A stretch of DNA of 64,000 bases from a virus, in the IMG/VR virus record IMGVR_UViG_3300037427_004270; one strand, written 5' to 3'. Made by a program: the position numbers and the translations under genes. Positions 1-64,000 of this stretch are shown piece by piece. The notes beneath the pieces are model-generated. The model made no database searches and had not been told where the DNA came from. It was given only the letters and a program-made list of their open reading frames with translations. Positions within the stretch are counted from its first letter, which is position 1, and every line of letters starts with the position of its first letter.

Positions 1-437
1 AAGTTCGTGAGGCCCGTCTGGTTCTGTGCCAACAGCACAAGGTGCCGGCGCTTGTTGATATGACTCTTGATAAGGGATTTGGAAGCATCTTCGTCCTCGA
101 CTGTCGTGCCACTCGCGTCTTCTTTGCTCTTCGTCTTCTTTCCGGCGTCATACTCATCCTTTACCTTGCGCCACTCCTCGACACTCGGAACAAAATAAGC
201 CTCAACGCCGTAAATGGGCTTGAACTCACGACCCTCTGCCTGCATCTTCTTGCCATGAAGAACTTGGTATGCTAGGCCGTTCATGTTGCCATGGTCAGTG
301 AGAGCAAGGGCATCGCTACCATTTCCATACGCGAAGTTCATGTGATCCTGTGGGTATCCAAGGCCATCGAAAGGACTACCAGCAACCGAATGTGCATGAA
401 GGCCAACGAACTTAATTTTACTTTTCTTTCTTTCCAT
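1..437 (-). CDS. dnaE: DNA polymerase III alpha subunit (DnaE), N-terminal PHP domain; partial, runs off the left edge
   Basis: Not in the ORF track. Manual translation from ATG at 437 (SD GAGGAG) is open to the edge: MERKKSKIKFVGLHAHSVAGSPFDGLG...LALTDHGNMNG...KPIYGVEAY...RRHLVLLAQNQTGLTN. These are the canonical DnaE PHP motifs. Confidence 0.92.
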   Translation of the reverse strand, partial: MERKKSKIKFVGLHAHSVAGSPFDGLGYPQDHMNFAYGNGSDALALTDHGNMNGLAYQVLHGKKMQAEGREFKPIYGVEAYFVPSVEEWRKVKDEYDAGKKTKSKEDASGTTVEDEDASKSLIKSHINKRRHLVLLAQNQTGLTN

Positions 438-699
438 ATAAAAACTCCTCTGCTAAACACATATCATGTATGCTGATATAGTGTGTTCCTGACTTTGTAT
501 AAACCTTACAAAAAGTGTATGATGCATGCTCATTCTCGCTCATGACAATACCGGAAGTTATCTTGCCGATGAATGTCTTCTCTCTCGAACCTGTCAAATG
601 GAAGGATGTTGAATTATACTCACCTTCTTGGTTGACAAAGAACACCACGAGATCTCCTCTTTTCAATTGATCCCTCCTCAGCTCTCTATTATACTCCAT
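418..699 (-). CDS. hypothetical protein (possible SH3-like beta barrel)
   Basis: ORF track gives 418..798. The ATG at 699 (MEYNRE) overlaps the upstream stop and is the more likely start. The GDLVVF strand suggests SH3/KOW-like. Confidence 0.55.
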   Translation of the reverse strand: MEYNRELRRDQLKRGDLVVFFVNQEGEYNSTSFHLTGSREKTFIGKITSGIVMSENEHASYTFCKVYTKSGTHYISIHDMCLAEEFLYGKKEK

Positions 700-1463
700 T
701 TTTTTCCAGGAATCAAGTCTTTTGAGCGCATATCTATATCTTTTTTTGAAGAAATAAAATTTTCGTAACTTTCCCAAGACGTTATGTCTTGGTGCCACTC
801 TACCTCGACCTTGTTGTGGTCTATTTCCTGGAAGATGTCAAATACATCTTGGAGCCTTTCTTTTCCGTCTATCCTAATTCTTCTTCTCGCCTTGTTAAAG
901 ACAAGTTTGTTTATAGTAAAAGACAAGTTGTTAGATGTAAGCAACGACTCCTGACCGCACGATACTATAGTTGGCTTGTCTCTATCCAGAAAGACCTTTT
1001 TGTTTTCAATGATGCCTGAAATATCACAAGCCTTATAAGGAGAGCACACATAGTAGTTGTCTGGGGTTATCCACTTGCTTAGTCCCTTTGCTATCCGGAA
1101 TGCCATGAAAGAACCATGAATAGCTCCCCACGGGTAGGTGAGTCGGCCAATGTTCTGGTCCCTTGGCTTGATGGGGACATAATATATCGGTACCTTCGGA
1201 ACATTGCTGGTTGAAACCTTATATTCATAAGTGTTATAGTCATAAGCCCACTCACCAATGTGGTCTTTGACGAACGCGATATCTCTGTACTGAGAAACTA
1301 TCCACACCGTGTCACAACCTGCAGCCAAACATTCGTTGATAGCGTTTTGTAGAAGTGTGTATCCGTTCTTCAACATTAGCATGCAATCATGCAATGGCGT
1401 GTCGAAGTACGTTCCTCTTTTGCAGATAGGGATTATTCCCGCTAAATGGCTTGAGTGGCTCAT
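678..1463 (-). CDS. sugar-phosphate nucleotidyltransferase-like (GT-A fold) protein, degenerate signature
   Basis: N-terminus GIIPICKRGTYF...CMLMLKNGYTLLQNAINECLAAGCDTVWIV follows the GalU/RmlA pattern, but the GxGTR loop is not intact. Confidence 0.6.
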   Translation of the reverse strand: MSHSSHLAGIIPICKRGTYFDTPLHDCMLMLKNGYTLLQNAINECLAAGCDTVWIVSQYRDIAFVKDHIGEWAYDYNTYEYKVSTSNVPKVPIYYVPIKPRDQNIGRLTYPWGAIHGSFMAFRIAKGLSKWITPDNYYVCSPYKACDISGIIENKKVFLDRDKPTIVSCGQESLLTSNNLSFTINKLVFNKARRRIRIDGKERLQDVFDIFQEIDHNKVEVEWHQDITSWESYENFISSKKDIDMRSKDLIPGKKWSIIES

Positions 1464-2226
1464 CTAATAGATTATACTCTATTTCGGACAATTTATTAAA
1501 CGTTTCGCGGAAGTGAATATTCTCAATGTCCGAATACTTGTTCATTCCCGCTCTCTTGATAACTCTCTGTCTATGGTCTATCTTTATTGATATTCTTTTT
1601 GCGTTACCCGTCTTTTTGCACAAGCCATTCTTCGAGCCAAGAACCCCGTTACTAGAAAGAACGTCGAACAAACTTAGGCGCACAATTGGTTCCGAATACT
1701 CCGTGTCCGTTAGTTGTTCTTTTGTCATTCTAGACACAGAGCAATAGAATGTCTCCCTGTGAATAGAGAAGGTGAATAACTCTCTCATAAAGTCTTGGTC
1801 TTGAGTTAGGTTCACTAAAGTAGAGGGCTGGACGTTCTTGATGTGGAATATGTCGTAAACTTCCCTCTCTTCGTTTGGCTCATCTAAGTAGAGCTCTAGG
1901 CCGCTTACATTTTCGTCACTATAGAGCCACAAGTTTGCATACTCAAAGTATCTCCTCACCCCTCGTGCACGAGCCTCTATTTTGTTTTCCTCTGGCAACA
2001 CTGTTACGGTGGACATTATATCGCCGAAGGGAACAAGGCCCTTGAGAGACAGGCAGGCGTACAGCTTATCCCATTCTTCTCGCTCTTCGGAAAAGGTAAA
2101 CGGGGGCTCGCCATTCATGAAGAGTGGTACGCCGTGGTGGAAAGAGTGCCTCAAGGCTCCTATACAATTTCCTATAACAATGTCTATCAAGTTTCTATCT
2201 GCTTCCTGCGATACATCCCACAACAC
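1387..2226 (-). CDS. hypothetical protein, possible degenerate FAD/Rossmann-fold N-terminus
   Basis: 279-aa ORF; GTG start with SD AGGAGAGG. DIVIGNCIGALRHSF resembles the beta-alpha dinucleotide-binding start but lacks a full GxGxxG. Confidence 0.55.
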   Translation of the reverse strand: MLWDVSQEADRNLIDIVIGNCIGALRHSFHHGVPLFMNGEPPFTFSEEREEWDKLYACLSLKGLVPFGDIMSTVTVLPEENKIEARARGVRRYFEYANLWLYSDENVSGLELYLDEPNEEREVYDIFHIKNVQPSTLVNLTQDQDFMRELFTFSIHRETFYCSVSRMTKEQLTDTEYSEPIVRLSLFDVLSSNGVLGSKNGLCKKTGNAKRISIKIDHRQRVIKRAGMNKYSDIENIHFRETFNKLSEIEYNLLDEPLKPFSGNNPYLQKRNVLRHAIA

Positions 2227-2422
2227 AAGAGATTACCTCTCCTACCTTATAGGATAATATGCTGCAATAATACGTCGCATACACCAAGAACTCATATATA
2301 AGCTCAGAGTTTTGCGTTGCCAGTACGAACATCGAAGATGGCACAACAACAACAAGGATGGGACTTAAAACCATACGGCGAAAACGCCTGGATTGTTTTT
2401 TCAGTTTCTCGTTTATTATCAT
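2195..2422 (-). CDS. small putative membrane protein
   Basis: 75-aa ORF with a basic N-terminus and hydrophobic segments. The start is ambiguous because a competing SD-led frame exists. Confidence 0.4.
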   Translation of the reverse strand: MIINEKLKKQSRRFRRMVLSPILVVVVPSSMFVLATQNSELIYEFLVYATYYCSILSYKVGEVISCVVGCIAGSR

Positions 2423-2487
2423 ATATTGTATTGGATAGCAAACGTTCCACGGGGTACCTCCTTGAAAATAGCCTTTTATGAGTCGGG

Positions 2488-2754
2488 CTATTTAACCTCG
2501 CACAGAACATAGTTCGCTTGTAGTAAATAGTGTTCTTCACCTTTTACTTCTACTTTGCGAACCATATTCGCCTCTGCAACAACCAGAGAACCCTCTTGGA
2601 TCTCTTCTGCAACAGAGGGGTGAACTGCTAAGACTTTTGCAACAACAAAGTCTTTAATAATCTGATAATCATCCGGAAGGAGGATACCTGTCTCCTCAGT
2701 TTCATCTTCCAGAATCTCTATCAAAAGGTTTCTGTTTTTTGGGTATACCTTCAT
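2488..2754 (-). CDS. groES: co-chaperonin GroES/Cpn10-like
   Basis: 88 aa; MKVYPKNRNLLIE...TGILLPD...AKVLAV...EGSLV...VEVKGEEHYLL follows the Cpn10 pattern along its length. Confidence 0.85.
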   Translation of the reverse strand: MKVYPKNRNLLIEILEDETEETGILLPDDYQIIKDFVVAKVLAVHPSVAEEIQEGSLVVAEANMVRKVEVKGEEHYLLQANYVLCEVK

Positions 2755-3041
2755 CGGATACTCCTTCCGACTGTCTCATAGAAGTCCCGAAGCTGCTCCA
2801 AGTCAACCTCGTCTTTAAACATTCTATATGCTTTCATAGCGAGCTTGATGTCTTCCTTCTCAAGCCACCCATTCTCAACATAGTTCTGCTTGAGAGCCTT
2901 CTTCTGCTCCTTGAAAGGCTCAATACATTCTTCGATACTGGCGATTGACTTAATGTAGTTGGCCACATGCTCTTCCGTAGAGAGCTTTTCTTCTTTTTCA
3001 ATTTCACGCAAACTTTTGTTAGCAACACGATATTCTGTCAT
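2751..3041 (-). CDS. small dsDNA-binding protein, T4 DsbA/GapR-like
   Basis: ATG at 3041 with SD GAAGGAG; 96 aa, helical. YIKSIASIEECIEPFKEQKKALKQNYVENGW resembles the GapR/DsbA coiled-coil pattern. Confidence 0.5.
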   Translation of the reverse strand: MTEYRVANKSLREIEKEEKLSTEEHVANYIKSIASIEECIEPFKEQKKALKQNYVENGWLEKEDIKLAMKAYRMFKDEVDLEQLRDFYETVGRSIR

Positions 3042-3060
3042 TTTATCTCCTTCAAAATAA

Positions 3061-3080
3061 TAAAAGAGCCTTTCGGCTCT
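3061..3080 (-). terminator. intrinsic terminator after nrdJ
   Basis: AGAGCC-GAAA-GGCTCT followed by TTTATTATTTT on the minus strand; GNRA tetraloop. Confidence 0.65.
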
Positions 3081-3083
3081 CTT

Positions 3084-3111
3084 AGTATAACACACATAAA
3101 TGAAAAGTCAA
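3084..3111 (-). promoter_or_regulatory. sigma70-type promoter
   Basis: TTGACT-16 bp-TATACT with an extended -10 TG, upstream of the DsbA-like gene. Confidence 0.65.
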
Positions 3112-3119
3112 GTGTCTTT

Positions 3120-5021
3120 TTACTTTATTTCACAAGCTCCACCTGCACAAGCTAGCTCGCCCGACAGGTTAGTGTTGTCATCGTCTTCCACGACGAAACG
3201 CAAGTCAACAGATGACAAAGTTTCCATCATTGCTGCGTATGTATTTGCATCACAGTCCTCGAAAGGAGCTTGGACGTATGTTCCGCCGTCATATGGCAGA
3301 ATTGAAAGACCATTAAAGTGTCCTCTGTTTTCCCACATCCACTCGCCAACGATATCCCACTCATGTTCCCTAACTGATACGGTAGCTGAAATATTGTGAG
3401 TATTCTGGCCCTTGATGTGGCCTGGTCTGATCCATTTTTTGTTAAACCACTTCACTCTCTCAAGCAAGTCAATTGCAAGCTCATGACGAAGAATTGCGTC
3501 TTCTGGCGCTTTTTGAGGAATACTGATCACTGCAGTGTCGTGTGGTCGGAAATATTCGTCTTCTACCAACTCTGGGTGCCACTGGCTTAAATACCCATAA
3601 ATAGATTCGTTCTTGCCCACTCGAATACGTCGAACATAGTAGTCATTGTGCCAAGCGTGAATACCCGAACTACAACCTAGAGCCAGTGACGAGGTGCCTG
3701 CTGGCTTAATGGTAGTTACGCGAGCTGCTGGCTTAATGCCGATTAGTTTCGCTATTCTTCTATTTTCTTCTTTTGCGGCTGCTGCGGCTGCCTTCATGTC
3801 GTACTTCTGTGCAACGCCTGAGCCGATGCCAGTAAGACCGACGCCCAACAAGGCATCTTTCTCGGTCGTCTTTCTCCACACCGAGCGAAGATAGTGAAAG
3901 TCCGTATATCCAGCCTGCAATGTGCCAATCAGGGCTGCAGCGCGGGTTCTTTCTTCCAGGTCTTCCTGGCTCTCAATGTTGGAGACATTCACTTCACACA
4001 AGTTGCAGAACTGATATGGCCTTAGTGCAATTTCACAACATGGGTTTGTTCCCCAGTCTTTATCGTTTGATAGATAAATGCCCGGTTCTCCACTGTTGGA
4101 TAATTGAATTTTCTTCCATAAATCCATAAAAAATTCTTTATCTATCTGGTGGCGAAGCAACACTGCACTATTGTTTGCTCTGCCTCTCTGTGGATTCTTT
4201 TCCCACCAATTACCAAATTTACAGGAGATCATTTCTTCATCGTCGGCAGAAAATAGCGATATAAGAGCAGCACGACGAATGCCACCAGCAAGAACCGCAT
4301 CAGCGATATGGCAAACGACGTCATGTACTTGAATAGAGGAAAGCTGCTCACCGTCTGGTACCTCGTTAAGAATTGACTTTATCTGCCTAATACATATCTT
4401 CAATGGCTCTGGTCCGGGTGCTTTTCCGCCAGATGTCACAAGTCTGGCACCTTTTGGTCTAATATCAGAGAAATCAAAGTTTATCTCTGCACCACCTGTG
4501 AAATAAGACTTCATCAGGGCCTTTACTGCATCTGCCCAGCCCTCAATGGAATCCCCAATTAAAAAACGCTTCTTTTTGTCGTGTCTAGGCTTGCGAATTT
4601 CAGGAAGTTTTTCGACATGGTGTCTCTGGACCGAATATCCGACGCCTGTGCCTCCGAGCAGGAGAAATAGCGCCTCTGAGAAGGAACGCCAATCGTCCAT
4701 CGGCATGAAAGCACAATTGTAAATTCTGTTTGGACTAATTTCGATAGGCTTGCCACCGAATTGCAAAGAACGCATAGAAGGGAGTACTTTCTTAGCATGA
4801 ACCAGTTTATATGCCCTTTCGATCTCAAAAGAAAGTTCTGGGTATTTCTTCATGTGCATTTCTTTGTTCCTGTTCACTATTTCTTCCCACGTTTCTCGAC
4901 GCTTCTTGTCGTGGTCATAGCGAGCATATTTCATAAATACGGTGATATCGCTCAATATCCTTGTAGCTACTTCGGACTCTTTATTTTTTGTCTCTGTTGA
5001 TACTTCTGGTTCAGTGGGCAT
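3120..5021 (-). CDS. nrdJ: class II (adenosylcobalamin) ribonucleotide reductase
   Basis: 633 aa; PSMRSL, YNCAF, GVGYS, GGIRRAALI, TNPCCEI (NxCxE), CNLCE, TIKPAGT, and the C-terminal redox pair ACAGGACEIK. Confidence 0.93.
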   Translation of the reverse strand: MPTEPEVSTETKNKESEVATRILSDITVFMKYARYDHDKKRRETWEEIVNRNKEMHMKKYPELSFEIERAYKLVHAKKVLPSMRSLQFGGKPIEISPNRIYNCAFMPMDDWRSFSEALFLLLGGTGVGYSVQRHHVEKLPEIRKPRHDKKKRFLIGDSIEGWADAVKALMKSYFTGGAEINFDFSDIRPKGARLVTSGGKAPGPEPLKICIRQIKSILNEVPDGEQLSSIQVHDVVCHIADAVLAGGIRRAALISLFSADDEEMISCKFGNWWEKNPQRGRANNSAVLLRHQIDKEFFMDLWKKIQLSNSGEPGIYLSNDKDWGTNPCCEIALRPYQFCNLCEVNVSNIESQEDLEERTRAAALIGTLQAGYTDFHYLRSVWRKTTEKDALLGVGLTGIGSGVAQKYDMKAAAAAAKEENRRIAKLIGIKPAARVTTIKPAGTSSLALGCSSGIHAWHNDYYVRRIRVGKNESIYGYLSQWHPELVEDEYFRPHDTAVISIPQKAPEDAILRHELAIDLLERVKWFNKKWIRPGHIKGQNTHNISATVSVREHEWDIVGEWMWENRGHFNGLSILPYDGGTYVQAPFEDCDANTYAAMMETLSSVDLRFVVEDDDNTNLSGELACAGGACEIK

Positions 5022-6423
5022 TTTTGGACTCCTTCTTGTTCGCGTCGTTAAACTGTTTATATTTCTCTTTCATTGCCTTGGTATAATCTTGCTTCTTTTC
5101 TCTCTCGACAGATTCGATGGTCATCCCGTCATTAGGGAACACCTTCATATCTACCGAGCTAGTGTCAATGAACATGGGATAGGCTATACCATCAGGGCCG
5201 TTGCGGTTTTTAGCAACATACATAGTTCCCTTGTTCGCTTGCTTGTCTTCTGCTGTTCTCGATATAGTGCAGATAAAGTCAGCAATAAAGCACTTATTAA
5301 AGGCTTCACTAATCTGTTCAGGTTGCACTATTTGTGCATTATATCCCGCTCTATTTGTCTGTGAGGCCGTCCATACAGGACATTCATACTGTTGAGACAT
5401 CGCACGAAGATCTTCGTAAATTCCACCTAGTTCGTTCCTAAGTTCTCTTTGGGCTGAAACTGGTTTCAATAGATCTGCGTAGTCAACAATTATCATGTCT
5501 ATCTTGATGTCTCGCTTTCTTAATTTTTCCAGATGATTCCGCAAAGTTTGAGTAGATGCGGTCTTCGTCGGGTATTCTTTAACTATGAGATTGCCAAGGG
5601 AAAGGGAACTAATTTTTTCATAAATTTCATCTTTTAATCCATAGTGTGCGTTCAAAGTGAAGCCGGTAATACAACAATCATATCTCTTCGCAACGACAGT
5701 ATCTGCTAGCTCCAAAGTATAGTGAATCACGTTTAATCCGCTCTTGGCGGCCTGTGCGCCAAGGTGCACCAGTGCCATGGACTTTCCAGCACCAGTCGGA
5801 GCGATAACAACGCCCAGTTCGCCCTTGCCCAGGCCAGCGCCCGTGATCTGATCTACTTCTTTCCACCCTGTCGTGACCGGAGATCTCTCTCTTAGTACGA
5901 ACCTCTTTTCAAAATCCTTCATAAAGTCGTGGCCGAAGTTGTTGTCCGTCCCCAGTTTGCATGCGTCTTCAATAGATTTGAGGACTTTATCAAAGTCTTC
6001 CGTGTCCAAAAGGTCAACAGAATGAAGAAGTGCTTTTTTGATGCTCTGAGTTCTGCAAAAGTTTAAGGATCTATCCTTAATATACTTATGATCTTTGTGT
6101 TCCTCTTCTCTGCCGGCAATGAGCCTAGCAAACAACATTCTCACTTGTTTCTTTAATATCTCGCTATGGTCATCTAGCTCACCCCTGAGAATTGTCTCAA
6201 AAGCCGAGTCAGTGGGGTGAGACTCGTACTTTTGCTTATACGAGTAAACCTTTTCGACAAAAACCTGCAAATGTTTGTACTCAAAAAAGCTGTTCTGCAG
6301 AACCTCCCCTATCTGGTCAGAGAATGGCCTATCCTCATAAATAAGGATGGCCAACTTTTCTTGAAAAGACTTTGAGAAACCATAAGCTGAAAAGCTAGGT
6401 TTATTATTTTTTTCTTCAGTCAT
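5011..6423 (-). CDS. dnaB: replicative DnaB/gp41-like helicase
   Basis: Walker A APTGAGKS, YTLEL, Walker B IIVDYADLL, TASQTNR, KNRNGPDG. Confidence 0.9.
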   Translation of the reverse strand: MTEEKNNKPSFSAYGFSKSFQEKLAILIYEDRPFSDQIGEVLQNSFFEYKHLQVFVEKVYSYKQKYESHPTDSAFETILRGELDDHSEILKKQVRMLFARLIAGREEEHKDHKYIKDRSLNFCRTQSIKKALLHSVDLLDTEDFDKVLKSIEDACKLGTDNNFGHDFMKDFEKRFVLRERSPVTTGWKEVDQITGAGLGKGELGVVIAPTGAGKSMALVHLGAQAAKSGLNVIHYTLELADTVVAKRYDCCITGFTLNAHYGLKDEIYEKISSLSLGNLIVKEYPTKTASTQTLRNHLEKLRKRDIKIDMIIVDYADLLKPVSAQRELRNELGGIYEDLRAMSQQYECPVWTASQTNRAGYNAQIVQPEQISEAFNKCFIADFICTISRTAEDKQANKGTMYVAKNRNGPDGIAYPMFIDTSSVDMKVFPNDGMTIESVEREKKQDYTKAMKEKYKQFNDANKKESKNAH

Positions 6424-7471
6424 TTTTGCCTACCATGGAAATTTTGTTGAGGGCGATGAACAAGTCTGTCCAATCTGTAGAGGATATCCCGTCTTTGTGC
6501 ATGCACTTGACGATTTCAGTCCTATTAACACCCTTGTGGTAATTCTCCAAGGTAGATTTAACTTGCTTGAGCCCAACATAGGAGATGTTTGAGTTATCAA
6601 GCTGCATCATCCTGTAGTTTGTCAAGAAAGTCTGCTTTTGTTCTACGACCTTACCAAAAAATGCTGTCTTACCTTCTGCAACTTTGTCCATACAATAATC
6701 TAACACATGTTCGGTAGAGTGTGAAACATCTTCGGATAAAAAAGGCAATCTTTTTGCAACTGTCTTCAATCCAACACCCGGTATGCCTGGTAGATTATCA
6801 GACTTATCCCCTGCCATAGCCCGAGCAAGGGCGATATTAAGAGGATGTATTTTATATTCATCGCAAACAGTTACTGTGTTTATTATCTGATAGTCCTGTT
6901 TTGGCAAAGGCCGATAAAGAACTGTCTCGCTATCACAACATTGCAAAAAGTCTCTATCTGATGATATGATTACTTTTTGTTGTCCCGCAAAGACATCCGA
7001 CTTGGCAACGTAAGAAATTATGTCATCTGCCTCTACGTTGTTTAGCATCAATTGACACACAGGCATCTCGTTGAGGTACTGTACAAGCCTAGTTTGCTGC
7101 CATATTTTATTTTTTACCTCTTGTTGCTCGTCAAGAAGCCGGATGTTCCTATTAAGTCGAACAGGCTTTCTGCCCTGCTTGTATCCCCTGTTTATCCGCT
7201 TCCTCTTGATAGAGCCGCCTGGACCGTCCCAAACAACCACAATATCTGTGGGGCTCAAGATCCTGCAGTACTTCTGCAAGGACATAAGGAAACCCTTGAG
7301 GCCGCCGATGGGCTCACCGTTTGGACTAATAGTCGGATTAATGACGTATGATCTCAAGTAAGTATTGAGGCCGTCAATTATGATGACTCGCTTCTTCAAG
7401 TTATCTGGCCCGTGTCCAATCCGTGGTAATGCTTTTGTGTTCTTTTCCAATTTTGACGACGACGTGTACAT
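6416..7471 (-). CDS. stand-alone 5'-3' exonuclease / flap endonuclease (PolA N-domain or T4 RNase H-like)
   Basis: IIIDGLN, VVWDG, EADDII, ISSDRDFLQ, GDKSDNLPGIPGVGLKT. The likely start is TTG at 7399, just after the upstream stop. Confidence 0.9.
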   Translation of the reverse strand: MYTSSSKLEKNTKALPRIGHGPDNLKKRVIIIDGLNTYLRSYVINPTISPNGEPIGGLKGFLMSLQKYCRILSPTDIVVVWDGPGGSIKRKRINRGYKQGRKPVRLNRNIRLLDEQQEVKNKIWQQTRLVQYLNEMPVCQLMLNNVEADDIISYVAKSDVFAGQQKVIISSDRDFLQCCDSETVLYRPLPKQDYQIINTVTVCDEYKIHPLNIALARAMAGDKSDNLPGIPGVGLKTVAKRLPFLSEDVSHSTEHVLDYCMDKVAEGKTAFFGKVVEQKQTFLTNYRMMQLDNSNISYVGLKQVKSTLENYHKGVNRTEIVKCMHKDGISSTDWTDLFIALNKISMVGKND

Positions 7472-7703
7472 CTCCGAGCTCCTCTCGTACTACTTCTGCT
7501 ACTCTAGTAACTGTTGCTATATTGTGTTTAGACATGTCAAGTTCATACTTGTACTCTCCGACTTCGGCGGATAAATGAGTATTTTCAAGCAATTCATCAA
7601 CCAAACTCTTCCACTTCGTCGAAACATCCTTATCGCTACTCTTATCTTTCGTAAGAGCGTCCTTTGTTATGTTTCTCAATTTACTTCTATTTCTTGGGCG
7701 CAT
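7401..7703 (-). CDS. hypothetical protein
   Basis: ATG at 7703 is preceded by a perfect SD AGGAGGT. The longer ORF-track start overlaps the tRNA. Confidence 0.65.
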   Translation of the reverse strand: MRPRNRSKLRNITKDALTKDKSSDKDVSTKWKSLVDELLENTHLSAEVGEYKYELDMSKHNIATVTRVAEVVREELGDVHVVVKIGKEHKSITTDWTRAR

Positions 7704-7723
7704 TGGCCACCTCCTTTTTTTTC

Positions 7724-7799
7724 TGGTAGGCAAGGCAGGAGTTGAACCTGCGACTTCCCGCTTATAAGACGGACGTTCTCACCACTGAACTACTTGCCC
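7724..7799 (-). tRNA. tRNA-Ile, anticodon UAU, encoded CCA
   Basis: 76-nt cloverleaf GGGCAAG TA GTTC AGTGGTGA GAAC G TCCGT CTTATAA GCGGG AAGTC GCAGG TTCAACT CCTGC CTTGCCT A CCA; anticodon TAT at 7766-7764. Confidence 0.93.
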
Positions 7800-8041
7800 T
7801 AATAAAAGATTACTTCTTCTGGCTTAATAGATGTTCTTCTATTACCGTACTCTTCCTTGTCAAAGACAAAAACACACAGGTTTTGGCCTCGCTGTCCCTC
7901 GACGATGCCAAGGTGGGTGCCCCGGTCATCTGTCCACTTCACTATTTTAGAGAAGTGCTTGCCTTTTCGATATTTCCCAACAACAAGACTGTAATCTGGC
8001 TCTTCGTGGTATCTACTCTTGTTGTATCTCGACACTTTCAC
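7799..8041 (-). CDS. hypothetical protein (small beta barrel-like)
   Basis: 80-aa ORF in the operon direction; its TAG stop abuts tRNA position 1. Confidence 0.6.
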   Translation of the reverse strand: MKVSRYNKSRYHEEPDYSLVVGKYRKGKHFSKIVKWTDDRGTHLGIVEGQRGQNLCVFVFDKEEYGNRRTSIKPEEVIFY

Positions 8042-8156
8042 TCCTCTGCTCGTATTTCGATATTAAACTCTGGTAACATGTGCGACAGTCGCCGCACTTA
8101 TATGACTTCTTTACTTTATCCGCGAACTCTTCCTTCGAAGAGGACTCGCTACGCAT
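8013..8156 (-). CDS. possible small protein with CxxC
   Basis: MRSESSSKEEFADKVKKSYKCGDCRTCY... fills the gap downstream of a promoter; weak SD. Confidence 0.3.
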   Translation of the reverse strand: MRSESSSKEEFADKVKKSYKCGDCRTCYQSLISKYEQRSESVEIQQE

Positions 8157-8194
8157 CCGATCAATGTCTTCCTCTGTTCTATAACTGCAAAGAC

Positions 8195-8223
8195 ATAGTA
8201 TCATAAGCAACCTCCCATGTCAA
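8195..8223 (-). promoter_or_regulatory. sigma70-type promoter driving the tRNA/exonuclease/helicase/nrdJ operon
   Basis: TTGACA-17 bp-TACTAT with TG extension; the -35 overlaps the lon TGA stop. Confidence 0.7.
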
Positions 8224-10556
8224 GACACAAAAGCATGTTCCAAAACTTCGCCAATCTCTTTGACAAAGACGAATTCTACCTCTTCTTTAACAATGTCCGG
8301 GACATCAATTAAATCCTTCTCGTTCTTCGCTGGCATGAGGATCTTTTTAATACCTCCGCGATGTGCAGCCAGAACCTTCTCTTTGATACCCCCCACAGGC
8401 AGCACAAGCCCCCGTAAGGTTATTTCTCCAGTCATTGCGACCTCGTGGTTAACTTTCTTGCCAGTAAGCAGAGAAACGAGCGCAGTGGTTATCGTGATGC
8501 CTGCAGATGGGCCGTCTTTTGGGGTTGCACCTGCTGGGAAGTGGACATGAAAATCTTCCTCTTCCATGAACCTGCCCTCGTCGTCTCCAAGGCCCCACTC
8601 TTTAGCGCGTGAACGAACAAGACTTAGTGCTGTGTTGGCAGACTCTGACATCACTTCTCCGAGCTTACCAGTTAAGGATAATTTTCCTTTCCCTGGCATT
8701 TTTGTAGTTTCGATAAAAAGCAGGTCGCCTCCGACTGCAGTCCATGCAAGTCCGGTTGCAACGCCAGTCTTAGAAGTTCTTTCTGCCACTTCGTTCTCAA
8801 ACTTCTGAGGACCAAGGACTTCTTCAAGCTTATCAGAGGTGATAGCCACCTTCTCTTCTAATTCTTTTGCAATTTGAACTGCTATATAACGAGAGACTGC
8901 TGCCATTTGTCTTTTTAGGCCTCGGACTCCTGCCTCTCTGGTGTGTTTTTCAATAATCTCTTGAATAACCTCATCGGACATTTCAACCGAGTCTTCCTCG
9001 ACGCCATGCTTCTCTACTTCCTGCTTGATCAGGTGCCTCTTTGCAATCTGCAACTTCTCTTCGTGGGTATATCCACTTAGCTCGATAATTTCCATCCTAT
9101 CGCGCAAAGGCAGAGGGACGCCGGAAATACTATTTGCAGTTGCAATGAACAAAACAGAAGATAGATCAAAGTCCATCTCCAGATAGTGATCACTAAAGGT
9201 ATCATTTTGCTCTGGGTCTAAAACCTCCAACATAGCAGATGATGGATCTCCCCTGTAGTCTGAGGACATTTTGTCAATCTCATCTAAGAGGAATACTGGG
9301 TTATTTACCCCCACCTTCTTTAGGCCTTGTAAAATTCTACCTGGTAATGCGCCAACGTAGGTTCTTCTATGTCCCCTAATCTCCGACTCATCTTTGACAC
9401 CACCGAGAGAGATTCTATGGAACTTTCTCCCCAAGGCTGTCGCGATAGACTTGCCTAGAGATGTTTTACCAACTCCCGGAGGCCCTAACAAGCAAAGGAT
9501 TGGACCCTTCATATCATCTTTGAGCTTTCTCACTGCGAGATATTCAATGATGCGCTTCTTGACTTTATCTAGCCCGTAATGATCATCATCCAAAATGTCT
9601 TGGGCTTCTTCCAGATCATTTGAGTCAATGGTGCTAGCTGACCATGGCATATCTAAAATAGTTTCCACATAAGTTCTGGCTACATTATATTCAGCCTGGC
9701 TCGGCTGAATGTTCTTTAGTTTTTCAATCTCTTTATCAAAAGTCTTTTGAGCTTCGTCTGGTAGGTTTGCCTTTCTTGCTCTTTCTATAAAACCTGAAAC
9801 AAGATCGTCACCTTCTTCGTACTCGTTAAGTTCTTCTTTGATGACTTTCATTTGTTGACGCAAGTAGTACTCTCTCTGGGTCTTACTCATCTCTCCTCTT
9901 ACTTGGGAGTTTATCTTTTCCGAGATCTTTAACACTTCTGCTTGTTTTTCGAGCAGCGAAATGACCAAAGAGAGTCTCGCAGTTAGATTGACGGCCTCAA
10001 GAACTTCCTGCTTTTCGTCAATAGTAGCCTCTATATTGGCAGTAATTAAGTCGGCTAAATGGCCAGGGGTATCTATGGATTCCAACAACTGCTTGGCCAT
10101 CATCGGGATGTCAGGCAATAGGTCCATGACCTCAGAGGCCAAGCTTTGTAGGTGATCCATGAGGTCCATGACAACCTCGTCAACCTCTTGGTCTTCCACC
10201 ATCTCCACTTTTGCAACAAAGTATGGCTCTGTTTCTTCAAACTTCTTTACGGAAAAACGAGACACACCCTCAACAACAATGTTGTACCCAAAAGTGTCTG
10301 TTTTTGCAACTTTTATAATCTTCGCAAGAGTTCCAACACGATAAACGTCTTTTGCAGTGGGATCACTTACCTCTGGCTTGTGTTGGCTTACGATACCGAT
10401 ATACTTGTTCTCTCGTACTGCGTCCTCGATGAGCTTGACTGTCTTCTCTCTTCCAACAGTCAGTGGCATAATAGCACCGGGGAAGAAAACACTGTTCCTC
10501 AAAGGAACAATGGGCAGTGAAATTGTATTCTCGTTTTCTTTTGTTGTCATTTTCAT
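8220..10556 (-). CDS. lon: full-length ATP-dependent Lon protease
   Basis: 778 aa; N-domain LPIVPLRNSVFFPG, Walker A GPPGVGKTS, Walker B FLLDEIDK, catalytic Ser in PKDGPSAG and Lys in PVGGIKEK. Confidence 0.97.
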   Translation of the reverse strand: MKMTTKENENTISLPIVPLRNSVFFPGAIMPLTVGREKTVKLIEDAVRENKYIGIVSQHKPEVSDPTAKDVYRVGTLAKIIKVAKTDTFGYNIVVEGVSRFSVKKFEETEPYFVAKVEMVEDQEVDEVVMDLMDHLQSLASEVMDLLPDIPMMAKQLLESIDTPGHLADLITANIEATIDEKQEVLEAVNLTARLSLVISLLEKQAEVLKISEKINSQVRGEMSKTQREYYLRQQMKVIKEELNEYEEGDDLVSGFIERARKANLPDEAQKTFDKEIEKLKNIQPSQAEYNVARTYVETILDMPWSASTIDSNDLEEAQDILDDDHYGLDKVKKRIIEYLAVRKLKDDMKGPILCLLGPPGVGKTSLGKSIATALGRKFHRISLGGVKDESEIRGHRRTYVGALPGRILQGLKKVGVNNPVFLLDEIDKMSSDYRGDPSSAMLEVLDPEQNDTFSDHYLEMDFDLSSVLFIATANSISGVPLPLRDRMEIIELSGYTHEEKLQIAKRHLIKQEVEKHGVEEDSVEMSDEVIQEIIEKHTREAGVRGLKRQMAAVSRYIAVQIAKELEEKVAITSDKLEEVLGPQKFENEVAERTSKTGVATGLAWTAVGGDLLFIETTKMPGKGKLSLTGKLGEVMSESANTALSLVRSRAKEWGLGDDEGRFMEEEDFHVHFPAGATPKDGPSAGITITTALVSLLTGKKVNHEVAMTGEITLRGLVLPVGGIKEKVLAAHRGGIKKILMPAKNEKDLIDVPDIVKEEVEFVFVKEIGEVLEHAFVS

Positions 10557-10565
10557 TTCCTCTTA

Positions 10566-10796
10566 TTAATTGGCTCTAGAATCTTCTATGCTAATAATAC
10601 TTAGATACCTTATTATATCAAAAGGCCCCTCTAGTGTCAATACAATATTGTATTCACTTAAACTATACTCATTTTCGAGCTCTTTGCTGTATTCAAATGC
10701 ATCACTTGTGTTTTCAAAGATCTTTGAATGTACGACAGAAAAGGGTTCCTTCTGCACAACGACGACTGATGATGTTTTTTCATCAGACCACCTCAT
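10566..10796 (-). CDS. hypothetical protein
   Basis: 76-aa ORF filling the gap between recA and lon, in the operon direction. Confidence 0.55.
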   Translation of the reverse strand: MRWSDEKTSSVVVVQKEPFSVVHSKIFENTSDAFEYSKELENEYSLSEYNIVLTLEGPFDIIRYLSIISIEDSRAN

Positions 10797-11937
10797 CTAA
10801 GTTTTCGCTGCCGGAAGATTCTGATTCAATATCGTAAAACTTGCTGGCATCTCCTTCTCTTTTATCAAACTTTTGTATAATCTCCTCATCAAAGATTTCC
10901 ATAACCGCCTGCCTAAAGGCTGCATTTTCCATTTTCTTTTCGAAGGTCTTCTTTTGAAACTTTTCCGCTTTTCCGTCGGGCATCTTCAAGGAATACCAAG
11001 CTCCCGAGCGATCTACTGCAGAGGTTGTCTCTATTGCTGTGAAGATACTCTCCTCGTCTAATATTTTAACATCTGCGCCGCCCCATAAGATCTTGAAGCG
11101 ACACTCGCGACCCTCAGTTCCGAATCTAGACTTTTTAAGCTTTACTTTGACTTCAGACCCTGCCTTGAAGCCCTTTTCATCAAGAAAATAGGAAGCTTTT
11201 GACTTCGGTGCTGTCAAATAAACGCGCAAAGAAGATGCGTAATGCATGGACTTGCCGCCAGGAGTTACATACGGGTTAATCATCGCGGAAACGTGATCGC
11301 CTGGACGTGGAATGTTTGTCTTTAGTTGGTTTGTTACCAAGAATGTGTTTCCTGTTTCCGATAGGGGAACGACCAGCTTCATCATGGCCTTTGAGAGAAT
11401 TCTTGCCTTCAGTGCCATTGTCTCTTGTGGATTAAAGCCCCCTTCTACATCAGTAGAGGTTGGCGTGTTAGCCAAGGAGTCCCAAATAAATAAAGTTCTT
11501 CTTGCACCATTGGCGATAATTGAGTCAATTGCCTCAAGCATCTGTTCGACGCTATATGTCGTAATGTAAAGAAACTTGTCCTCTTGACATCCGATCTTTA
11601 AGAGAAAGTCTTCGTCGATGGCAGCCTCTGAGTCGAAGTATACAACGTCAATGCCCATCTTATTTGCATTTGCTGCGATCATGGCAGCGAGATAGGACTT
11701 TCCTGAACCTTCCAGGCCTGCAATCTCTGTTATCTTTCCGACGGGGATACCGCCCTTTTTGCCGCGACAGATGATTCCATCCAGCCATGTACTTCCAGTC
11801 GGAATCCACTCTTTGACATTCGTTGGGTTCTCGCCGCTGTTTAGCTGCCTTGCGACAGTCATTCCTGCCTGCTTATTAAGGATATCTTTAATGTTGTTGA
11901 GGGATATCTTTCCAATTGACTTATTCTTTTTCGCCAT
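10783..11937 (-). CDS. recA: RecA/UvsX recombinase
   Basis: IPTGS, GIPVGKITEIAGLEGSGKS (Walker A), FDSEAA, IWDSLA, NQLK, TPGGKSMHYASSLR. Confidence 0.93.
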   Translation of the reverse strand: MAKKNKSIGKISLNNIKDILNKQAGMTVARQLNSGENPTNVKEWIPTGSTWLDGIICRGKKGGIPVGKITEIAGLEGSGKSYLAAMIAANANKMGIDVVYFDSEAAIDEDFLLKIGCQEDKFLYITTYSVEQMLEAIDSIIANGARRTLFIWDSLANTPTSTDVEGGFNPQETMALKARILSKAMMKLVVPLSETGNTFLVTNQLKTNIPRPGDHVSAMINPYVTPGGKSMHYASSLRVYLTAPKSKASYFLDEKGFKAGSEVKVKLKKSRFGTEGRECRFKILWGGADVKILDEESIFTAIETTSAVDRSGAWYSLKMPDGKAEKFQKKTFEKKMENAAFRQAVMEIFDEEIIQKFDKREGDASKFYDIESESSGSENLDEVV

Positions 11938-11951
11938 TAAAGGCTCCTTTT

Positions 11952-11979
11952 AAAAAATGCGGGGGGACGAGCCCCCCGC
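11952..11979 (-). terminator. intrinsic terminator after the SSB gene
   Basis: GCGGGGGG-CTCGT-CCCCCCGC followed by ATTTTTT. Confidence 0.8.
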
Positions 11980-11986
11980 TTGGTTA

Positions 11987-12769
11987 CTATTCAAACAGCT
12001 CGCTGAAAGCTTCGTCAACAGACTTGCTCCCAGTTGATGTGGCTGCTGCCGCTGCTGCTCCCGCAACAACAACCTCATCCTTTCCCGGTGCATCCTCAGA
12101 TGAGGAGTCAGAGGGGTTGAGGTGATCATCTAGTAAAACTTGAACCTCTGCAGTGGTCTTCTGCTCGAACATCCCAGTGAGTTCTGGAATCTTTGCCAAC
12201 AAAGTTTCGCACTCGTCCTCAGAAGCGTCTACACACACAGGCGTTGTTTTGCGCTTTGGTGTGATATTCGTTTGTGGAAAGGATGCCCCTGCAGGCTTAC
12301 CGTATGCAAGATCCAGGTCAGTACCAGAGTCTGCATCAGTAATATCTCCGTAGTCCGGGTTCAACACAAGATTCAAGAGTGTTTCGTACACTTTCTTGCC
12401 ATATCCCCACACTTTTGGGCCTTCCATCTCTTCGCCACGAACAAGGACTGCTGAGAAAAAACGCTGACGAGCCGTCAGGTCTTTAGCCATCTTGACGCTA
12501 CCCTCATCGCCTTCGCGATACAACGACTTAGCAAAGTCGCACACAGGGCACTGTTCTCCCAAGTTCTTGCTCGGACACAGAAAGCCAGAGTTCTTGCCTA
12601 CATTATAGTGGAAGAAGTAAGACGGAAAAGGATCTCCGTCGGCGGCTGGCAGGATGCGAATTGTTTGCTTCCCGTCTTGTGGACGCCAAAAGTTGCTACC
12701 GCCTGAGCCGTTGCCACGACTTTGCAGGGTGCCTAGTTTTTCTCTCATTTTATTTAAATCAATACCCAT
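11987..12769 (-). CDS. single-stranded DNA-binding protein, T4 gp32-like
   Basis: FWRP..G...IRILP, His/Cys zinc site (FHY...LCP...CPVC), GPKVWGYGKKVY, DITD..SGTDL, acidic tail ending DEAFSELFE. Confidence 0.85.
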   Translation of the reverse strand: MGIDLNKMREKLGTLQSRGNGSGGSNFWRPQDGKQTIRILPAADGDPFPSYFFHYNVGKNSGFLCPSKNLGEQCPVCDFAKSLYREGDEGSVKMAKDLTARQRFFSAVLVRGEEMEGPKVWGYGKKVYETLLNLVLNPDYGDITDADSGTDLDLAYGKPAGASFPQTNITPKRKTTPVCVDASEDECETLLAKIPELTGMFEQKTTAEVQVLLDDHLNPSDSSSEDAPGKDEVVVAGAAAAAATSTGSKSVDEAFSELFE

Positions 12770-12809
12770 TATATTTTCTCCTTGTTAAAGACATAAGGCA
12801 AATGTCCCA

Positions 12810-13070
12810 TTATGCCTGGTTGGTTAAAAGTTTTTCCTCTACGTCGAGTTGTTTCAAGTTTCCGATGGCCTTTTCAAAGTTAAAAACTCTAAAGCCGCTA
12901 GTATCGAGATCCCAAACTAATTCTGATCCCTCTCGGATGCTCGACTTTCCGCTACCCTTTATTTTATCATCTAAAAAGGCTTTTGGTAAGTCCTCGAACT
13001 TAATAAATGTCATTTCTCTCAAAGTTCCATCTTTCTTTACAAATTTACCCTTATACGCTTTCATGCTCAT
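12810..13070 (-). CDS. WYL_2/Sm-like small protein
   Basis: ATG at 13070 with SD AGGAG. FVKKDGTLREM...LVWDLDTSGFRVFN matches the F-x-K-x-DG-x-x-R...D-x(5)-R-x-F pattern. Confidence 0.55.
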   Translation of the reverse strand: MSMKAYKGKFVKKDGTLREMTFIKFEDLPKAFLDDKIKGSGKSSIREGSELVWDLDTSGFRVFNFEKAIGNLKQLDVEEKLLTNQA

Positions 13071-13903
13071 TTTCTCTCCTGTATAACTGAGGTTGTTAAG
13101 ACGCACACAACATGTGGCTCCTCGTAGTCTGTGGGGAACACATCATAACTACTTGACGCTTCTCCAGATAGTTTATTCACTTGTTCTCGTATCTTCTTCA
13201 ACAGTTCATTGTCTGTTCTTAGTTCCTCCTCCTTCATACCATAATAATACTTCTTATTTACTATTATGTTAAGATCAAAAAAAGCTTTTTCTAAAGAATC
13301 TTTGTAAGAGACAAGGCCAATGGTCTTGATCTTCTCGTGGTCTTTTGGGGTGTTATCTGTGCCGACAATAGACTCGGTTTTAGAAAAATAATTTATTAAA
13401 TTTACCGAAGATGCCACTGCAGATGCGATTGTATGATCATAATCAATTGGAGATATGTTTCCCAATGCCTCTTCCATCTTGACCTTGCTTATAAGAAAGA
13501 TATCCGCAAAAACACCGGAACGTGCATATTCCTGCAAGACATGAAAAACAACCCTCTCGTTGCGCTCTGCATCCCCGCCCATATGCTCATAATCGGGCTG
13601 AAGATAGAACACTGTGGTCTTTTTGTTGTCCATATCAGAGAGCACTTTCAAAGATGCTGCAGATATAAGTTCTGAGCCGTCTACAAAGAAGAAACTCTCT
13701 CCTCTGACTTGTTTAAAAAAGTAAGCAAGCGAGGGGCACTTCTCTTCGTACTTCTCTGCTGTCTTTTGCTTCGGAATTGACCGAGTGTTCTTAGACTTTG
13801 CTAGTTTCTCTCCTATTTTATAGGGCTTATAATTGCTATCTAGCTCACTAAGACTGTCAACAATAAGACAGCCTGTTTTTCCCAGTCCAACTACATTTAT
13901 CAT
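13067..13903 (-). CDS. divergent FtsZ/tubulin-like protein
   Basis: Start likely ATG at 13903. INVVGLGKTGCLIVDSL resembles FtsZ IKVIGVGGGGGNAV, and downstream strand/helix spacing resembles the FtsZ GTPase domain. The GGGTGxG loop is absent. Confidence 0.6.
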   Translation of the reverse strand: MINVVGLGKTGCLIVDSLSELDSNYKPYKIGEKLAKSKNTRSIPKQKTAEKYEEKCPSLAYFFKQVRGESFFFVDGSELISAASLKVLSDMDNKKTTVFYLQPDYEHMGGDAERNERVVFHVLQEYARSGVFADIFLISKVKMEEALGNISPIDYDHTIASAVASSVNLINYFSKTESIVGTDNTPKDHEKIKTIGLVSYKDSLEKAFFDLNIIVNKKYYYGMKEEELRTDNELLKKIREQVNKLSGEASSSYDVFPTDYEEPHVVCVLTTSVIQERK

Positions 13904-15159
13904 ATTTGTATTTCCTTCATATCTCCGAAATTCTTTCCGGCCTTTACTTTGCAAGGGTACTCGCCAAGTTCCGTGTTGGAAAATGTATTTACAATATCAA
14001 TAAACAGGTCCATATCTTCCCTTGATAGATCTATAATGACAGAATCGTGCAAACACATCTTAACATAACTTTTTCTATTTGTCAACAACTTTTCTACTTT
14101 TAAAAGTTGCCTCATGACCATTTCTGCCGCAGTTCCCTGAATTATATGGTTTACTGCTCGAAAATCATCCGTCTGTATTCTTTTTCCGAAGTGAGTTTTT
14201 GCTATTTCGCTTTTTGGGTCGAAGAACTTTTCTTTCACGACGTTCACGTTGTACAGCTTTTCTAATTCGCCAATTTCGGAGTTCCTGTCGCCATACATGT
14301 AAGCAATAACAGATCTCTTTGCTCGTTGCCTGTCCACGTTTAAGAAAGTCGAGTTCCATTCGTGCAAATCTCCCTGGGGTTGTTCTTTTCCTGAAAGAGA
14401 TAAAAACACCCTAAGCTCGGCGGCGTTAAAATCAAGTTCGGCGATAAGATCGTTATCTGGTGTAATTAGGCTGCGAAAGTCTGCATCGAGCGTTAAAGCA
14501 GGAAAAGATCTCTTTTTATTGTTATATTGCGTCGCCAACTCAAAGAACTCATCAAACAAAGCCCCTTCGAGATCAGAAACACTATCTGTTGTTAGCCGAC
14601 CAGTTTTTGTTCTCAGAAAATTGTACTTTATCTTATTGGAGTACGTCTTGTGAAAAGTTTGCAAAAACTTTCGAACCTTTGGTGTGCTTGCCGATGAAAG
14701 AAGGTTTTTTGTATTGGTCTTTATTTCTTTAGAAGACAGATCATTAAAGAATTCCAGCATCCTGCATTGATGGTGAAAGTTCTCAAGCTTGTCGTATGTC
14801 TTGAATACATGCTCCACTATCTTGTTCTGAACGAGAAAATACTTCTTTATATCGGATAATGGAACCATGTCATAGAAACAGTGTTCTGAGAGGTTTATTT
14901 TTGCTGCATTAAAGCTTCTTCGGAATGCTAGGAGTCTCTCTCTTCTTTTAAGGAACTCTCCGCGCAAATGTTTGGGGCATGCCTCTTCCAGTGTTTTTCC
15001 GCCACATAAAACCTTAGCGTACTCATATGAGTCGCCCTTCACAGAGGAAGTGGGGGACCATGTTCTGAAGTATTCTTCTTTGAGCTCTTCTTGGTGAATT
15101 TCTCCGTCGTAGAAAAAGCCAAAACACTCTTCTCTGCTATCCAAAATTGAAAAATACAA
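13900..15159 (-). CDS. polA: compact family A DNA polymerase (polymerase domain)
   Basis: TKTGRLT; motif A ELDFNAAELRV; motif B RQRAKRSVIAYMYG; AVNHIIQGTAAE; motif C LHDSVII; 419 aa; TTG start. Confidence 0.85.
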   Translation of the reverse strand: MYFSILDSREECFGFFYDGEIHQEELKEEYFRTWSPTSSVKGDSYEYAKVLCGGKTLEEACPKHLRGEFLKRRERLLAFRRSFNAAKINLSEHCFYDMVPLSDIKKYFLVQNKIVEHVFKTYDKLENFHHQCRMLEFFNDLSSKEIKTNTKNLLSSASTPKVRKFLQTFHKTYSNKIKYNFLRTKTGRLTTDSVSDLEGALFDEFFELATQYNNKKRSFPALTLDADFRSLITPDNDLIAELDFNAAELRVFLSLSGKEQPQGDLHEWNSTFLNVDRQRAKRSVIAYMYGDRNSEIGELEKLYNVNVVKEKFFDPKSEIAKTHFGKRIQTDDFRAVNHIIQGTAAEMVMRQLLKVEKLLTNRKSYVKMCLHDSVIIDLSREDMDLFIDIVNTFSNTELGEYPCKVKAGKNFGDMKEIQI

Positions 15160-15160
15160 T

Positions 15161-16372
15161 CTACACCCTTAAAGATTTCATCAAAGAAGCAGGGATCACT
15201 TCTGCTTCATCAAGTACCTCATTAGTATAAACCAAAGCCTTCTGAATGTCAAGGTTTGCTTCCAAAGAAACTACACTTTTTATTAATGTGTCCATCTGCT
15301 CTTGGGTGAATGAGAGATTATTCTCGTTTATCTTTGTGAAAACATACAACTTTATCCAAAATGGGTATCCTCTCTCGTCTTCCGCAAAAAACAGGTCTGT
15401 CTTGCCTAGAGTGGCTACTTTCTGTCTTTCTCGAACTAAAGAAACTACTTTTTTATCACATATCTTCTTTTGAGTGTAGGTCGGATAGTCATTTACCAAT
15501 TTTGTATAAATATATGAATAGGCCTCGATAAGAGCGAGGAAATCAGACGTCTCTGTCCTGTTAAAATATGTGTTAAAAAAGCTGTCAATGTTTGGGACGT
15601 TTTCTTCTTTCATTTTGCTCATCATATGCTCCGACTTTAAATTGGCATACATTCTCCACGGAACATTCTTGTCAAGCATGAAGCCATACGCACTGCAGTG
15701 GCGAACAAATGAGGAGTAGTTTATGTCACTCAAGTACTTCCTTATCTTGATGTCGTCGTTCCCACAATCGTCTGAGGCCAGATCGATAACCAAGCCGCTA
15801 ACGTGGGGTGGGCAATTATTAGAGCGCACAAAAGAGGACAACAAGAAGGGAATTTGTCGAGAAATAGCCCCTTGAAAGGTGGCGAATTCTTTTATGAAAG
15901 TGGCCACATCTATTATTTTGTTTTTTATCTCGTGATGGGTAAAGTAATCAGACACAAATTTATCATATATCGTGTCCAAATATTTTCTATAGTGGGTCGC
16001 ATAGTCCTCCCACCCTCTTGTCGGTGTTATGTTGCGATATACACTAACTTGAGAGCCAGGTTTGCGTAAAAACTTAACTTCCATAGATTCAACCATCTCT
16101 TCAAACGCTTTTGCTACAATGTCAACCACCTCAACACCATTTTCAGAGTCTATCGTGGCTAAGACATTCAAAGTGTTTGCTGGAGACAAAATGCCCCCTG
16201 CTCTGTTGAAAAGTATGGTCTTTCCTGCTTGAGAAACCTTTCCATAGCTCGGCTTTTCAACGGAGTCAAAAAGCAAATCGGTCGAAGAGGTGTACTTTCC
16301 GGACATAAACTTATATTTATTCCTCTCGCTGAAGAGGTCTTTTGCATTCATTGTGTTTTTGCCCTTAGTCAT
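15161..16372 (-). CDS. hypothetical protein
   Basis: 403-aa ORF translationally coupled to both neighbours; no motif recognised. Confidence 0.75.
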   Translation of the reverse strand: MTKGKNTMNAKDLFSERNKYKFMSGKYTSSTDLLFDSVEKPSYGKVSQAGKTILFNRAGGILSPANTLNVLATIDSENGVEVVDIVAKAFEEMVESMEVKFLRKPGSQVSVYRNITPTRGWEDYATHYRKYLDTIYDKFVSDYFTHHEIKNKIIDVATFIKEFATFQGAISRQIPFLLSSFVRSNNCPPHVSGLVIDLASDDCGNDDIKIRKYLSDINYSSFVRHCSAYGFMLDKNVPWRMYANLKSEHMMSKMKEENVPNIDSFFNTYFNRTETSDFLALIEAYSYIYTKLVNDYPTYTQKKICDKKVVSLVRERQKVATLGKTDLFFAEDERGYPFWIKLYVFTKINENNLSFTQEQMDTLIKSVVSLEANLDIQKALVYTNEVLDEAEVIPASLMKSLRV

Positions 16373-19300
16373 TCTTTTTCAGCCTGCCCTTTCCATATCG
16401 CTTTTCCACTATACCACCAATGCCTGTGCGGTCGCCAACACCCCTAGTGCTCGGATCGTCCTTGATGCTTGTTTCTAGTAGGCCTCTTAACCCTATTTCG
16501 AGCACATCGCTCGGTATGGCCTGCACCTTTGCTGCGTCTTCCGCCTTGTCTATGGTCATGCTACCGGGGCCTAGACCATATGATTGAAATTTGCAGCCCA
16601 ATTGGGTTTCATATTTTCCAGAAGCATCAATACTATTCAGAATCTCAACAACACGGTAGTATCCGCCGAGGCCAATTCGAGCGGCGGCTGAATTGCTTTT
16701 ACCGAGAGATCCGACGCCGGCCATGCTGGGGTTGATAAAAAGCATCTGACCTCTGCTAAAGAATGGGTTCCCCACCATGTTAATAGTCGCATTATATGGC
16801 TTCCTGAGATAGACTGCTGCTGGTGAGGTGCTCTCTTCTGCTGCGGCCATGGCGTTTAGTACATTTGATTCTAGTTGCCCTGGAACATCTGCTTGTTCAA
16901 ACTCTATACTTTTTATTATTCCGGAATCTTGACCAACGAAAAAGTGAGGTATGCCTTTGGCCATATCGCTAGTGTAATTATAGAGCCTATTTTCTGGAAA
17001 ACGACACCTGGATGTTATCAGGTGATAGTTGGTCATCTTTCTTCCTACAATTTGAGTGTCGTAAGCTACGTTTTTTGGCATCTTGTCCTTTATAAGTTCT
17101 GATGTGTCGTCATCGACCAATATTCTCGAACTCCAAGTTGGGTGCTTTTCGGGGCCGTAAAGCTCGTGTCTGCCATTCATCAAGCCAAAGATGTCGGCGT
17201 CAGGATATCTTGAGGAGCGTTGCTTGTCATCAAGTAACATGAAAGTGTCCATCTCTGTTCCGAAATTTGCCCTGGGGAGTATCTGCCTGTATTCCCCAAC
17301 CTGAGAGTACGCATCATCAAGCATGCTCGAAAGCAAGCTGGAAACGAACTTGTCGAATGTCATAAATGGGTTTTTATTTTCTGTTATGTTTTTTTGTACC
17401 CACAAAAGTAAGTTATCAAAAGAAATTGGAAGGTCTGCCAGATTGTATATTCTGTCTTCCCTGTTTTTTCTCTTCTCTTGTTCAAAGATAGAGTTCTCTC
17501 CATCGGTCTTTTTCAAGACCACGTTCAAATCTGCATCTCGACTCGAATACTGTATGGTAAAGTCTGCTGTATCACCGATGACCCCCTTTGCCTCGTTTAC
17601 CACAACTGGACCCATGATAAACTTGTGCTCTCGCAAGGCCGCATCGTTCCCGTATGCTGTCATTAAAAAGGCGTCGAAGATGTCCCCAACAGTGACATAT
17701 CTGATATTGAGGTACTGTCCATCCTCTCTTCTTTCTGATCTAGTTTTTGAAATGTGAGCGAACAAGTCTGCAACAAAACCATCGATATCTTCAAGGCCGC
17801 TCGTCTTTGTAACTCCTCCGGCGACATTGACGCCTTGAATCTTCTCTAGCTTAGTATCTGAAAACTTACCGTCGATCTCGTCGAGATCTCTCATCTTTTC
17901 TATAAAGTTAGTAGTTGAGCGATATACAGCATCGCTGTGCTGTTGTATAAGCTCTATATCACCGTATGTATCTGCTCCCTCGATGGCATCCATGACCGGA
18001 TCATTATCGCCGATATAAACGGAAATCCAGTCGGCCATGTCTATCCTCCCGGTAGAGTCATCAGGAAAAGTGTTCTGGTATAAAGTTCCTGCCTCGTCAA
18101 CATCCACACGGTAATGTGGCAGTTCAGCGCCTTTGGGTTGTATTTTCCATACCTGTATAAAAGCTGTGTCAATTGTGTCGTCTTCGCCTGGCGTAAAGGT
18201 CACTATCGGCACGTTGGTTGACAACATAAGCATGTCTTTCAGGCGGCCAGTGGCGTCAACTTCGGGACTGGTCGTTTGGGCGATGCCTCTGCCAACGGTA
18301 CCGATAGCCTCCGAATACCTGTCATCAATACCGGGCTTGTGTCCAGCGACAACATATTGTTCGTAGTTATAGTCAGAAGCACTGAAGGCCCCGTGATCCA
18401 TGTATACAGCTCTGGCGCTTTTTTTTGGCACCCTTCTGGTCTTCACGATCTTTTGTTGGGAGAGAACATCTTGTTTTTGCACTTGGAATAATTTTATTCT
18501 GTTTAGAGACAGTAAGTTGTTAACAATCCACTTGCAGTTCATTGCTGACTCTGCTTCTCTCGCTCTGGCGTCGATATCAGTGCGATGCTCTTGTTCGTAC
18601 TTGGAGTAGATCTTTTTCATCTTCTCGTATGCTAACTTTGCTTCTTCGTTGTTAGCTAAAAGGTCAGAAGTAATGTTTCCAACGGCTGCCTCCAACATTC
18701 CTCCGGTGGCGCTGTTTTTTTCTCTAAGTTTTCTATGCTCTTCGTCAAAAGTTCTCTTATATCTCAAGAAAGCTTCTGCTTGTTTTTTGACTGCCTTATC
18801 TTCGCTCTTGCTAGCTTCGAATATTGCCTTCTCTACAACATTGGCTCTAATTTGGTCCCTAAACATGCCACTTTTTAAATTAGAGAACAGAGGATTTTGA
18901 GCAGCTGCGGCAAGGCTCGCTATGTAGCTCAATGTGAGAGAGATAGAGCCATCCTGGTTGAAGTTGATGTCGTGGTTTATGAGTGAAAGCTCAAAACGAA
19001 CACAAGTCCTCTTTATTTCTTCCAGCACCTCAGTGCCGATGGATTGATATATCTCATTGTTGGCCATGGCTCCCTCTGCAACATTCCAACCTACCTCTAC
19101 TAAAATTTTGTATTGGTTTTCGTCAACTTCTTCGCCTCTTCCTCTTTCCGGAGCAAAGAGTTCTTGAGCAGAGTACTTTCTTCCAACCTCATCGGTTCTT
19201 GTCACGAACAATTCATTTATGTTTTCCATTCGAAGTGTCAGGTCTGCAGCATAGGTTTGCAGTCTTTTGTCCGGGGTGTCTGTGATATCTCCGCTCAGTT

Positions 19301-19745
19301 TCCACTCGAACCTCTGGATGCCTATACCCGAGCCATTGAATGCCTCGCCATTCATTATTTTTCTCGGATCGTACCTGTTTGCTCCCGCCGTTGCTGGGTC
19401 GTCTTGACCTGAGCCCACAAAGCTGTCAAATGAAATTTCAGTGTACTCTCCGGACTTTAAGGTCTTCTTATAAAATCGCAGCTTAGGGGTAAACATAGCT
19501 AACTGATATGGTCGCAGATTAAGTATGGTGGAAAAGTTGTTTGAAAACATTTGATTGTGTAAAAAAACGGGGTCTTCGGTGGTCACGCAGGAAAAATGTT
19601 TATAACCTCTGCGGGTTGGGCGATGCAAAAGAGCCTCTTTAATAACTTCTTGCAAGTTAAGGAGCAAGACAGCCTGTTCTTTGGCGACCTCGGGCCTAAC
19701 TTTGTCCAATTCCTCTTGAGAAATTTGTTTTGGTGCATTTGTCAT
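16365..19745 (-). CDS. large baseplate hub-like protein
   Basis: 1126 aa after the TMP, tube initiator and LysM genes. The C-terminal YNATINMVGNPFFSRGQMLFINP...GGYYRVVEILNSI...YET pattern is typical of gp27/GpD-like hubs. Confidence 0.6.
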   Translation of the reverse strand: MTNAPKQISQEELDKVRPEVAKEQAVLLLNLQEVIKEALLHRPTRRGYKHFSCVTTEDPVFLHNQMFSNNFSTILNLRPYQLAMFTPKLRFYKKTLKSGEYTEISFDSFVGSGQDDPATAGANRYDPRKIMNGEAFNGSGIGIQRFEWKLSGDITDTPDKRLQTYAADLTLRMENINELFVTRTDEVGRKYSAQELFAPERGRGEEVDENQYKILVEVGWNVAEGAMANNEIYQSIGTEVLEEIKRTCVRFELSLINHDINFNQDGSISLTLSYIASLAAAAQNPLFSNLKSGMFRDQIRANVVEKAIFEASKSEDKAVKKQAEAFLRYKRTFDEEHRKLREKNSATGGMLEAAVGNITSDLLANNEEAKLAYEKMKKIYSKYEQEHRTDIDARAREAESAMNCKWIVNNLLSLNRIKLFQVQKQDVLSQQKIVKTRRVPKKSARAVYMDHGAFSASDYNYEQYVVAGHKPGIDDRYSEAIGTVGRGIAQTTSPEVDATGRLKDMLMLSTNVPIVTFTPGEDDTIDTAFIQVWKIQPKGAELPHYRVDVDEAGTLYQNTFPDDSTGRIDMADWISVYIGDNDPVMDAIEGADTYGDIELIQQHSDAVYRSTTNFIEKMRDLDEIDGKFSDTKLEKIQGVNVAGGVTKTSGLEDIDGFVADLFAHISKTRSERREDGQYLNIRYVTVGDIFDAFLMTAYGNDAALREHKFIMGPVVVNEAKGVIGDTADFTIQYSSRDADLNVVLKKTDGENSIFEQEKRKNREDRIYNLADLPISFDNLLLWVQKNITENKNPFMTFDKFVSSLLSSMLDDAYSQVGEYRQILPRANFGTEMDTFMLLDDKQRSSRYPDADIFGLMNGRHELYGPEKHPTWSSRILVDDDTSELIKDKMPKNVAYDTQIVGRKMTNYHLITSRCRFPENRLYNYTSDMAKGIPHFFVGQDSGIIKSIEFEQADVPGQLESNVLNAMAAAEESTSPAAVYLRKPYNATINMVGNPFFSRGQMLFINPSMAGVGSLGKSNSAAARIGLGGYYRVVEILNSIDASGKYETQLGCKFQSYGLGPGSMTIDKAEDAAKVQAIPSDVLEIGLRGLLETSIKDDPSTRGVGDRTGIGGIVEKRYGKGRLKKND

Positions 19746-19746
19746 C

Positions 19747-20088
19747 TTAGATATCCAATACCGCTAACAATCTAGACACAGGGCCTGGGATGTATATCTC
19801 ATCTCCTGCACTTGGGTGATGATCTGTCGGCTTTTGGTTAAACCACGCTATCACCCACCATAACCTAGAGTCACCATAATACTTGTGAGCCAATTTGTAA
19901 AACTTATCGCCGGTGCTCCAGTAATGTAGAGTAAAGTCTAAGTTCTCCATCATCTCGTCAGTCACTGGCTCTATCTTTGGTGAAGAGAAATGAGTAATCG
20001 CTCTATCTAAGTTCCTGGCCTCTCTTGGCTTTTTATAAAGACTTAGAGTATTGTTTAAAATTGCTTTGTTAAAGTTTCTCCGCGACAT
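19747..20088 (-). CDS. LysM-domain baseplate wedge protein (gp53/tail X-like)
   Basis: HYWSTGDKFYKLAHKYYGDSRLWWVIAWFN...GDEIYIP. Confidence 0.8.
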   Translation of the reverse strand: MSRRNFNKAILNNTLSLYKKPREARNLDRAITHFSSPKIEPVTDEMMENLDFTLHYWSTGDKFYKLAHKYYGDSRLWWVIAWFNQKPTDHHPSAGDEIYIPGPVSRLLAVLDI

Positions 20089-20097
20089 AACTTACTC

Positions 20098-20829
20098 CTA
20101 ATCAAATATTGGCTTCTTGTAGGGAAAAGCTTTTACTTGTGGTTTCTTTTCCGTTGTCCACCCCAGCTCGTGAGTGTGCAAGACAGTGAACTCACACTGA
20201 AGCTTTATTGTTTGCGGGAACAAATGATTTGTTCCTGACTTCTCAATGACGCCCTCTTCGAGTTCTGGTGTGTATGTGAAGCCGCTTATAACCCCCAAAA
20301 GGCCACTATCCTTAGCTGTTCCGATCTCTTTCCCTTCCTTGCTCGAATCTGTTATCAAGTTCATCATCTTCAACTTAAATATCGGTGGTGCAACAAGAGT
20401 GTTGGCAGATATGCTAGAGTTTCCTGGATCTACCTCTTCATAAACCGGATATAGCATCGACATTAAACGTGAACACTTCTGCAAGTTTCTTTCTGCATCT
20501 GCTTCGCCAAAAGATGGAACTGTCCACCCAAGGCTCATGATCCTTTGTGTACCTTGGAAGTTGACCAAGGGGTCCATCCTGCCAAAAACAGGTGTCCTTT
20601 CCCATTCTGACATATACTGATCTTCAAACATTGTTAAAAATGCCTTGAAATAAACAGACTTACCACTTGGCACATGAAAAATTTCAATGTACTGCTTTTT
20701 ATTTTGCGCTATTATGTCGGTTGGGTCCTGTCTGGTGCCCAAATGCTTAAAGGCCTCTTTGTGGGCCTCCTTTGGTGCCTTCTTGTCGTCTGACGTCTTG
20801 CTTGTTTTTCTATTTAAGTTCTTTACCAT
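20098..20829 (-). CDS. tail tube initiator / baseplate tube protein (gp48/54-like)
   Basis: F..FEDQYMSEW....FGRMDP..NFQGTQR.MSLGW tube-fold pattern; lies between the TMP and LysM genes. Confidence 0.65.
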   Translation of the reverse strand: MVKNLNRKTSKTSDDKKAPKEAHKEAFKHLGTRQDPTDIIAQNKKQYIEIFHVPSGKSVYFKAFLTMFEDQYMSEWERTPVFGRMDPLVNFQGTQRIMSLGWTVPSFGEADAERNLQKCSRLMSMLYPVYEEVDPGNSSISANTLVAPPIFKLKMMNLITDSSKEGKEIGTAKDSGLLGVISGFTYTPELEEGVIEKSGTNHLFPQTIKLQCEFTVLHTHELGWTTEKKPQVKAFPYKKPIFD

Positions 20830-20837
20830 ATTTCCCC

Positions 20838-23132
20838 CTAAGTAAAGCTAATCTTTGGGCCGTTTGCGCCAGCAGAGCCGGGCTTTAATGCGCTATTCAC
20901 AACGCTTCTAATACCTGCCGTCAACTTACCTGTATCATTCATCTCCAAGTTGCCGCCGACATCAAGCTTCAAGTTTATATTTTGTTGGGACATGGCCTGA
21001 TTAGCTGCTACAGTATCCGCAACCAAGCCAGCAAAGTTTGTCGCTGCTGGAGTTGTTTGTATTGGAACCATAGCCTCGCCTGATTGGGCTGTAATGTTAA
21101 CATCTTTACCTGTTCCATGCTTATGGCCAATGCCGCCGCCTTCGTGGAAAACAGCATCGGCGGCCATGCCGCCAAGTATAGAGCCAAGAAGAGCTCCACC
21201 AGGGACGGGGATCAAGGCACCGAGGGCACCGCCAAGAGCTGTGCCCAAAAAGACTCCCCAGTCTTTCGCTTCCGGTGTTTCGCCAGCTGCAAAGCTTGAC
21301 AACAAACCCAGGCCGCCCATCAACAAGCCGCCGAGTCCACCTCGGCCCATCTTGCCTAATTTGCCCATGCCTTTGCCGCCCTTTACGCCTCCGATGTCGC
21401 CACCAGACTTATCAGCAGCATTTAGCTGCGTGGCAGATTTAGCAGCTTGCAAAGTACTGGATGCCAGCGCCTTCATGCTGCCTGCTAATTTTGCAACTCC
21501 CATCGAGATAAGTCCGAGTGGCAGAACCATGCCCATCATTACCTTTCCGAATGTACCAGTTCCGTTTATTACCCAAGACACACCTTGTATAAGTTTGTTG
21601 AACATATCCATCACTGGGCCGAAAGCCACACCGAAGGACTTACCAAGCTCAGTTAAGCTGGACATTAGTGTTTGTGATTTATCTAACAACTCTTGGAACT
21701 GCTCTTGAGTTACTCCGTTTGGATCTCCGCCGTCAGGGAAAATACCTCCCTTGAAGGCTTTTTGAATCGTATCCACGTCTGTGCCGAGTATGTTTGCGAG
21801 ACTGTTCAGTTCGGTGAAGTTCATGTTGGTAACATCTTTTCCAGTGGCCTGCAACTGTCCCCTCAGCATATTCAGGGCACCGTTCATATCTCCTGTGGCT
21901 GCTCTCTTAAAGAGCTCCATTCCGTCAACACTGGTTCCGAACATTGCGTTAAGTTGTCCCGCTGCAGTAACCGAATCATTAAAGCTTCCCGCAAAACGCA
22001 GGCCAATGTTAGCTAACTCGTCAATGGAAGCACCTGTCGCTTTTGCTTGGCGCTCAAGGTTTGCGAAAATCTTTACGCTATCCCTACCAAAAGCCTGAAG
22101 CTTTGGCATCAACCTTCCTAAGTCTTGGCCGATCTCATCAATAGATGCGCCTGTCTCCATAGAGAGGCCGGCAATATCCATCGTAAGTTGAGCTGCTTCT
22201 TGTGATGTCATCTCAAATGCTGAAATGAAAGTGTTCATTGTGGCCGAGGCTACATCTACAGAGAGGCCCAGTTCGTTAAGTAGGCCAATGTTCTGAGCTA
22301 GGTTTGAAGATAGCAGTTCTCCTGCATCTTGTCCTGCTAACGCGCCAATGTTTGTCTTTAGCTCTTTCGCAGCGGAACCAAGGCTTTCCATGCCAACAAA
22401 AGTACCAATAGAGGAGTTATAGATATTATTTAATTGACTATTGAACTCTCCACCTGCAGAAGCAGCAAGATTAAACTGGGCTTTCATTGAGTCCAAGGCC
22501 AGCGACAAAGCTATAGATACTTCTGCGAACTTTTGAAACAATGACAAACCGACGGACAGTGGGTTCATCATCTCTTTGAAGCCGCCGGCCATGCCTGACA
22601 AGAAACTCTCTGTTCCTTCTTGGGTTGAAAAGACTTTTGCCATTCTTCCGACTACTGTGTTGTTGATATCTCTTTCTATACCGAGAATGCCAGACATAGT
22701 GTCAAGAGTGCTTTCTGCTGCCGCTTTTCCGTCCTCTCTCTGATCTCTCGTGTTTTTCTGTGAGGATAAAACAGCTGCTGATGCTTTGGCTTTTCCTGCT
22801 ATCAGATCTCTTTGTTTTCTAAGGTCTGCTATCTCTTCCTTACTTAGCTTTGACATAACCTCTCGGCTAGCCAACTGAGCGTCAAAAGCCTGAAGCTTTA
22901 ACTGTTCTTCTTGCAGTATCTTTTCGTTGTCCTGAAGTTGTTGGTCTGATATCTCTGCCTTTAGTTGTTGTACTTTTAGTTCGGCTTGAGAACGTTCGTA
23001 TGCCGTTGCCGCAGTATCGGCTATATCCTTTTGAATCTGTAGCTGTGCCTGCAATTGTGCTGTGTTTTGCTTATTGAGCTCAAATGCTTCTGCTATTTGT
23101 TCTTTTGTGGGTGGTGTGTTCTCTTCTGCCAA
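20838..23132 (-). CDS. tape measure protein
   Basis: 764 aa, helical and Ala/Gln-rich, with Gly-rich hydrophobic C-terminal segments; follows the tube and chaperone genes. Confidence 0.75.
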   Translation of the reverse strand: MAEENTPPTKEQIAEAFELNKQNTAQLQAQLQIQKDIADTAATAYERSQAELKVQQLKAEISDQQLQDNEKILQEEQLKLQAFDAQLASREVMSKLSKEEIADLRKQRDLIAGKAKASAAVLSSQKNTRDQREDGKAAAESTLDTMSGILGIERDINNTVVGRMAKVFSTQEGTESFLSGMAGGFKEMMNPLSVGLSLFQKFAEVSIALSLALDSMKAQFNLAASAGGEFNSQLNNIYNSSIGTFVGMESLGSAAKELKTNIGALAGQDAGELLSSNLAQNIGLLNELGLSVDVASATMNTFISAFEMTSQEAAQLTMDIAGLSMETGASIDEIGQDLGRLMPKLQAFGRDSVKIFANLERQAKATGASIDELANIGLRFAGSFNDSVTAAGQLNAMFGTSVDGMELFKRAATGDMNGALNMLRGQLQATGKDVTNMNFTELNSLANILGTDVDTIQKAFKGGIFPDGGDPNGVTQEQFQELLDKSQTLMSSLTELGKSFGVAFGPVMDMFNKLIQGVSWVINGTGTFGKVMMGMVLPLGLISMGVAKLAGSMKALASSTLQAAKSATQLNAADKSGGDIGGVKGGKGMGKLGKMGRGGLGGLLMGGLGLLSSFAAGETPEAKDWGVFLGTALGGALGALIPVPGGALLGSILGGMAADAVFHEGGGIGHKHGTGKDVNITAQSGEAMVPIQTTPAATNFAGLVADTVAANQAMSQQNINLKLDVGGNLEMNDTGKLTAGIRSVVNSALKPGSAGANGPKISFT

Positions 23133-23144
23133 TTCTTATAGCTC

Positions 23145-23468
23145 CTATTTGAAAGGCCAAGTAATGCCAGTAGAGCGTTCGAATTTATCTATGGCAGATT
23201 TAAGCTTGAACTTACTTCGATATGTTTGAGGGTTATCGAGGCCATATTTCTTATAATTTTGAAGATATCTCTTCTCTCTTCCCAAAACTCTTGAGAAGTC
23301 CTTTATTTGACTTTTCGTTCCCTTGATGGTCATTGGAACCCTTGGTCCACCGAACATATAGTTCATGATACTCTTGATACCGAAGCCAAATGATTTCAAC
23401 CAACTCTCGTTCATATCATCAGTTTTAGTTAAGTCAATTTCAATAGTTGTTAATTCTTCATTTTCCAT
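23145..23468 (-). CDS. hypothetical protein (tail region)
   Basis: 107-aa ORF with its own upstream ACTATTTAC motif and SD-like GAGG. Confidence 0.65.
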   Translation of the reverse strand: MENEELTTIEIDLTKTDDMNESWLKSFGFGIKSIMNYMFGGPRVPMTIKGTKSQIKDFSRVLGREKRYLQNYKKYGLDNPQTYRSKFKLKSAIDKFERSTGITWPFK

Positions 23469-23487
23469 AGCAAAACCCTCGTTCTAA

Positions 23488-23496
23488 GTAAATAGT
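23488..23496 (-). promoter_or_regulatory. putative late promoter motif ACTATTTAC
   Basis: Recurrent RCTAYTTAT-like motif upstream of structural genes. Confidence 0.5.
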
Positions 23497-23511
23497 CGCA
23501 TATTAAAAAAT

Positions 23512-23542
23512 AAAAGCCATGCTTTATCATCGCATGGCTTTT
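23512..23542 (-). terminator. intrinsic terminator overlapping the end of the frameshift-extension ORF
   Basis: AAAAGCCATGC-9 nt-GCATGGCTTTT followed by ATTTTTT. Confidence 0.7.
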
Positions 23543-23713
23543 TTCTTTTCTTCGTTCTCCATCTTTATTTGTTTCACCAGTCTGTCCAAAAACCATCTTC
23601 GCAATTGTACCGGCAAATTATATGCCTCGGAGAAGCTCCAATTTCCATAATATTTCAAGTGAAATATTTCTTCGTATACAGTTTCAGCATACTCAGAGTT
23701 CAGGCCAAAAAAA
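23527..23713 (-). CDS. tail assembly chaperone GT-like C-terminal extension reached by frameshift
   Basis: The frame FFGLNSEYAETVYEEIFHLKYYGNWSFSEAYNLPVQLRRWF has no ATG or SD of its own. It overlaps the upstream gene at a T7 run (23707-23713). Confidence 0.7.
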
Positions 23714-24553
23714 GTTGGCGGTAACAGGCACCTCCAGGGCCTGCTCATGACCGCACGAAGAGCATTGAAACTCTTGTGACATGTCAATATTTGGTGCTAG
23801 TAGTGGATAGATTTTCCTTAACAGACGAGAATCTCTGGCTGGCATCATCTCAACAAAAGATTCTACATCTTGTCTGGATGTCGAACCATTAACAGAGACA
23901 ATGATCGTCTTCAAGAGATCTGTCAAGTTTGTATCTGGAAGTTTGTGTTTCTTTTTGTTTGCTTTGTTCTGCTCTATAAGCTTTTCATCTTTACCGGTGA
24001 GCAGTCTGACTTTCACTGTTGCTTCTGAACGTGCCAGCTTTATAGAGTACGTTCCATCATTATTATATGATACCCCCTCTAAGCCGCTCAGAGCCTCTCC
24101 CTTCAACAAAGGCTTTGGGCCGCATGTTGACAGGTCGAAAGTGTGCTCCTGCATTTTAAGGCAAGCTGGGCACGTCACAGAGGTATCATAGTCCTCACCG
24201 TAACCAGTTATTCTTGCTGCAACGAATAGAGCGTTCTTATCGCCAACCAAAAGGTCGTTTACATTTACTGTTTTATCTAAGATAATATTCTGAAGCATTC
24301 TATCAAGGGCGATGCCTTTTCTAAGAAGACTTTCTGATGTTAATATATCTTCTTCCTTTGCTGTCATGTATTTTATTTCTACTGTTTCTTTTCCGCGCAA
24401 AGGATGTCCCTCTGGGTAGAACTCACCTCTTGATGGCAGGTCTACTATTTCAGTGGGAACGGAAAAGCTTAATTTGTCTTGTGTCTCAACAAGCGAAGGG
24501 GCATCCGCAGCATCGCTGGGAGCCCCCACTCTGTCTTCATTATTTCTCGCCAT
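23693..24553 (-). CDS. tail assembly chaperone / T4 gp26-like baseplate hub assembly protein
   Basis: VDLPSRGEFYP, YMTAKEEDILTS, LLVGDKNA, CPAC and CSSC zinc finger, ending FFWP. Confidence 0.75.
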   Translation of the reverse strand: MARNNEDRVGAPSDAADAPSLVETQDKLSFSVPTEIVDLPSRGEFYPEGHPLRGKETVEIKYMTAKEEDILTSESLLRKGIALDRMLQNIILDKTVNVNDLLVGDKNALFVAARITGYGEDYDTSVTCPACLKMQEHTFDLSTCGPKPLLKGEALSGLEGVSYNNDGTYSIKLARSEATVKVRLLTGKDEKLIEQNKANKKKHKLPDTNLTDLLKTIIVSVNGSTSRQDVESFVEMMPARDSRLLRKIYPLLAPNIDMSQEFQCSSCGHEQALEVPVTANFFWPEL

Positions 24554-24572
24554 TTAAACCTCTTAATAAATA

Positions 24573-25178
24573 TTAAGGCTTGAAGAATGCGTTTACACCG
24601 TCATAGTTGGTAACGCTATTTGCGTCGCCTCTGTTTGATGGCGTGTTTTCGCTTACAGCCGCATCACCTGCTGCTGCAGTCTTCAAGGTTGCATAATCAT
24701 ATCTTAACGTAAGTTCGAGATTTGTTAAGTCATCAGACTCATAATCTAGCGTTCCCCAGTTAATATCTTTAATGAATGCATTTCTCAAAGTCCATTCTTC
24801 TGTTGGCTGACCGTCAGCATCGATTTGAGTAATCTTTATTTCGCCCATAGCAGCAACTGACTTTTCCTTCGAAACACTTGTGGTGTCTCCTTGAGTTGGA
24901 ACGTCGTAACCGTGGTTGCGAAGCATATTAGCCAAAAGGCCTGCTGCGTTTGGAGAAACTGGGTCAACTAACGTAACTGAGAGCGGTTCCCATGTAACTC
25001 TTCCTGGGTAATAGAACGTATGGTTGAGGTATTGGTGTTGTGCCTCTCCCACTGTTGCTCTTGGCTTATCTGTTTTCTTGATAAGCCATTCGGTGTTTTT
25101 TCCGTCCATGCCACCGATAGACATGAGAAACCTATAATTTCTCTTAGGTGCGTTATCTTTACTTGCCCAAAATGTCAT
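24573..25178 (-). CDS. tail tube protein (gp19-like)
   Basis: PKRNYRF, YPGRVTWEPLSVTLVDP, WTLRNAFI.DINWGTLDY, LTLRYDYA; follows the sheath gene. Confidence 0.88.
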   Translation of the reverse strand: MTFWASKDNAPKRNYRFLMSIGGMDGKNTEWLIKKTDKPRATVGEAQHQYLNHTFYYPGRVTWEPLSVTLVDPVSPNAAGLLANMLRNHGYDVPTQGDTTSVSKEKSVAAMGEIKITQIDADGQPTEEWTLRNAFIKDINWGTLDYESDDLTNLELTLRYDYATLKTAAAGDAAVSENTPSNRGDANSVTNYDGVNAFFKP

Positions 25179-25230
25179 TTTGTAGTTCTCCTATAAAGTG
25201 TATTTATCTCTAACTAGGTCACTTCCTCGA

Positions 25231-28104
25231 TTAATCATCGAAGGAAGCGCCACTTCTTTGAATAACAAAGTCAATAGCAATGAACTCGACGGCTCTAGTA
25301 GGCTTCAACATAACCTTTGCATAAAGGATGTTTCTGTCTACCAAGTCTGGAGTTGTTGTTGTTTCATCCAAGACGACTCGGAAGTCTTCTAGGCCAAAAC
25401 GCTGTTTGATATCGTCCAAGAAAGGTACTGCTTGGTTCGTAAAACGTTCCCAAGTAACTTTCGTGTTTGGATCAAACAGAAGTCTCGCTGCAATGTTGGA
25501 GATGCCCTTCTTAACGTGAATCATCAACCTACGAACATTAATTCTGTCGAGAGCGGATGGGGTCACTTGTAAGGTCTTCTGACCAAACATGACAATCCCT
25601 TCTGCTGGAAACTTTGCAATGGGGTTAACATTTCTTTCGTACAACTTATCTCTGTTGCGCTTTGTCAATGTTTCCCTAACGCCAGTAATGCTAATGCCTG
25701 CAGCGCCTTGATCTAAGCCACCTCTGGTAAAACCAGCAGGAGCAAACCAAGGAGCGTCGTTAGCGTCAACCGAGGAGAAGGTTCCAATAGCTGCGACTGA
25801 TGGGGGTACCCAAATGCCGCCGCCTTCGTTTGTTTGAACCCAAGGATAGAAAGTACAAGCATAGCTTGAGTTAATTCCTCGTGTCTTCAAGGCGCTCAAA
25901 GTAGTTGAAACACTTCCTAAGCGGTTTGCTTCTGTTGCGGAGCTTTCGTGTGCGGCGATATAACCGTTTTCTAAGTCAACAACAGCTAGAGCATCAGCTC
26001 TCTCTTCGCAGACCTGAATGATTCTATCGGTAACAGTAGTATTTGTGATACCAGGAGCTGAAAGAGCATTCATCTCAACAACTTCTGGATCTTGCACTGT
26101 GTCGATAGCGCGGGTCATCGTGTGTTTTGCATAATTTGTTTTTTCTGTTCCCGAACCCAACGTGGTGTTGGAGAATGGGTCTTTTTTCTTAACGTTGACG
26201 CCATCAAAGCCACCTGCCAATGGCAAGGTGAATGAGTCAAAGCCTGCATCAAGAACGTGGTTATAAGCTGCAGAGCCAGTCACGCCAGGGCCTGCCGCCG
26301 TAAGGGACGATCCCGCTTTACGGCTACCTGCTTGATAGAGAGCGTCTGCTTCTACACCCGAAGAACTAGATACATACTTTACATCATCCAAGGAAAACTT
26401 AACAGAGTATTGAGTCTTGTTGGCCACTGGGTTGTGCGTATCATAAGAGGTTGGCAACATCTTCAAGATGTCAAGGTTACTCTTGTCAAAATCATTAGTG
26501 CTCTTCATCGTAGAGTCAAAGCCAAAATATGCTGCCTTTGCATTTCCCGCTGAAAGTCCGTCCGAGGAGCTAACTCTGAGTGCCATAGAAGGAGCAGCAA
26601 GTTGAAGGGATGCCCAGGATACTTTCGCGCCTGCGTTTGTAGCATAGTTGGTTGACAACGTAATGTTAACGCCTGCGGAACCTGTGTTTCCTGTACCAAA
26701 GTGAGAGCCTGTTATGTAGTCTGTTGGCACAACGCCATCAAAAAGTGAGCCTGTGATGCCCAAGTTTGTGATGCGAGAGCCAGATATGTGGGAGTGTCCC
26801 AAAAAGCCGAAAGGAAGAAGCTTCTCATCAGCCGCCGCTTTTTCGACTGCATCTGAAACTTTAACGCGAATATATTGTGAAACGTTTGTGTGATTGCCGT
26901 ATTCCTTGAAGCGGCGTTCGGTAGCATCCCACTCCTTGTATACGTCTCCGATCTTCCTGGAGATAAAATTGTCAGAATTGGGGTCCAAGTTACAGTTAGT
27001 GTAACTTTCTAAGATTGTTGGGTTGCCGTCGTAGTCTTCCATGCTTCTAACCAAGACGCTAAAAGTGCCGTACTTGTTGAACCTGTTCGTTGAAGGTTTA
27101 ATATCCGAAATAGAAATTTTAACTTTTCTTTGGATCTCTTCACCGCCATCTAGGGCATGAAATTTAAATAAGGTGTTCATATTAGCAGGATCGAAGCTGC
27201 CAGTGCTTACTGACATATCCTGTGAGATGATCCATCCTGTCTGAGCAGTTTTATATCCTGTTCTGTGCCCATGCCCATTTTCAATCGTCGTGATGAAGGC
27301 ATAAGAAGACGCAGGGTTTCCGGCTGCTGCGAATGCATCCTCTACTGCTCTATCGAATGTTTGTCCCAACCAATATTTCTTTCTGTCGGCAACTGCAAGA
27401 GCGTCCGAGTCAAGAGAAGTTGGGTTTGTGTTGAAGACGTTTCTAATATATTTTTCGTCTCCAGCTCCCTGAAAATTGAATGAGGCAGTGATAACGCTGT
27501 TGGTGCCGTCTTCGACAACAACCTTGAATTCGTCTCTGTTGGTTGACTTCGCCAAGTGAAGAATGCCTTTGTCTGCTGGGATGGCTGTCCCCAAGGCGTC
27601 AGTGCCTTGAAGTCGAACACTACCTTGGTTGGTATACCAAACTGCAGCCAAAGTTCCCGTCATGTTAAGCGAAGCACTAGGGATAATAAAAAGTCCCATT
27701 GCGCCACCGTGATTAGCCTTAGTAGCGTTTGGTGTGTTGGTGGTATCCCAACCTGCGGCACCCGCTGTGGTTGCCTGTGGGTGCTGAACACCCAAAAGTC
27801 TTACGATGCTCAAGCCAGCAGAGTTTGCCAACCAAGCCTTCGCAGCTAAAGTACTATACATTGGAGAGGTCTTGTTGCCGTTTCTCCATACATCGTCACT
27901 GTTACCGCCAGTGATAACGTCACCGAATAACATTGAATATTCTAATTGAGAGTTGACCTTTACTGGTCGCATGCCAGGGCCTCGGTCTGTTCTTCCGATA
28001 AGAACAGGGCCAACTGGGGCTGCCTCTCTAGGGAGACGAGAGTTATCTATCTCATCTAAAAATACGCCTGGTGATACAAATCTAAACTTTCGAACGTTTG
28101 CCAT
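25231..28104 (-). CDS. tail sheath protein (gp18-like)
   Basis: FVSPGVFLDEID, PWFAPAGFTRG, RDKLYERNVNPI, FGQKTLQ...SALDRINVRRL, KPTRAVEFIAIDF. Confidence 0.95.
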   Translation of the reverse strand: MANVRKFRFVSPGVFLDEIDNSRLPREAAPVGPVLIGRTDRGPGMRPVKVNSQLEYSMLFGDVITGGNSDDVWRNGNKTSPMYSTLAAKAWLANSAGLSIVRLLGVQHPQATTAGAAGWDTTNTPNATKANHGGAMGLFIIPSASLNMTGTLAAVWYTNQGSVRLQGTDALGTAIPADKGILHLAKSTNRDEFKVVVEDGTNSVITASFNFQGAGDEKYIRNVFNTNPTSLDSDALAVADRKKYWLGQTFDRAVEDAFAAAGNPASSYAFITTIENGHGHRTGYKTAQTGWIISQDMSVSTGSFDPANMNTLFKFHALDGGEEIQRKVKISISDIKPSTNRFNKYGTFSVLVRSMEDYDGNPTILESYTNCNLDPNSDNFISRKIGDVYKEWDATERRFKEYGNHTNVSQYIRVKVSDAVEKAAADEKLLPFGFLGHSHISGSRITNLGITGSLFDGVVPTDYITGSHFGTGNTGSAGVNITLSTNYATNAGAKVSWASLQLAAPSMALRVSSSDGLSAGNAKAAYFGFDSTMKSTNDFDKSNLDILKMLPTSYDTHNPVANKTQYSVKFSLDDVKYVSSSSGVEADALYQAGSRKAGSSLTAAGPGVTGSAAYNHVLDAGFDSFTLPLAGGFDGVNVKKKDPFSNTTLGSGTEKTNYAKHTMTRAIDTVQDPEVVEMNALSAPGITNTTVTDRIIQVCEERADALAVVDLENGYIAAHESSATEANRLGSVSTTLSALKTRGINSSYACTFYPWVQTNEGGGIWVPPSVAAIGTFSSVDANDAPWFAPAGFTRGGLDQGAAGISITGVRETLTKRNRDKLYERNVNPIAKFPAEGIVMFGQKTLQVTPSALDRINVRRLMIHVKKGISNIAARLLFDPNTKVTWERFTNQAVPFLDDIKQRFGLEDFRVVLDETTTTPDLVDRNILYAKVMLKPTRAVEFIAIDFVIQRSGASFDD

Positions 28105-28166
28105 TATAAAGTCTCCTCAAGGAATCTCCTTTATTGTCACAAAAAAATAAAGGGCTTTTACATGTA

Positions 28167-28175
28167 ATAAGTAGT
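28167..28175 (-). promoter_or_regulatory. putative late promoter motif ACTACTTAT
   Basis: In the intergenic gap upstream of the sheath gene. Confidence 0.5.
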
Positions 28176-28211
28176 CTAAGATATTCCCAAATGCTCGCTG
28201 CAGCGCAAAAA

Positions 28212-29033
28212 TCAAAGTTTTTTGTCAATATCTTCTTCTAAAATTGCTCTTTCTCTACCAATTTTAATTTCCACAGCGTTTTGATACTTTGCTATTTTTG
28301 GGCGATTATCAGAATCAACTTCTGTGAACGTGTAGCCAATAACTTGGAAATCTATGTTAGTGACATAGACCCTTTCGCCCTCGCCAATGTTTGAAATATT
28401 ATTCTCATATGAAAAGTTCTGATCATAAAACGCTTCATATGCATGGCCGTCATGCTCAACATAAAAGCTGTTTAAATTTCCGGGTCGAACCAAGAAAGGT
28501 TGAGACATTTTATTCATGTGTTGTTGGTATTCTGTCCTAAGAGTTACCTTGTAGTTCACAAGCATATAGACGGGAGCAGGTATTGCGAGAGTCTCGTAGA
28601 CAACCCTGTCATTCTTTCCCCTCATATTAACTTGGTTTGTTTTTGATAGTGCCTTAGCAGAAGCAAACTCACTCGTCTTGTCTTGTTTGATTCTTTTGTG
28701 AATATTGTACGCGCCACCCTGAACCTTGTCGTAAGGCATAATAAGAGACTGAAGTCTGCCTCTTCTTTGAAGATCTTTTTGGATAGATGTCCTCTCAACT
28801 GTTATGAGTGGATAAATGAGTGCTCCCTCGCTATCTCTCAGATCTTTATTGTTCTTTACTTGATATGCCCTCTCTGCAGTTACCCACAGAACTGGAACTT
28901 TCTTAAAGCCCTTGTTTGTGTCTACATGTATATCCATAGATTTATCAACCCACTGATAGAAGGCATAGTCTATTGTTTCTAGAGTCGATGGCTCTATTAA
29001 TGGAATATCTTCAATGTCTTTTTCTTTTGCCAT
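28212..29033 (-). CDS. tail terminator / sheath stabiliser (gp15-like)
   Basis: 273 aa; KVPVLW..AER, LIYPLITVER, P.PVY..VNY.V.LRTEYQ; sits between the neck and sheath genes. Confidence 0.65.
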   Translation of the reverse strand: MAKEKDIEDIPLIEPSTLETIDYAFYQWVDKSMDIHVDTNKGFKKVPVLWVTAERAYQVKNNKDLRDSEGALIYPLITVERTSIQKDLQRRGRLQSLIMPYDKVQGGAYNIHKRIKQDKTSEFASAKALSKTNQVNMRGKNDRVVYETLAIPAPVYMLVNYKVTLRTEYQQHMNKMSQPFLVRPGNLNSFYVEHDGHAYEAFYDQNFSYENNISNIGEGERVYVTNIDFQVIGYTFTEVDSDNRPKIAKYQNAVEIKIGRERAILEEDIDKKL

Positions 29034-29036
29034 ATT

Positions 29037-30470
29037 TTATAACCCGCCAAATACCGATGGGAACCAAACCCCGTTTTCGTTGAAGTAGTGTTTGTTTGCT
29101 CTAACAAACGGGCCAATACTTCCTGAACTGCCCGTATTACTAATATAAATAGCTCTGCCAGAGTAAGAAGCCGAGTTTGCGTTGAAGTTAGTCAATATAG
29201 CGCGGTCTTCTTGGTTGTTTCCGTTTAGGTGCAGAATGTCATGAAGATCCGGCTTGGATACACTGGCAGTATTCGCAACCGATGTATTAAGGCTGCTAAA
29301 GGAGGAAGGAAACCAGACTCCATTTTCGTTGAAATAAAATTTTCTCGGTATCGTAAACGGACCCACTGGACTCGATGCTGTATTAGCAAGGTAAATTATC
29401 TTACTAGAATAAGAGCTCGCGCTGACATTATAAAGAGTCAACAATGCGCGGTGGTTGCCGCCTGCTCCGTCGTCACTAAGAACAAGAATGCCGTTCCCCG
29501 TAGTGATAACTGTACTTGTTCCTCCGCCAGAACCCAGTGCTGACCAAGAGCCGTTCTGATAAAACTGAAAAACATTATCTGTAGTGTTGTATATCATTGT
29601 CCCGTTAGCGTTACTGATACTGTTTCGCTGCGTTGTTGTCATTCTGGGAATAACAACTCCTCCGGTTGTTGAGCTGATATTAAGCGTACTTCCGTCAAAA
29701 GTTAAATTGGCCTCGCCCTGCAGCGTCGATGAATTAACTCCTGTGAGAATTCTATTATCAGCACCATTGTTGAAAGTCAGGCTGCCGCCGCCTGAGCCTG
29801 TTGTTTCCGCCACCATCTTGCCGACATATAGGAAGCCCCTAGCGTGTGTTGGTATACGACTTGCTTGATAGTCCTGAAGGAATACGATACCACTGTAATA
29901 ATCTATTTGCCAGTCTGTTTCATCAAGAGAAGTAATTTCATTCGTGGCGTCAGTTGGATCTCCCTTGTACAGTTTAAGATAATAAGGGTTTGCACCTTCG
30001 TTTGAAAAGCTGGGTGGTATTAGTTGCACCTTTCCCAAAGTCTCATAAACTGTTTTATCATCATCGAAATATCCGTTTCCGGCCTTGGAGTTGCTCGAAA
30101 GAGATTCATAGTTCCCGGTCATCACAAGTTTGTATCCATGTGTACCTGCAGAAGTTGCCTCGTCGCCACCACCGAAGCCGACATTACCAAACGAGCCTGT
30201 GTTCGCATCGTATGATGTTCCGGAAATTGCCTCCACTTTGAAGTTGACATATTCAACAGTTGCGCTTGCCCCTGCTGATGCACTTTGCAAGGCATATAAG
30301 GTGAGAGAAGGGTTCTCCGGTATAGTTTCGCCAAAGATAGTTTGAGAAGAAACTTGAATATTGCTAGGTATAGATTCTTGTGCGTCTGACTTTAGGTTTG
30401 AGGTGTGAGCTCTTCCTAGTAATTTCTTTTGTGAGAACAGAGTTGCAGTTAAATTAGTTTTTCCGGCCAT
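29037..30470 (-). CDS. virion (neck/collar) fibre-associated protein with two copies of a shared C-terminal domain
   Basis: IPRMTTTQRNSI...GTMIYNTTDNVFQFYQNGSW fibre motif, then two repeats ending K(F/H)YFNENGVWFPS. Confidence 0.75.
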   Translation of the reverse strand: MAGKTNLTATLFSQKKLLGRAHTSNLKSDAQESIPSNIQVSSQTIFGETIPENPSLTLYALQSASAGASATVEYVNFKVEAISGTSYDANTGSFGNVGFGGGDEATSAGTHGYKLVMTGNYESLSSNSKAGNGYFDDDKTVYETLGKVQLIPPSFSNEGANPYYLKLYKGDPTDATNEITSLDETDWQIDYYSGIVFLQDYQASRIPTHARGFLYVGKMVAETTGSGGGSLTFNNGADNRILTGVNSSTLQGEANLTFDGSTLNISSTTGGVVIPRMTTTQRNSISNANGTMIYNTTDNVFQFYQNGSWSALGSGGGTSTVITTGNGILVLSDDGAGGNHRALLTLYNVSASSYSSKIIYLANTASSPVGPFTIPRKFYFNENGVWFPSSFSSLNTSVANTASVSKPDLHDILHLNGNNQEDRAILTNFNANSASYSGRAIYISNTGSSGSIGPFVRANKHYFNENGVWFPSVFGGL

Positions 30471-30477
30471 GTCTTAA

Positions 30478-33400
30478 TTATGATCCATATGTAAAAGATA
30501 TTCTAGATAAATAGCCTGTCCAGTCTTTGTGGGCAGTTATTCTTACTAATAAATAGTCTGCATTTCCTCCTGAAGTGCCTTCTAGAGTTGCTGTACGAAA
30601 GTTTATTCCGTATGAAGTGCCGCTACCGTCCACTGTCTGGTCCACATCGGCACCGCCGCCATTGTACCCACCGGAGCCATCTGTGGCAATATTTTCCGAC
30701 AAAGATGCTGGCCTTGCCATGTCTAGCCAGCCTGAATCTCCTGGTATTTTCACTTCCAGGTGAAAGTTCTTGCTTGCACCAAGAGAGCCTGTGTTGAATG
30801 CCCCACCTTTCGATATGAGGTTTGCATCTCCGCGCAAGGTTACAGTTGCCAAAGATACGTCGCCAACCTGGTTTGATCGAAAGTATCTGTAATATTCTCT
30901 TGTTGCAGCTGTTAGTGTTGAATAGTTCGGGTTTCCTGTGGGTGCCTGCAATGCTCCGCCATCATTAGCGCAGCGGAAGTCTCCAGACAAGCCACCAGTG
31001 AGAGGGGACATCAGTTTATCATTATATATTAACATCCCATTTGAATAAGTCGCATTGCCTCCGGCGTCATTAATGCTGACCGTTGAGCTCCATGCGTTAC
31101 CCGCATTAGTCACACTGTTTTGTGTCGCGTAACTACCAGACTGTAGCCTGTAGACCTCGCCATCAAAATGTTCAGTGGAGTTCAAGTCTGAACTTTGGCT
31201 TCCACTGAAAACTAAAAAGCTGTGCTTGCTTAATGTTGAAGTAGTGAGGTTTGACTTTAGGGGGTGCTTAACTCTGGACGAGACAGATGCAGTATGAGCT
31301 GTTGTTGCATGTGCACCGACCAATGAAGCCGACGGGTCGAACGTTATTGTTCCGGTGATCTGAAGTACTTGGTCTTGTGAGTTCGCAGTTGTTGCTAAAG
31401 CTGGCAAGGCTTTTGTTGCACCAGAGGTTGTGCCTGTGGAAGCAAGCCCTGAGCCGAAAGTTCCGATATGTGAAACAGTTGTGTTTGTTGTGGTGGGAAA
31501 CGAAATACCATCAGAAGATCTGTAATATACATTCTTATATACGTTCGAAGCTGCATAGGTAAACGAAGCAGAACAATCAACAAAGTACCTCACTCCAGAC
31601 AAGGAATAGAATACGCTACCCGAAAAGTTTGTTAAATTTGTAGCAGCAGCAGATAAGGCGTTGCTATCAGGGTCATTAACCCACTCTACATAATTTGTAA
31701 TAGTCTGACTAATACCAGATCCAGTATGAACAACCCTTGCATAATTCCAGCCATTTCTCTGGTCTGCTGCTCCAACTTGATATTTTCCTGTTCTGTAGAT
31801 TTTTGTATAATCTGGCAAACTATTGCCCGAATACAACCCTGGCTTATAAATACTCAGACTAACAAAACCTGAGCTGTTTGCATTTAATTCGCTGTCTGTT
31901 CCTGAGCCTGGGTTTCCTGACCCGACACTGGCACTGGCTAGGTCTATCGTATGAACAACCGCACCGTTCACTTCCAGTTTCAAACTTCCGGTTGCAGCAT
32001 TCTTAAAAGAGTTCGCAACATAACTTGTTCCATTTGCAGATATATCTTCATTGAGTTCGCCGTCTATAACTGTGGTGCCATCAAAGACACCAGCAATGTC
32101 GCCACTATCAAGAAAGTTACCGTTAAGATCAACAGCAGAGTTTCCAGTGTTTGTTGATACATTTGTGTATCCAGTGACGCCCTTTGAAGACCCAAAAGAA
32201 AGCTTAACGTCTGTGCCCGAATCATTGATGTCAATGTCGTCAAGGGCAGGGGCCTCAGTAGGGGCTGTTCCCGTACCTGCGCCGAAGGCTACAACAATGT
32301 CATCGACATAGCCGGTCCAAGATGTGTCTGCCTCTATTTTTAAAACAACATCGTCGCCATTCCCAACACCCTTTGTTCCGAAAGTTACATAGTTGGTAGC
32401 ATCAACTGAGTTGTCAAAAGCAAGAACATATGCTCCCGAACCTGCCGAAGTCTGATCATAAGTAAAAGCGGCAGCAACGTCCATGAAGCCAGTTGATCCT
32501 GGAATCTTAATGAATGCCCTAATTCTACCTGAGTTAAGTGCTGTTCCTGCTGGGACTATGGTCGTTCCACTGCCCTCGATTGTCAAGGTGATGTCTCTCT
32601 TGGTTGCTCCAGTAGAGTTACGGAAGTACCTAAAGAATGTTCTAGTTCCTGACTCTCCGGAATAGTTTGGGTTTCCAGCTGGTGCCAGTCCGAATGGACC
32701 TCCTTCAGAGTTGTCTCGGAAATCCCCACTCTGAATTGTGTTCAGTGGAGAATATAGCCTTGCACTGTATAGTTGCAGGCCGTCGGAATGTGTACCTGAT
32801 GCGGTCATGTGAGTTTGCGAGTTCCATGTGCCACTATCTACATCGGATTGAGAATCATAAGAACCAGAGAACAAGCGATAAGTTTCTTCTTTAAACCGCT
32901 CTCTTAGTGCTGTTGAGTTTCCAGACGGGTTATAAATTAAGATACCAGTAGAGCTTGCAGAACCACCGTTGGACAAGTCCGATTTCAATGGGTGTGCAAC
33001 ATTCACAGAAGATTGAATGGAGCCACTCAATGATTGTGTGCTAGTTGTTGCACTTCCTGTTATCTTCAGTACCTTTGTCTCGTCTTCTCCCGCGCCAAAG
33101 TTTAGCTCAGGAAAAGCTTGTGCGGATATAGAACAGTTGGTGGTAGTAAAAGATATATTCTGTGATGTGTATACATTCCTATATGCATTGCTAACCTCGA
33201 CAATATAGTTCGCTGATGCGCTTTTAAAATACTGTACCCCTGAGAGATATTTGCCGCCAAGTCCTGTCTCGTTTGCAAAACGAGCGTTGCTAGCTGCCAA
33301 AGCATTTGAGTTGTTGTCGTTAACCCACTGCACAAAGTTTGTTGTTTTGCTGCCCCATGAACCTGAGTGTTTTACCTGTGCATAGTTTAGGCCATTCCTT

Positions 33401-36400
33401 TGGTCTGCTGTGTGCACTCGATATTTTGCAGTCCTGTGTTGGAAAATACTAAAGGCATTCTGACTTCTGTCTTCTGCTGATGCAGTTACTGATACGTTTA
33501 TAAACCCTGAACCGTCTCCATTGACGTGAGTTCCTGCTCCAGAGCCTGGATTTCCGGAACCAATTGCTGAGGACGTTAAGTTGATGCTATGCTCAAGAGT
33601 TCCGTTAACATAAAGCTCTAGAATTCCTACCTCTGCGTTCCCGAAAGAATCTACTGGGTAATTGTTTACAGCGTTGTCGTAGGTGTCTGCAGTGACGTGA
33701 AAGTTGACAATGCCCTCTATATTGGAAGCTCCGTTGTAAGTTCCTCGGCGGAAGTCATCTCCAGATGTTGCAGATTCATATGTGCCGGTGACATTTAATG
33801 CAGAAAATGAACCTATAGAGGATACGTTCGTATATCCCGAAATTGCATTAGAGGAGCCAAAAGATAATTTTGAGGAAACGCCTGCCCCAGTTGAAGCATT
33901 TATTCTACTGACATCAGGTGCTGGGGATGGTGCTAAGATTTTTAATATCTCGTTAAACCTATCGACTGCAGTGCCGACTGGGGTTGTGGATATAAAGTCC
34001 GTAAAAAGGCCGTCGGTGTATGTGCCGTCTTCAGCTGTACCAATGTTTCCGGAACCACTAGCTGCACTACCAGAAGCTGCAGAGATCGTTACCTGTCCGG
34101 ATGATCCAGTAACCAAAGATATGTTAGACCCTGCTCTAAGATAAGCAGTGCCATCTCTAAGTTTTGTCAAAGAGCCTGTTATCGAAGTGGAAATCATGTT
34201 TCCAATTGTTATATTGTTTGTAGTTACACTTCCATTGTCTGTAACTTGATCAAGAGTGGATGCGGTGGATATGCCTGTTAGATTTGAGCCGTCGCCATAA
34301 AAAGCAGAGGCAGAAATGTTTACGGATGCCGATAAGTTTCCTGTGATTGTGGCATTACCAGTATGACTCCCGTCCCATTCTGCAGTGACGCCTGTTAGAT
34401 TTGATCCGTCGCCATAAAAGGCGGATGCTGATATATTTGCCGAGGCAGAAATTCCTGCAACAGATAATGTCCCTGTTGTAGTGGCTCCTCTGGCTACCAC
34501 AGTAGAGAGAGTGTCTGTTTCGGCGTAATAACTGGCAGTAGAAGCAAGAGCAACTGCGCCTGCAACATTGCTTCCAGTGATATAAGATGCAGTAAATGCA
34601 CTTGCAACCGTTCCAACAACATTGGAAGCACTTATCGAATTGGCGAGGCCTGCAGTCGTTGCAAAAGAGGCGGTGATACCTGTCAAGTTTGAGCCGTCTC
34701 CGTAAAAAGCGGAACCAGATACATTCCCTGTGATTGTGGCATTGCCAGTGTGGGTACCATCCCACTCTGCAGTGACGCCTGTTAGATTTGATCCGTCGCC
34801 ATAAAAGGCGGATGCTGATATATTCACAGATGCTGAAATGCCTCCTACAGACAAGGTTCCTGTTGTCTGGGGGTTTCTTGAGACTACAGTATGGAGAGTG
34901 TCTGTTTCGACATAATAACTAGCAGTAGAGGCAAGGGCCACTGGGCCAACAACGTTGCTGCCAGTAACAAAAGAAGCAGTAAACGCACTTGCCACTGTTC
35001 CATCAATATTGGAAGCACTCACTGAGTTGGCTAGCCCTGCCATCTTTGCATAAGAGGCAGTGAGTATAAAAGATGCTGTTTGTGCATTTGTTGCATTTGC
35101 TGCACTTGCAACTGTGCCAGAGATGTTTGAAGCAAGAACATAGCTCGCAGTTAACGCAGTCACAACATAAGATGCAGTTTGTGCATTAATAGCGTTTGTG
35201 GCGTTTGCCACTGTTCCGAAGACTTTGCTCCCAGTAATAAAGGAGGCGGTAAATGCATTCGCGACTGTACCGACAACGTTGCTGCCTGTAATAAACGAAG
35301 CAGTAAACGCACTTGCCACTGTTCCGACGACGTTCGAGGCGCTTACTGAATTAGCGAGCTGTGCGGTCGTTGCAAAAGAGGCAGTCTGTGCGTTAACTGC
35401 GTTTGTCGCATTTGCAACTGTTCCGACAATGTTACCTGCTGTTATGTTTGTTAAGTTCGCGCCTGATCCATAAAATGCGGAAGCAGATATGTTTAACGAT
35501 GCTGACAGAGAGCCTTGTATAGTCGCGTTGCCAACATGACTTCCATCCCACTCTGCAGTGACTCCAGTAATGCCAGAACCATCGCCGACAAAAGCAGATG
35601 CTGAGATATGGCCAGAAGCGGATAAGTTTGCTGTTACAGCTAGACTACCAGTGATGGAGGCACTCCCGACGTGGCTACCATCCCACTCTGCGGTGACTCC
35701 AGTGATATTTGCACCATCGCCGTAAAATGCTGATGCTGAGATATTTGCTGATGCTGAGATGCCTCCCACCGACAAAGTTGCCGTTGTGGTTGCCCCTCTT
35801 GCAGCCACAGTGGAGAGAGTGTCTGTTTCGGCGTAATAACTGGCAGTGGATGCCAGTGCAACTGCTCCGGTGACATTGCTTCCCAGAATATAAGAAGCAG
35901 TATGGGCCAAAGAAGCAGTATGAGCCAAAGAAGCAGTATGAGCCAAAGAAGCAGTGTGTGCGTTGTCTATTGTGCCAGTGAGTGTCGTAGTGGATGCAAT
36001 TGTTATCTCATTTGCATTGGAAGTTATGGTTACGTTGTTCCCTTCCTTAAAAGACTTAAATTGTAGCTCTGATCCCACTTTTTTGGCAAATGCGCCTTCT
36101 CCAGAGCCCAAATTCTTTACTGTGTTCTTTTCGCCCTCTACTTTTTGGATAAAAGACGCATTTTCGCATGCAGTAAGTGAATTTTCGTCTATTTCGTCGC
36201 CTGCAGGGACTTTCTTCTTACTTAAAGTGAAAACTCCCTGTCTAGCCCTGATACACTCTGCTATAATTTCGTATTTGTTGTTTACTTGTCCAAATAATAG
36301 CCTTGGGCTCTTCAAAATGGTGATTTCGTACAGAATATTGCCATATAAAAGGTAATCGCCCTCTCTTACAAACAAATTCTGGTCTTCAGTGAGTCTTTTC

Positions 36401-37320
36401 TTGTGAAACTTGACACTTATCTTAGATGTTTTGTCTAAGCCGAGGTAAGTTGTCTCTGTATCTGAACCTAACCACTCTACAGCGGCAAAAATCCTCATAG
36501 GAGGAAGAAAAGTCTTATCAATGCTCTCGCCGTATAGGTTATGGTAGTTGCTGTGCTTGATGCTGACAGGAAAATATACAACCTGCTGGCCAATGACCCT
36601 TTCTAGGACTTCATCACCAACTTGCTTTGTTAAATCTCTCTCTTTTTTACCAGTGAACAGTGGTGGTGGAGGACTATCCTGAGTTGTATACTCGTTATGC
36701 TTCACCTGATCATCTTTGCAGATAGCTCCGTTAACATCTCCTGAGCTTTCAACTATATTTATCTCGTTAACCGGGTCGTATGCATCAGCAATCAGCCTCG
36801 GGTCTTCCTCTTCTGATGCCACATAGTCCTGCTTTGGAAATGTGCCGTCCCTAGCTCTTACGCATTTCGCAGCTATTTCAATTTTTTCGTCTACTTGCCC
36901 GAACAATAGCCTTGGCTGTTGAAGTGTGACTACTTCGTAGTATTGATCTCCATAATAGACATAATCCCCTTCGCGCACAAACAGGTTCTTGTCTTCGGTC
37001 AACCTTCTTTTTTGAAAATGTACTGTAATAGACGACTTTTTCTCTATTCCAAAAGAGTCTGTCGTTGTTTCTTCGCCGTTCCACTCTACATAAGCATCTA
37101 TTTTAACGGGCGGCAGAAAGTTTTTATCTATGGCTTCCCCATAGAGATCATGAAAGTTAGTGTGCTTAACACTGATGGGATAATATACTAAAGCGGATTT
37201 AACAACTCTTTCAGAAATTTCATCTGAAACTTGTTTTGCTAAGTCTTTTTCTTTCTTTCCCGTAAAAAGCGGAGGGGGCGGAGCTTTCGGACGGTTCCAG
37301 ACATTATCGTTATCTGACAT
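30478..37320 (-). CDS. 2280-aa fusion: two tandem gp14-like head-closure domains plus a long Ser/Thr/Gly-rich fibre
   Basis: PPPPLFTGKKE..LYGE.IDK.FLPP..RLTED.NLFVREGDY occurs twice, followed by SASAFYGDG repeats and a duplicated large C-terminal domain. Confidence 0.85.
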   Translation of the reverse strand: MSDNDNVWNRPKAPPPPLFTGKKEKDLAKQVSDEISERVVKSALVYYPISVKHTNFHDLYGEAIDKNFLPPVKIDAYVEWNGEETTTDSFGIEKKSSITVHFQKRRLTEDKNLFVREGDYVYYGDQYYEVVTLQQPRLLFGQVDEKIEIAAKCVRARDGTFPKQDYVASEEEDPRLIADAYDPVNEINIVESSGDVNGAICKDDQVKHNEYTTQDSPPPPLFTGKKERDLTKQVGDEVLERVIGQQVVYFPVSIKHSNYHNLYGESIDKTFLPPMRIFAAVEWLGSDTETTYLGLDKTSKISVKFHKKRLTEDQNLFVREGDYLLYGNILYEITILKSPRLLFGQVNNKYEIIAECIRARQGVFTLSKKKVPAGDEIDENSLTACENASFIQKVEGEKNTVKNLGSGEGAFAKKVGSELQFKSFKEGNNVTITSNANEITIASTTTLTGTIDNAHTASLAHTASLAHTASLAHTASYILGSNVTGAVALASTASYYAETDTLSTVAARGATTTATLSVGGISASANISASAFYGDGANITGVTAEWDGSHVGSASITGSLAVTANLSASGHISASAFVGDGSGITGVTAEWDGSHVGNATIQGSLSASLNISASAFYGSGANLTNITAGNIVGTVANATNAVNAQTASFATTAQLANSVSASNVVGTVASAFTASFITGSNVVGTVANAFTASFITGSKVFGTVANATNAINAQTASYVVTALTASYVLASNISGTVASAANATNAQTASFILTASYAKMAGLANSVSASNIDGTVASAFTASFVTGSNVVGPVALASTASYYVETDTLHTVVSRNPQTTGTLSVGGISASVNISASAFYGDGSNLTGVTAEWDGTHTGNATITGNVSGSAFYGDGSNLTGITASFATTAGLANSISASNVVGTVASAFTASYITGSNVAGAVALASTASYYAETDTLSTVVARGATTTGTLSVAGISASANISASAFYGDGSNLTGVTAEWDGSHTGNATITGNLSASVNISASAFYGDGSNLTGISTASTLDQVTDNGSVTTNNITIGNMISTSITGSLTKLRDGTAYLRAGSNISLVTGSSGQVTISAASGSAASGSGNIGTAEDGTYTDGLFTDFISTTPVGTAVDRFNEILKILAPSPAPDVSRINASTGAGVSSKLSFGSSNAISGYTNVSSIGSFSALNVTGTYESATSGDDFRRGTYNGASNIEGIVNFHVTADTYDNAVNNYPVDSFGNAEVGILELYVNGTLEHSINLTSSAIGSGNPGSGAGTHVNGDGSGFINVSVTASAEDRSQNAFSIFQHRTAKYRVHTADQRNGLNYAQVKHSGSWGSKTTNFVQWVNDNNSNALAASNARFANETGLGGKYLSGVQYFKSASANYIVEVSNAYRNVYTSQNISFTTTNCSISAQAFPELNFGAGEDETKVLKITGSATTSTQSLSGSIQSSVNVAHPLKSDLSNGGSASSTGILIYNPSGNSTALRERFKEETYRLFSGSYDSQSDVDSGTWNSQTHMTASGTHSDGLQLYSARLYSPLNTIQSGDFRDNSEGGPFGLAPAGNPNYSGESGTRTFFRYFRNSTGATKRDITLTIEGSGTTIVPAGTALNSGRIRAFIKIPGSTGFMDVAAAFTYDQTSAGSGAYVLAFDNSVDATNYVTFGTKGVGNGDDVVLKIEADTSWTGYVDDIVVAFGAGTGTAPTEAPALDDIDINDSGTDVKLSFGSSKGVTGYTNVSTNTGNSAVDLNGNFLDSGDIAGVFDGTTVIDGELNEDISANGTSYVANSFKNAATGSLKLEVNGAVVHTIDLASASVGSGNPGSGTDSELNANSSGFVSLSIYKPGLYSGNSLPDYTKIYRTGKYQVGAADQRNGWNYARVVHTGSGISQTITNYVEWVNDPDSNALSAAATNLTNFSGSVFYSLSGVRYFVDCSASFTYAASNVYKNVYYRSSDGISFPTTTNTTVSHIGTFGSGLASTGTTSGATKALPALATTANSQDQVLQITGTITFDPSASLVGAHATTAHTASVSSRVKHPLKSNLTTSTLSKHSFLVFSGSQSSDLNSTEHFDGEVYRLQSGSYATQNSVTNAGNAWSSTVSINDAGGNATYSNGMLIYNDKLMSPLTGGLSGDFRCANDGGALQAPTGNPNYSTLTAATREYYRYFRSNQVGDVSLATVTLRGDANLISKGGAFNTGSLGASKNFHLEVKIPGDSGWLDMARPASLSENIATDGSGGYNGGGADVDQTVDGSGTSYGINFRTATLEGTSGGNADYLLVRITAHKDWTGYLSRISFTYGS
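30549..30557 (-). promoter_or_regulatory. putative late promoter motif ACTATTTAT
   Basis: About 80 nt upstream of the 477-aa gene; a GCTATTTAT variant lies at 30507-30515. Confidence 0.5.
35893..35961. repeat. 18-bp coding tandem repeat (LAHTAS units)
   Basis: agaagcagtatg(a/g)gccaa x3 plus a partial fourth copy, in frame. Confidence 0.9.
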
Positions 37321-37329
37321 TCATCTCTC

Positions 37330-38592
37330 CTATCCCATAAGAATAACTAATGGAACCTTCTGGTGAATTCTATTTGCATTATCAACAAGATCTGCATCAC
37401 CTTCCATCAACTTGGCGTATGTTAGTTCGTCAAGAACAGTCTTGAGTTCATCTCTCAAGGTTGTTTGTTCTTCTCTTGCCTGAGTCGCTAACTGCTCTCC
37501 ATTGAGGGTTACTGAATCTCCCGGAATTGGAAGTGTTGCAAACTTGCTTCTTATGAGGCCCAAAGTCTCTTTACATAATGATAGAGCGAACCTTCTTATC
37601 CATTGCTTGCCGATAGCGTTTATATTATCATAAGGCAAGTTGCCAAAAGGAATTGTGTTTATATTGTTAATTCCGGCGACGCCAATAGATCTATCGGAGT
37701 CCTCTTGCCAAGAATCTGAAGGGATGGTAAACTCAAACCATATCTTATTATAGATGTTTGCTTCCGGAATAGGGAACAATCTTATCTTGTTGTTTCTTAA
37801 CTCGTAGGAGTAATGGCTGGTTCTTGTGTATAGACTGTCTTCATACGCCATTGCTTGTAGTTTATTTTGCCAAGGTGGTATAACCTCGTATGTAGAATCG
37901 TCTGCATATTGCCCATAAGTTGACATATTGCCAACCACGCCGAGGCCGCCATAGTAGCCATAAAAGCGCCACATGGTTTTTGGAGTCTTGTAAAAGACTT
38001 TCTTTACAAGTATCTTGTTCTTATTTGTTCCGGTTAAAGAGCCGCTAAAAGCTGGCATTGCGGAAACAATAGTTTGTAAATCATAGTCTTGTTTGCCTGT
38101 CTTAACATCTATTGAAGCGGAGTATGTAGTTTGGTTTCCGCCGACGCCAGCATCTTCGGAGATGCCATCTGCAACACGCCTTGCATAACTAAAATCAAAG
38201 GAAGGGTATTTTAACGAAACGTGCGAGCCGCTAAGGGACGAAGAGAGTTGACCGGACATTATATTGCCTTTGTGGTCAAAAGCTCCTGTGGTGTTCCCCA
38301 GGACGTCAGAGAGTATGTTTTTACTTTGATGTATGTTAACAAGGTAACTGTACTCTAAAACAGCCTCTTCGTAAGCCGCATATACTGTGTCTTCTTTTAT
38401 TTCTAAGTCGAGGACGTCTCCCCCAAGTTTTTTATAAACATAGTTAACTTGGGCAGAAGCTCCGGATAAAAACTCAGCGTTCCCTGAATATACGCCATAT
38501 GGCAAAGCAGCGTCAACGTTACCGATTGTTCCTGTGGCTGGCAGGGTTGATGCGTTAGTGGTGCTTTTTGGGTTTAAATTTGGTAAAGACAT
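37330..38592 (-). CDS. neck / head-tail adaptor protein (gp13-like)
   Basis: ATG at 38592 after SD GGAGG. KKLGGDVLDLEI, YEEAVLEYS, KQWIRRFALSLCKETLG.IRSKF...PG..VTLNG. Confidence 0.85.
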   Translation of the reverse strand: MSLPNLNPKSTTNASTLPATGTIGNVDAALPYGVYSGNAEFLSGASAQVNYVYKKLGGDVLDLEIKEDTVYAAYEEAVLEYSYLVNIHQSKNILSDVLGNTTGAFDHKGNIMSGQLSSSLSGSHVSLKYPSFDFSYARRVADGISEDAGVGGNQTTYSASIDVKTGKQDYDLQTIVSAMPAFSGSLTGTNKNKILVKKVFYKTPKTMWRFYGYYGGLGVVGNMSTYGQYADDSTYEVIPPWQNKLQAMAYEDSLYTRTSHYSYELRNNKIRLFPIPEANIYNKIWFEFTIPSDSWQEDSDRSIGVAGINNINTIPFGNLPYDNINAIGKQWIRRFALSLCKETLGLIRSKFATLPIPGDSVTLNGEQLATQAREEQTTLRDELKTVLDELTYAKLMEGDADLVDNANRIHQKVPLVILMG

Positions 38593-38619
38593 ACATGTTT
38601 CCTCCGAGTGTCCAACATT

Positions 38620-38628
38620 ATAAATAGT
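38620..38628 (-). promoter_or_regulatory. putative late promoter motif ACTATTTAT
   Basis: Between the capsid-gene terminator and the gp13 RBS. Confidence 0.6.
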
Positions 38629-38647
38629 AAGAAAACACCGTAAATTG

Positions 38648-38677
38648 AAAAAAGAAACGCCCTCACAGGGAGGGCGC
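38648..38677 (-). terminator. intrinsic terminator after the major capsid gene
   Basis: GCGCCCTC-CCTGT-GAGGGCGT followed by TTCTTTTTT. Confidence 0.85.
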
Positions 38678-38706
38678 ATCTATTAGTCATGTTTTAGGTT
38701 AGTATA

Positions 38707-40395
38707 TTAGCCCTGCATATCAGAGATAATAACCAAGCCGTACATGTCAGGACGTACCATTTTCTTAGCGTAACGAGTCATTACGCCTTTTCTTGGTACG
38801 AAGTCTTCAGGACCAAAAATGGTCGGTGTGACTTGCAATGGAACGTAAGGAGCATAAACATATCCACTTTCGAGGAAGCTGCTACCTTTACGGCCAACTA
38901 ATACAACGTTACGTGGGAAGTATGGGTCAACATAAACTTCCAACTTACCGCTCAAACTACCGACGTTAACTGCACCAGTGGTACCTTTGTCGTCGTCATG
39001 AGTAACCTTAGCTTTGAAGCCAGCGGTGAATTCAAGCAAGTTAGCTGCTTCTGGGGATACAACGATGAAGTTGGCTCCGCCGCGCAACGTTTTGCGGTGA
39101 ATCTGTGCTGAAACGTCATTGATGGTTTCGAGAAGAGTCTCGTACCATTCGCTAACAGTACCAGTGAAGTCTGCACCGAGCAAGGATTCGTTCGCGCTAG
39201 TGCTGATTTGCAAACCAGTTTCGCGGTTCAAGAACTTACCTGGGCGACGTGACCAGTAATAGGTTGATGCGGTTGCACCGTTGATCAAGTCATTCAAGAT
39301 TTCCTGATCGAGTTCAAGAGCAATGTGCTCGGAAAGAACGTTTGTTAATTCAACTTCAGCGTCTAAGTTGTGATAAGCGTTCAAGTCTTGTCCTAATTCA
39401 GGAGTCCACTTTGCTTTCAACTTCTTAGTAACTGCAGTAACAGCAATGCTATCAACGTTGATGTTGATCTCAGGGATGTTACCATCGTTCTCTAAGCCCC
39501 ATTCAGCTGCACCAACAACAGAACCGATAGCACGAGGGCCAGCGTTGAAGTTGTCAACCAAAGGATAGCTCAAAGTACCAGCAATGTTTGCTGCACCGAT
39601 GTTTGCGCTCATACCAGAGAACATGATGTCAAGGTTGTTGCCACTAAGCGTAGTCAAACGACGAACTTGGTTAGCACCAGACAAATGACCTGCAGTAGTA
39701 GGCGTAAACACGATTTGAGTCAAGTTTTCTAAGTTAATTTCATCTCTAAAGGATGTGATAGCGATTCTCAACTGCTGACACTTAGTAGTGCTAGCTGCAA
39801 CCAAGTCAGGGTCATGACGAATAGCTTTCAATGAAACTTCGTTCATGCTGCCTGGAGCAACAGAAGCAGACAACTGAGTACCCGTTCTGATTGCGTTCAA
39901 AGACTGCGAACCAGTAGGTGAACTGTAAGAGTTGTTCAAGTTGTAGAAACCACCAGATGCTTCAGTAAGAGCAGCATTGGCAAGACCACCAGTAATTTGC
40001 TGGCCGAGGGTTCCGCCGCCATAAACTGATTTATCAGCAACACCACCACCACGAGTCTTGTCTAACTTGAAATCCAAGAAGAAGATAAGACCAGATGGAA
40101 GGCTCATAGGCTGAACACTTACCAGTTCATTTGCGATTAAGTTACCGAATACACGACGAACGATAGGAAATGCAACGGATGCAAAACCTTCAACATCGGC
40201 ACCAGCCATGGATGAAGCTTCACGGAGAAGTTCTTTTGCTTGGTTTTCGAGCAAGCGGCTCATATAATTTTTTGATTGTGAGGAAGTAAGACCTTCGAGA
40301 AGACCAGTATTTTCCCACTTATTCAGTAATGCAGCGCCTTCACCAGAGAGGTCACGCTCTACAATACCTTCAGTTAATTTTTCAATAACAGACAT
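38707..40395 (-). CDS. major capsid protein (T4 gp23-like)
   Basis: LVSVQPMSLPSGLIFFLDF, KKLKAKWTPELGQDL.AYH.LDAEVEL, RGGANFIV, GYVYAPYVPL, F.PRKGVMTRYA. Confidence 0.97.
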   Translation of the reverse strand: MSVIEKLTEGIVERDLSGEGAALLNKWENTGLLEGLTSSQSKNYMSRLLENQAKELLREASSMAGADVEGFASVAFPIVRRVFGNLIANELVSVQPMSLPSGLIFFLDFKLDKTRGGGVADKSVYGGGTLGQQITGGLANAALTEASGGFYNLNNSYSSPTGSQSLNAIRTGTQLSASVAPGSMNEVSLKAIRHDPDLVAASTTKCQQLRIAITSFRDEINLENLTQIVFTPTTAGHLSGANQVRRLTTLSGNNLDIMFSGMSANIGAANIAGTLSYPLVDNFNAGPRAIGSVVGAAEWGLENDGNIPEININVDSIAVTAVTKKLKAKWTPELGQDLNAYHNLDAEVELTNVLSEHIALELDQEILNDLINGATASTYYWSRRPGKFLNRETGLQISTSANESLLGADFTGTVSEWYETLLETINDVSAQIHRKTLRGGANFIVVSPEAANLLEFTAGFKAKVTHDDDKGTTGAVNVGSLSGKLEVYVDPYFPRNVVLVGRKGSSFLESGYVYAPYVPLQVTPTIFGPEDFVPRKGVMTRYAKKMVRPDMYGLVIISDMQG

Positions 40396-40412
40396 AGTAT
40401 GTTACTCCTTGT

Positions 40413-41459
40413 TTATTTATTTTTTATTCCGGCTAATAATTTCCATCTATTAGCGACAGGATCAGTTTTAGTTTCTTGCGTTTTTCGAGACACTATTAAA
40501 GAACTCGGCTTGCTAACAACTTCGCTCAGTGATTCTGGGCCTTTAGAATTGGAGGCTCCCACTGCGCTTTGAAGTGTCTCAAAGACCATTTTTGCTTGTT
40601 CGGGTGTTTTTGTCTCTTCAATTGCACCAACTATTCTGTCCTTTTGTCGCTCATTCAAGGAGCTGACCTTCAAGACTTTGTTGGTATAAAGTAGCTTTGC
40701 GTTTTGCAAAGCAAGAGCATCGAAATGCTCACTCAAAGACTGGATAGTCTCTGTTAATTTGTTATTTTGACCTTCCAACTTCTCATTGGCCGTTTTGAGA
40801 GTTTCGTTGTTACGGTTCAAAATATCAAAAGCTTGTTGCAGGGTATCGACGTCTTCTTTCAAGTCTTCTTTAACTGTTGGCTTTGCAGCTTCTTCAGCGA
40901 CTTTTTCTTCGTCTTCTTCTCTTTCCTGCTGTAATTCTTTTGCCTTAGCTAATGGTTCTGTTTCTTCCATTGCAGGCATCTCATGTTGCTCTGTCTTATC
41001 TTCTGTGACTTCAACTTCTGGGCCTTCGCCCTCATTAAGAGCAGATAAAATAGTATTTATTAGGTCTTCTTCCAGTTCTTCGTCTTCATCTTCAATAGGA
41101 AGCTCAGGTGCCATATCTAGTTCTGGCTCTAACTCGGAAGGTTCTATCTCGCCATCCATATCGGCAGCTGCAGCAATTGCTGGTAGGGTTATTTCAATCT
41201 CTTCGTCTTCTTCTGGACATCCACACATCTCTTTGTCGGCCACTTCGCCGTCCAATGCTCCAACTGGAATGCTGTTTACAACATCTGAGGATGGGGAAGG
41301 ACTCACTGAATCCATAGGGTCTTGTTCGTTGAGCAATGAGTCTACGGCTTGTTTAACTTCATCTGAGTATTTTTCAACGATGGCAGTCTGAGCGTTCTTC
41401 ATTGCTGCTTCTTTAAGTGCCTTTGCGTCTACTATTGCTTCTTCTAAAAGGTTCGACAT
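40413..41459 (-). CDS. prohead core / scaffolding protein (gp22-like)
   Basis: Acidic coiled coil immediately upstream of the MCP gene; NAKLLYTNKVL, ends RWKLLAGI. Confidence 0.8.
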   Translation of the reverse strand: MSNLLEEAIVDAKALKEAAMKNAQTAIVEKYSDEVKQAVDSLLNEQDPMDSVSPSPSSDVVNSIPVGALDGEVADKEMCGCPEEDEEIEITLPAIAAAADMDGEIEPSELEPELDMAPELPIEDEDEELEEDLINTILSALNEGEGPEVEVTEDKTEQHEMPAMEETEPLAKAKELQQEREEDEEKVAEEAAKPTVKEDLKEDVDTLQQAFDILNRNNETLKTANEKLEGQNNKLTETIQSLSEHFDALALQNAKLLYTNKVLKVSSLNERQKDRIVGAIEETKTPEQAKMVFETLQSAVGASNSKGPESLSEVVSKPSSLIVSRKTQETKTDPVANRWKLLAGIKNK

Positions 41460-41506
41460 GTTTTAAACTCCATTAATAATGAAAAGGGATTACTCCCCTA
41501 CAAGTA

Positions 41507-41515
41507 ATAAATAGT
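41507..41515 (-). promoter_or_regulatory. putative late promoter motif ACTATTTAT
   Basis: Between a terminator and the scaffold RBS. Confidence 0.6.
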
Positions 41516-41545
41516 TGTTTATTGGTCAAAAGTCATTTTTCAGAA

Positions 41546-41576
41546 ATAAAAAAAGCCCGGCACATTGGCCGGGCTT
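41546..41576 (-). terminator. intrinsic terminator after the giant fibre gene
   Basis: AAGCCCGGC-CAATGT-GCCGGGCTT followed by TTTTT. Confidence 0.85.
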
Positions 41577-41609
41577 GGTAAAATAGTATATTATGCTACT
41601 ATTGGAGCA

Positions 41610-44600
41610 TTATAAGTCTGATGCAAATGGGGATGGATACCATTCACCATTCTCACAGAAGTACCATTTATTGACATTTCCAAATGTTTGTTGCGTAATC
41701 GCATCTGCACTTGCCCAGCTTGAGCCGGAGACAATATAGATCATCGAACCGTTGTATGCACCTGGAGCTGCTGCCATTGTGTCCAAAACATTAACATCAG
41801 AAGCGTTGTCCTGACGGAAGTGTGTAAGACTCAAAAGACCAGTAACCGTAGTAACATCAGTTCTAGCATTACCAAGAGCTGAGTCACCCTGGACAGTCAA
41901 TGTGCTTATCGTTGAGCCACTTGCATAAATGTGTGATGCTGACAAAGGAGCTGAAGTAAAACTTACATTTCCTGTTGCGCCACCCAAAGATGCACTTGTT
42001 GTGAGGCCGAACTGAAAGCGGTCTGCTGACTCGTCCCAGATAAACAATGCGTCAACTGCTGTGCCTCTCTTCATGACAAGGCCAGTATCGTTGACGTTGG
42101 TCGCGCCATTGTCTGTATCACCACTACCACTGTTCAGCATAATCAAGTTATCGTAGAACGTTGTATTGGATGATGAGACATAAGTAACAGAGCCCTGTAC
42201 AGTCAAGTTTCCACCAACAGTCAAGCCAGTGTTCAAAGACAAGGAGTCATCTGAAGCATTGTGCGTGATAGTTGTTGGGGAACCAGCACCGAAGCTAAGA
42301 ACTGCGCCGTCACTTAACAATTTAAGGTCGTCACCAATAACAGCGTCTAATGCAACAGACAAACCGCCGTCGGTCTGCAAAGAGCCGTCAGTTGTTGAAG
42401 TTGCGTTAGTTGTATCATCAGTCTTTAATACGCCAGAGAAAGTACCAGTAGTACCTGCAACTGTTGTAAACGTACCTGCCGCTGCAGAAGCTGCACCGAT
42501 AACAGTGCCGTCAATCGCACCAGAGTCAATGTCAACGTTAGTTGAATTGTAGTTGGCATGATCAACGTTTGAGCCCAACGTTCCAAGATTGGAAGTCGTT
42601 GCAGTCAAGGTTGTGACAGTTGCCGCTGCAGCACTTGCTGCACCGATGGTAGTACCGTCGATTGCGCCACCGTTGATGTCAACAGTAGTCAAAGTAGACG
42701 TGCCAGTTGCAGTGATCGCATCAATGTAACCGTGGTCAATATGAGCTTCGGCCCACTGCTTTGCAGATGTACCCAAGTCGCTTGTGCTATCCAAAATAGG
42801 AATCAAGTCACTATCAAACTGACCAGTTACAGTAACGCTGTCTGTGGTAGCGTTACCTAAGTCAACGTCACCAGTTGCAGACAATGTTGTTGCAGTCAAA
42901 GCTTGAACAGCAGTTGTACCAGCGGAGACACTTAGGCCACCTTTGGTCACTGCCAAAGCATTGTTTGCAGTCAACGTGCTCTCAACGTGCATCGTGCCGC
43001 CGACTGACGCATTGCCAGAACCAGAGACAGTGCCCATAACAGTTAAGTTATTACCCAGGCTTGTTGCACCAGCAATTTGCAGTGTGCTAGAACCAGAGAT
43101 GGTTGTAAACTTTGCAGTTGTTGCAGAGTTTGCACCGATAGCAGTACCGTCGATAGCACCACCGTTGATGTCAACAGTAGTCAAAGTAGACGTGCCAGTT
43201 GCAGTGATCGCATCAATGTAACCGTGGTCAATATGAGCTTCGGCCCACTGCTTTGCAGTTGTACCTAAGTCTCTCGCACTGTCAGTTGATGGAATCAAAT
43301 CACTATCAAATTGTCCTGTTGCGGTGATGGTGTCCGTGGTTGCGTTACCTAAGTCAACGTCACCAGTTGCAGACAAGGTTGTTACAGTTGCTGCTGCTGC
43401 AGAGTTTGCACCAATAACAGCTCCATCAATAGCACCGGAGTCAATGTTGACGTTAGTCATTGCTTCATCAGAGAAGTTAACAGCACCAGCCTGCTCGTAA
43501 GCACCGAGCTTAGTAACAGTCAAAGTATTATTAACTTGATCAAAAGTAATACCACTATCGTAGTAAAGGTTTGCAGATGAAGCTGCAGAGGCAGAAACCA
43601 ATGCGAACGTCAATGTATCACCCGCCTCAACGCCGTCAGTTTGAGCAACACTCGCACCTACGCCTGTCAAGTTGGAGCCGTCACCATGAAAGGTTTTGGC
43701 ATGCATTGCGGAAGCAGACAGTGGAGCTGAGTCAAAAGCTAAGTTTCCAGTCTGAGTTCCTAACGAGCCCGACTTTAATGTTGCAATTTGGAAACGGTCT
43801 GCTGACTCGTCCCAGAACATTGCTGCATCAGTTGCCGCGCCGCGCTTCATGATGAGGCCAATATCATTGATGTTGGTCGCACCATTATCTGCATCACTAC
43901 TGCCACTGTTCAAGACAATCAAGCTGTCATTAAGAACAGTGTTGGAAGAAGACACATAAGTTACAGAGCCTTGCACAGTTAAGCTTCCGCCAACAGTCAA
44001 GCCAGTGTTCAAAGACAAGGAGTCATCTGAAGCATTGTGCGTGATAGTTGTTGGGGAACCAGTACCGAAACTAAGAACTGCACCGTCACTTAACAACTTG
44101 AGGTCGTCACCAATAACAGCGTCTAGCGCAACAGACAAACCACCGTCGGTCTGCAAAGAGCCGTCAGTTGTTGAAGTTGCATTAGTTGTGTCGTCAGTCT
44201 TCAAGATACCAGAGAAAGTACCTGTAGTACCTGCAACTGTTGTAAACGTACCTGCTGCTGCACTTGCTGCACCGATGATAGTACCGTCGATAGCGCCAGA
44301 GTCAATGTCAACGTTAGTTGAATTGTAGTTAGCGTGATCAACGTTTGAGCCCAACGTTCCAAGATTGGAAGTCGTTGCAGTCAAGGTTGTGACAGTTGCC
44401 GCTGCTGCAGAAGCTGCACCGATGGTAGTACCGTCGATAGCACCACCGTTGATGTCAACAGTAGTCAACGTGGACGTGCCAGTTGCTGTGATGTCATCAA
44501 TGTAACCATGATCAACATGAGCTTCTGCCCATTGCTTGGCAGATGTACCCAAGTCTCTTGCACTGTCGGTTGATGGGATCAAGTCGCTATCAAACTGACC

Positions 44601-47600
44601 AGTCACAGTAACTGTGTCTGTGGTAGCATTACCCAAGTCAACGTCACCAGTAGCAGACAACGTTGTTGCAGTCAAAGCTTGTACAGCAGTTGTGCCAGCA
44701 GAAACCGTTAAGCCTCCCTTGGTCACTGCCAAAGCGTTGTTTGCAGTCAATGTGCTTTCAACATGCATTGTGCCACCAACTGATGCATTGCCAGAACCAG
44801 AAACAGTTCCCTTGACAGTTAGGTTGTTACCTAAGCTAGTTGCACCAGCGATGCCTAGAGTACCAGAACCAGAAAGGTTGGTACCAGTCAAAGCTGCGAA
44901 TGTACCTGCTGCTGCAGAGTTTGCACCGATGATAGTGCCGTCGATAGCGCCAGAGTCAATGTCAACGTTAGTTGAATTGTAGTTAGCGTGATCAACGTTT
45001 GAGCCCAACGTTCCAAGATTGGAAGTCGTTGCAGTCAAGGTTGTGACAGTAGCTGCAGCAGCACTTGCTGCACCGATGGTAGTACCGTCGATAGCACCGC
45101 CATTAATGTCAACAGTAGTCAACGTGGACGTGCCAGTTGCTGTGATGTCATCAATGTAACCATGATCAACATGAGCTTCAGCAAACTGCAAAGCAGATGT
45201 ACCCAAGTCTCTTGCACTGTCGGTTGATGGAACAATGTCGCTGTCAAAGCGGCCTGTTGCAGTGATCGTATCAGAGGTAGCGTTACCTAAGTCAACGTCA
45301 CCAGTTGCAGACAAAGCTGCGACAGTAGTTGAACCAGCAGAGACAACCAAGTTGCCGAGAGTAACAGTCAAGTTACCTGCTTCAACCTCTACGTTGTCTT
45401 CAACAGTCATGGTTGATCCGAATGCTGCGCCACCTTGTACAGACAAAGTGCCAGAGCCGGACATGTTACCAGCAACATTAAGTGTGCCAGAGCCAGACAT
45501 GTTGCCTTCAACAGACAAGTTATTACCCAAGCTTGTTGCACCTGCAATTTGTAATGTGCTAGAGCCAGAGATGGTTGTAAACTTCGCAGTTGTTGCAGAG
45601 TTCGCACCGATAGCAGTACCGTCGATAGCACCAGAGTCAATGTTAACATTGGTCATAGCTTCGTCGGAAAAGTTAACAGCACCAGCCTGCTCGTAAGCAC
45701 CAAGCTTAGTTGTAGTCAAGGTGTTTGTATTATTGTTGTACAGAAGTTGTCCGTCAGTCAAAATACTTGCACCAGAGCCTGCTGCGGTAGTACTACCAAG
45801 AAGGTAAACAGTCGCATCATTATCACCACCATCAGCGGTAGTAATTGTGTCTGCGGAGATACCTGTCAAGTTAGAACCGTCACCAGTAAAGAACTGTGCA
45901 TGTACATGGGAAGCAGACAGTGGAGCTGAGTCAAAGCTCAAGTTTCCAGTCTGAGTTCCTAACGAGCCCGACTTTAATGTTGCAATTTGGAAACGGTCTG
46001 CTGACTCGTCCCAGAACATTGCTGCATCAGTTGCTGCTCCACGCTTCATGATAAGACCAACATCGTTGATGTTAGTTGCGCCGTTATCTGAATCACTACT
46101 ACCACTGTTCAAGACAATCAAGCTGTCATTGAGTACAGTGTTAGAAGAAGAAACATAAGTCACAGAACCTTGTACGGTTAAGCTTCCACCAACAGTCAAA
46201 CCAGTGTTCAGAGATAATGAATCATCTGAAGCGTTGTGTGTAATAGTTGTTGGAGAACCAGTACCGAAACTAAGAACTGCACCGTCACTTAACAACTTGA
46301 GGTCATTCCCGAGAACTGCATCTTTAACAACAGATAGGCCACCATCGGTCTGCAAAGAACCGTCGGTAGTAGTAGTTGCTTCAGTTGTGTCATCAGTCTT
46401 TAAGACGCCAGAGTAAGTACCTGTCGTACCCGCAACTGTTGTAAACGTACCTGCCGCTGCAGAGGCTGCACCGATAACAGTGCCGTCAATCGCACCAGAG
46501 TCAATGTCAACGTTAGTTGAATTGTAGTTGGCATGATCAACGTTTGAGCCCAACGTTCCAAGATTGGAAGTCGTTGCAGTCAAGGTTGTGACAGTTGCCG
46601 CTGCTGCAGAAGCTGCACCGATAACAGTGCCGTCAATCGCACCAGAGTCAATGTCAACGTTAGTTGAATTGTAGTTGGCATGATCAACGTTTGAACCCAA
46701 CGTTCCAAGGTTGGAAGTCGTTGCAGTCAATGTTGTGACAGTTGCCGCTGCAGCACTTGCTGCACCGATGGTAGTACCATCAATCGCGCCGCCATTAATG
46801 TCAACAGTGGTCAACGTGGACGTGCCAGTTGCAGTGATTGCATCAATGTAACCATGATCAACGTGAGCTTCGGCCCACTGCTTTGCAGATGTACCCAAGT
46901 CGCTTGTGCTATCTAAAATAGGAATCAAGTCACTATCAAACTGACCAGTTACAGTAACGCTGTCTGTGGTAGCATTACCTAAGTCAACATCGCCCGTAGC
47001 AGACAAAGCTGCGACAGTAGTTGAACCAGCAGAGACAACCAAGTTGCCGAGAGTAACTGTTAAGTTACCTGCTTCAACTTCTACATTATCTTCAACAGTC
47101 AGGGTTGAACCCAAAGCTGCAGCACCTTGTACAGACAAAGTACCAGAACCAGACATGTTGCCAGCAATATTCATGTTGCCAGAACCAGAGATAGCCCCTT
47201 CGACTGACAAGTTGTTACCCAAGCTTGTTGCACCTGCAATTTGCAATGTGCTAGAGCCAGAGATGGTTGTAAACTTTGCAGTTGTTGCAGAGTTTGCACC
47301 GATGGCAGTACCATCAATCGCGCCGCCATTGATGTCAACAGTAGTCAACGTGGATGTACCAGTTGCAGTGATTGCATCAATATAGCCATGATCAATGTGA
47401 GCTTCGGCCCACTGCTTTGCAGTTGTACCCAAGTCTCTTGCACTGTCAGTTGACGGAATCAAGTCACTATCGAACTGGCCAGTTACAGTAACTGTATCAG
47501 AAGTAGCATTACCCAAGTCAACGTCACCAGTTGCAGACAAAGCTGCGACAGTGGTTGAGCCAGCAGAGACGACCAAGTTACCGAGAGTAACAGTCAAGTT

Positions 47601-50507
47601 ACCCGCTTCAACTTCTACATTATCTTCAACAGTTAAGGTAGAACCCAAAGCTGCGCCGCCTTGTACAGACAAGGTGCCTGAACCAGACATGTTACCAGCT
47701 ACGTTAAGAGTTCCTGATCCGGAAATATTTCCTTCAACAGAAAGGTTGTTACCCAAGCTTGTTGCACCTGCAATCTGCAATGTACTAGAGCCAGAGATGG
47801 TTGTAAACTTTGCAGTTGTTGCAGAGTTCGCACCGATGGCGGTACCATCAATAGCGCCGGAGTCAATGTTGACGTTGGTCATTGCTTCATCAGAGAAGTC
47901 AACCGCGCCAGCTTGCTCATAAGCACCAAGCTTAGTTGTAGTCAAGGTATTCGTATTGTTGTTATATACGAGCTGCCCGTCAGTCAAGATACTTGCACCA
48001 GCGCCTGCTGCAGTGGTACTACCAAGAAGGTAAACAGTCGCATCGTTATCGCCACCGTCAGCGGTAGTAATTGTGTCTGCGGAAATACCTGTCAAGCTAG
48101 AACCGTCGCCATGGAATGTCTGAGCATGCATTTGAGAAGCAGACAATGGAGCTGAGTCAAAAGCTAAGTTTCCAGTCTGAGTTCCTAACGAGCCCGACTT
48201 TAATGTTGCAATTTGGAAACGGTCTGCTGACTCGTCCCAGAACATTGCTGCATCAGTTGCCGCGCCGCGCTTCATGATGAGGCCAATATCATTGATGTTG
48301 GTCGCACCATTATCTGCGTCACTACTGCCACTATTCAAGACAATCAAGCTGTCATTAAGAACAGTGTTAGAAGAAGACACATAAGTTACAGAACCTTGTA
48401 CGGTCAAGCTTCCGCCAACAGTCAAGCCAGTGTTCAGAGACAAAGAGTCATCTGAAGCATTATGCGTGATAGTTGTTGGTGAACCTGTACCGAAGCTAAG
48501 AACTGCGCCGTCACTTAACAACTTGAGGTCGTCACCGATAACAGCATCTAATGCAACAGATAAACCACCGTCGGTCTGCAAAGAGCCGTCAGTTGTTGAG
48601 GTTGCGTTAGTTGTGTCATCAGTCTTCAAGATGCCAGAGAAAGTACCAGTAGTACCTGCAACAGTTGTGAATGTACCTGCTGCTGCACTTGCTGCACCAA
48701 TGGTAGTACCATCAATCGCACCAGAGTCAATGTCAACGTTAGTTGAATTGTAGTTAGCGTGATCAACGTTTGAACCCAACGTTCCAAGATTGGAAGTCGT
48801 TGCAGTCAAGGTTGTGACAGTTGCCGCTGCAGCACTTGCTGCACCGATGGTAGTACCGTCGATAGCACCGCCATTAATGTCAACAGTGGTCAGCGTGGAC
48901 GTGCCAGTTGCTGTGATGTCATCAATGTAACCATGATCAACATGAGCTTCAGCAAACTGCAAAGCAGATGTACCCAAGTCTCTTGCACTATCAGTTGATG
49001 GAACAATGTCGCTGTCAAAGCGGCCTGTTGCAGTGATCGTATCAGAGGTAGCGTTACCTAAGTCAACGTCACCAGTTGCAGACAATGTTGTTGCAGTCAA
49101 AGCTTGAACAGCAGTTGTACCAGCGGAGACAGTCAAGCCACCTTTGGTAACAGCCATAGCATTGTTCGCAGTCAACGTGCTCTCAACGTGCATCGTGCCG
49201 CCGACTGACGCATTGCCAGAACCAGAGACAGTGCCCATAACAGTTAAGTTACTACCCAAGCTTGTTGCACCAGCAATTTGCAGTGTGCTAGAGCCAGAGA
49301 TGGTTGTAAACTTTGCAGTTGTTGCAGAGTTTGCACCGATAGCAGTACCATCAATTGCACCACCGTTGATGTCAACAGTAGTCAATGTGGACGTGCCAGT
49401 TGCAGTGATTGCATCAATGTAACCGTGATCAACATGAGCTTCGGCCCACTGCTTTGCAGATGTACCTAAGTCTCTTGCACTATCAGTTGATGGCACCAAG
49501 TCACTATCAAATTGGCCTGTTGCCGTGATAGTGTCTGTGGTAGCATTACCCAAGTCAACGTCACCAGTTGCAGACAATGTTGTCACAGTTGCCGCAGCAG
49601 GAGTTGTCCCACCAAGGACTGCATCAACAGTACCACCGTTAATATCGGCAGTAGTTGCAACCAAGCTAGCTGCAGTAGTTACACCAGCAGCACTAACGCT
49701 AAGCTTATCAGTACCGTCTGTTTGCTCAACATTAAACAATTGAGCTGTTTGGCTACCAACGCCTTTAACATTCAAAGTGATCTCGTCAGTAGTGTCACCG
49801 GTGATTGTGGCACCAGCAGCAACGACCAGTTGATCATTTGCAGTCAAAGTTGTGAATGTACCAGCAGCAGGAGTTGCTGCACCAACAGTTGTACCATCAA
49901 TTGCGCCGCCGTTGATGTCAACAGTAGTCAAGGTAGACGTGCCAGTCGCAGTGATGTTATCAATGTGACCAGTGTCAATATGAGCTTCGGCAAACTGTAA
50001 AGCAGATGTACCTAAGTCTCTTGCACTATCGGTTGATGGAACAATGTCACTGTCAAAGCGACCTGTTGCGGTGATGGTGTCAGAGGTAGCATTACCTAAG
50101 TCAACATCGCCTGTAGCAGAAATATTCACAGTTCTAAACGTAGAACTTGCTGGGTTATATGAAATAGAACCCGAATGAATATACTGAGTTTCAGAGCCGC
50201 CAGAGGCAGAGACAAACGTTAAATGTAAATAATTGTCTGTGTCTGCTGGGCTAGTAGAAGCATTTTCCACTGAGCCTCCAACGCCTGATAAATTAGAACC
50301 GTTACCATAAAAATATGATGCCGATATCTTTCCGCTAGCAGACAATGATAAGCCTGTAGCGTTGTTGTCTCCGCCTGCAGCGGAAGACGAAATAGTTAAT
50401 GAGCCACTAAAATAGTGAGCACCATTATCCAGAGAACGAAATTTGGTGTCTTTCCAATTCGCTCCAGAGCCGGATATAACGGCTATACCTCTTGGATCAA
50501 TAGGCAT
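41610..50507 (-). CDS. 2965-aa modular repeat fibre/adhesin
   Basis: Uninterrupted ORF with SD GGAGGG; Thr/Ala/Gly/Ser/Asp-rich beta-fibre repeats; unique N- and C-terminal caps. Confidence 0.88.
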   Translation of the reverse strand: MPIDPRGIAVISGSGANWKDTKFRSLDNGAHYFSGSLTISSSAAGGDNNATGLSLSASGKISASYFYGNGSNLSGVGGSVENASTSPADTDNYLHLTFVSASGGSETQYIHSGSISYNPASSTFRTVNISATGDVDLGNATSDTITATGRFDSDIVPSTDSARDLGTSALQFAEAHIDTGHIDNITATGTSTLTTVDINGGAIDGTTVGAATPAAGTFTTLTANDQLVVAAGATITGDTTDEITLNVKGVGSQTAQLFNVEQTDGTDKLSVSAAGVTTAASLVATTADINGGTVDAVLGGTTPAAATVTTLSATGDVDLGNATTDTITATGQFDSDLVPSTDSARDLGTSAKQWAEAHVDHGYIDAITATGTSTLTTVDINGGAIDGTAIGANSATTAKFTTISGSSTLQIAGATSLGSNLTVMGTVSGSGNASVGGTMHVESTLTANNAMAVTKGGLTVSAGTTAVQALTATTLSATGDVDLGNATSDTITATGRFDSDIVPSTDSARDLGTSALQFAEAHVDHGYIDDITATGTSTLTTVDINGGAIDGTTIGAASAAAATVTTLTATTSNLGTLGSNVDHANYNSTNVDIDSGAIDGTTIGAASAAAGTFTTVAGTTGTFSGILKTDDTTNATSTTDGSLQTDGGLSVALDAVIGDDLKLLSDGAVLSFGTGSPTTITHNASDDSLSLNTGLTVGGSLTVQGSVTYVSSSNTVLNDSLIVLNSGSSDADNGATNINDIGLIMKRGAATDAAMFWDESADRFQIATLKSGSLGTQTGNLAFDSAPLSASQMHAQTFHGDGSSLTGISADTITTADGGDNDATVYLLGSTTAAGAGASILTDGQLVYNNNTNTLTTTKLGAYEQAGAVDFSDEAMTNVNIDSGAIDGTAIGANSATTAKFTTISGSSTLQIAGATSLGNNLSVEGNISGSGTLNVAGNMSGSGTLSVQGGAALGSTLTVEDNVEVEAGNLTVTLGNLVVSAGSTTVAALSATGDVDLGNATSDTVTVTGQFDSDLIPSTDSARDLGTTAKQWAEAHIDHGYIDAITATGTSTLTTVDINGGAIDGTAIGANSATTAKFTTISGSSTLQIAGATSLGNNLSVEGAISGSGNMNIAGNMSGSGTLSVQGAAALGSTLTVEDNVEVEAGNLTVTLGNLVVSAGSTTVAALSATGDVDLGNATTDSVTVTGQFDSDLIPILDSTSDLGTSAKQWAEAHVDHGYIDAITATGTSTLTTVDINGGAIDGTTIGAASAAAATVTTLTATTSNLGTLGSNVDHANYNSTNVDIDSGAIDGTVIGAASAAAATVTTLTATTSNLGTLGSNVDHANYNSTNVDIDSGAIDGTVIGAASAAAGTFTTVAGTTGTYSGVLKTDDTTEATTTTDGSLQTDGGLSVVKDAVLGNDLKLLSDGAVLSFGTGSPTTITHNASDDSLSLNTGLTVGGSLTVQGSVTYVSSSNTVLNDSLIVLNSGSSDSDNGATNINDVGLIMKRGAATDAAMFWDESADRFQIATLKSGSLGTQTGNLSFDSAPLSASHVHAQFFTGDGSNLTGISADTITTADGGDNDATVYLLGSTTAAGSGASILTDGQLLYNNNTNTLTTTKLGAYEQAGAVNFSDEAMTNVNIDSGAIDGTAIGANSATTAKFTTISGSSTLQIAGATSLGNNLSVEGNMSGSGTLNVAGNMSGSGTLSVQGGAAFGSTMTVEDNVEVEAGNLTVTLGNLVVSAGSTTVAALSATGDVDLGNATSDTITATGRFDSDIVPSTDSARDLGTSALQFAEAHVDHGYIDDITATGTSTLTTVDINGGAIDGTTIGAASAAAATVTTLTATTSNLGTLGSNVDHANYNSTNVDIDSGAIDGTIIGANSAAAGTFAALTGTNLSGSGTLGIAGATSLGNNLTVKGTVSGSGNASVGGTMHVESTLTANNALAVTKGGLTVSAGTTAVQALTATTLSATGDVDLGNATTDTVTVTGQFDSDLIPSTDSARDLGTSAKQWAEAHVDHGYIDDITATGTSTLTTVDINGGAIDGTTIGAASAAAATVTTLTATTSNLGTLGSNVDHANYNSTNVDIDSGAIDGTIIGAASAAAGTFTTVAGTTGTFSGILKTDDTTNATSTTDGSLQTDGGLSVALDAVIGDDLKLLSDGAVLSFGTGSPTTITHNASDDSLSLNTGLTVGGSLTVQGSVTYVSSSNTVLNDSLIVLNSGSSDADNGATNINDIGLIMKRGAATDAAMFWDESADRFQIATLKSGSLGTQTGNLAFDSAPLSASAMHAKTFHGDGSNLTGVGASVAQTDGVEAGDTLTFALVSASAASSANLYYDSGITFDQVNNTLTVTKLGAYEQAGAVNFSDEAMTNVNIDSGAIDGAVIGANSAAAATVTTLSATGDVDLGNATTDTITATGQFDSDLIPSTDSARDLGTTAKQWAEAHIDHGYIDAITATGTSTLTTVDINGGAIDGTAIGANSATTAKFTTISGSSTLQIAGATSLGNNLTVMGTVSGSGNASVGGTMHVESTLTANNALAVTKGGLSVSAGTTAVQALTATTLSATGDVDLGNATTDSVTVTGQFDSDLIPILDSTSDLGTSAKQWAEAHIDHGYIDAITATGTSTLTTVDINGGAIDGTTIGAASAAAATVTTLTATTSNLGTLGSNVDHANYNSTNVDIDSGAIDGTVIGAASAAAGTFTTVAGTTGTFSGVLKTDDTTNATSTTDGSLQTDGGLSVALDAVIGDDLKLLSDGAVLSFGAGSPTTITHNASDDSLSLNTGLTVGGNLTVQGSVTYVSSSNTTFYDNLIMLNSGSGDTDNGATNVNDTGLVMKRGTAVDALFIWDESADRFQFGLTTSASLGGATGNVSFTSAPLSASHIYASGSTISTLTVQGDSALGNARTDVTTVTGLLSLTHFRQDNASDVNVLDTMAAAPGAYNGSMIYIVSGSSWASADAITQQTFGNVNKWYFCENGEWYPSPFASDL
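42000..50125. repeat. mosaic of near-identical direct repeats inside the giant gene
   Basis: By manual count: SATGDVDLGNAT module x9, KTDDTT...WDESADRFQ module x4, SNVDHANYNSTN x6, ATTAKFTTISGSS x5, TKLGAYEQAGAV x3. Confidence 0.9.
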
Positions 50508-50559
50508 ATTTTTTCCCTCCTTCTTCGTCGAATATCACGAAGAAATAAATTAAAAGTTT
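50508..50559 (-). promoter_or_regulatory. RBS-abutting hairpin, copy 2 (putative translational operator)
   Basis: AAACTTTTAATTTAT-TTCTTCGT-GATATTCG-ACGAAGAA-GGAGGG-AAAAAAT-ATG. Confidence 0.65.
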
Positions 50560-50577
50560 ACTAATGTTTCCCATCTA

Positions 50578-51015
50578 TTAACTTAGATGAAAGAACATGT
50601 CAGGTACCCACGCACTATTGCGCGAAAAATACCATTTGTGGCCTTGCGAGAAAGCCTGAGCTGCGTCATTGCTGACTGCGACAGAACCTCCATTGGCAAT
50701 TGCACCTTTCGTAAGGCCAGTTGAATTTAGATATATAACGTGTCCATTGTAATCTTCTGGCGCTGCAGCCAGAGTATTTAAAATACCAATATCATTTTCA
50801 GAACCTGAAGCATATACTGGAATTCTAAAGACGCCATGAACCTTCGTCACATCGTTAACGTTGTTTGTCTTTCTACCTAACATCGTACTACCAGAGATGG
50901 CCAATGCTTTATTGGACCCTCCCGCAGAAATGATAGCCGAACCATCGTCCAAAAACCTATGGACATTGGTCGGTGATGAACCGGTAGTGACTTGCAACCC
51001 TCTTCTTCCTACCAT
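50578..51015 (-). CDS. 145-aa minimal member of the fibre family
   Basis: Paralog of the N-terminal part of the 370-aa protein (identical GLTKGAIANGGSVAVSNDAAQ); ends with the shared KWYFSRNSAW domain. Confidence 0.85.
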   Translation of the reverse strand: MVGRRGLQVTTGSSPTNVHRFLDDGSAIISAGGSNKALAISGSTMLGRKTNNVNDVTKVHGVFRIPVYASGSENDIGILNTLAAAPEDYNGHVIYLNSTGLTKGAIANGGSVAVSNDAAQAFSQGHKWYFSRNSAWVPDMFFHLS

Positions 51016-51064
51016 ATTATTTTCCCTCCTTCTTTGTCAAATATCACAAAGAAATTAAAAGTTT
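51016..51064 (-). promoter_or_regulatory. RBS-abutting hairpin, copy 1 (putative translational operator)
   Basis: AAACTTTTAAT-TTCTTTGT-GATATTTG-ACAAAGAA-GGAGGG-AAAATAAT-ATG; compensatory T-A versus C-G pair relative to copy 2. Confidence 0.65.
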
Positions 51065-51307
51065 CTTTTTTTACGAATGAGGCGTATATTAAAGGTGAGT
51101 TTCCGCAACAAGTATATAAAATTGGCAACTCTTACCTCCCGAAAAAGGTTTCTTAATAAAACGCCCTTCTTCACAAGCATCCCTTCTCAAACGTGGGGCT
51201 TGATATTAGTATTTAGTGAGAAAAGTGTGGTTTATTGCCTGTTTGCTTCAAGTTCTCTGAAAAAAGTTCCTGCACGTTTTTTATCAAATATTTTATGCAG
51301 ATCCAAT

Positions 51308-51331
51308 AAAAAACCCGGCGCGGGGCCGGGT
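51308..51331 (-). terminator. intrinsic terminator after the four-paralog cassette
   Basis: ACCCGGC-CCCGC-GCCGGGT followed by TTTTT. Confidence 0.85.
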
Positions 51332-51359
51332 CTTGAAAGTATGTTGTGCGAGCGTGTTA

Positions 51360-52442
51360 TTAGCTTACATCTTTTGTGAAAAACTCAAAGCCATCAATTA
51401 GCGCATCGTGACACAAATAGTCGTCATCATGGGTTATAGCATGAGCCGTATAATAGCCACAGTCTTGAGATTTCAAGGTTGAGTTTGAACTATCCCATTG
51501 TCTATAGTAAGAATCAGTAGTCGCTATTGAAATGGTTGTCTGCTTTGTCCATGTTTCGTTACTGAGAGTTTCTCCAATAGGTGCGGTATAGATCTCAACC
51601 TTATCGGCACTAGCTTGTGGTGTCACATCCATCCGAACATGATACCATGTGTTGAACGAGCCTGAAAATATAGTCTCATGAAGACTGTTGGTACCCGAAC
51701 TAATGCCGTGAGAAATATCATTTGTTTTATGAGCGTGGAATTTCAAGCGAGGAACCCTTGCACCGACTTTGCCAGCTTCACTGGTTCCGCCCTGAGCGCC
51801 GTCGCTGTCGTCTCTCAAGGTTGAGAGCGTCAAGCAATATCCCGTCATTCTTGGGTTGTAATCGCCACCAGAGCCATAGAAAGCATCTACAGCGTCTTCG
51901 GTAGCGTCATTAAAATAAGACGCACTTAGAGAGCCTGTTCCTGAACTTACATAGTCTCCCTGCTGGGCGGTGCCTGGGCCGATGCCCTTGACGAACAGGC
52001 CAATTTCTGAGCCTTGATTTCTCTCGGAGTTGGCGACTATTGAGGAGTTGTCGTTGCCCAGTCTCAAGAAAGCTCGAATACTGTAGGCAATTGTAGTACC
52101 TTCCGCAGGAGTTGCGTCAACTGGAAAGTCGCTTCCTGAGTCTGAGCCCGTTGTTATAAACGCCGCCATAATGCATGCGTTGTGATAGCTATTGTTGGAA
52201 TGAATGCTGGCCTGGCCATACATATATCCAGTGCAATAATCTCCCGCAGAAGCTGGTGCTGTGCCGGACAAGAAGGAGTGTGGGACGATAGAGCCAAAAG
52301 CTGCTTCGCCACCGCTGGTAGCTGCCCATGGGCCACCATTGCCGTAGGCCAAGAGGGACATGAAACGTTCCCCCCCTTCGAACTCGCCGGAATTGCCGCC
52401 GTACATGCCGGCATATCTAAAGTTTGAACGTGAAATTCCCAT
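51360..52442 (-). CDS. lectin/jelly-roll-like protein, paralog A2
   Basis: 360 aa; starts MGISRSNFRY, contains FNTWYHVRMDVTP...KVEIYTAP, ends HDALIDGFEFFTK. Confidence 0.85.
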   Translation of the reverse strand: MGISRSNFRYAGMYGGNSGEFEGGERFMSLLAYGNGGPWAATSGGEAAFGSIVPHSFLSGTAPASAGDYCTGYMYGQASIHSNNSYHNACIMAAFITTGSDSGSDFPVDATPAEGTTIAYSIRAFLRLGNDNSSIVANSERNQGSEIGLFVKGIGPGTAQQGDYVSSGTGSLSASYFNDATEDAVDAFYGSGGDYNPRMTGYCLTLSTLRDDSDGAQGGTSEAGKVGARVPRLKFHAHKTNDISHGISSGTNSLHETIFSGSFNTWYHVRMDVTPQASADKVEIYTAPIGETLSNETWTKQTTISIATTDSYYRQWDSSNSTLKSQDCGYYTAHAITHDDDYLCHDALIDGFEFFTKDVS

Positions 52443-52457
52443 TTTATTTTTCTCCTA

Positions 52458-53558
52458 TTAGCTTGATATATTTTTTGAATACACAGTTAGTGCATCTAAG
52501 TATGCGTCGTGGTTTCTGGACCGGGTGCTAAGGGTTGAGCCATTTTGATCTCTCCACGCCTGCACACAATAACCCAAACCCCTGTGGTTTTGGGCATGCT
52601 GACGAGTGACGTAATGACAAGTTCCAGCAAAACGATATTGAGTTGCTCTTTTTGTCCATGTTTCCGAACCTATCGTGTCGGTTGCGGGTGCTGTGTAAAT
52701 TTCAATTTTGTCTGTTCCTGGTAAGGGCGTAATGTCCATCCTTATGCGATACCACGCATTGAATGCGTATGAGCCTTGGCACTTGTGAACTCTTGGTCGT
52801 TGAAACGTGTTCCCAGCGGCGGCTTCGTTCGCATGAGGGCCAGTACTAATGAAAAGAAGTCTTACCACGCCAACATTCCCCCTGTTGGTATCTTTAACGC
52901 TTGAGCCATCACCATCGGAGTCAATATCGTCGTTGCCCCAAGAGTAATGCTTCATACTAGAAAGCCAGAGAGTGTACCCGTTTATTAAGGTGCCGTAAGT
53001 ATCCGTCTTGGAGTACACTGCATATCCATAATCATCACCATCGGCATCGGTGGTGTATCTAGCTGTGGTGGATGGCGTTCTAGCTCCAAAGAACAGACCC
53101 ACTGCAGTGCCGCTTGACGTATATTGACTCACTGATGCTGTGTAGAGACAGCCCAATCTGACTGTGGCTCTCATAGAGACAGCAGTTGCTTGGCTGCGCT
53201 TTCCTGTTGAGTTTGCAAAGCTTGCTGCTGCGCTCCAAGCTGAACCACTGTTTGGGTCTAGTCTTGGCCCCAAGGATCTAGTTCCCAAGAAACCCATGCC
53301 ATACCAACCTCTATTGTAGTTGTTCACTGAGTAATTGTATTGGCTGAAGATCCACCCTCTTGCATAATCTCCGCAAGTGGTTATTGCGCCAGATAACGTG
53401 GAATGGGGAACTGACATTCCCTCTGCAGCATATCCGCCGTTAGTACCACTTTCGCTGCCATTGCCGCGAGCCATGTTGTGGGCAGCCATTCTCACGTTGC
53501 CGTCGGTGGCGTCGTTGAGGGTCGTATACCCTAGAAAATTAAAATCCTGTTTTGCCAT
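52458..53558 (-). CDS. lectin/jelly-roll-like protein, paralog B2
   Basis: 366 aa; starts MAKQDFNFLG, contains DIDSDGDG and WYRIRMDITP...KIEIYTAP. Confidence 0.85.
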   Translation of the reverse strand: MAKQDFNFLGYTTLNDATDGNVRMAAHNMARGNGSESGTNGGYAAEGMSVPHSTLSGAITTCGDYARGWIFSQYNYSVNNYNRGWYGMGFLGTRSLGPRLDPNSGSAWSAAASFANSTGKRSQATAVSMRATVRLGCLYTASVSQYTSSGTAVGLFFGARTPSTTARYTTDADGDDYGYAVYSKTDTYGTLINGYTLWLSSMKHYSWGNDDIDSDGDGSSVKDTNRGNVGVVRLLFISTGPHANEAAAGNTFQRPRVHKCQGSYAFNAWYRIRMDITPLPGTDKIEIYTAPATDTIGSETWTKRATQYRFAGTCHYVTRQHAQNHRGLGYCVQAWRDQNGSTLSTRSRNHDAYLDALTVYSKNISS

Positions 53559-53579
53559 CTCTTGTTCCTCTCTTTGTTA

Positions 53580-54668
53580 TTAAGTCAAATCTTTCGTAAA
53601 AAACTCAAAACCATCTATTAATGCATCGTGAGCCAAATAATCATCATCGTGAGTTTTACAGTGAGCCGCGAAAAAGCCACAGTCTTGTTGTTTGGAAGTA
53701 GAATCTGTTGAATCCCAGCTTCTGTAATATTCGTCTGTGGCGTATATACGCACTGTCTCTCGCTTTGTCCATGTCTCGCTACCCAGGGCGTTTGCAATAG
53801 GGGCCGTATAAATTTCTACCTTGTCATGCCCCGATATTGGTGTTACGTCCATTCGAACATGATACCAGGTATTAAAAGAACCTGAAAAGATTTCAACATG
53901 CTTGCTGTTAACGCCTGGTAAGACGCTGTGGTTGATATTATTCGTTCGGTGGGCGTGGAACTTCAGGCGTGGAATTCTTGCACCTTTTACGCCAGCTTCA
54001 CTGGTTCCGCCAGTTGTTCCGTCGCTGTCGTCTCTCAAGGTTGACAAGGAGAGATAATACCCAGACATTCTTGGGTTGTAACTGCCGCCAGACGCATAGA
54101 AAGGATCGGTGGCATCTTCGTCAGCGTCGTGATAATAAGACGCACTTAGAGAGCCTGTTGGTGAGGCTGTATAGTCATTCTGTTGGTTTGTTCCTGGGCC
54201 GATGCCCTTGACGAAGATACCGATTTCTGAGCCTTGATTTCTCTCGTGGTTGGCGTTTATTGAGGAGTTGTCGTTGCCCAGTCTCAAGAAAGCTCGAATA
54301 CTGTAGGCAGTTCTGGTCCCTTCATTTGGAACTGTGTCCACTGGAAAGTCGCTTCCTGAGTCTGAGCCCGTTGTTACGAATGCTGCCACGAGGTGTGCCC
54401 TATGGTAGCTATTATTCGAAGGGTGACTGGCTTGTCCGTACATATAACCAAGGCAAAAGTCCCCCGCAGAGGCTGGTGCGGTGCCAGACAAGAAGGAATG
54501 TGGAACGACAGAGCCAAAAGCTGCTTCGCCGCCGCCCTCGTTGTTGTTGGCCCAACCAGCGCCTTGGTGTTGGCTTGCCAGTGCTGCCCATCGCTGAGCT
54601 GCATCGGTCGTGCCCGTACTGCCTATCCATGAGCCTGCGTATCTAAAATTTGAACGTGAAATTGCCAT
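53580..54668 (-). CDS. lectin/jelly-roll-like protein, paralog A1
   Basis: 362 aa; starts MAISRSNFRY; long stretches identical to A2. Confidence 0.85.
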   Translation of the reverse strand: MAISRSNFRYAGSWIGSTGTTDAAQRWAALASQHQGAGWANNNEGGGEAAFGSVVPHSFLSGTAPASAGDFCLGYMYGQASHPSNNSYHRAHLVAAFVTTGSDSGSDFPVDTVPNEGTRTAYSIRAFLRLGNDNSSINANHERNQGSEIGIFVKGIGPGTNQQNDYTASPTGSLSASYYHDADEDATDPFYASGGSYNPRMSGYYLSLSTLRDDSDGTTGGTSEAGVKGARIPRLKFHAHRTNNINHSVLPGVNSKHVEIFSGSFNTWYHVRMDVTPISGHDKVEIYTAPIANALGSETWTKRETVRIYATDEYYRSWDSTDSTSKQQDCGFFAAHCKTHDDDYLAHDALIDGFEFFTKDLT

Positions 54669-54683
54669 GTTACTTTTCTCCTA

Positions 54684-55757
54684 TTATACTATCTTTGAAT
54701 ATACCACCAAGCCATCAATGAAGGCGTCGTGGTTCTTATCTACTGCCGTTGCATTGGTGTCTCGCCAAGCAGAAACACAATATCCTATACCTTTGCGGTC
54801 AGCATTGACCCTGGGTAAATAGTGGCTGGTTCCCGCGAAACGATACTGGGTTGCAACTTTCGTCCAGGTTTCCGAGCCTACCGTATCGGTTGCTGGTGCT
54901 GTATATATTTCAATCTTGTCTGTTCCCGGAAATGGAGTAATATCCATTCTTATTCTATACCATTTGTTGTACTGGTATGTTCCTTGACACTTGTGAAATC
55001 TCGACCTGGCTGCGCCAGCACTGCTGCCGCCGTTGGTAGCATACTGTTGTGAGCCAAACAGGAGTCTCACTGTTTGAGCTCCTCTATTGGAATCTGAAAC
55101 ACTCGTACCGTCACCATCGGAGTCAATATCGCTGTTTCCCCAAGAGTAATGTTTCAGACTAGAGAGCATAAGAGTGTATCCTTGAAATTGGGTGCCATAG
55201 GCTGTAGTCTTATTGATAACCGTTCCAGCATAATCATCGCCATCGGAGTCATCTGTGTATTGAGTTGTCTGGGATGGCATGGTCGCATTGGTAAAGACGC
55301 CAATCGACGTTCCAAATGATGCCGAGTCTGCTGATCCGGTGTTGTCTGCTCCCAATCTGACCGTTGCTCTTATAGAGACAGCGGTGGCCGTTGTGCGTTT
55401 TCCTGATGAGTTTGCAAAGTTTGCTGATGCGCTCCAAGCAGAGCCGCTAGCTGGGTCCAGCCTTGCTCCCAATGATCTAGTTCCCAAGAAACCCATGCCA
55501 TACCAACCTACATTGTAGTTGTTTGTTGAGTATCTGTTGGCGCTGAAAAGCCATGCTCTTGCATAGTCTCCGCAAGTGGTTATTGAAGCACTGAGAGAGC
55601 TATGCAACTGAGACTGTCCTTCTGCTGCGTATCCGCCGTTGGTACTTCCGCCAGCGCCGTTGCCAGCTGCAATATCATATGCTATTTTTCTCACGCCGCC
55701 GTCGGTAGTGTCATTGCTTGTTCTATAACCTAGAAATCTAAAATCCTGTTTTGCCAT
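54684..55757 (-). CDS. lectin/jelly-roll-like protein, paralog B1
   Basis: 357 aa; starts MAKQDFRFLG; long stretches identical to B2. Confidence 0.85.
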   Translation of the reverse strand: MAKQDFRFLGYRTSNDTTDGGVRKIAYDIAAGNGAGGSTNGGYAAEGQSQLHSSLSASITTCGDYARAWLFSANRYSTNNYNVGWYGMGFLGTRSLGARLDPASGSAWSASANFANSSGKRTTATAVSIRATVRLGADNTGSADSASFGTSIGVFTNATMPSQTTQYTDDSDGDDYAGTVINKTTAYGTQFQGYTLMLSSLKHYSWGNSDIDSDGDGTSVSDSNRGAQTVRLLFGSQQYATNGGSSAGAARSRFHKCQGTYQYNKWYRIRMDITPFPGTDKIEIYTAPATDTVGSETWTKVATQYRFAGTSHYLPRVNADRKGIGYCVSAWRDTNATAVDKNHDAFIDGLVVYSKIV

Positions 55758-55782
55758 CTCTTGTTCCTCTCTTTAAAAGATT

Positions 55783-56895
55783 TTAACTGTTATCCCATCC
55801 TGCGGCGGTTTCGCCTATTGATGAACTAAACTCCAAATCTCCGCCTGACCACGTTACCGATGTCGCTGACGGGATATTATAATCTGTGTTTCCTGCTACC
55901 CAGTTTGCCTCAATTCTCTTGTGAGTGTTGTAAGTCCAAGTAGGTTCAGCTATATCAGTGGTGCCCCAGCCATGGCCAGTCTCACCCATTGACGCGCTAA
56001 ATTCTAACTCGCTGCCGCCGAAAGTAGGTGCGCTTGTTGCATGGATGTCCCAGTCGGTATCCCCTGCATTAAAACTGATAGGTCCAATTCTCTTATGAGA
56101 ACCATAAGTCCAAGTAGGTTCAGCGGGGTCTGTTGCACCGTATCCTTGGCCTGATTCGCCCATTGCACTGCTAAACTCCAAATCTCCGCCTGCCCACGTT
56201 ACCGATGTCGTTGACGGGATATTATAATCTGTGTTTCCTGCTACCCAGTTTGCCTCAATTCTCTTGTGAGTATTGTAAGTCCAGGTAGGTTCAGCTACAT
56301 CAGTGGTGCCCCAGCCTTGGCCAGTCTCGCCCATTGATGAACTAAATTCTAGCTCACTGCCACCGAAAGTAGGTGCGCTTGTTGCATGGATGTCCCAGTC
56401 GGTATCTCCTGCATTAAAAAGTGTATATAATTGTCTGGTGAATGTTCTCGGAACTGTTACTAAATTGTCAGTAAACCAGTTGCCATTTCTGCAGTAATAC
56501 ATCGTTGCGCCTTTGGCAAAATATTGAGCTGCATCATTACTAACAGCAACAGAGCCGCCGTTGGCAATTGCCCCTTTGGTCAGGCCCTTTGAGCTATTCA
56601 TGTAAAAAACATATCCATTGTAGTTAGATGGGGTGCCTGCTAAGGTGTTTAAGATTGATATGTCGCCTTCCGAACTGCTCTCGTATAAAGGAATACGAAA
56701 CATGCCACTAACAATGGCTCCTTGGCCAGTTAAGGCGTTCTGGTTAGTGCCGCCGTCAAATTCTACTGAAGCTGAAATTTCAACTACTCTGTTGTCGCCT
56801 CCTGCCGCAAGGACAAGAGAGCCATCATCTTTCATGATGTGAACCGAAGTACCGGAGCCTGTGGTTACTTGTAGTGTTGTTTTCTTATATCCCAT
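55783..56895 (-). CDS. 370-aa fibre-family protein with C-terminal Trp/Glu-rich repeats
   Basis: N-terminal ~150 aa are paralogous to the 145-aa protein, followed by four ~57-aa repeats. Confidence 0.85.
   Translation of the reverse strand: MGYKKTTLQVTTGSGTSVHIMKDDGSLVLAAGGDNRVVEISASVEFDGGTNQNALTGQGAIVSGMFRIPLYESSSEGDISILNTLAGTPSNYNGYVFYMNSSKGLTKGAIANGGSVAVSNDAAQYFAKGATMYYCRNGNWFTDNLVTVPRTFTRQLYTLFNAGDTDWDIHATSAPTFGGSELEFSSSMGETGQGWGTTDVAEPTWTYNTHKRIEANWVAGNTDYNIPSTTSVTWAGGDLEFSSAMGESGQGYGATDPAEPTWTYGSHKRIGPISFNAGDTDWDIHATSAPTFGGSELEFSASMGETGHGWGTTDIAEPTWTYNTHKRIEANWVAGNTDYNIPSATSVTWSGGDLEFSSSIGETAAGWDNS
55786..56418. repeat. 345-bp higher-order coding repeat (a-b-a-b units)
   Basis: FNAGDTDWDIHATSAPTFGG starts at 56418 and 56073; alternates with WVAGNTDYNIPS units. 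Confidence 0.9.
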
Positions 56896-56950
56896 GCTTC
56901 CATTCCTCCAGGGCGCGTTTGAACGAGAACCTACCTCGCATAGTTACAAG

Positions 56951-56959
56951 TTAAATAGT
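56951..56959 (-). promoter_or_regulatory. putative late promoter motif ACTATTTAA
   Basis: Intergenic, upstream of the 370-aa gene. Confidence 0.5.
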
Positions 56960-56988
56960 AGGAAACAAGGTACAATTCCTTATTTTTT

Positions 56989-59979
56989 TTAGCCGCAATG
57001 ATAAGTGCAGCCCACAAAGGCTGCGCGGTAGGTCGATCCGTCATGAGAGATCTCAACACATTCGTAACTGCTGGAATTTAAGTCAAAGTCACAATCTTGT
57101 GTTATCTTTGCAACAGTGTAGTTGTGAAGCAAGTCATCATCTTGTTTCATGCCGTATCCCGGAATTTCACAAGTGGTGATATAATCTCCATTCTCTAGGT
57201 TGCCATTGATGTTGCTAATCCAAACACCGCCCTCGCCGAGTGAGTTGATATAAAGTCTATTATCAGAAGAATCGCTCTTCTCCATGATAGTGGTATAGAT
57301 GCCATGCTTGTAAGTTCTTGTAGCTTCATTCTCGTCTTCTGAGTCTGACACAACACCGAAAACAGATTTCTGGTTTCTAGCCGTTGCAAGCTTTACTTTT
57401 GGAATTGCCTCATTGATAGATATGTTTGAGTTGGCAGGTGTTAGGTTCGAGTACGTCCCGTCACTAATAACAATCTTGCCAACGCTTGAGGAGAGAGATG
57501 TGTAAGAAGTTGAGTCAGATGGTGTGCACCTGTGTTGGCCTGTAAAGGTAATGTTGTTTACATCAGCACCATCATCTAGATATCCTTTCGAGGAACCATT
57601 GAAAGAGAAGTTCAAATTCTCCGCTGTAGAATGCCAAAGCGTCCAAGTGTCGTCATTTCCAGACTGAATTATTGATAATCCACCAAGGTTTGCGGCATCA
57701 GCACCCTGCTTGACCTGTAGCATTCCCTCATCGGTTTGATAGTCGATGCCCACATATACCCTTCCGGAGTCCACAATTCCCATTCTTAGGGTGCCTGCGA
57801 CGTTGTAGTCCGTGTTGTCTGGCTTAGTGTAGAAGTACATATTTGCACCCTTGTCACTGGAGCCCATTGTTTCTCCTGCCGTTGCAACGATATATGCAGC
57901 AGGATCACCACCGTCGATGCCGCCATCGGTGGTGTCCCATCCTATTCTACCAAGCTCGTCTCCGAGGGTAGTCGTAGCATCACTACGAACTAAAGTCAGT
58001 CGTCCACCAGAGGAATTATCTATTTGTAAATCTACTTGTGGACTGTCTGTTCCTATGCCTATTTTGCCGTCATTCTTGATCCTCATCCGCTCGGTATTAT
58101 TCGTGCCGAAGTAAAGATCGTAGTTAGCCGATACATTCAGATAAGTGTTGCCGTCGGTATTTATAGAATTGCCGTCAATGTGCATATTGGTGCTACTGTC
58201 TGTTATTTTTACTCCGGCGTTGGCCAAAGTAAGGCTTCCAATGTCACCAACTGTAGCGTTCTTTGTGACATGCAACTGCGTTCCTACTGCGACACCACTA
58301 TCGTTGATGTGCAAAGAATCTGCTGCAGCATCTCTGTCTATCCTGAAAATGTTCGTATCTGAAGTACTATTATTTCTCATTCCGACATTCAGCATGCCGT
58401 TACCAAATCCAGATGCAGCATCGCCGTCATAATCCATGAACGCGCCGTAATTCATTACCTGGCTATCATCAGTATCTTCTGCAAATTCAAGTCTTGCTGA
58501 AAAGTTAGAAGCTGCTGCTGCATCTGCGCCTAGACGAAGTGAGACTGTTCCGCCGTCTGCGTCTCCCTCGATTGATAAGTTTGCAGCCGGAGTGGTTGTG
58601 CCTATGCCAACCCTGTTATTCGAGGAGTCCACATGAAGGGTGTCTGTATCAACTGTGAGTCCTGTGGAAACAATAGTGCCATCTACATCTAGTTCATGAG
58701 CCGGGGAACCTACTCCGTTAATTCCCACCCTGCCCGTAGAGGCGTCACATATGAATAGCGGGTTGCCTTGGTTGGAGCCGTTACCCTTGACAACAAAGTC
58801 AACATTGTTACCACCATCATTGATAGTAACTTCATGAGGAGCAGATCCTTTCTCCTCCATCGTGACCATTGCTTTGCCGCCGGCTTTGAGGATTATCTTG
58901 TCATCGGCGAAGTTGATGAGTGTGTTAGTATCTCCATTGTGGTAGATGTACTGATCGAGCACAAGATCGCCGGCGATGGTGGCAGTTCCAGATTCAAGCT
59001 TCAACACTTCATCGTTTGCATTTCCGCAATGAACTCTTACTTCCTCATCCATGAGTCGTATTTTTGTGGTGGTGCTGCTATCTGTTTTTCGCCTAATTAC
59101 GTCTACATATGCATCATCAAACTCTAAGCCGTTTCCCTTCCCATAGTATGCTGATGCTGAAACTGGCGCAGTAGAATAGAGCGCATATGGAGCTGGAGTG
59201 AATTCGATGGCATCGATTGCTAGATCGCTTCTATAACCGCCAGTGGTGTACCCATTGATGCGGATGTGCAGAGCAGAGCCCAAATACGAAGTTAGGTCCA
59301 CTTCTCCCCTCTTCCAGGCATCACCCTGATTGGCTTGCTGTTCTCCAGAAATTGAAGATACTGCAGAAGGTGAACCATCTGCATCTTTAGTTATTGTCAT
59401 TCCCGTCCAAGAAGAGCCGTCTGTACTCGCAGAGATATGAAGGCTGCCCATATCGTCACCATGCATGTGATAATAAAAAGACATTTTACCAATTTCAGAA
59501 GCTTCTGCTGCTGTAAAGCTTCTCTGCATGACATAAAATACGTTTGACCCATCATTATTCGCGGTTTGGGCGGCGGAAGCCTCGGCAAAAACGTAGTTGC
59601 TACCGGAGTGTGGTCCGGTGGGTCCGGTGGTGCCAGATGGTGTACCGCCGTCGCTGGTCTGCCACTCGTAGCCGTTTGCTATAGTTTGCCCAGTCTTTGA
59701 GCCTGCACCGTTAGTCCAAGTGCCATTCGATGATGGGTTTCCTGGTGATACCAGATCTGCTGTCAGGCCATCAAAGCTTTCTCGGTAAAGTGTTGTGCTG
59801 GTGTTATATGCAGTTGGTGGCATTCCCTTAATGCGACCAATAATTTCCTGAGAGCCTGTCATGGCGATTACATCAGTGCCATCATTGCCGATTTTAATAC
59901 TGCCAGAAGCATACATGACGAAGCCGTAATTACCGCTGCCGTCCTTGTAGCCTAGAGCCCTATTTCTGTTTCCCGACAT
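56989..59979 (-). CDS. 996-aa fibre protein with N-terminal MAM-like domain and C-terminal FTGQH...GCTYHCG domain
   Basis: MAM-like GPHSGSNYVFAEAS...SFYYHMHGDDMGSL...QGDAWKRGEVDL...DLAIDAIEF; RVGIGT / ERMRI..DGKIGIGT fibre repeats; terminal chaperone-like domain. Confidence 0.8.
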   Translation of the reverse strand: MSGNRNRALGYKDGSGNYGFVMYASGSIKIGNDGTDVIAMTGSQEIIGRIKGMPPTAYNTSTTLYRESFDGLTADLVSPGNPSSNGTWTNGAGSKTGQTIANGYEWQTSDGGTPSGTTGPTGPHSGSNYVFAEASAAQTANNDGSNVFYVMQRSFTAAEASEIGKMSFYYHMHGDDMGSLHISASTDGSSWTGMTITKDADGSPSAVSSISGEQQANQGDAWKRGEVDLTSYLGSALHIRINGYTTGGYRSDLAIDAIEFTPAPYALYSTAPVSASAYYGKGNGLEFDDAYVDVIRRKTDSSTTTKIRLMDEEVRVHCGNANDEVLKLESGTATIAGDLVLDQYIYHNGDTNTLINFADDKIILKAGGKAMVTMEEKGSAPHEVTINDGGNNVDFVVKGNGSNQGNPLFICDASTGRVGINGVGSPAHELDVDGTIVSTGLTVDTDTLHVDSSNNRVGIGTTTPAANLSIEGDADGGTVSLRLGADAAAASNFSARLEFAEDTDDSQVMNYGAFMDYDGDAASGFGNGMLNVGMRNNSTSDTNIFRIDRDAAADSLHINDSGVAVGTQLHVTKNATVGDIGSLTLANAGVKITDSSTNMHIDGNSINTDGNTYLNVSANYDLYFGTNNTERMRIKNDGKIGIGTDSPQVDLQIDNSSGGRLTLVRSDATTTLGDELGRIGWDTTDGGIDGGDPAAYIVATAGETMGSSDKGANMYFYTKPDNTDYNVAGTLRMGIVDSGRVYVGIDYQTDEGMLQVKQGADAANLGGLSIIQSGNDDTWTLWHSTAENLNFSFNGSSKGYLDDGADVNNITFTGQHRCTPSDSTSYTSLSSSVGKIVISDGTYSNLTPANSNISINEAIPKVKLATARNQKSVFGVVSDSEDENEATRTYKHGIYTTIMEKSDSSDNRLYINSLGEGGVWISNINGNLENGDYITTCEIPGYGMKQDDDLLHNYTVAKITQDCDFDLNSSSYECVEISHDGSTYRAAFVGCTYHCG

Positions 59980-60395
59980 TAACCAACTCCAGCAGAACCA
60001 GACCAGTTTGTATGAAGCTCATCTGTCGGAATGGAGGTCAGTCCAGCAACGATATCGACGGAATCAGTTACCGCAGAGCCGTGAGAAAGAAGGAAGATAT
60101 CCTTAACCTTTATCTCCATTCTCGACATATCTGTGGGGGTAGTGTTCCCCTTATGTACGGTAAAATAGTTTGTGCCCTCGACTCCGGCCTTGGAAAAACC
60201 AACTCTTATGTTTTGGTTGGAGCGGTTAATAACCGTGAACCATCGAGTGACATGTGGGAAAGATATTTGAGTGGCATCACCATTGCTCGCCTCTACATCC
60301 ACACTGCCTGTTGCAAACGGAATACCAGATACCTGATATGCTGCCGTTGTCTTTAGGCCATTTTGGTGTTTAAATTGTTTTGGATCATATGACAT
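59979..60395 (-). CDS. small putative virion structural / decoration protein
   Basis: 138 aa, beta-rich (AYQVSGIPF, ISFPHVTRWFTVIN, IRVGFS); located in the head module. Confidence 0.7.
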   Translation of the reverse strand: MSYDPKQFKHQNGLKTTAAYQVSGIPFATGSVDVEASNGDATQISFPHVTRWFTVINRSNQNIRVGFSKAGVEGTNYFTVHKGNTTPTDMSRMEIKVKDIFLLSHGSAVTDSVDIVAGLTSIPTDELHTNWSGSAGVG

Positions 60396-60400
60396 TGTTT

Positions 60401-60610
60401 TTACCTCGCAAGTTCTTTCTTTTTCTTCTTCTGAGCATCTCTAATGGCTTTTTGCTTTGCTAATCTCTTAACATCAGAAGGTTTTTTATAAAATCTTTTT
60501 TGTTTCACTGCATCAACAATCTTTGACTTTTTTGTCTTTTTCATGAACCTCTTAATAAGAGCCTCTACGCTCTCTCCTTTACGCAGCTTTACACTAAAGT
60601 TTTGAGACAT
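60401..60610 (-). CDS. rpsU: ribosomal protein bS21 homolog
   Basis: 69 aa, basic: VKLRKGESVEALIKRFMKK...KRFYKKPSDVKR. Confidence 0.88.
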   Translation of the reverse strand: MSQNFSVKLRKGESVEALIKRFMKKTKKSKIVDAVKQKRFYKKPSDVKRLAKQKAIRDAQKKKKKELAR

Positions 60611-60611
60611 C

Positions 60612-61010
60612 CTATACCAACTTTCTCCAGTTAGGGTTTACAAAAGAACTAATGTCTACACCAGTATCACTCGGATCAACATCCGAAAGTGCATTTCCAG
60701 CGCCAGCCTGTGGGCTTCTCGCTGCAGGAGCAGGCGTTGTTCCCTCAAAAATATTAACACCATTGAATCTCTCTGAGCCCATAGACTCTAACATCTTCTC
60801 CCTGACTTCTTTCATCTTCTTTTTTTCGACTCTAGGTAGAGCTTTTTGCTCTTTTATCTCTTTTGGCTCTTGTGTCTTTTCGCTGGGAGTTTCTATTCCT
60901 TCGGAAATCTGCTGCACTACTTTTGTCAACAAACCCTCTTCTAGAAGCATCTCGCTTATACACTCTTTAATAATTGGCTTTAAAACCTCTGTCAACTTCT
61001 TCTTATTCAT
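60612..61010 (-). CDS. hypothetical prohead/internal protein
   Basis: ATG at 61010 overlaps the upstream stop; N-terminal KKLTEVLKPIIKE motif. Confidence 0.7.
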   Translation of the reverse strand: MNKKKLTEVLKPIIKECISEMLLEEGLLTKVVQQISEGIETPSEKTQEPKEIKEQKALPRVEKKKMKEVREKMLESMGSERFNGVNIFEGTTPAPAARSPQAGAGNALSDVDPSDTGVDISSFVNPNWRKLV

Positions 61011-61272
61011 TGATCGCACCCATATCCCCAAGGCCGTCTTCTAGTTCTGGTGTTGGTTCTTCTTTTCTAGCTATTGACTTCAGGCCTCTATATAGGTCTT
61101 CGCATTCTTGTTCAGATGGTAAAACCGGAGGCTCTCTAAGTAGGCCCTGTGCTACGGTCGCGAGCATGCCTTTTACGCTATCTAAAGATGCGTCGTTTTC
61201 GGTAATTTCGGAAGAGAAGTTCTCTACCTCTTCTTTTATGATTTGTTTTAATCTGCCCTTAGTTATTTTCAT
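61003..61272 (-). CDS. hypothetical prohead/internal protein
   Basis: 89 aa, acidic, with N-terminal MKITKGRLKQIIKEE. Confidence 0.7.
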   Translation of the reverse strand: MKITKGRLKQIIKEEVENFSSEITENDASLDSVKGMLATVAQGLLREPPVLPSEQECEDLYRGLKSIARKEEPTPELEDGLGDMGAINE

Positions 61273-61891
61273 TTCTGTGTCTCCATAAGATATTGTTTAA
61301 GCTTCTAAAAACATTGTCTTGTTTGTTATAAACGTTTGTCTCTTTCGATTCCTTCATCATCATAAAAGCTCCTGGCGTTGATGGCTCGGAAACGAAGTCA
61401 AAGCAAATAAGTTGGAAGTCGTCTTGGACTTGTGAGATAGGGCCGTCTGGGGATTGTACCGTAGTGACAGAGCCCATTCCTCTCGATGAAATACCCATCT
61501 TACATTCAGCGGCAACGAGGGACTTTAAAATCTTTCCAGATGGTGTGTCAAGAACTTTTACCTTGCCCATAACGGCGTCGCCGTCCCACCAAACAGAAGT
61601 CACCATATGAGATACATTTGCGAGGTTTACAATGGATGAGTCTGGGTGGTCTAATTCTCCCAAAGCTCTATTATCCTCTACCACTCTTTGGTAGTTTTCC
61701 ATTTCTCTTTTCAGAACTTCTTCTGAATATACACGGTTGTTTCCGTTCTTCACGTTACACTTTTGCATAATGCCGACCAAATACAGGGCACCATGCTCTT
61801 TCATGTCTCTCTTCTCTGCCTCGGTCAACATGTCAGCGCATGTGTTACCGTCGCAAAGTTCATAATATTCTCGAAGTAAATACTTAGTCAT
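61259..61891 (-). CDS. prohead protease (T4 gp21-like)
   Basis: KNGNNRVY, ALGELDHP (His), GISSRGMGS (Ser), FDFVSEPSTPGA. Confidence 0.93.
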   Translation of the reverse strand: MTKYLLREYYELCDGNTCADMLTEAEKRDMKEHGALYLVGIMQKCNVKNGNNRVYSEEVLKREMENYQRVVEDNRALGELDHPDSSIVNLANVSHMVTSVWWDGDAVMGKVKVLDTPSGKILKSLVAAECKMGISSRGMGSVTTVQSPDGPISQVQDDFQLICFDFVSEPSTPGAFMMMKESKETNVYNKQDNVFRSLNNILWRHRNENN

Positions 61892-61928
61892 ATCTTATCC
61901 TCTCAAAGACGGGCACGACCCGTCCGAG

Positions 61929-61991
61929 TTAGCAGCCCTTTCTGCACCTACGAACTGGTTGTAACATCCATTTCTGGTTCCACATGTTCAT
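61929..61991 (-). CDS. possible overlapping micro-ORF MNMWNQKWMLQPVRRCRKGC
   Basis: 20-aa ORF in a different frame from the 106-aa gene; fills the gap before the protease gene and is followed by a hairpin. Confidence 0.35.
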   Translation of the reverse strand: MNMWNQKWMLQPVRRCRKGC

Positions 61992-62268
61992 GTCTTATAC
62001 CCCAATCGCCAACAAGTTGGCTCAGAAAATAACTCGTCCCAGAGGATAAACAGCCTAATAAAAAAGCTGTTATGGCACCTCTGTCAAACATAAATAGTGA
62101 AGTGAAAGGGGAAAATGCCCACAAAAGAACGCCAACCCAGAAACCTAAACACATTGGACAGTGAAAGAATGAATTTTTTGGCCTAACCTTGTTAAATACT
62201 CGACCATAAGCCAGGATCATCGTCAAGCCATAGGCTGACAACACAAAGTACAATAATTCATCGAACAC
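61948..62268 (-). CDS. membrane protein with CxxC (DUF1360-like)
   Basis: Hydrophobic helices with FHCPMCLGFWVG. Confidence 0.7.
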   Translation of the reverse strand: MFDELLYFVLSAYGLTMILAYGRVFNKVRPKNSFFHCPMCLGFWVGVLLWAFSPFTSLFMFDRGAITAFLLGCLSSGTSYFLSQLVGDWGIRHEHVEPEMDVTTSS

Positions 62269-62816
62269 TAATAGTATCCTCTGATATACCTTCTTGATCT
62301 ACTCGGCTCGATAGAACCTTTCTTCTCTCCGTGTTTTACATCGCCTAGCTCTGTAGAATCTTCAGCGTCGGGTGATGTCATCTTGTCTATTTCCTGATTT
62401 CTGTAGCTCTGGTCGTAAGCGAAATATGGTTGCTCTTCTTCCATGAATTTAGCAACAGATAACATAGCAAAGTTTTCAGCGGCATAATTTTCAATGTTCG
62501 ACTCCGGGTATGTCGCTTCCATTGAGCCATACACATTTCCGCCTTGGACGCTCTCTGGAATTACTACGCCATGCCTAAAAAGATAGTCGAACATTCTAGA
62601 CTGTGCAGCATACACGCTATCGTTGAGAGACTCTTTAGCAAATGCAACGATCTTCTTTTTCTCTGGCATGATAACAATGTCCATATCAATGTGGTCAAAT
62701 ATCATGACATTTCCGTCGATGCTTCTTCGGGCCTTCAATTTAAAAGTTAGACCCTCGTCCGTATTCTGCACTCTTGAGTTTTGTCCGTCTTTGTCGAATT
62801 TTACTTTAATTGGCAT
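62268..62816 (-). CDS. hypothetical protein (head module)
   Basis: Likely start MPIKVKF at 62816, coupled to the upstream stop; ORF track gives 62828. Confidence 0.7.
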   Translation of the reverse strand: MPIKVKFDKDGQNSRVQNTDEGLTFKLKARRSIDGNVMIFDHIDMDIVIMPEKKKIVAFAKESLNDSVYAAQSRMFDYLFRHGVVIPESVQGGNVYGSMEATYPESNIENYAAENFAMLSVAKFMEEEQPYFAYDQSYRNQEIDKMTSPDAEDSTELGDVKHGEKKGSIEPSRSRRYIRGYY

Positions 62817-63624
62817 TTTGCTTCTCACTTAGCATCTCTTGGACTTCTAAGATCGTCATCAATGCTTTTTCGTCAATTTCTTTCTTTTTGTAGCTCTCTA
62901 GGATATCTACGACGTCGGACATCATCTTCGATACTTTCTCGTCGAGTGAACTCTTGCTTCTCTCAACTAGGGAACTTTTCAAGTTTGCCAACTCCTCGTT
63001 CAAGTGAATTTTGAACTCTAGGCCGTTGTCGATAAATGAAAGGATATACTTGCTCAATAGCTCTTTCTGTTCTTCAAGCAAATTTTCTGAATATTTCTGA
63101 TTGAACTTCTTTACAAATAAGTTAAAGGAAAGCTCGTCAATATGCTTCATCTTGTTTGGGTCTTCTTGACTCTTTGCGGTCATGCCTTCAATAAGAACTT
63201 TCTTTACCTTATACTTCTCTTGTGCTGCAGCTTTGTCACTAAACATAGTTGAAACGCTAGCAAGGCTCTTATAAGACGGTACGAAATTTCCGTAAAAGCT
63301 TCTATCCAAATTCTTGTTGATGAAGTTTATTAAACTCGTCTTTTGTTCGAAAAGCTTTTCCTTGTTCAAGGCAGAGTGCGCTCTGCAGTTTTCTTCAATA
63401 ATGAAGTCTGCTTCGTCGCTTTCAATCTCTTTAGCGTCCAATACGCTCTTGTATAGGCTTAACTCCTTGTGGAGTTCTGTGCCTGTTTTAAAGTGTTCCT
63501 GCAAGGCTCTTTTGATAGTATCTCTTTTGTCGAGGTCTTTGCTTATCATAGCATTGGTCATCTCGACTACAAGTGATTCGTACAAAAAGCCAGTATTTCT
63601 TTTCTTATTATGCTTCTTGCTCAT
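62806..63624 (-). CDS. hypothetical helical protein downstream of the portal
   Basis: 272 aa starting MSKKHNKKRNTGFLYESL; occupies the prohead-core gene position. Confidence 0.75.
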   Translation of the reverse strand: MSKKHNKKRNTGFLYESLVVEMTNAMISKDLDKRDTIKRALQEHFKTGTELHKELSLYKSVLDAKEIESDEADFIIEENCRAHSALNKEKLFEQKTSLINFINKNLDRSFYGNFVPSYKSLASVSTMFSDKAAAQEKYKVKKVLIEGMTAKSQEDPNKMKHIDELSFNLFVKKFNQKYSENLLEEQKELLSKYILSFIDNGLEFKIHLNEELANLKSSLVERSKSSLDEKVSKMMSDVVDILESYKKKEIDEKALMTILEVQEMLSEKQNAN

Positions 63625-64000
63625 CTTTGTTTATCTCCATCAAGCTGGAAATCAGTGACTTGACTTCCTTCGCAGAACCAAAAAGTACCTGCTCTTGTTT
63701 GTTATAAGTAGTTTCTTTTCCCTCTGGAAGACCTATGGCCGCACGATCTAATCCAATTTTACCGGGGAACACATTTCTTTTTGAACTAGAAGCTAGCTCT
63801 CCCGATGCTCTTGCTTTCAGAGACTTTTGTCTTGCAGCGTTTACTTTTCCATTCGGGTTGCTTCGGTATGTCTTGCCTTTCCAGCCTGGCCTTGTGTACT
63901 TCTGGCCTGGTACAATACCGTCTGTGTTCTGCTCTGTTTCTGCAACTGGCTCATCTCCACCAAGATCCGCATCTGGGGCTGGGGCGTCTGGGCTTGTAAT
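63608..64000 (-). CDS. C-terminal 130 aa of an upstream gene, probably portal (gp20-like); partial
   Basis: Manual translation is open from the right edge (ITSPDAPAPDADLGGDE...SLMEINKDEQEA*). The portal call rests on synteny only. Confidence 0.5.
   Translation of the reverse strand: MTSPDAPAPDADLGGDEPVAETEQNTDGIVPGQKYTRPGWKGKTYRSNPNGKVNAARQKSLKARASGELASSSKRNVFPGKIGLDRAAIGLPEGKETTYNKQEQVLFGSAKEVKSLISSLMEINKDEQEA

Follow-up and report, generated by a model that had tools for sequence, protein, structure and literature searches.

Phage stoppers are usually regarded as small proteins that form rings from one domain each, whereas the fibers of the neck are viewed as distinct proteins docked to the adaptor. 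In the present case, a single gene in a 64,000-nucleotide stretch of viral DNA (IMG/VR record IMGVR_UViG_3300037427_004270; hereafter, the window) unites stopper and fiber in one chain with the ring domain doubled, which raises the question whether the encoded protein forms the neck ring of this phage and, if so, how many chains build it. A preliminary description, made from the nucleotide sequence, had interpreted the gene as encoding two tandem copies of a gp14-like head-closure domain joined to a long fiber, and had proposed that three such chains could form a pseudo-hexameric neck ring supplying one trimeric fiber, thereby solving a 6-to-3 symmetry mismatch.

Tandem stopper domains in a single open reading frame

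The gene (positions 30478-37320, minus strand) encodes a protein of 2280 amino acids (aa), with the frame open throughout; its start codon lies 9 nt past the stop of the 449-aa gene upstream and is preceded by a GGAGAG ribosome-binding site. The upstream gene belongs, by its match to PHROG 211, under the family name borne by T4 gp13, in agreement with the original placement of the fused gene directly downstream of gp13. Residues 6-161 and 209-364 of the 2280-aa protein form an ungapped alignment with 60% identity (E 6e-75), and the boundaries of the two domains (D1 and D2) delineated with a profile (Table 1) coincide with the two copies initially noticed. The presence of tandem stopper domains in one open reading frame with a long, repetitive C-terminal part is thus confirmed.

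Table 1. Genes and protein regions of the stopper locus, in positions of the window
Feature	Position	Strand	Remarks
gp13-like head-tail adaptor, 449 aa, immediately upstream	37330..38679	-	PHROG 211 'head-tail adaptor Ad2', E 1.5e-10
Stopper/head-closure domain D1, residues 1-163	36832..37320	-	profile match 285 bits
Inter-domain linker, residues 164-206	36703..36831	-	acidic start, length conserved; constant domain spacing
Stopper/head-closure domain D2, residues 207-365	36226..36702	-	profile match 266 bits
Connector and A/S/T/G-rich repeat shaft, residues 366-1129	33934..36225	-	~130-aa super-repeats; PF06598
Distal module M1, residues 1130-1685	32266..33933	-	~40% identical to M2 over whole length
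Distal module M2, residues 1686-2280, and stop codon	30478..32265	-	~40% identical to M1
Accessory gene, 477 aa	29037..30470	-	found only beside long M1-M2 type fibers
gp15-like tail terminator/sheath stabilizer, 273 aa	28212..29033	-	weak Pfam T4-gp15_tss match, E 0.0023, below cut-off
Tail sheath, 957 aa	25231..28104	-	PHROG 23 tail sheath, E 4e-58

The window is an assembly from an uncultured virus, and an apparent fusion of this kind might stem from misassembly, from a missed stop codon or frameshift, or from separate stopper and fiber genes being joined in gene calling. We found no support for such an artifact, the probability of which appears very small. All 2280 codons are open, with no stop separating the domains, and the coding DNA of D1 and D2 is only 60.5% identical, with third codon positions at saturation (36.5% identity) and exact matches extending over at most 11 nt, which indicates an old repeat rather than an assembly duplication. 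Furthermore, the layout of tandem stopper plus extension is represented in 54 metagenomic protein clusters, drawn from assemblies of JGI, ENA, Tara, NCBI and Logan, with a constant D1-D2 spacing of 201-204 aa, and independent IMG/VR contigs (L003-L009) carry the same fused gene with its neighbors in unchanged order.

The doubled gene replaces the single stopper gene

In the window, the genes are arranged in the order MCP, adaptor, doubled stopper gene, gp15-like gene, sheath and tube. Analysis of the gene contexts of the relatives, taken from IMG/VR loci, revealed that the arrangement with the adaptor upstream of the stopper gene and the gp15-like and sheath genes downstream is conserved in approximately 15 of them. 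In all relatives examined, an adaptor ortholog (50-89% identity) is located upstream of the stopper gene and a gp15-like ortholog directly after it, ahead of the sheath gene, that is, the stopper gene occupies the slot between head-tail adaptor and tail terminator. Sister marine phages carry in this slot a 162-aa single-domain stopper of the same family (59-69% identity), to which the stoppers of Microcystis phage Mel-JY01 (WWT39320, 174 aa) and Flavobacterium phage immuto (~25% identity) also belong; all these proteins consist of one domain without a fiber and are encoded in exactly one copy per complete genome.

Each locus contains one open reading frame with the stopper domain. A separate single-domain gp14, a possibility raised in the preliminary description, was found neither in the 64-kb window nor in a 119-kb tandem-type relative, in which the domain occurs solely as the fused pair; by comparison, a complete 189.6-kb genome of the single type encodes exactly one stopper. 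These comparisons show that the doubled gene replaces the single stopper gene in its slot. A megablast search with 6 kb against cultured phages yielded no match; by its capsid protein, adaptor and terminator, the phage of the window, a marine virus, is T4-like.

Both domains are predicted to adopt the stopper fold

The fold searches made use of moderately confident domain models, with pLDDT values of 66 and 72. A Foldseek search initiated with D1 retrieved T4 gp14 chains as the best match (9mkb_0, E 4.8e-5, probability 1.00), followed by some 30 other neck stoppers. Nearly all of the best ~35 structural matches are neck stoppers. In VIA searches, D1 was most similar to the T1 stopper (9l0e_A, Z 10.1) and to lambda FII and XM1 (Z 9.6), and D2 to the phage 812 stopper (8qkh_A, Z 11.7, rmsd 3.7, 136 residues aligned) and T4 gp14 (Z 10.2-10.5, in alignments of 125-131 residues that cover gp14 positions 24-180); the 12-mer SPP1 gp16 (7z4w), which has the same fold, is also among the matches, and no PDB chain spanning both domains was matched. 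Each domain separately superposes on solved stoppers over a beta-barrel core and an N-terminal helix. Judging from these models, both domains have the phage stopper/head-closure fold.

At the sequence level, membership in the T4 gp14 family proper is marginal. PHROG 679 (Hc2, the T4 gp14 family) was detected with D1 only (E 0.006), the single match among 42 members of the stopper family that were scanned; neither domain matched a Pfam family, including the T4 neck protein, at E values up to 10, and sequence and profile searches of the PDB with the stopper domain gave chance matches only, with no gp14 among them. Direct comparison of the domain with gp14 using hhalign (E 5e-4, probability 31%) places the motif pairs YGE/FGE, REGD/KEGD and YEI/FEI in register and aligns a hairpin at domain residues 77-103 with the stopper loop of gp14. 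In T4 gp14, this loop comprises residues 89-112, and the N-terminal part wraps a loop of the gp13 adaptor (PMC12929587). Thus, of the gp14-like identity originally claimed, the fold is upheld and the sequence kinship is borderline.

The window protein shares with T4 gp14 (PDB entries 9MKB and 9LU4-9LU7; family label 'head closure Hc2') and with the rest of the stopper class (phage 812 gp97, lambda gpFII, T1, SPP1 gp16, Pam3 and XM1) the beta-barrel core, the N-terminal loop and helix, and the gene slot between adaptor and terminator. Unlike these proteins, it contains two domains per chain rather than one; unlike gp14, it carries a C-terminal fiber of ~1,900 residues and neither of its domains has a counterpart of the ~80-residue acidic C-terminal tail of gp14 that locks onto gp15, a tail that is also absent from the single-domain relatives, which end at ~162 aa. 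The linker between D1 and D2 begins with an acidic stretch, which is not homologous to the gp14 tail.

An old duplication with both copies under equal constraint

Ocean metagenomes commonly contain members of this clade, in which single-domain clusters number over 1,000, next to the 54 tandem clusters. In the tree of the tandem proteins, the D1s and the D2s form sister clades, indicating that a single old duplication underlies all tandem forms apart from P0362. The mean pairwise identities of 0.804 among the D1s and 0.798 among the D2s imply equal evolutionary rates for D1 and D2. All 37 family-invariant residues are kept in both D1 and D2, as are the N-terminal PPPPLFTGKKE arm with its helix and, at equal length, the hairpin aligned with the gp14 stopper loop. 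The linker motif DPR..CDP..E..VL.G..GG.G..PC is common to most of the tandem proteins, with the first cysteine lost in the subclade of the window. D2 shows some fixed differences, W8Y, Q10R, Y47F and H101K, and its stem branch is longer than that of D1 (0.25 and 0.095, respectively). Taken together, these features show that the duplication is old and conserved and that both copies are subject to equal constraint.

P0362, a distant protein with a 425-aa extension in addition to the doubled stopper, acquired its second domain in an independent duplication: D1 and D2 of this protein share 52% identity, are ~20% identical to the domains of the window protein, and are sisters in the tree (SH-aLRT 99). 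This protein is represented by one cluster only, and no locus encoding it was found in IMG/VR or in the JGI metagenomes. Homologs of the stopper with N-terminal extensions were considered as potential fusions of adaptor and stopper, an arrangement that would point to 12 stopper positions; this was rejected, given that the extensions show no relationship to the gp13-like protein.

Possible architectures of the neck ring

The gp27 and VgrG hub proteins are pseudo-hexamers by tandem duplication, and the window protein, similarly to these and to T5 pb6, contains two homologous ring-forming domains of the tube/stopper superfold fused in one chain. Three chains of T5 pb6, with its duplicated ring domain, form a pseudo-hexameric ring that bears half as many C-terminal decorations (PMC5717097). 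In contrast to pb6 and the hubs, the ring in the present case would be a neck stopper rather than a tube or hub, its trimeric state is a proposal, and the ~45-residue linker is long; AlphaFold2 did not place the domains as ring neighbors. In the AlphaFold2 monomer model of residues 1-375, both domains were predicted with a pLDDT of ~80, whereas the linker remained below 50 (pTM 0.39) and the relative position of the domains was not fixed. The stoppers of T4 and phage 812 are hexamers on a 12-mer adaptor (PMC12929629, PMC12886913), and no tandem or pseudo-hexameric stopper was found in the literature searched.

The explanation that we favor, and consider about equally likely to be right or wrong, is that D1 and D2 of a sole stopper alternate in the ring, with three chains forming a pseudo-hexamer equipped with covalent neck fibers. 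Once the DNA is packaged, the 2280-aa protein, as the only stopper of the phage, would bind under the dodecameric gp13-like adaptor, close the channel and present a docking face to the gp15-like terminator of the tail. The old tandem duplication would have provided each chain with two stopper domains, both most likely in ordinary, alternating ring positions, such that three chains would complete the ring as in pb6 and the gp27/VgrG hubs. The conserved linker would run along the exterior of the ring, and the C-terminal ~1,900 residues would exit on its outer side as covalently attached neck fibers, each chain being tipped by two large globular modules, probably for adhesion. We infer the presence of both domains in the ring, the three chains per virion, the projection of the fiber from the neck and a ligand for it. 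The pseudo-hexamer fits the equal conservation of the two copies, the conserved linker and the second, independent duplication. The broader proposal, that pseudo-hexameric neck rings of three two-domain chains arose at least twice among fiber-bearing T4-like stoppers, resulting in a three-fold neck with half the usual number of covalent fibers, strikes us as slightly more apt to fail than to hold.

The retention in both domains of all 37 invariant residues, of the stopper-loop hairpin and of the arm and helix that grip the adaptor in T4 gp14 (PMC12929587), along with the equal rates, argues against six chains per virion, with one domain in the hexameric stopper ring and the other in a second, stacked ring or in the role of an outer spacer or anchor, because a domain with a different partner, or none, should drift on those surfaces; moreover, tandem-type and single-type phages do not differ in the length or position of the gp15-like partner. 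This arrangement is unlikely, even if stopper, terminator and tube folds stack naturally and an outer domain could anchor six fiber chains as two trimers or six single fibers, a number that the single-domain forms with fibers show to be tolerated at the neck. The longer stem branch of D2, its fixed differences and the lack of side-by-side packing in the AlphaFold2 model are also in its favor.

A ring of twelve stopper positions, as in phiKZ gp99 and SPP1 gp16, with six tandem chains in which D1 and D2 would genetically fix two alternating conformations, seems a little less likely again. The precedent is the dodecameric phiKZ stopper with its alternating conformations A and B (PMC13250141), together with the SPP1 12-mer of the same fold, and six chains would yield two trimers without a mismatch. 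Nevertheless, the T4-like capsid protein, adaptor and terminator, and the hexameric state of the stoppers of T4 and phage 812, which are the strongest fold matches (PMC12929629, PMC12886913), speak against it, and the single-domain relatives would need 12 copies, a number to which nothing points.

The idea that duplication solves the 6-to-3 mismatch is not supported, and the undefined packing of D1 and D2 in the AlphaFold2 monomer model weighs against it. Single-domain stoppers with fibers of 400-1070 aa are represented in at least 18 clusters, so that duplication is not needed to carry a fiber, and six chains can give two trimers, so that it is not a necessity for the mismatch either. A single trimeric fiber assembled from three chains 120 degrees apart would, in addition, be awkward in the off-axis position of the neck. 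Similarly to the predicted fiber of the window protein, T4 fibritin (wac), which is attached to domain III of gp13 and whose gene adjoins genes 13 and 14, and the five gp82-gp81-gp80 neck fibers of cyanophage A-1(L) are long appendages at a myovirus head-tail junction where ring and fiber symmetries have to be reconciled (PMC12929629, PMC10966104). These known neck fibers are separate trimeric proteins that bind the adaptor (T4 gp13, A-1(L) gp5) non-covalently, whereas here the fiber is part of the stopper chain.

If three chains do build the ring, the neck would join the T5 tube and the baseplate hub as a site where six-fold becomes three-fold symmetry through gene duplication, and a pseudo-hexamer would be present in a virion ring in which none has been known so far, with a three-fold symmetric neck and half the usual number of covalent fibers. 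This would also be one way in which abundant marine T4-like phages set appendage number. The natural series of single domain, single domain with fiber and tandem domains with fiber provides material for structural and evolutionary tests.

The fiber part

Residues 366 to ~520, immediately after D2, are conserved in all tandem relatives. A windowed self-search identified super-repeats of ~130 aa across residues 424-1100, where Pfam detects the Chlorovirus glycoprotein repeat (PF06598, E 5.4e-9); these repeats are the only informative hit for residues 366-2280, which showed no PDB sequence match, no useful PHROG match and no sequence similarity to fibritin or any solved fiber. Searches of Pfam, PHROGs, PDB sequences and the ESM Atlas gave no family or structural match for either M1 or M2. 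The M1-M2 pair is present in four proteins (P0123, P0166, P0169 and P0174), and a single copy of the module is found in the single-domain protein P0231. These fiber tips are candidates for host adhesion. Doubling of the distal module as a rule of the tandem form, which would give six tips per neck, was considered and rejected: it is confined to the M-type fibers, and most of the tandem proteins lack a large internal repeat. Orthologs of the 477-aa accessory gene are present in L003 and L004 and missing in L006 and L008; the last ~70 aa of its product resemble the C-terminal ends of two other fiber proteins encoded in the window (2965 aa and 145 aa).

Identity of the duplicated domain

The two N-terminal domain copies noted in the preliminary description are recovered with the family profile, at the positions given there, as residues 1-163 (D1) and 207-365 (D2) of the 2280-aa protein, and the reading frame stays open through the long C-terminal fibre part fused behind them. 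A gap-free alignment pairs residues 6-161 with residues 209-364 (60% identity, E 6e-75). The ORF is preceded by a GGAGAG ribosome-binding site and does lie, as described, directly downstream of the gp13-like gene, 9 nt from its stop codon; the adaptor, stopper and gp15-like genes follow the order of genes 13, 14 and 15 in T4. At the DNA level, D1 and D2 are 60.5% identical, with 36.5% identity at third codon positions and a longest exact run of 11 nt, so the repeat is old and an assembly origin is ruled out; the chance that the stopper-fibre fusion is an artefact is negligible.

Features of the window and of related loci
Feature	Position	Strand	Size	Remark
gp23-type capsid gene	upstream of adaptor gene			Pfam E 3.8e-74
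gp13-like adaptor gene	between capsid and stopper-fibre genes		449 aa	PHROG 211
Stopper-fibre ORF	30478-37320	minus	2280 open codons	
D1-D2 linker	36703-36831	minus	45 residues	constant length
Stretch following D2	directly after D2		about 150 residues	common to all tandem proteins
Shaft	residues 424-1100		repeats of about 130 aa	Ala/Ser/Thr/Gly-rich; includes Chlorovirus glycoprotein repeats
Distal modules M1, M2	30478-33933, C-terminal to shaft		about 550-590 aa each	about 40% identical to each other
477-aa gene	29037-30470, between stopper-fibre and gp15-like genes	minus	477 aa	
gp15-like gene	between 477-aa and sheath genes		273 aa	weakly gp15-like
Tail sheath gene	after gp15-like gene			
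Fibre protein	41610-50507		2965 aa	
Fibre protein	50581-51015		145 aa	
Terminator paralogues (L064 / L061)	10473-12547	plus	281 and 407 aa	adjoining, gp15-like
Stopper homologue of phage immuto (L001, NC_055915.1)	7998-8543	plus	182 aa	unannotated

In sequence searches, the stopper domain matched no Pfam family at E-values up to 10 and nothing in PDB profile searches, PHROG 679 ("head closure Hc2") was matched by D1 only (E 0.006), and a profile-to-sequence comparison with T4 gp14 gave an E-value of 5e-4 and a probability of 31%, with a few motifs in register. Structure comparison was clearer. The best Foldseek match of the D1 AlphaFold2 model (pLDDT 66) is T4 gp14 (9mkb_0, E 4.8e-5; 9mkb_0 and 9lu4-7_M were confirmed as gp14 chains), followed by some 30 more neck stoppers, and VIA-align gave Z-scores of up to 10.7. 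In a two-domain model (pLDDT about 80 in each domain), D2 reached Z 11.7 with the phage 812 stopper and 10.2-10.5 with T4 gp14, covering gp14 residues 24-180, and D1 reached 10.1 with the T1 stopper and 9.6 with lambda FII. Given these modelled folds, with which the gene order agrees, we conclude that the doubled domain is a stopper/head-closure domain; the proposed likeness to gp14 extends to fold and gene slot, and is marginal at the level of the gp14 sequence family.

The fibre and its neighbors

No known match was found for the shaft or the M modules. The M1-M2 pair is also present in protein clusters P0123, P0166, P0169 and P0174 and at loci L004 and L005. One M module (about 550 aa), as against two on tandem stoppers, is carried by the single-domain protein P0231, and this sharing points to an exchange of fibre tips between the architectures. 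Both types would then carry six M modules per neck, an idea to which we give little weight because most tandem proteins lack the distal doubling. The window's phage is a further member of the tandem-stopper-fibre clade. Its fibre is longer than any other recovered here, the protein having 2280 aa compared with at most 2206 aa in other complete ORFs (the L005 ORF, cut at >2121 aa, is left out).

The last approximately 70 residues of the 477-aa gene product recur at the C-termini of the 2965-aa and 145-aa fibre proteins. This gene is present only beside long fibres of the M1-M2 type (L003, L004) and absent beside 615-aa tandem proteins (L006, L008); its product may be an accessory fibre or assembly factor.

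Relatives and copy number

The cultured relatives, Flavobacterium phage immuto and Microcystis phage Mel-JY01, are remote, with about 25% identity in the stopper domain, and each has a single small protein in the same gene slot. The immuto homologue scores 60 bits with the profile, and the NC_055915.1 annotation over it consists of two tiny opposite-strand ORFs (gp059, gp058). In metagenomes, stand-alone proteins of about 162 aa form more than 1,000 clusters (about 64% identity); two N-terminal domains at constant spacing are found in 54 clusters (356-1918 aa), one domain with about 180 additional aa in about 40 (304-360 aa), and one domain with an extension of 400-1070 aa in at least 18.

Each of 84 IMG/VR loci contains exactly one domain-bearing ORF. 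The slot between the adaptor and gp15-like genes, held by the 162-aa gene in single-type loci, is filled by the fused gene in the independent tandem-type contigs L003-L009. Whole-record searches detected one stopper copy in a complete 189.6-kb single-type genome and only the two fused copies in a 119-kb tandem-type record (66% complete); a maximum-sensitivity search of the 64-kb window for a separate single-domain gp14, a check proposed earlier, found no further copy. The fused 2280-aa protein is therefore the stopper of this phage, not an additional protein.

Some single-type relatives encode two terminator paralogues (L064 / L061) that share 41-45% identity with the 273-aa protein of the window; here it is the ring below the stopper that has been duplicated, and the two copies remain separate genes.

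Duplication history

All D2 copies form one clade (SH-aLRT 98-99), as do the D1 copies except for two fragments, probably of truncated tandem proteins. These D1 and D2 clades are sisters, nested in the marine single-domain clade; hence, a single duplication gave rise to these tandem stoppers. Another tandem protein, P0362 (753 aa; two JGI contigs), carries its stopper domains at residues 3-146 and 192-324 and, behind them, a Ser/Thr-rich extension of 425 aa. These two domains share 52% identity with each other and about 20% with those of the window, and they group as sisters (SH-aLRT 99) within a remote single-domain clade. The most plausible reading is a second, independent duplication, with the caveat that the tree has long branches near P0362.

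Mean pairwise identity is 0.804 among the 54 D1s and 0.798 among the D2s (r = 0.79), and 37 of 37 family-invariant residues are kept in both copies. Both conserve two parts whose roles are known in T4 gp14 (PMC12929587): the N-terminal arm, PPPPLFTGKKE, with the next helix, the region that in gp14 wraps the gp13 adaptor loop, and, at equal length, the hairpin aligned with the gp14 stopper loop. A few positions have different fixed residues in the two domains, and the stem branch of D2 is longer, which fits some division of labor after duplication. The linker contains a conserved motif with two cysteines (..ACDP.. and ..QPC..) that are kept in most tandem proteins; in the subclade that unites the window with P0122 and P0123, the first is replaced by Tyr and much of the linker is rewritten.

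Ring and fibre arrangement

The stopper of T4 and of phage 812 is a hexamer seated on a dodecameric adaptor (PMC12929629, PMC12886913). We favor a model in which D1 and D2 would both occupy ring positions, three chains would build a pseudo-hexamer, for which T5 pb6 is a precedent (PMC5717097), and three fibre chains would exit the neck, either together in an off-axis trimer or as three separate fibres; taken whole, this has about an even chance of being correct. In T4, the gp14 barrel terminates on the outside of the ring, at its lower face, and the gp14 tail extends from there to gp15, so that a C-terminal fusion can project outward. An arrangement of six chains, with one of the two domains stacked or peripheral, appears unlikely, and a 12-position ring filled by six tandem chains, as suggested by phiKZ (PMC13250141), less likely still.

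The earlier proposal that the duplication solves a 6-to-3 symmetry mismatch is weakened, since there are single-domain stoppers that bear long fibres, and two trimers can be made from six chains. More likely, the duplication cuts the fibre number by half or locks in two alternating states of the subunit.

Our literature search found no paper on a tandem or pseudo-hexameric stopper, or on a stopper-fused fibre; the known neck fibres, T4 fibritin and gp82 of A-1(L), are instead docked non-covalently on the adaptors gp13 and gp5, respectively (PMC10966104).

Several stopper homologues (P0245, P0178, P0176, P0246, P0257, P0272 and P0287) carry N-terminal extensions of 110-550 aa, which show no relationship to the adaptor and resemble beta-rich decoration domains. 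Additions are therefore tolerated at both ends of the stopper.

What the first reader, a model, noticed from the sequence alone, without database searches (positions are those of the whole stretch)
41610..59979. Candidate new system: co-regulated, length-variable fibre family plus lectin cassette inserted in the head module
Seen: about 18 kb of accessory genes lie between the prohead protease/bS21 genes and the scaffold/MCP genes. The 2965-, 370- and 145-aa proteins have related N-termini (PRGIAVISGS..KFRSLDNGA; TTLQVTTGS..HIMKDDGS; RRGLQVTTGS..HRFLDDGS) and share a second ~70-aa domain. The 145-aa protein looks like the bare N-cap plus C-cap. The giant protein looks like the same frame with ~2,750 aa of repeats inserted. 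The 370-aa protein looks like the frame with repeats appended. The 370- and 145-aa genes bracket a B-A-B-A lectin-like cassette, and the 145- and 2965-aa genes share an RBS hairpin. Inference: a modular kit of head or neck fibres of very different lengths, with interchangeable sugar-binding tips and coordinated translation. It could serve for host capture or for adhesion to particles or mucus.
Basis: partly seen in the sequence, partly recalled or inferred. Interest (0 to 1): 0.85.

Follow-up and report, generated by a model that had tools for sequence, protein, structure and literature searches.

The report
Cap-framed phage fibres plus lectin-fold cassette
An uncultured marine T4-like phage carries, inside its head-gene block, a conserved but highly variable set of fibre genes that share the same two end-pieces, plus lectin-shaped proteins that always travel with a small repeat 'linker'; this is probably a surface adhesion kit, but where it sits on the virus particle has not been shown.

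Summary
About 18 kb (41610-59979, minus strand) separates the gp21-like protease and bS21 from the scaffold and gp23-like capsid genes, which are adjacent in the nearest cultured relative.

- **Shared ends.** The 145- and 370-aa proteins are 56% identical over the whole 145 aa. The 145-aa protein matches the C-terminus of the 2965-aa protein (35%, E 3e-15). The giant's N-terminal match is weak and is seen only with a profile that includes intermediate sequences.
- **Cassette.** The four ~360-aa proteins are paralogs with a predicted ConA-like lectin/glucanase fold (Z about 12-13).
- **Operon.** The 145-aa and giant genes form a two-gene unit between terminators. Their duplicated leader hairpins abut the ribosome-binding site.
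- **Conservation.** The layout recurs in several metagenomic relatives, with giants of 1740-2965 aa and different cassettes.

New here: the 370-aa protein's tail resembles free-standing 64-112-aa proteins that sit next to ConA-like genes at 11 other loci. In a sister clade this pair lies between the capsid and neck genes. The cap domain also ends neck-position proteins.

Best reading: a modular virion fibre/adhesin kit. No Pfam, PDB-sequence or cultured-phage relatives were found for the caps or cassette proteins.

The parts
59979..60395 (-). g138: conserved 138-aa protein of unknown function that always directly precedes the fibre cluster
   Evidence: Homologs sit at the same position in L002, L012 and G001/L026. 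No Pfam or PHROG hit. No match in cultured phages. The language-model search returns many viral-only clusters.
56989..59979 (-). g996: fibre protein with a MAM (ConA-like) domain at residues 100-262, tail-fibre-type repeats at ~440-655, and a conserved C-terminal domain ending GCTYHCG
   Evidence: Pfam MAM E 9.5e-10. phrog_9942 tail fibre E 3.8e-8. Homologs precede g370-type genes in L002, G001 and L028. The C-terminus is 35% identical to the Colwellia phage 9A tail protein.
55783..56895 (-). g370: adaptor-like protein. N-cap is residues 1-34 (56794-56895), C-cap is about residues 59-147 (56455-56721), and the repeat tail is residues 148-370 (55786-56454; four ~57-aa repeats in a-b-a-b order, ending in GW-x-x)
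   Evidence: The tail of the g370-type protein P0026 is 54% identical (E 1e-17) to a free-standing small protein. The window's own tail matches the L018 small protein only at E about 0.01.
54684..55757 (-). B1: ConA-like-fold cassette protein (357 aa)
   Evidence: Paralog of A. 66% identical to B2.
53580..54668 (-). A1: ConA-like-fold cassette protein (362 aa)
   Evidence: AlphaFold2 model with pLDDT 76 and pTM 0.86. Z 12-13 to legume lectins, the TM4 gp23 receptor-binding domain, CBM66 and PL7 lyases. No Pfam, PHROG or PDB-sequence hit.
52458..53558 (-). B2: ConA-like-fold cassette protein (366 aa)
51360..52442 (-). A2: ConA-like-fold cassette protein (360 aa)
   Evidence: 71% identical to A1.
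51312..51327 (-). Intrinsic-terminator-like hairpin plus T-run, ending the g138-to-A2 transcription unit
   Evidence: An equivalent terminator is present in L002 and L014.
51016..51359 (-). Conserved 340-bp intergenic region upstream of g145 (probable promoter or regulatory region)
   Evidence: 74% mean column identity across the window, L002 and L014. No Rfam family.
51030..51053 (-). 8-bp stem / 8-nt loop hairpin abutting the SD of g145
50578..51015 (-). g145: the bare frame, consisting of N-cap, a ~30-aa linker and C-cap
   Evidence: In the AlphaFold2 model only residues ~65-141 are confident. 77% identical in L002, 75% in L014 and 51% in G001.
50521..50544 (-). Paralogous 8-bp hairpin abutting the SD of the giant gene, with one compensatory pair change relative to the g145 leader
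41610..50507 (-). g2965: giant fibre with a weak N-cap (residues 5-34), about 2,800 aa of mosaic T/S/M/E/N/K repeat modules, and a C-cap (~2880-2965)
   Evidence: The repeats match only marine cyanophage and roseophage tail-fibre proteins, and weakly.
41553..41576 (-). Strong intrinsic terminator (9-bp stem, 7 GC pairs, T-run) ending the g145-giant operon
29037..30470 (-). g477 (outside the finding): carries two C-cap-like copies at its C-terminus and follows the 2280-aa neck-position giant

Best explanation
This is a conserved, fast-evolving virion fibre/adhesin locus of a clade of uncultured marine T4-like phages. It lies between the prohead protease and the scaffold/capsid genes.

Three proteins share one frame:
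- a ~30-aa N-terminal module, inferred to be the peptide that docks them to one common site on the particle;
- a ~80-aa C-terminal alpha/beta domain, inferred to be a folding or oligomerisation cap analogous to a fibre 'foldon'.

Between the two modules the shaft is absent (145 aa) or about 2,800 aa of beta-rich repeats (2965 aa). By comparison with T4 long tail fibres the latter would be a fibre on the order of 100-150 nm.

In the 370-aa protein the shaft-less frame is fused to a repeat tail. In other phages that tail exists as a separate small protein, always encoded beside ConA-like proteins. I infer that the tail recruits the four ConA-like (probably glycan-binding) A/B proteins, making a short lectin-bearing stub beside the long fibre. 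The 996-aa MAM fibre is a fourth constant member.

The likely role is reversible adhesion of the particle, most likely through its head-neck region, to host-surface or environmental glycans.

Shown: the homologies, the fold, the synteny, the operon structure and the leader hairpins. Inferred: docking, oligomerisation, sugar binding and virion location.
For: - Cap homologies are significant. Single-chain N-cap-shaft-C-cap proteins of 359 and 586 aa exist.
- The giant is built of fibre-type repeats that match only phage tail-fibre proteins. g996 hits a tail-fibre PHROG.
- A1 folds as a ConA-like sandwich, Z 12-13, comparable to lectins and a phage receptor-binding domain.
- The order g138, g996-like, g370-like, ConA-like cassette, g145-like, giant, scaffold, MCP recurs in L002/L003, L014 and G001. 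Partial copies occur in L027 and L028. Giants measure 1740, 2346 and 2965 aa. Cassettes hold 2 or 4 A/B genes, or LamG_3-rich proteins of 1703, 673 and 678 aa.
- A small repeat protein sits adjacent to a ConA-like gene in 7 loci found by searching with A/B (L005/L018, L013, L015, L019-L022). The same holds in 4 of 4 loci found by searching with the small protein (L030-L033).
- The P0026 tail is 54% identical to a free-standing small protein, E 1e-17.
- In the sister clade the pair lies between Gp23 and a gp13-like neck gene.
- The C-cap ends the 264-266-aa protein at the gp14 position in L010 and L011.
- g145 and the giant gene are bracketed by terminators and share a covarying SD-abutting hairpin.
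Against: - No proteomic, imaging or structural evidence places any of these proteins on a virion, let alone on the head.
- Gene position in a head block is only circumstantial. g996 and the giant's repeats resemble proteins annotated as tail fibres.
- In the AlphaFold2 model the N-cap region of g145 is low-confidence (pLDDT 46-55).
- The C-cap has no significant structural match. The best is Z 3.0, to a collagen XVIII trimerisation domain.
- The window's own g370 tail matches free-standing small proteins only at motif level (E about 0.01).
- Repeat number does not track A/B gene number in L002.
- ConA-like folds also include lyases and glucanases.
- The g2965 N-cap match is marginal.
Confidence: 0.5

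Rival explanations
1. They are ordinary tail or baseplate fibres (primary receptor-binding proteins) that happen to be encoded in a plastic site of the head block. On this view the N-cap docks to a baseplate or tail protein, and A/B are distal adhesins of a branched tail-fibre system.
For: - g996 hits the tail-fibre family phrog_9942, and its C-terminus resembles the Colwellia phage 9A tail protein.
- The giant's repeats match cyanophage and roseophage proteins annotated as tail fibres.
- The A1 model matches the TM4 tail receptor-binding domain (Z 12.7), with Z equal to that for lectins.
- No canonical long-tail-fibre genes were recognised among the tail genes of the window.
Against: - The locus keeps its place between the protease and the scaffold in every relative seen.
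- In the sister clade the small-protein/ConA-like pair lies between Gp23 and the gp13-like gene.
- The C-cap is fused to the neck-position protein in L010 and L011.
- The rest of the ~185-kb genome, where baseplate and fibre genes may lie, could not be inspected.
Confidence: 0.25
2. A/B are not lectin tips. They are enzymes (polysaccharide lyase or glucanase type depolymerases) or dedicated assembly factors for the fibres, and the small repeat protein or tail is their substrate or co-factor.
For: - The A1 model matches PL7 alginate lyases and other lyases about as well as it matches lectins (Z about 12).
- The likely hosts, marine Bacteroidota, are rich in such polysaccharides; the host assignment is inferred only from the nearest phages.
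- The tight pairing with a small acidic repeat protein could equally reflect a chaperone-client relationship.
Against: - No His or Gln is invariant or nearly invariant among 24-25 family members, whereas the PL7 catalytic set needs both.
- There is no Pfam hit to any lyase or glycoside-hydrolase family.
- Duplicated, diverging paralogs (29-71% identity) suit binding specificities better than a housekeeping chaperone.
Confidence: 0.12
3. The shared caps are only recombination footprints, and the 145-aa gene is a non-functional deletion remnant of a fibre gene. On this view there is no 'system', just a junkyard of fibre fragments in a hyperplastic region.
For: - The region is plainly plastic: cassette content, giant length and the g996 C- and N-terminal parts all vary between relatives.
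- g145 equals the two ends of its neighbour.
Against: - g145 is intact, with its own strong SD and hairpin. It is conserved at 75-77% identity in L002 and L014 and 51% in G001, at the same position directly upstream of the giant.
- Free 134-136-aa versions exist in further phages.
- Gene order is conserved across MCP divergence of ~64%.
Confidence: 0.05
4. The proteins are prohead-internal or ejected proteins targeted to the capsid interior by the N-cap, in the manner of T4 capsid-targeting sequences.
For: The genes sit between the prohead protease and the scaffold, where T4 encodes core proteins. A short shared N-terminal peptide is reminiscent of a targeting signal.
Against: - The Thr/Ser/Gly/Ala-rich repeat composition and the tail-fibre repeat homology are those of external fibres.
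- g145, g2965, A1 and B1 contain no [LI]xE protease motif, against 13 in the scaffold-like protein.
- A lectin-fold cassette makes little sense inside a capsid.
Confidence: 0.03

Closest known systems
T4 fibritin (wac) collar/whisker fibre
   Same: The architecture is the same: a short N-terminal virion-attachment part, a shaft of freely variable length, and a small C-terminal domain needed for chain registration. Engineered 'mini-fibritins' lacking the shaft are the counterpart of the natural 145-aa protein. Fibritin is encoded next to the neck genes of a T4-type phage.
   Different: There is no sequence or detectable fold relationship. The shaft here is beta-rich repeats rather than a coiled coil. 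The C-cap is ~80 aa of alpha/beta structure, not a 27-aa beta-hairpin foldon. Three length classes share one frame. Neck attachment is not shown.
Capsid display proteins such as T4 Hoc and phi29 head fibre gp8.5, and the head-fibre-like appendages of Tenacibaculum jumbo phage PTm1 (Kawato 2020, cited in PMC13282480)
   Same: These are non-essential surface appendages encoded in or near the head module and proposed to mediate adhesion. PTm1 is a large myovirus of a marine flavobacterium, so there is precedent for head fibres on a phage of the kind of host inferred here for this clade.
   Different: No homology was found. No cultured phage in the 50,697-record collection has a cap or A/B homolog. 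Hoc uses Ig-like domains rather than ConA-like domains. A capsid location is unproven here.
Branched tailspike/fibre systems with shared N-terminal anchor modules (CBA120 TSPs, G7C gp63.1/gp66, phiKp24)
   Same: Several receptor-binding proteins of one phage share a conserved N-terminal docking module and differ in the distal part. Adaptor proteins carry further binders.
   Different: Those anchors are folded domains of roughly 100-300 aa at the baseplate, and the distal parts are enzymes. Here the anchor is ~30 aa, the family also shares a C-terminal cap, and the locus lies in the head block. (This comparison is from my own knowledge and was not tested here.)
ConA-like / LamG / legume-lectin superfamily carbohydrate-binding modules in phage receptor-binding proteins (e.g. 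TM4 gp23 C-terminal domain, PDB 9n6a)
   Same: The predicted fold of A1 matches these with Z 12-13 over ~200 residues. The motif W-Y-H-V-R-M-D followed by an I-Y-T-A-P strand resembles the LamG_3 signature (my reading of the sequence).
   Different: No Pfam lectin, LamG or MAM model is matched. A/B are free-standing ~360-aa proteins with ~130 extra residues. They are always paired with a small acidic repeat protein or tail.

Membership tests
Phage fibre proteins (generic trimeric beta-structured fibres) | Repetitive Thr/Ser/Gly/Ala-rich shaft with homology to known fibre repeats | tested here: met
   T+A+G+S make up 53% of g2965, and the modules recur in four super-repeats. tblastn hits only annotated tail-fibre or structural proteins of marine phages. 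g996 hits phrog_9942.
Phage fibre proteins (generic trimeric beta-structured fibres) | Presence in the virion and trimeric state | not testable with these tools
   There are no proteomics data.
T4 fibritin (wac) | Sequence or profile homology to fibritin, a coiled-coil shaft, and a C-terminal foldon | tested here: not met
   No Pfam or PHROG fibritin hit for g145, g370 or g2965. The shaft composition is beta-type rather than heptad. The C-cap model is an ~80-aa alpha/beta domain with no foldon match.
ConA-like lectin/glucanase superfamily (fold level) | Curved two-sheet jelly-roll sandwich matching solved members | tested here: met
   A1 model has pTM 0.86. Z 12.9 to Lotus lectin 2eig (207 aligned, rmsd 3.8), Z 12.7 to 9n6a, Z 12.5 to CBM66. 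Atlas neighbours are LamG-like.
Pfam Laminin_G_3 / Lectin_legB / MAM (sequence families) for A/B | Match to the family HMM above the gathering threshold | tested here: not met
   No Pfam family at E <= 0.01 for any of the four A/B proteins. By contrast g996 does meet MAM (39 bits against a cutoff of 26.4), and the L009 1703-aa cassette protein meets Laminin_G_3.
PL7 alginate lyases | Conserved catalytic Arg, Gln, His and Tyr (the RxELR, QIH and YFKAG motifs, from established knowledge of PL7) | tested here: not met
   Invariant or nearly invariant columns across 24-25 A/B homologs include Arg, Tyr, Trp, Asp and Glu but no His or Gln. Structural similarity alone is Z about 12.
Carbohydrate-binding function of A/B | Demonstrated glycan binding or a conserved sugar/Ca2+ site | not testable with these tools
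   Only fold-level similarity is available. The acidic DxDxDG-like loops noted in B were not analysed further.
T4-type head-neck module context | Flanking genes are gp20, gp21, gp22, gp23 and gp13 homologs in T4 order | tested here: met
   Portal_T4 and Peptidase_S77 are present in L002. phrog_207 and phrog_138 are present in the window. Gp23 and Phage_T4_gp13 lie on homologous genes of L015, L030 and L031, which are 65-86% and 68-69% identical to the window proteins.

The most novel reading that the evidence does not exclude
The locus encodes a previously undescribed two-tier display system.

First tier: a universal 'plug' (N-cap) and 'cap' (C-cap) frame. It lets one docking site on the head-neck region accept fibres from 0 to ~2,800 aa. 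The co-translated 145-aa stub competes with the giant for that site and so sets how many long fibres a particle carries.

Second tier: a separate, widely mobile two-gene module, consisting of a small acidic Trp-ending repeat protein plus ConA-like lectins. It is a self-contained glycan-binding decoration that different phage lineages attach to capsids. In the window's lineage it is attached by fusion to the plug-and-cap frame.
Probability: 0.25. Interest if true: 0.75.

Novelty: new variant of a known kind. Interest (0 to 1): 0.58.

Why it matters
Marine T4-like phages of uncultured hosts are abundant, yet their accessory surface structures are almost unknown.

This locus defines three families without any Pfam, PHROG (caps and A/B), PDB-sequence or cultured-phage relative:
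- the C-cap domain, with 16 cluster representatives among 1.8 billion;
- the A/B ConA-like proteins, 22 among 5.8 billion;
- the small repeat partner, 21 clusters.

It also shows that these families obey a fixed grammar across phage lineages. If the model is right, it gives three things:
- a natural example of length-programmable fibres built on one frame, which is useful for phage display and fibre engineering;
- a testable docking pair (repeat tail and lectin-fold protein);
- a candidate molecular basis for head or neck fibres such as those seen by electron microscopy on large marine flavobacterial phages.

If the proteins prove to be ordinary tail fibres, the value drops to an annotation of a hypervariable receptor-binding locus.

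Tried and rejected
- **Whole genome.** None is held, so I could not look for a separate baseplate and tail-fibre module.
- **Fold of the C-cap.** Foldseek against the PDB gave nothing at E <= 0.001. VIA-align against 48,161 chains gave a best Z of 3.0 (collagen XVIII trimerisation domain) and 2.8 (Mtd N-terminus), which is too weak to assign a fold. The Atlas structure library was not available.
- **Sequence families for the C-cap.** A profile of 14 C-caps against PDB sequences gave a best E of 0.12, and Pfam gave nothing credible.
- **PDB sequence searches.** Those with g2965 and A1 were empty. For g996 only the MAM domain and a short repeat matched.
- **Cultured phages.** There were no hits for g145, A1 or g138, and megablast of the whole 18 kb found nothing.
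- **IMG/VR scan with the A/B alignment.** It found no locus; the metagenome scan did.
- **Neck assignment.** Pfam on the g2280 N-terminal domain, g449 and g477 gave nothing. The gp13/gp14-position assignment therefore rests on precomputed hits on close homologs and on synteny.
- **Late promoter.** CTAAATA in the conserved intergenic block occurs only once in the window, so it is not a general late-promoter motif.
- **Rfam.** It has no family for the leader or intergenic region.
- **BFVD.** The search with the A1 model gave only generic ConA-like domains in uncharacterised or tail proteins.
- **Stoichiometry.** I considered and dropped a strict one-repeat-per-lectin rule. L002 has ~3.6 repeats but two A/B genes.
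Full report
**What the window is.** All relevant genes lie on the minus strand. In transcription order:
- the end of a portal gene, then three small genes;
- a gp21-type prohead protease at 61259-61891 (phrog_207, E 2.8e-55);
- a 139-aa gene, then bS21 at 60401-60610;
- the block under study;
- a 348-aa acidic protein at 40413-41459. It is 23.6% Glu+Asp and has 13 [LI]xE motifs, which is scaffold-like;
- a gp23-type major capsid protein at 38707-40395 (phrog_138, E 5e-71);
- a 449-aa protein whose close homologs (68-69% identity) carry Pfam Phage_T4_gp13;
- a 2280-aa protein and a 477-aa protein;
- a 273-aa protein with a weak, sub-threshold T4-gp15 hit, then sheath, tube, hub and tape measure.

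By MCP similarity the nearest cultured phages are Flavobacterium phage immuto (46%) and Rhodothermus phage RM378, plus two metagenomic 'huge phage' records. In immuto the order protease, two small ORFs, scaffold-position gene, MCP is contiguous. The ~18 kb between bS21 and the scaffold is therefore an insertion relative to that relative. The source contig is 184,686 bp.

**Checking the observation: the caps.**
- g145 (50578-51015) and g370 (55783-56895) are 56% identical over the entire 145-aa protein, E 4e-44.
- g145 residues 26-141 align with the last ~105 residues of g2965 (41610-50507) at 35% identity, E 3e-15.
- g370 also matches the g2965 C-terminus, E 2e-7.

The C-terminal 'cap' is therefore real. 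A 14-sequence alignment gives the signature D..L..LA..P..YNG.MIYL...F...KWYFCENG.W.PSPF.

The N-terminal similarity is strong between g145 and g370. For the giant it is not significant by BLAST (E about 6). I tested it with profiles:
- An HMM of twelve short-type N-termini finds the N-termini of other long cap-bearing fibres at E 1e-6 to 1e-13 in a 444-sequence database. These are P0037 (586 aa), P0039 (359 aa), the 2346-aa giant of L009 and the 451-aa protein of L010.
- The window giant and its L002/L003 orthologs are the next hits (E 0.01-0.04), well above the noise, which starts at E > 1.
- After adding the intermediates, g2965 residues 5-34 score E 7e-5.

P0037 and P0039 are single chains that read N-cap, shaft, C-cap.

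**The giant, g370 and the cassette.**
- The giant is a mosaic of recurring modules in four super-repeats. It is 53% Thr/Ala/Gly/Ser.
- g370 is the shaft-less frame (1-147) followed by four ~57-aa repeats in a-b-a-b order.
- The four ~360-aa proteins are paralogs. A vs B is 29% identical, E 1e-28. A1/A2 are 71% identical and B1/B2 66%.

**Transcription and leaders.**
- An intrinsic terminator follows A2 (51312-51327). A strong one follows the giant (41553-41576).
- g145 plus the giant therefore form a discrete bicistronic unit behind a 340-bp intergenic region. That region is unusually conserved: 74% mean column identity across three phages.
- Both genes have a ~50-nt paralogous leader. An 8-bp stem with an 8-nt loop ends directly at GAAGGAGGG.
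- The 29-nt pattern occurs only at these two sites, with 0 expected by chance. The stems differ by one compensatory C:G to T:A pair.
- In relatives, hairpins of unrelated sequence occupy the same place in 7 of 11 cap-gene leaders.
- The structure is thus recurrent but not universal. Whether it controls translation or protects the mRNA 5' end is open.

**What the proteins are.**
- None of g145, g370, A or B has a Pfam or PHROG family.
- g996 has a MAM domain (E 9.5e-10), tail-fibre-type repeats (phrog_9942), and a C-terminal domain 35% identical to a Colwellia phage 9A tail protein.
- The giant's repeats match, weakly, only tail-fibre or structural proteins of cyanophages and roseophages.
- AlphaFold2 on g145 with 12 homologs gives a confident alpha/beta domain for residues ~65-141 only (pLDDT 85-95). 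The N-terminal third is below 55.
- That C-cap domain has no significant structural neighbour. Foldseek finds none, and the best VIA-align Z is 3.0, to the collagen XVIII trimerisation domain. It also has no PDB or Pfam relative by profile.
- AlphaFold2 on A1 with 24 homologs (pLDDT 76, pTM 0.86) gives a ConA-like lectin/glucanase sandwich. Z is 12-13 to legume lectins, the TM4 gp23 receptor-binding domain, CBM66, ERGIC-53 and PL7 alginate lyases. Atlas and BFVD agree at the fold level only.
- The family keeps invariant Arg, Tyr, Trp, Asp and Glu but no His or Gln. This argues against a PL7-type lyase mechanism.

**Rarity.**
- An exhaustive phmmer search of g145 against 1.84 billion representatives returns 16 proteins.
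- A1 against 5.8 billion clusters returns 22.
- No cultured phage has either family.

**Relatives and synteny.** The same order, g138, g996-like, g370-like, ConA-like cassette, terminator/gap, g145-like, giant, recurs in several places:
- A 102.9-kb Tara contig (L002/L003/L004/L017) with one B-A pair and a 1740-aa giant.
- L014.
- A 119-kb IMG/VR record (G001 = L026 + L009). There the cassette is a 1703-aa protein with four Laminin_G_3 domains plus 673- and 678-aa proteins. The N- and C-terminal motifs of those two resemble A/B. They are followed by a 136-aa cap protein, a 2346-aa giant, the scaffold and the MCP.

Fragments L027 and L028/L029 show g996-like, g370-type and ConA-like genes in the same order. 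In G001, cap hits are confined to this locus.

**New finding 1: the tail of g370-type proteins is a separate protein elsewhere.**
- Next to A/B-like genes in other phage lineages there is always a 64-112-aa ORF. Its N-terminus reads like MTPPNYFRFV. It carries acidic DESF...GW repeats and has a Trp near its C-terminus.
- Loci found by searching with A/B: L005/L006/L018 (112 aa then 329 aa), L013, L019, L020, L021, L022 and L015.
- Searching the other way, from the small protein, gave 21 clusters. In all four longer contigs the next gene is a ~344-aa A/B homolog.
- The tail of the g370-type protein P0026 is 54% identical (E 1e-17) to such a free-standing protein, and an A-like gene follows P0026.
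- The window's own g370 tail shares only motif-level similarity, E about 0.01.
- I infer that the tail (or small protein) and the ConA-like proteins act together, most simply by binding. In the window lineage the small protein has been fused to the cap frame.

**New finding 2: links to the head-neck region.**
- In a sister clade (MCP 64-86% identical to the window's), the small-protein/ConA-like pair lies between Gp23 and the gp13-like gene. A C-cap-bearing fibre still precedes the scaffold (L015, L030, L031, L033).
- In L010 and L011 the 264-266-aa protein that follows the gp13-like gene has an N-terminal 160 aa homologous to the start of the window's 2280-aa protein, and it ends in a C-cap.
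- The window's 477-aa protein carries two C-cap copies.
- The N-terminal domain of that protein has a counterpart next to immuto's 'head completion protein'.
- These are positional arguments for a head/neck association. They are not proof.

**Mechanism, with status.**
- Shown: the homologies, the fold of A1, the conserved gene order, the operon boundaries and the duplicated hairpin.
- Inferred: (a) the N-cap is a docking peptide for a common site; (b) the C-cap is a folding or oligomerisation cap at the distal end, as in fibritin or collagen NC1 domains; (c) g370 is an adaptor that recruits A/B through its tail; (d) A/B bind glycans; (e) the assembly sits on the head-neck region and mediates reversible adhesion.
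- The 145-aa protein may be a stub that occupies the same sites as the giant. This is speculative.
- From the T4 long tail fibre (~145 nm for ~2,500 residues in series; established knowledge), the giant could span roughly 100-150 nm.

**Comparison with known systems.** The closest functional analogue is T4 fibritin (anchor, variable shaft, C-terminal foldon), but none of its defining sequence or structural features is present. Head fibres and display proteins (phi29 gp8.5, T4 Hoc) and the head-fibre-like appendages of Tenacibaculum phage PTm1 (Kawato 2020, as cited in PMC13282480) are precedents for the proposed location, without homology. Branched tailspike systems share the idea of a common N-terminal anchor. 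The locus is best called a new variant of a known kind, namely modular phage fibres and adhesins, built from three undescribed families.

**Limits.**
- Complex prediction and the whole genome were unavailable.
- All relatives are metagenomic.
- Earlier notes of this scan on the same window describe the same features from the sequence alone and are not independent evidence.

Noticed in passing
window 29037-37320 (minus strand): The 2280-aa protein begins with a ~160-aa domain. In relatives (L010, L011) that domain is a 264-266-aa gp14-position protein ending in a C-cap. In the window the next gene (477 aa) overlaps the 2280-aa stop by a few bases and ends in two C-cap copies. Together they look like the same 'frame with a giant insert' logic, possibly a split or frameshifted gene.
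   Followed up: partly
window 51016-51359 (minus strand); L002 11078-11419; L014 2993-3323: The intergenic region before g145 is more conserved (74% mean column identity, long invariant blocks) than the flanking proteins. It includes a CTGCA...TGCAG inverted repeat just after the terminator. It has no Rfam family. It could be a promoter or operator, or a small RNA.
   Followed up: partly
window 60401-60610 (minus strand): A phage bS21 gene sits inside the head block and is conserved at the same place in L002 and G001, but is absent in L012. The neighbouring fibre genes use unusually strong GGAGGG ribosome-binding sites.
   Followed up: no
L013 3667-5265 and 11437-11877; L020; L032: A different, unidentified phage lineage carries the small-protein/ConA-like pairs near a GroEL-type chaperonin (Cpn60_TCP1), an SLT lytic transglycosylase and an HSP20 gene.
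   Followed up: no
window 41610-50507, 50578-51015, 53580-55757: g2965 (2965 aa), g145, A1 and B1 contain no [LI]xE motif, the T4 gp21 protease site. The adjacent scaffold-like protein has 13. I did not test this avoidance statistically.
   Followed up: no
P0038 (1314 aa) and P0040 (1046 aa), found: In these two representatives the N-cap lies internally (residues ~540 and ~575) and starts with Met. They look like two adjacent fibre genes called as one, or genuine fusions of an upstream fibre to a cap-framed fibre.
   Followed up: no
window 56989-57650 (g996 C-terminal domain): The C-terminal ~220 aa of g996 (FTGQHRC...GCTYHCG) is the best conserved part of that protein across relatives: 54-68% identity in L028 and G001. 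This is higher than for its fibre part, which suggests a conserved interaction or enzymatic role.
   Followed up: partly

Follow-up and report, generated by a model that had tools for sequence, protein, structure and literature searches.

A hairpin flush against the Shine-Dalgarno sequence of two consecutive putative fibre genes in an uncultured marine T4-like phage

Two consecutive genes of an uncultured marine myovirus, encoding proteins of 145 and 2965 residues, start behind almost the same leader, in which a short hairpin directly abuts the Shine-Dalgarno (SD) sequence. Is this hairpin kept for its structure, and what could it do for the two genes, or is it a trace of leader copying? We addressed the question in a 64,000-nucleotide stretch of the T4-like phage (termed the window), all genes of which are on the minus strand. 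Besides a T4 gp23-like capsid protein, the window encodes a sheath, a tape measure, a gp21-type prohead protease, a ribonucleotide reductase and a DnaB-type helicase. The closest relatives of the capsid protein belong to an uncultured huge phage (39%) and to Flavobacterium phages (46%, over part of the protein), and judged from this protein the phage is placed among the T4-like phages, only distantly. No DNA-level relative of the window was found among 50,697 phage records, and neither the leader nor the 145-aa protein had a relative in DNA and protein searches of 50,697 phage records. GTDB genome scans returned no relatives and IMG/VR scans returned one contig only; the relatives used below are 12 loci from one JGI metagenome scan (marine).

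A perfect extended sigma-70 promoter (TTGACA-17 nt-TG-TATAAT, 12/12) is located at 10612-10640 (-), before the gene of a 778-aa ATPase, and 29 of the 36 window genes are preceded by an SD-like motif, both of which suggest that the host makes ordinary use of sigma-70 and SD sequences. This promoter also argues for a canonical-promoter host rather than a member of the Bacteroidota, although the nearest cultured capsid relatives are Flavobacterium phages. The window further carries a tRNA-Ile gene (anticodon TAT) at 7724-7799 (-), and the motif ATAAATA is enriched (19 copies vs 8 expected), mostly outside intergenic sense positions.

Comparison of the two proteins revealed 35% identity (E = 3e-15), which is confined to the last ~110 residues of the 2965-aa protein, whereas the N-termini can barely be aligned. 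The sequences mark them as old paralogs that share only the C-terminal module; the duplication must be old because the pair of a small and a giant gene is already present in two of the relatives (L001 and L002). Searches of Pfam, PHROGs and PDB gave no match for either protein, the term “fibre gene” being inferred for both, and neither contains a polymerase domain; the AlphaFold model of the 145-aa protein is poor (pLDDT 54). The two genes form a putative fibre operon bounded by two terminator-like sites, the only matches of a terminator scan. The 344-nt spacer upstream of the small gene contains two blocks that are conserved in L001 (2563-2916). The farther block, of ~47 nt, contains a CTGCA...TGCAG inverted repeat, and the nearer one, of 20 nt, contains TAAATA and resembles T4-type late promoters. 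Both blocks are candidate promoter or regulatory sites located >130 nt upstream of the first hairpin, which would in that case lie within a long 5' UTR; the two hairpins are probably inside a bicistronic RNA, unless this RNA is processed. The neighbouring region 51360-55774 (-) encodes four ~360-aa paralogs in the order A-B-A-B, with pairwise identical RBS/start segments, which indicates a recent tandem duplication beside the duplicated leaders.

Table 1. Features of the window, and hairpins in the leaders of related loci.
Feature	Position	Strand	Description
Ribosomal protein bS21 gene	60401-60610	-	PF01165 (Pfam E = 3.8e-11, above cut-off)
Intrinsic-terminator-like site	51312-51327	-	Ends the upstream gene; 5' boundary of the two-gene unit
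Candidate promoter region	51199-51305	-	Blocks conserved with L001 (about 51259-51305; 51199-51218)
AU-rich box, copy 1	51052-51064	-	AAACTTTTAATTT; its final 2 nt also open stem 1
Hairpin 1, leader of 145-aa gene	51030-51053	-	TTCTTTGT / loop GATATTTG / ACAAAGAA
SD, copy 1	51024-51029	-	GGAGGG; 8 nt to ATG
145-aa gene (P0001)	50578-51015	-	Conserved protein of marine metagenomes; ATG at 51015
AU-rich box, copy 2	50547-50559	-	AAACTTTTAATTT; 2 nt between box and stem 2
Hairpin 2, leader of 2965-aa gene	50521-50544	-	TTCTTCGT / loop GATATTCG / ACGAAGAA
SD, copy 2	50515-50520	-	GGAGGG; 7 nt to ATG
Start-codon hairpin	50484-50508	-	7+3 bp, -6.5 kcal/mol; contains giant-gene start codon
2965-aa gene (P0002)	41610-50507	-	Repeat protein; ATG at 50507
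Intrinsic-terminator-like site	41553-41576	-	9 bp, 7 GC, T-run; 3' boundary of the two-gene unit, behind the giant gene
T4 gp23-like capsid protein gene	38707-40395	-	
L001, small gene			Stem GTCCT/AGGAC (5 bp); loop TATTT, 5 nt; GA, then GGAGGG
L001, giant gene			Stem ATTCGGT/ACCGAAT (7 bp); loop CTTT; 2 nt (UU) before GGAGGG
L001, giant gene, 6-bp core			Stem TTCGGT/ACCGAA; 3 nt (UUU) before GGAGGG
L002, giant gene			Stem GTTCT/AGAAC; 4-nt loop; 0 nt to GGAGGG
L008, L009, L012			Stem GTGTT/AACAC; 3-4-nt loop; 0 nt to GGAGGG
L011			Stem GTGTC/GACAC; 4-nt loop; 0 nt to GGAGGG

The two leaders (51016-51064 and 50508-50559, both on the minus strand) share one order of elements: an AU-rich box, an 8-bp stem with an 8-nt loop, GGAGGG, a spacer of 8 or 7 A/T-rich nucleotides and ATG. 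An earlier sequence-only reading had located the two hairpins, and its coordinates proved exact to the base; its description of the leader was also correct in its parts, except that the indel at the box-stem junction (a 2-nt overlap in leader 1 vs a 2-nt gap in leader 2) measures 4 nt and not 3. Both stems end 0 nt before GGAGGG, an unusually strong SD, and in leader 1 the extended SD AAGGAGG overlaps the final two stem pairs. Taken alone, hairpin 1 has a folding energy of -7.4 kcal/mol and hairpin 2, in which C-G replaces U-A at pair 6, of -8.9 kcal/mol; each hairpin is the centroid structure of its leader. The leaders are identical at 45 of 48 positions (94%), and this similarity begins at the box and stops sharply at ATG. 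In addition to two indels, the copies differ by three substitutions, all of which fall within the hairpin. Two of them (T to C at stem position 6 and A to G at its partner) convert U-A into C-G, and the third, T to C at loop position 7, may convert G.U into G-C at an inner pair.

A search with the 30-nt hairpin and SD pattern, allowing up to 3 mismatches, returned 2 matches in 64 kb, with 0 expected, and the two copies form direct repeats 509 bp apart that flank the small gene. The SD itself is also unusual, for GGAGGG is three-fold depleted in the window (6 copies vs 18 expected; every shuffle gave at least 6), and among its 4 minus-strand copies in the 64 kb it is used as an SD only at the two hairpin-led genes; it is the family SD in all relatives examined. 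Further downstream, the start codon of the giant gene is itself placed in a second hairpin, with a predicted unpaired probability of the AUG of 0.05. The first 29 nt of the giant gene are identical in the window, L001 and L003, whereas conserved codons further on show synonymous changes, and this pattern suggests RNA-level constraint and an attenuated initiation of the giant gene.

Whether the hairpin is selected as a structure was assessed with shuffles, control leaders and a simulation of substitutions, as the stems were too unlike in length, loop and sequence for an unbiased joint alignment. The folding energies of the whole leaders are unexceptional (z = -0.2 and -1.75), and with such weak z-scores the case rests on comparison and not on thermodynamics. 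In the simulation, three random substitutions in 49 nt gave one compensated pair and no broken pair with p of about 0.005. A second, independent pair of leaders behaves in the same way: the sole difference between the stems of L008 and L011 is a compensated U-A to C-G change (simulation p of about 0.002), and L009 differs from L011 by only one other change within 70 nt before ATG. In total, a hairpin no more than 3 nt from the SD (5-7 bp in the relatives) was found in 5 of 7 independent fibre leaders, compared to 3 of 27 other SD-bearing leaders of the window (Fisher p = 0.0035), and the combined shuffle test gave p = 3e-4 even with the two hairpin-less leaders entered as p = 1. The leader comparison covers only about 6 independent lineages. 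Because the relatives keep a hairpin at the same spot with quite different sequences, the hairpin structure itself is probably under selection. The earlier reading had noted the compensatory T-A to C-G change, which is indeed the sole stem difference, and had taken it as a sign of selection on structure; two independent compensated pairs, and hairpins of unrelated sequence at the same position in relatives, support this view.

Among the 27 control leaders, the only other strong zero-gap case was observed at 37332-37356 (-), where a hairpin (7 bp, two G.U, -6.9 kcal/mol) made by the 3' end of the upstream coding sequence lies 0 nt before the AGGAG of a 2280-aa gene (30478-37320).

Further analysis of the relatives revealed how freely the hairpin changes. 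The small protein of L001 is 77% identical to that of the window, yet the orthologous leader has a completely different hairpin. Alignment of the window with L001 showed the lowest sequence conservation in the hairpin segment, in which pairing is retained, whereas the upstream spacer blocks are well conserved. Both leaders of L001 follow one plan (A-run, AAAC, TTAA, hairpin, GGAGGG and AT-rich spacer), but their stems differ. The loops are 3 to 8 nt long across all leaders and 3-5 nt in the relatives, where they share no common motif and TATA and TTAT occur in addition to the loops of L001. Two leaders lack the structure. The giant gene of L003 is about 95% identical to that of L001, yet its leader has no hairpin owing to a 16-nt indel, and no abutting stem was found in the leader of the L002 small gene; these two cases imply that the element is dispensable. 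The 16-nt segment, present in L001 and absent in L003, is an inverted copy of the immediately preceding bases, which reads as the signature of a template switch. As judged from these sequences, the element can arise or vanish through template-switch-like events.

In these two hairpin-less leaders (L003 270-307 and L002 3950-3985), the AT-rich flanks can pair into weak stems that leave GGAGG in a 5-nt loop, which may be chance. The leaders of four more distant relatives were excluded from the counts, since in them the N-terminal fibre module continues the frame of an upstream ORF of ~540 aa and the “leader” may be coding (L005 3900-4000, L007 3900-4000, L010 3900-4003 and L006 1590-1684). Their linker (peptide GLSGSCSQQ) is conserved at the nucleotide level and folds into GC-rich hairpins, one of which (GGCAGG/CCTGCC, loop GGAA) is directly adjacent to a GGAGGA/GAAGGA motif; the site could be an internal start or a fusion.

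Taken together, we lean towards a hairpin that acts in cis at the 5' edge of the ribosome site, is under selection for its structure and tunes ribosome loading and/or mRNA stability, a reading to which we give an even chance. It is most likely a small and modest tuning element acting on its own mRNA, not a new regulatory system. The comparisons indicate that the stem sequence is free to change while pairing is kept, and no dedicated protein would be needed to read it. The end of the helix would border on the duplex of SD and anti-SD, where stacking could occur; as a 5' barrier, the hairpin could define the landing site of the 30S subunit sterically and set the efficiency of 30S loading. The recurrent zero-nucleotide gap between stem and SD suggests that this geometry matters, through stacking or through steric definition of the landing site. 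In addition, or instead, the hairpin might shield the mRNA against decay that depends on its 5' end. Endonuclease sites classically consist of an AU-rich box and, behind it, a stem that ends up as a protective hairpin at the 5' end of the product, and cleavage might take place in the single-stranded box just upstream of the stem; with the candidate promoter blocks as far upstream as they are, a 5'-terminal hairpin would require such processing. The sequence-only reading had also considered a processing site, a possible role that matches the anatomy of an AU-rich single-stranded box 5' of a stem. In either role the element would modulate expression without being essential. A simple insulator role, in which the hairpin exposes the SD, found no support: when the 5' arm was forced to be single-stranded in constraint folding, the predicted SD accessibility changed in only 2 of 7 leaders.

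The close match between the window leaders is best read, from their sequences, as recent homogenisation. The genes are old, the leaders differ at only three aligned positions and the hairpin of L001 is different, so the module must have been homogenised within the lineage of this phage, long after the genes diverged. We propose that gene conversion or copying transferred the ~50-nt leader module between the two genes, and that a compensated change afterwards would have kept the stem intact.

The same history admits a neutral explanation, in which the leader has no function of its own and was copied recently between the genes by gene conversion or as a PeSL-like recombination cassette, the hairpins being by-products of inverted duplication or template switching in AT-rich leaders; this would also explain the symmetric change. 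Such a view is doubtful, but several points speak for it. The copies are only two, arranged as direct repeats around the small gene; orthologous leaders evolve fast, the L001 segment bears the mark of a template switch and L003 does without the hairpin. Tandem duplication with identical RBS segments is active next door, and PeSL cassettes mediate shuffling in T4-like phages (PMC4122927). Moreover, template-switch correction of quasi-palindromes can yield compensated changes without RNA selection, which counts against the cis-acting hairpin that we prefer. However, hairpins of unrelated sequence recur 0-3 nt from the same SD in five lineages, significantly in excess of controls and shuffles, a compensated change occurred twice independently, and the limits of the similarity coincide exactly with the functional module from box to ATG. 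Alternatively, the hairpin could be a translational operator, to which a phage or host protein binds to block (or aid) the 30S subunit and to co-regulate both genes. We consider this unlikely, even though direct SD adjacency is a typical operator geometry, as in T4 gp43 (PMC3014915), the stem, loop and box are nearly identical in the two window leaders, and an 8-nt loop offers a recognition surface. The idea is weakened mainly by L001, the two leaders of which differ in stem and loop (TATTT vs CTTT), and by the variable loops of the other relatives; one of the eight loop bases already differs between the window copies, and no candidate RNA-binding regulator was identified. The operators of T4 and RB69 gp43, by comparison, keep their loop sequence (PMC3014915). 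A shared protein-binding operator co-regulating both genes had been the inference of the sequence-only reading, and as a conserved trait it is not supported, given the differing L001 leaders, the variation in loop length and sequence, and the hairpin-less L003.

Two further explanations concern the SD and the DNA. It is quite improbable that the strong core hairpin nucleates a weak extension, built of G.U pairs between the U-rich box and the SD as in a fourU- or ROSE-type RNA thermometer, and that translation depends on temperature, a helicase or a ribosomal factor. Such a switch would agree with the minimum-energy fold of leader 1, where CUUUU of the box pairs with GAGGG and all six SD bases are paired, with a 3-bp extension that covers GGA in L009 and L011 while GGG pairs with the start region, and with the low predicted SD accessibility (0.1-0.5) of most leaders. 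Yet the extension is worth only about 1.7 kcal/mol and is missing from the centroid structures, its register is shifted in leader 2 by the 4-nt indel, and no such extension exists in L001 or L002. Equally little probability attaches to a DNA-level element, either a palindromic site for a dimeric transcription factor or, together with the AU-rich box, a part of a phage-specific promoter. The arms are perfect inverted repeats, L002 has a perfect 14-bp palindrome and the upstream box is conserved in both window copies; but the half-sites differ within L001 and between lineages, so that one protein could not read them all, and a base contacted by a protein would not be expected to change symmetrically. 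As for a promoter, no sigma-70-type site is common to both copies, transcription starting a few bases past the box would begin inside stem 1, and the conserved candidate promoter blocks are >130 nt upstream.

Several other readings of the module were rejected. It is not an intrinsic terminator, for the stems contain 2-3 GC pairs and give way to GGAGGG and an A-rich stretch without a U-run; the stem is too short for an RNase III site; and a sigma-70 promoter was discarded, with no promoter-like site present in both copies. An Rfam cmscan of 50300-51500 gave chance-level hits far below the gathering scores, none of which was on the hairpins.

The phage also encodes its own ribosomal protein bS21; its gene lies in the interval from the prohead protease gene to the fibre block, and the leaders follow about 9-10 kb downstream. 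bS21 genes are likewise present in two other lineages (L011 956-1153; L014 1501-1647), in the same late gene block as the homologous fibre genes and 1.4-3 kb upstream of them, at about 1.4 kb in L011 and about 3 kb in the IMG/VR contig of L007. On the ribosome, bS21 belongs to the 30S platform, next to the helix of SD and anti-SD, and a helix stacked on the SD duplex would emerge at this place. According to a published proposal, phage bS21 shifts initiation in favour of late phage mRNAs (PMC9723584). It is conceivable, but highly improbable, that the hairpin and GGAGGG leader is a recognition module for ribosomes remodelled by phage bS21, which would favour very long late mRNAs. If true, this would be the first concrete mRNA target for a viral bS21; the co-occurrence itself suggests, speculatively, that a viral ribosomal protein is connected with particular mRNA leaders.

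Overall, selection on the structure is reasonably supported, an operator is not favoured, and the putative function would be modest. If the cis-acting reading holds, the leaders present a natural and evolutionarily maintained case of a synthetic-biology rule, a hairpin flush against a strong SD, in a setting that includes a reading frame of 9 kb, for which the loading of ribosomes and the survival of the message should be most important. The leader module would also be an example of concerted evolution between old paralogs.

Comparison with known systems places the element close to some and apart from others. The T4 gene 43 operator, the geometry of which the sequence-only reading had described in broadly correct terms, is an 18-base hairpin-loop together with a sequence that overlaps the RBS, likewise a leader hairpin adjoining and functionally joined with the RBS (PMC3014915); the 18 bases agree with the 8-nt loop given in that reading. 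It is autogenous and located in the leader of a polymerase gene, whereas the genes here are putative fibre genes. Its loop bases -UAAC-/-UAAA- are needed for binding and are kept between T4 and RB69 (PMC3014915); this motif is missing from the window loops GATATTTG and GATATTCG and from TATTT, CTTT, TATA and TTAT of the relatives, and, unlike the gp43 operator, the stems and loops vary between paralogous and orthologous leaders. By gene and loop sequence, the element is outside the gp43 operator class. In the PeSL cassettes of T4-like phages, an early sigma-70 promoter is joined to a stem-loop of the terminator type, and hyperplastic early regions contain many of them (PMC4122927). Similar to the present leaders, they are short regulatory units with a stem-loop, repeated around variable genes, and can act as points of recombination (PMC4122927); in contrast, the module described here has no shared promoter or U-run, is located in a late structural region and has two copies in 64 kb, and is not a PeSL cassette.

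The closest systems in working, by analogy, are the RBS-proximal 5' UTR hairpins and the small cis structures at T4 initiation regions. Stem-loops of the ompA type are RBS-proximal 5' UTR hairpins that stabilise the mRNA or expose the RBS. The RBS-proximal 23-nt hairpin of RiboJ similarly raises stability or exposes the RBS (PMC6206723), and RiboJ and synthetic 5' hairpin cassettes resemble the leaders in that a short stable helix of arbitrary sequence is placed in cis directly 5' of a single-stranded SD (PMC6206723). These hairpins act 5'-terminally, after transcription start or ribozyme cleavage, whereas those of the window are probably internal unless the RNA is processed, and here the SD is not made more accessible in silico. 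In T4, cis structures at initiation regions are inhibitory in e, soc, 49 and I-TevI and enhancing in 25 and 38 (PMC3014915). They are small structures that tune late genes without a protein (PMC3014915), as is proposed here, and the gp23-like capsid marks the window as a phage of the T4 kind. However, the inhibitory stems of T4 hold the SD and/or AUG and the enhancing ones are between the SD and AUG, while the stems described here lie entirely on the 5' side of the SD; the hairpin that holds the giant-gene start codon, by contrast, does resemble the inhibitory class of e and soc.
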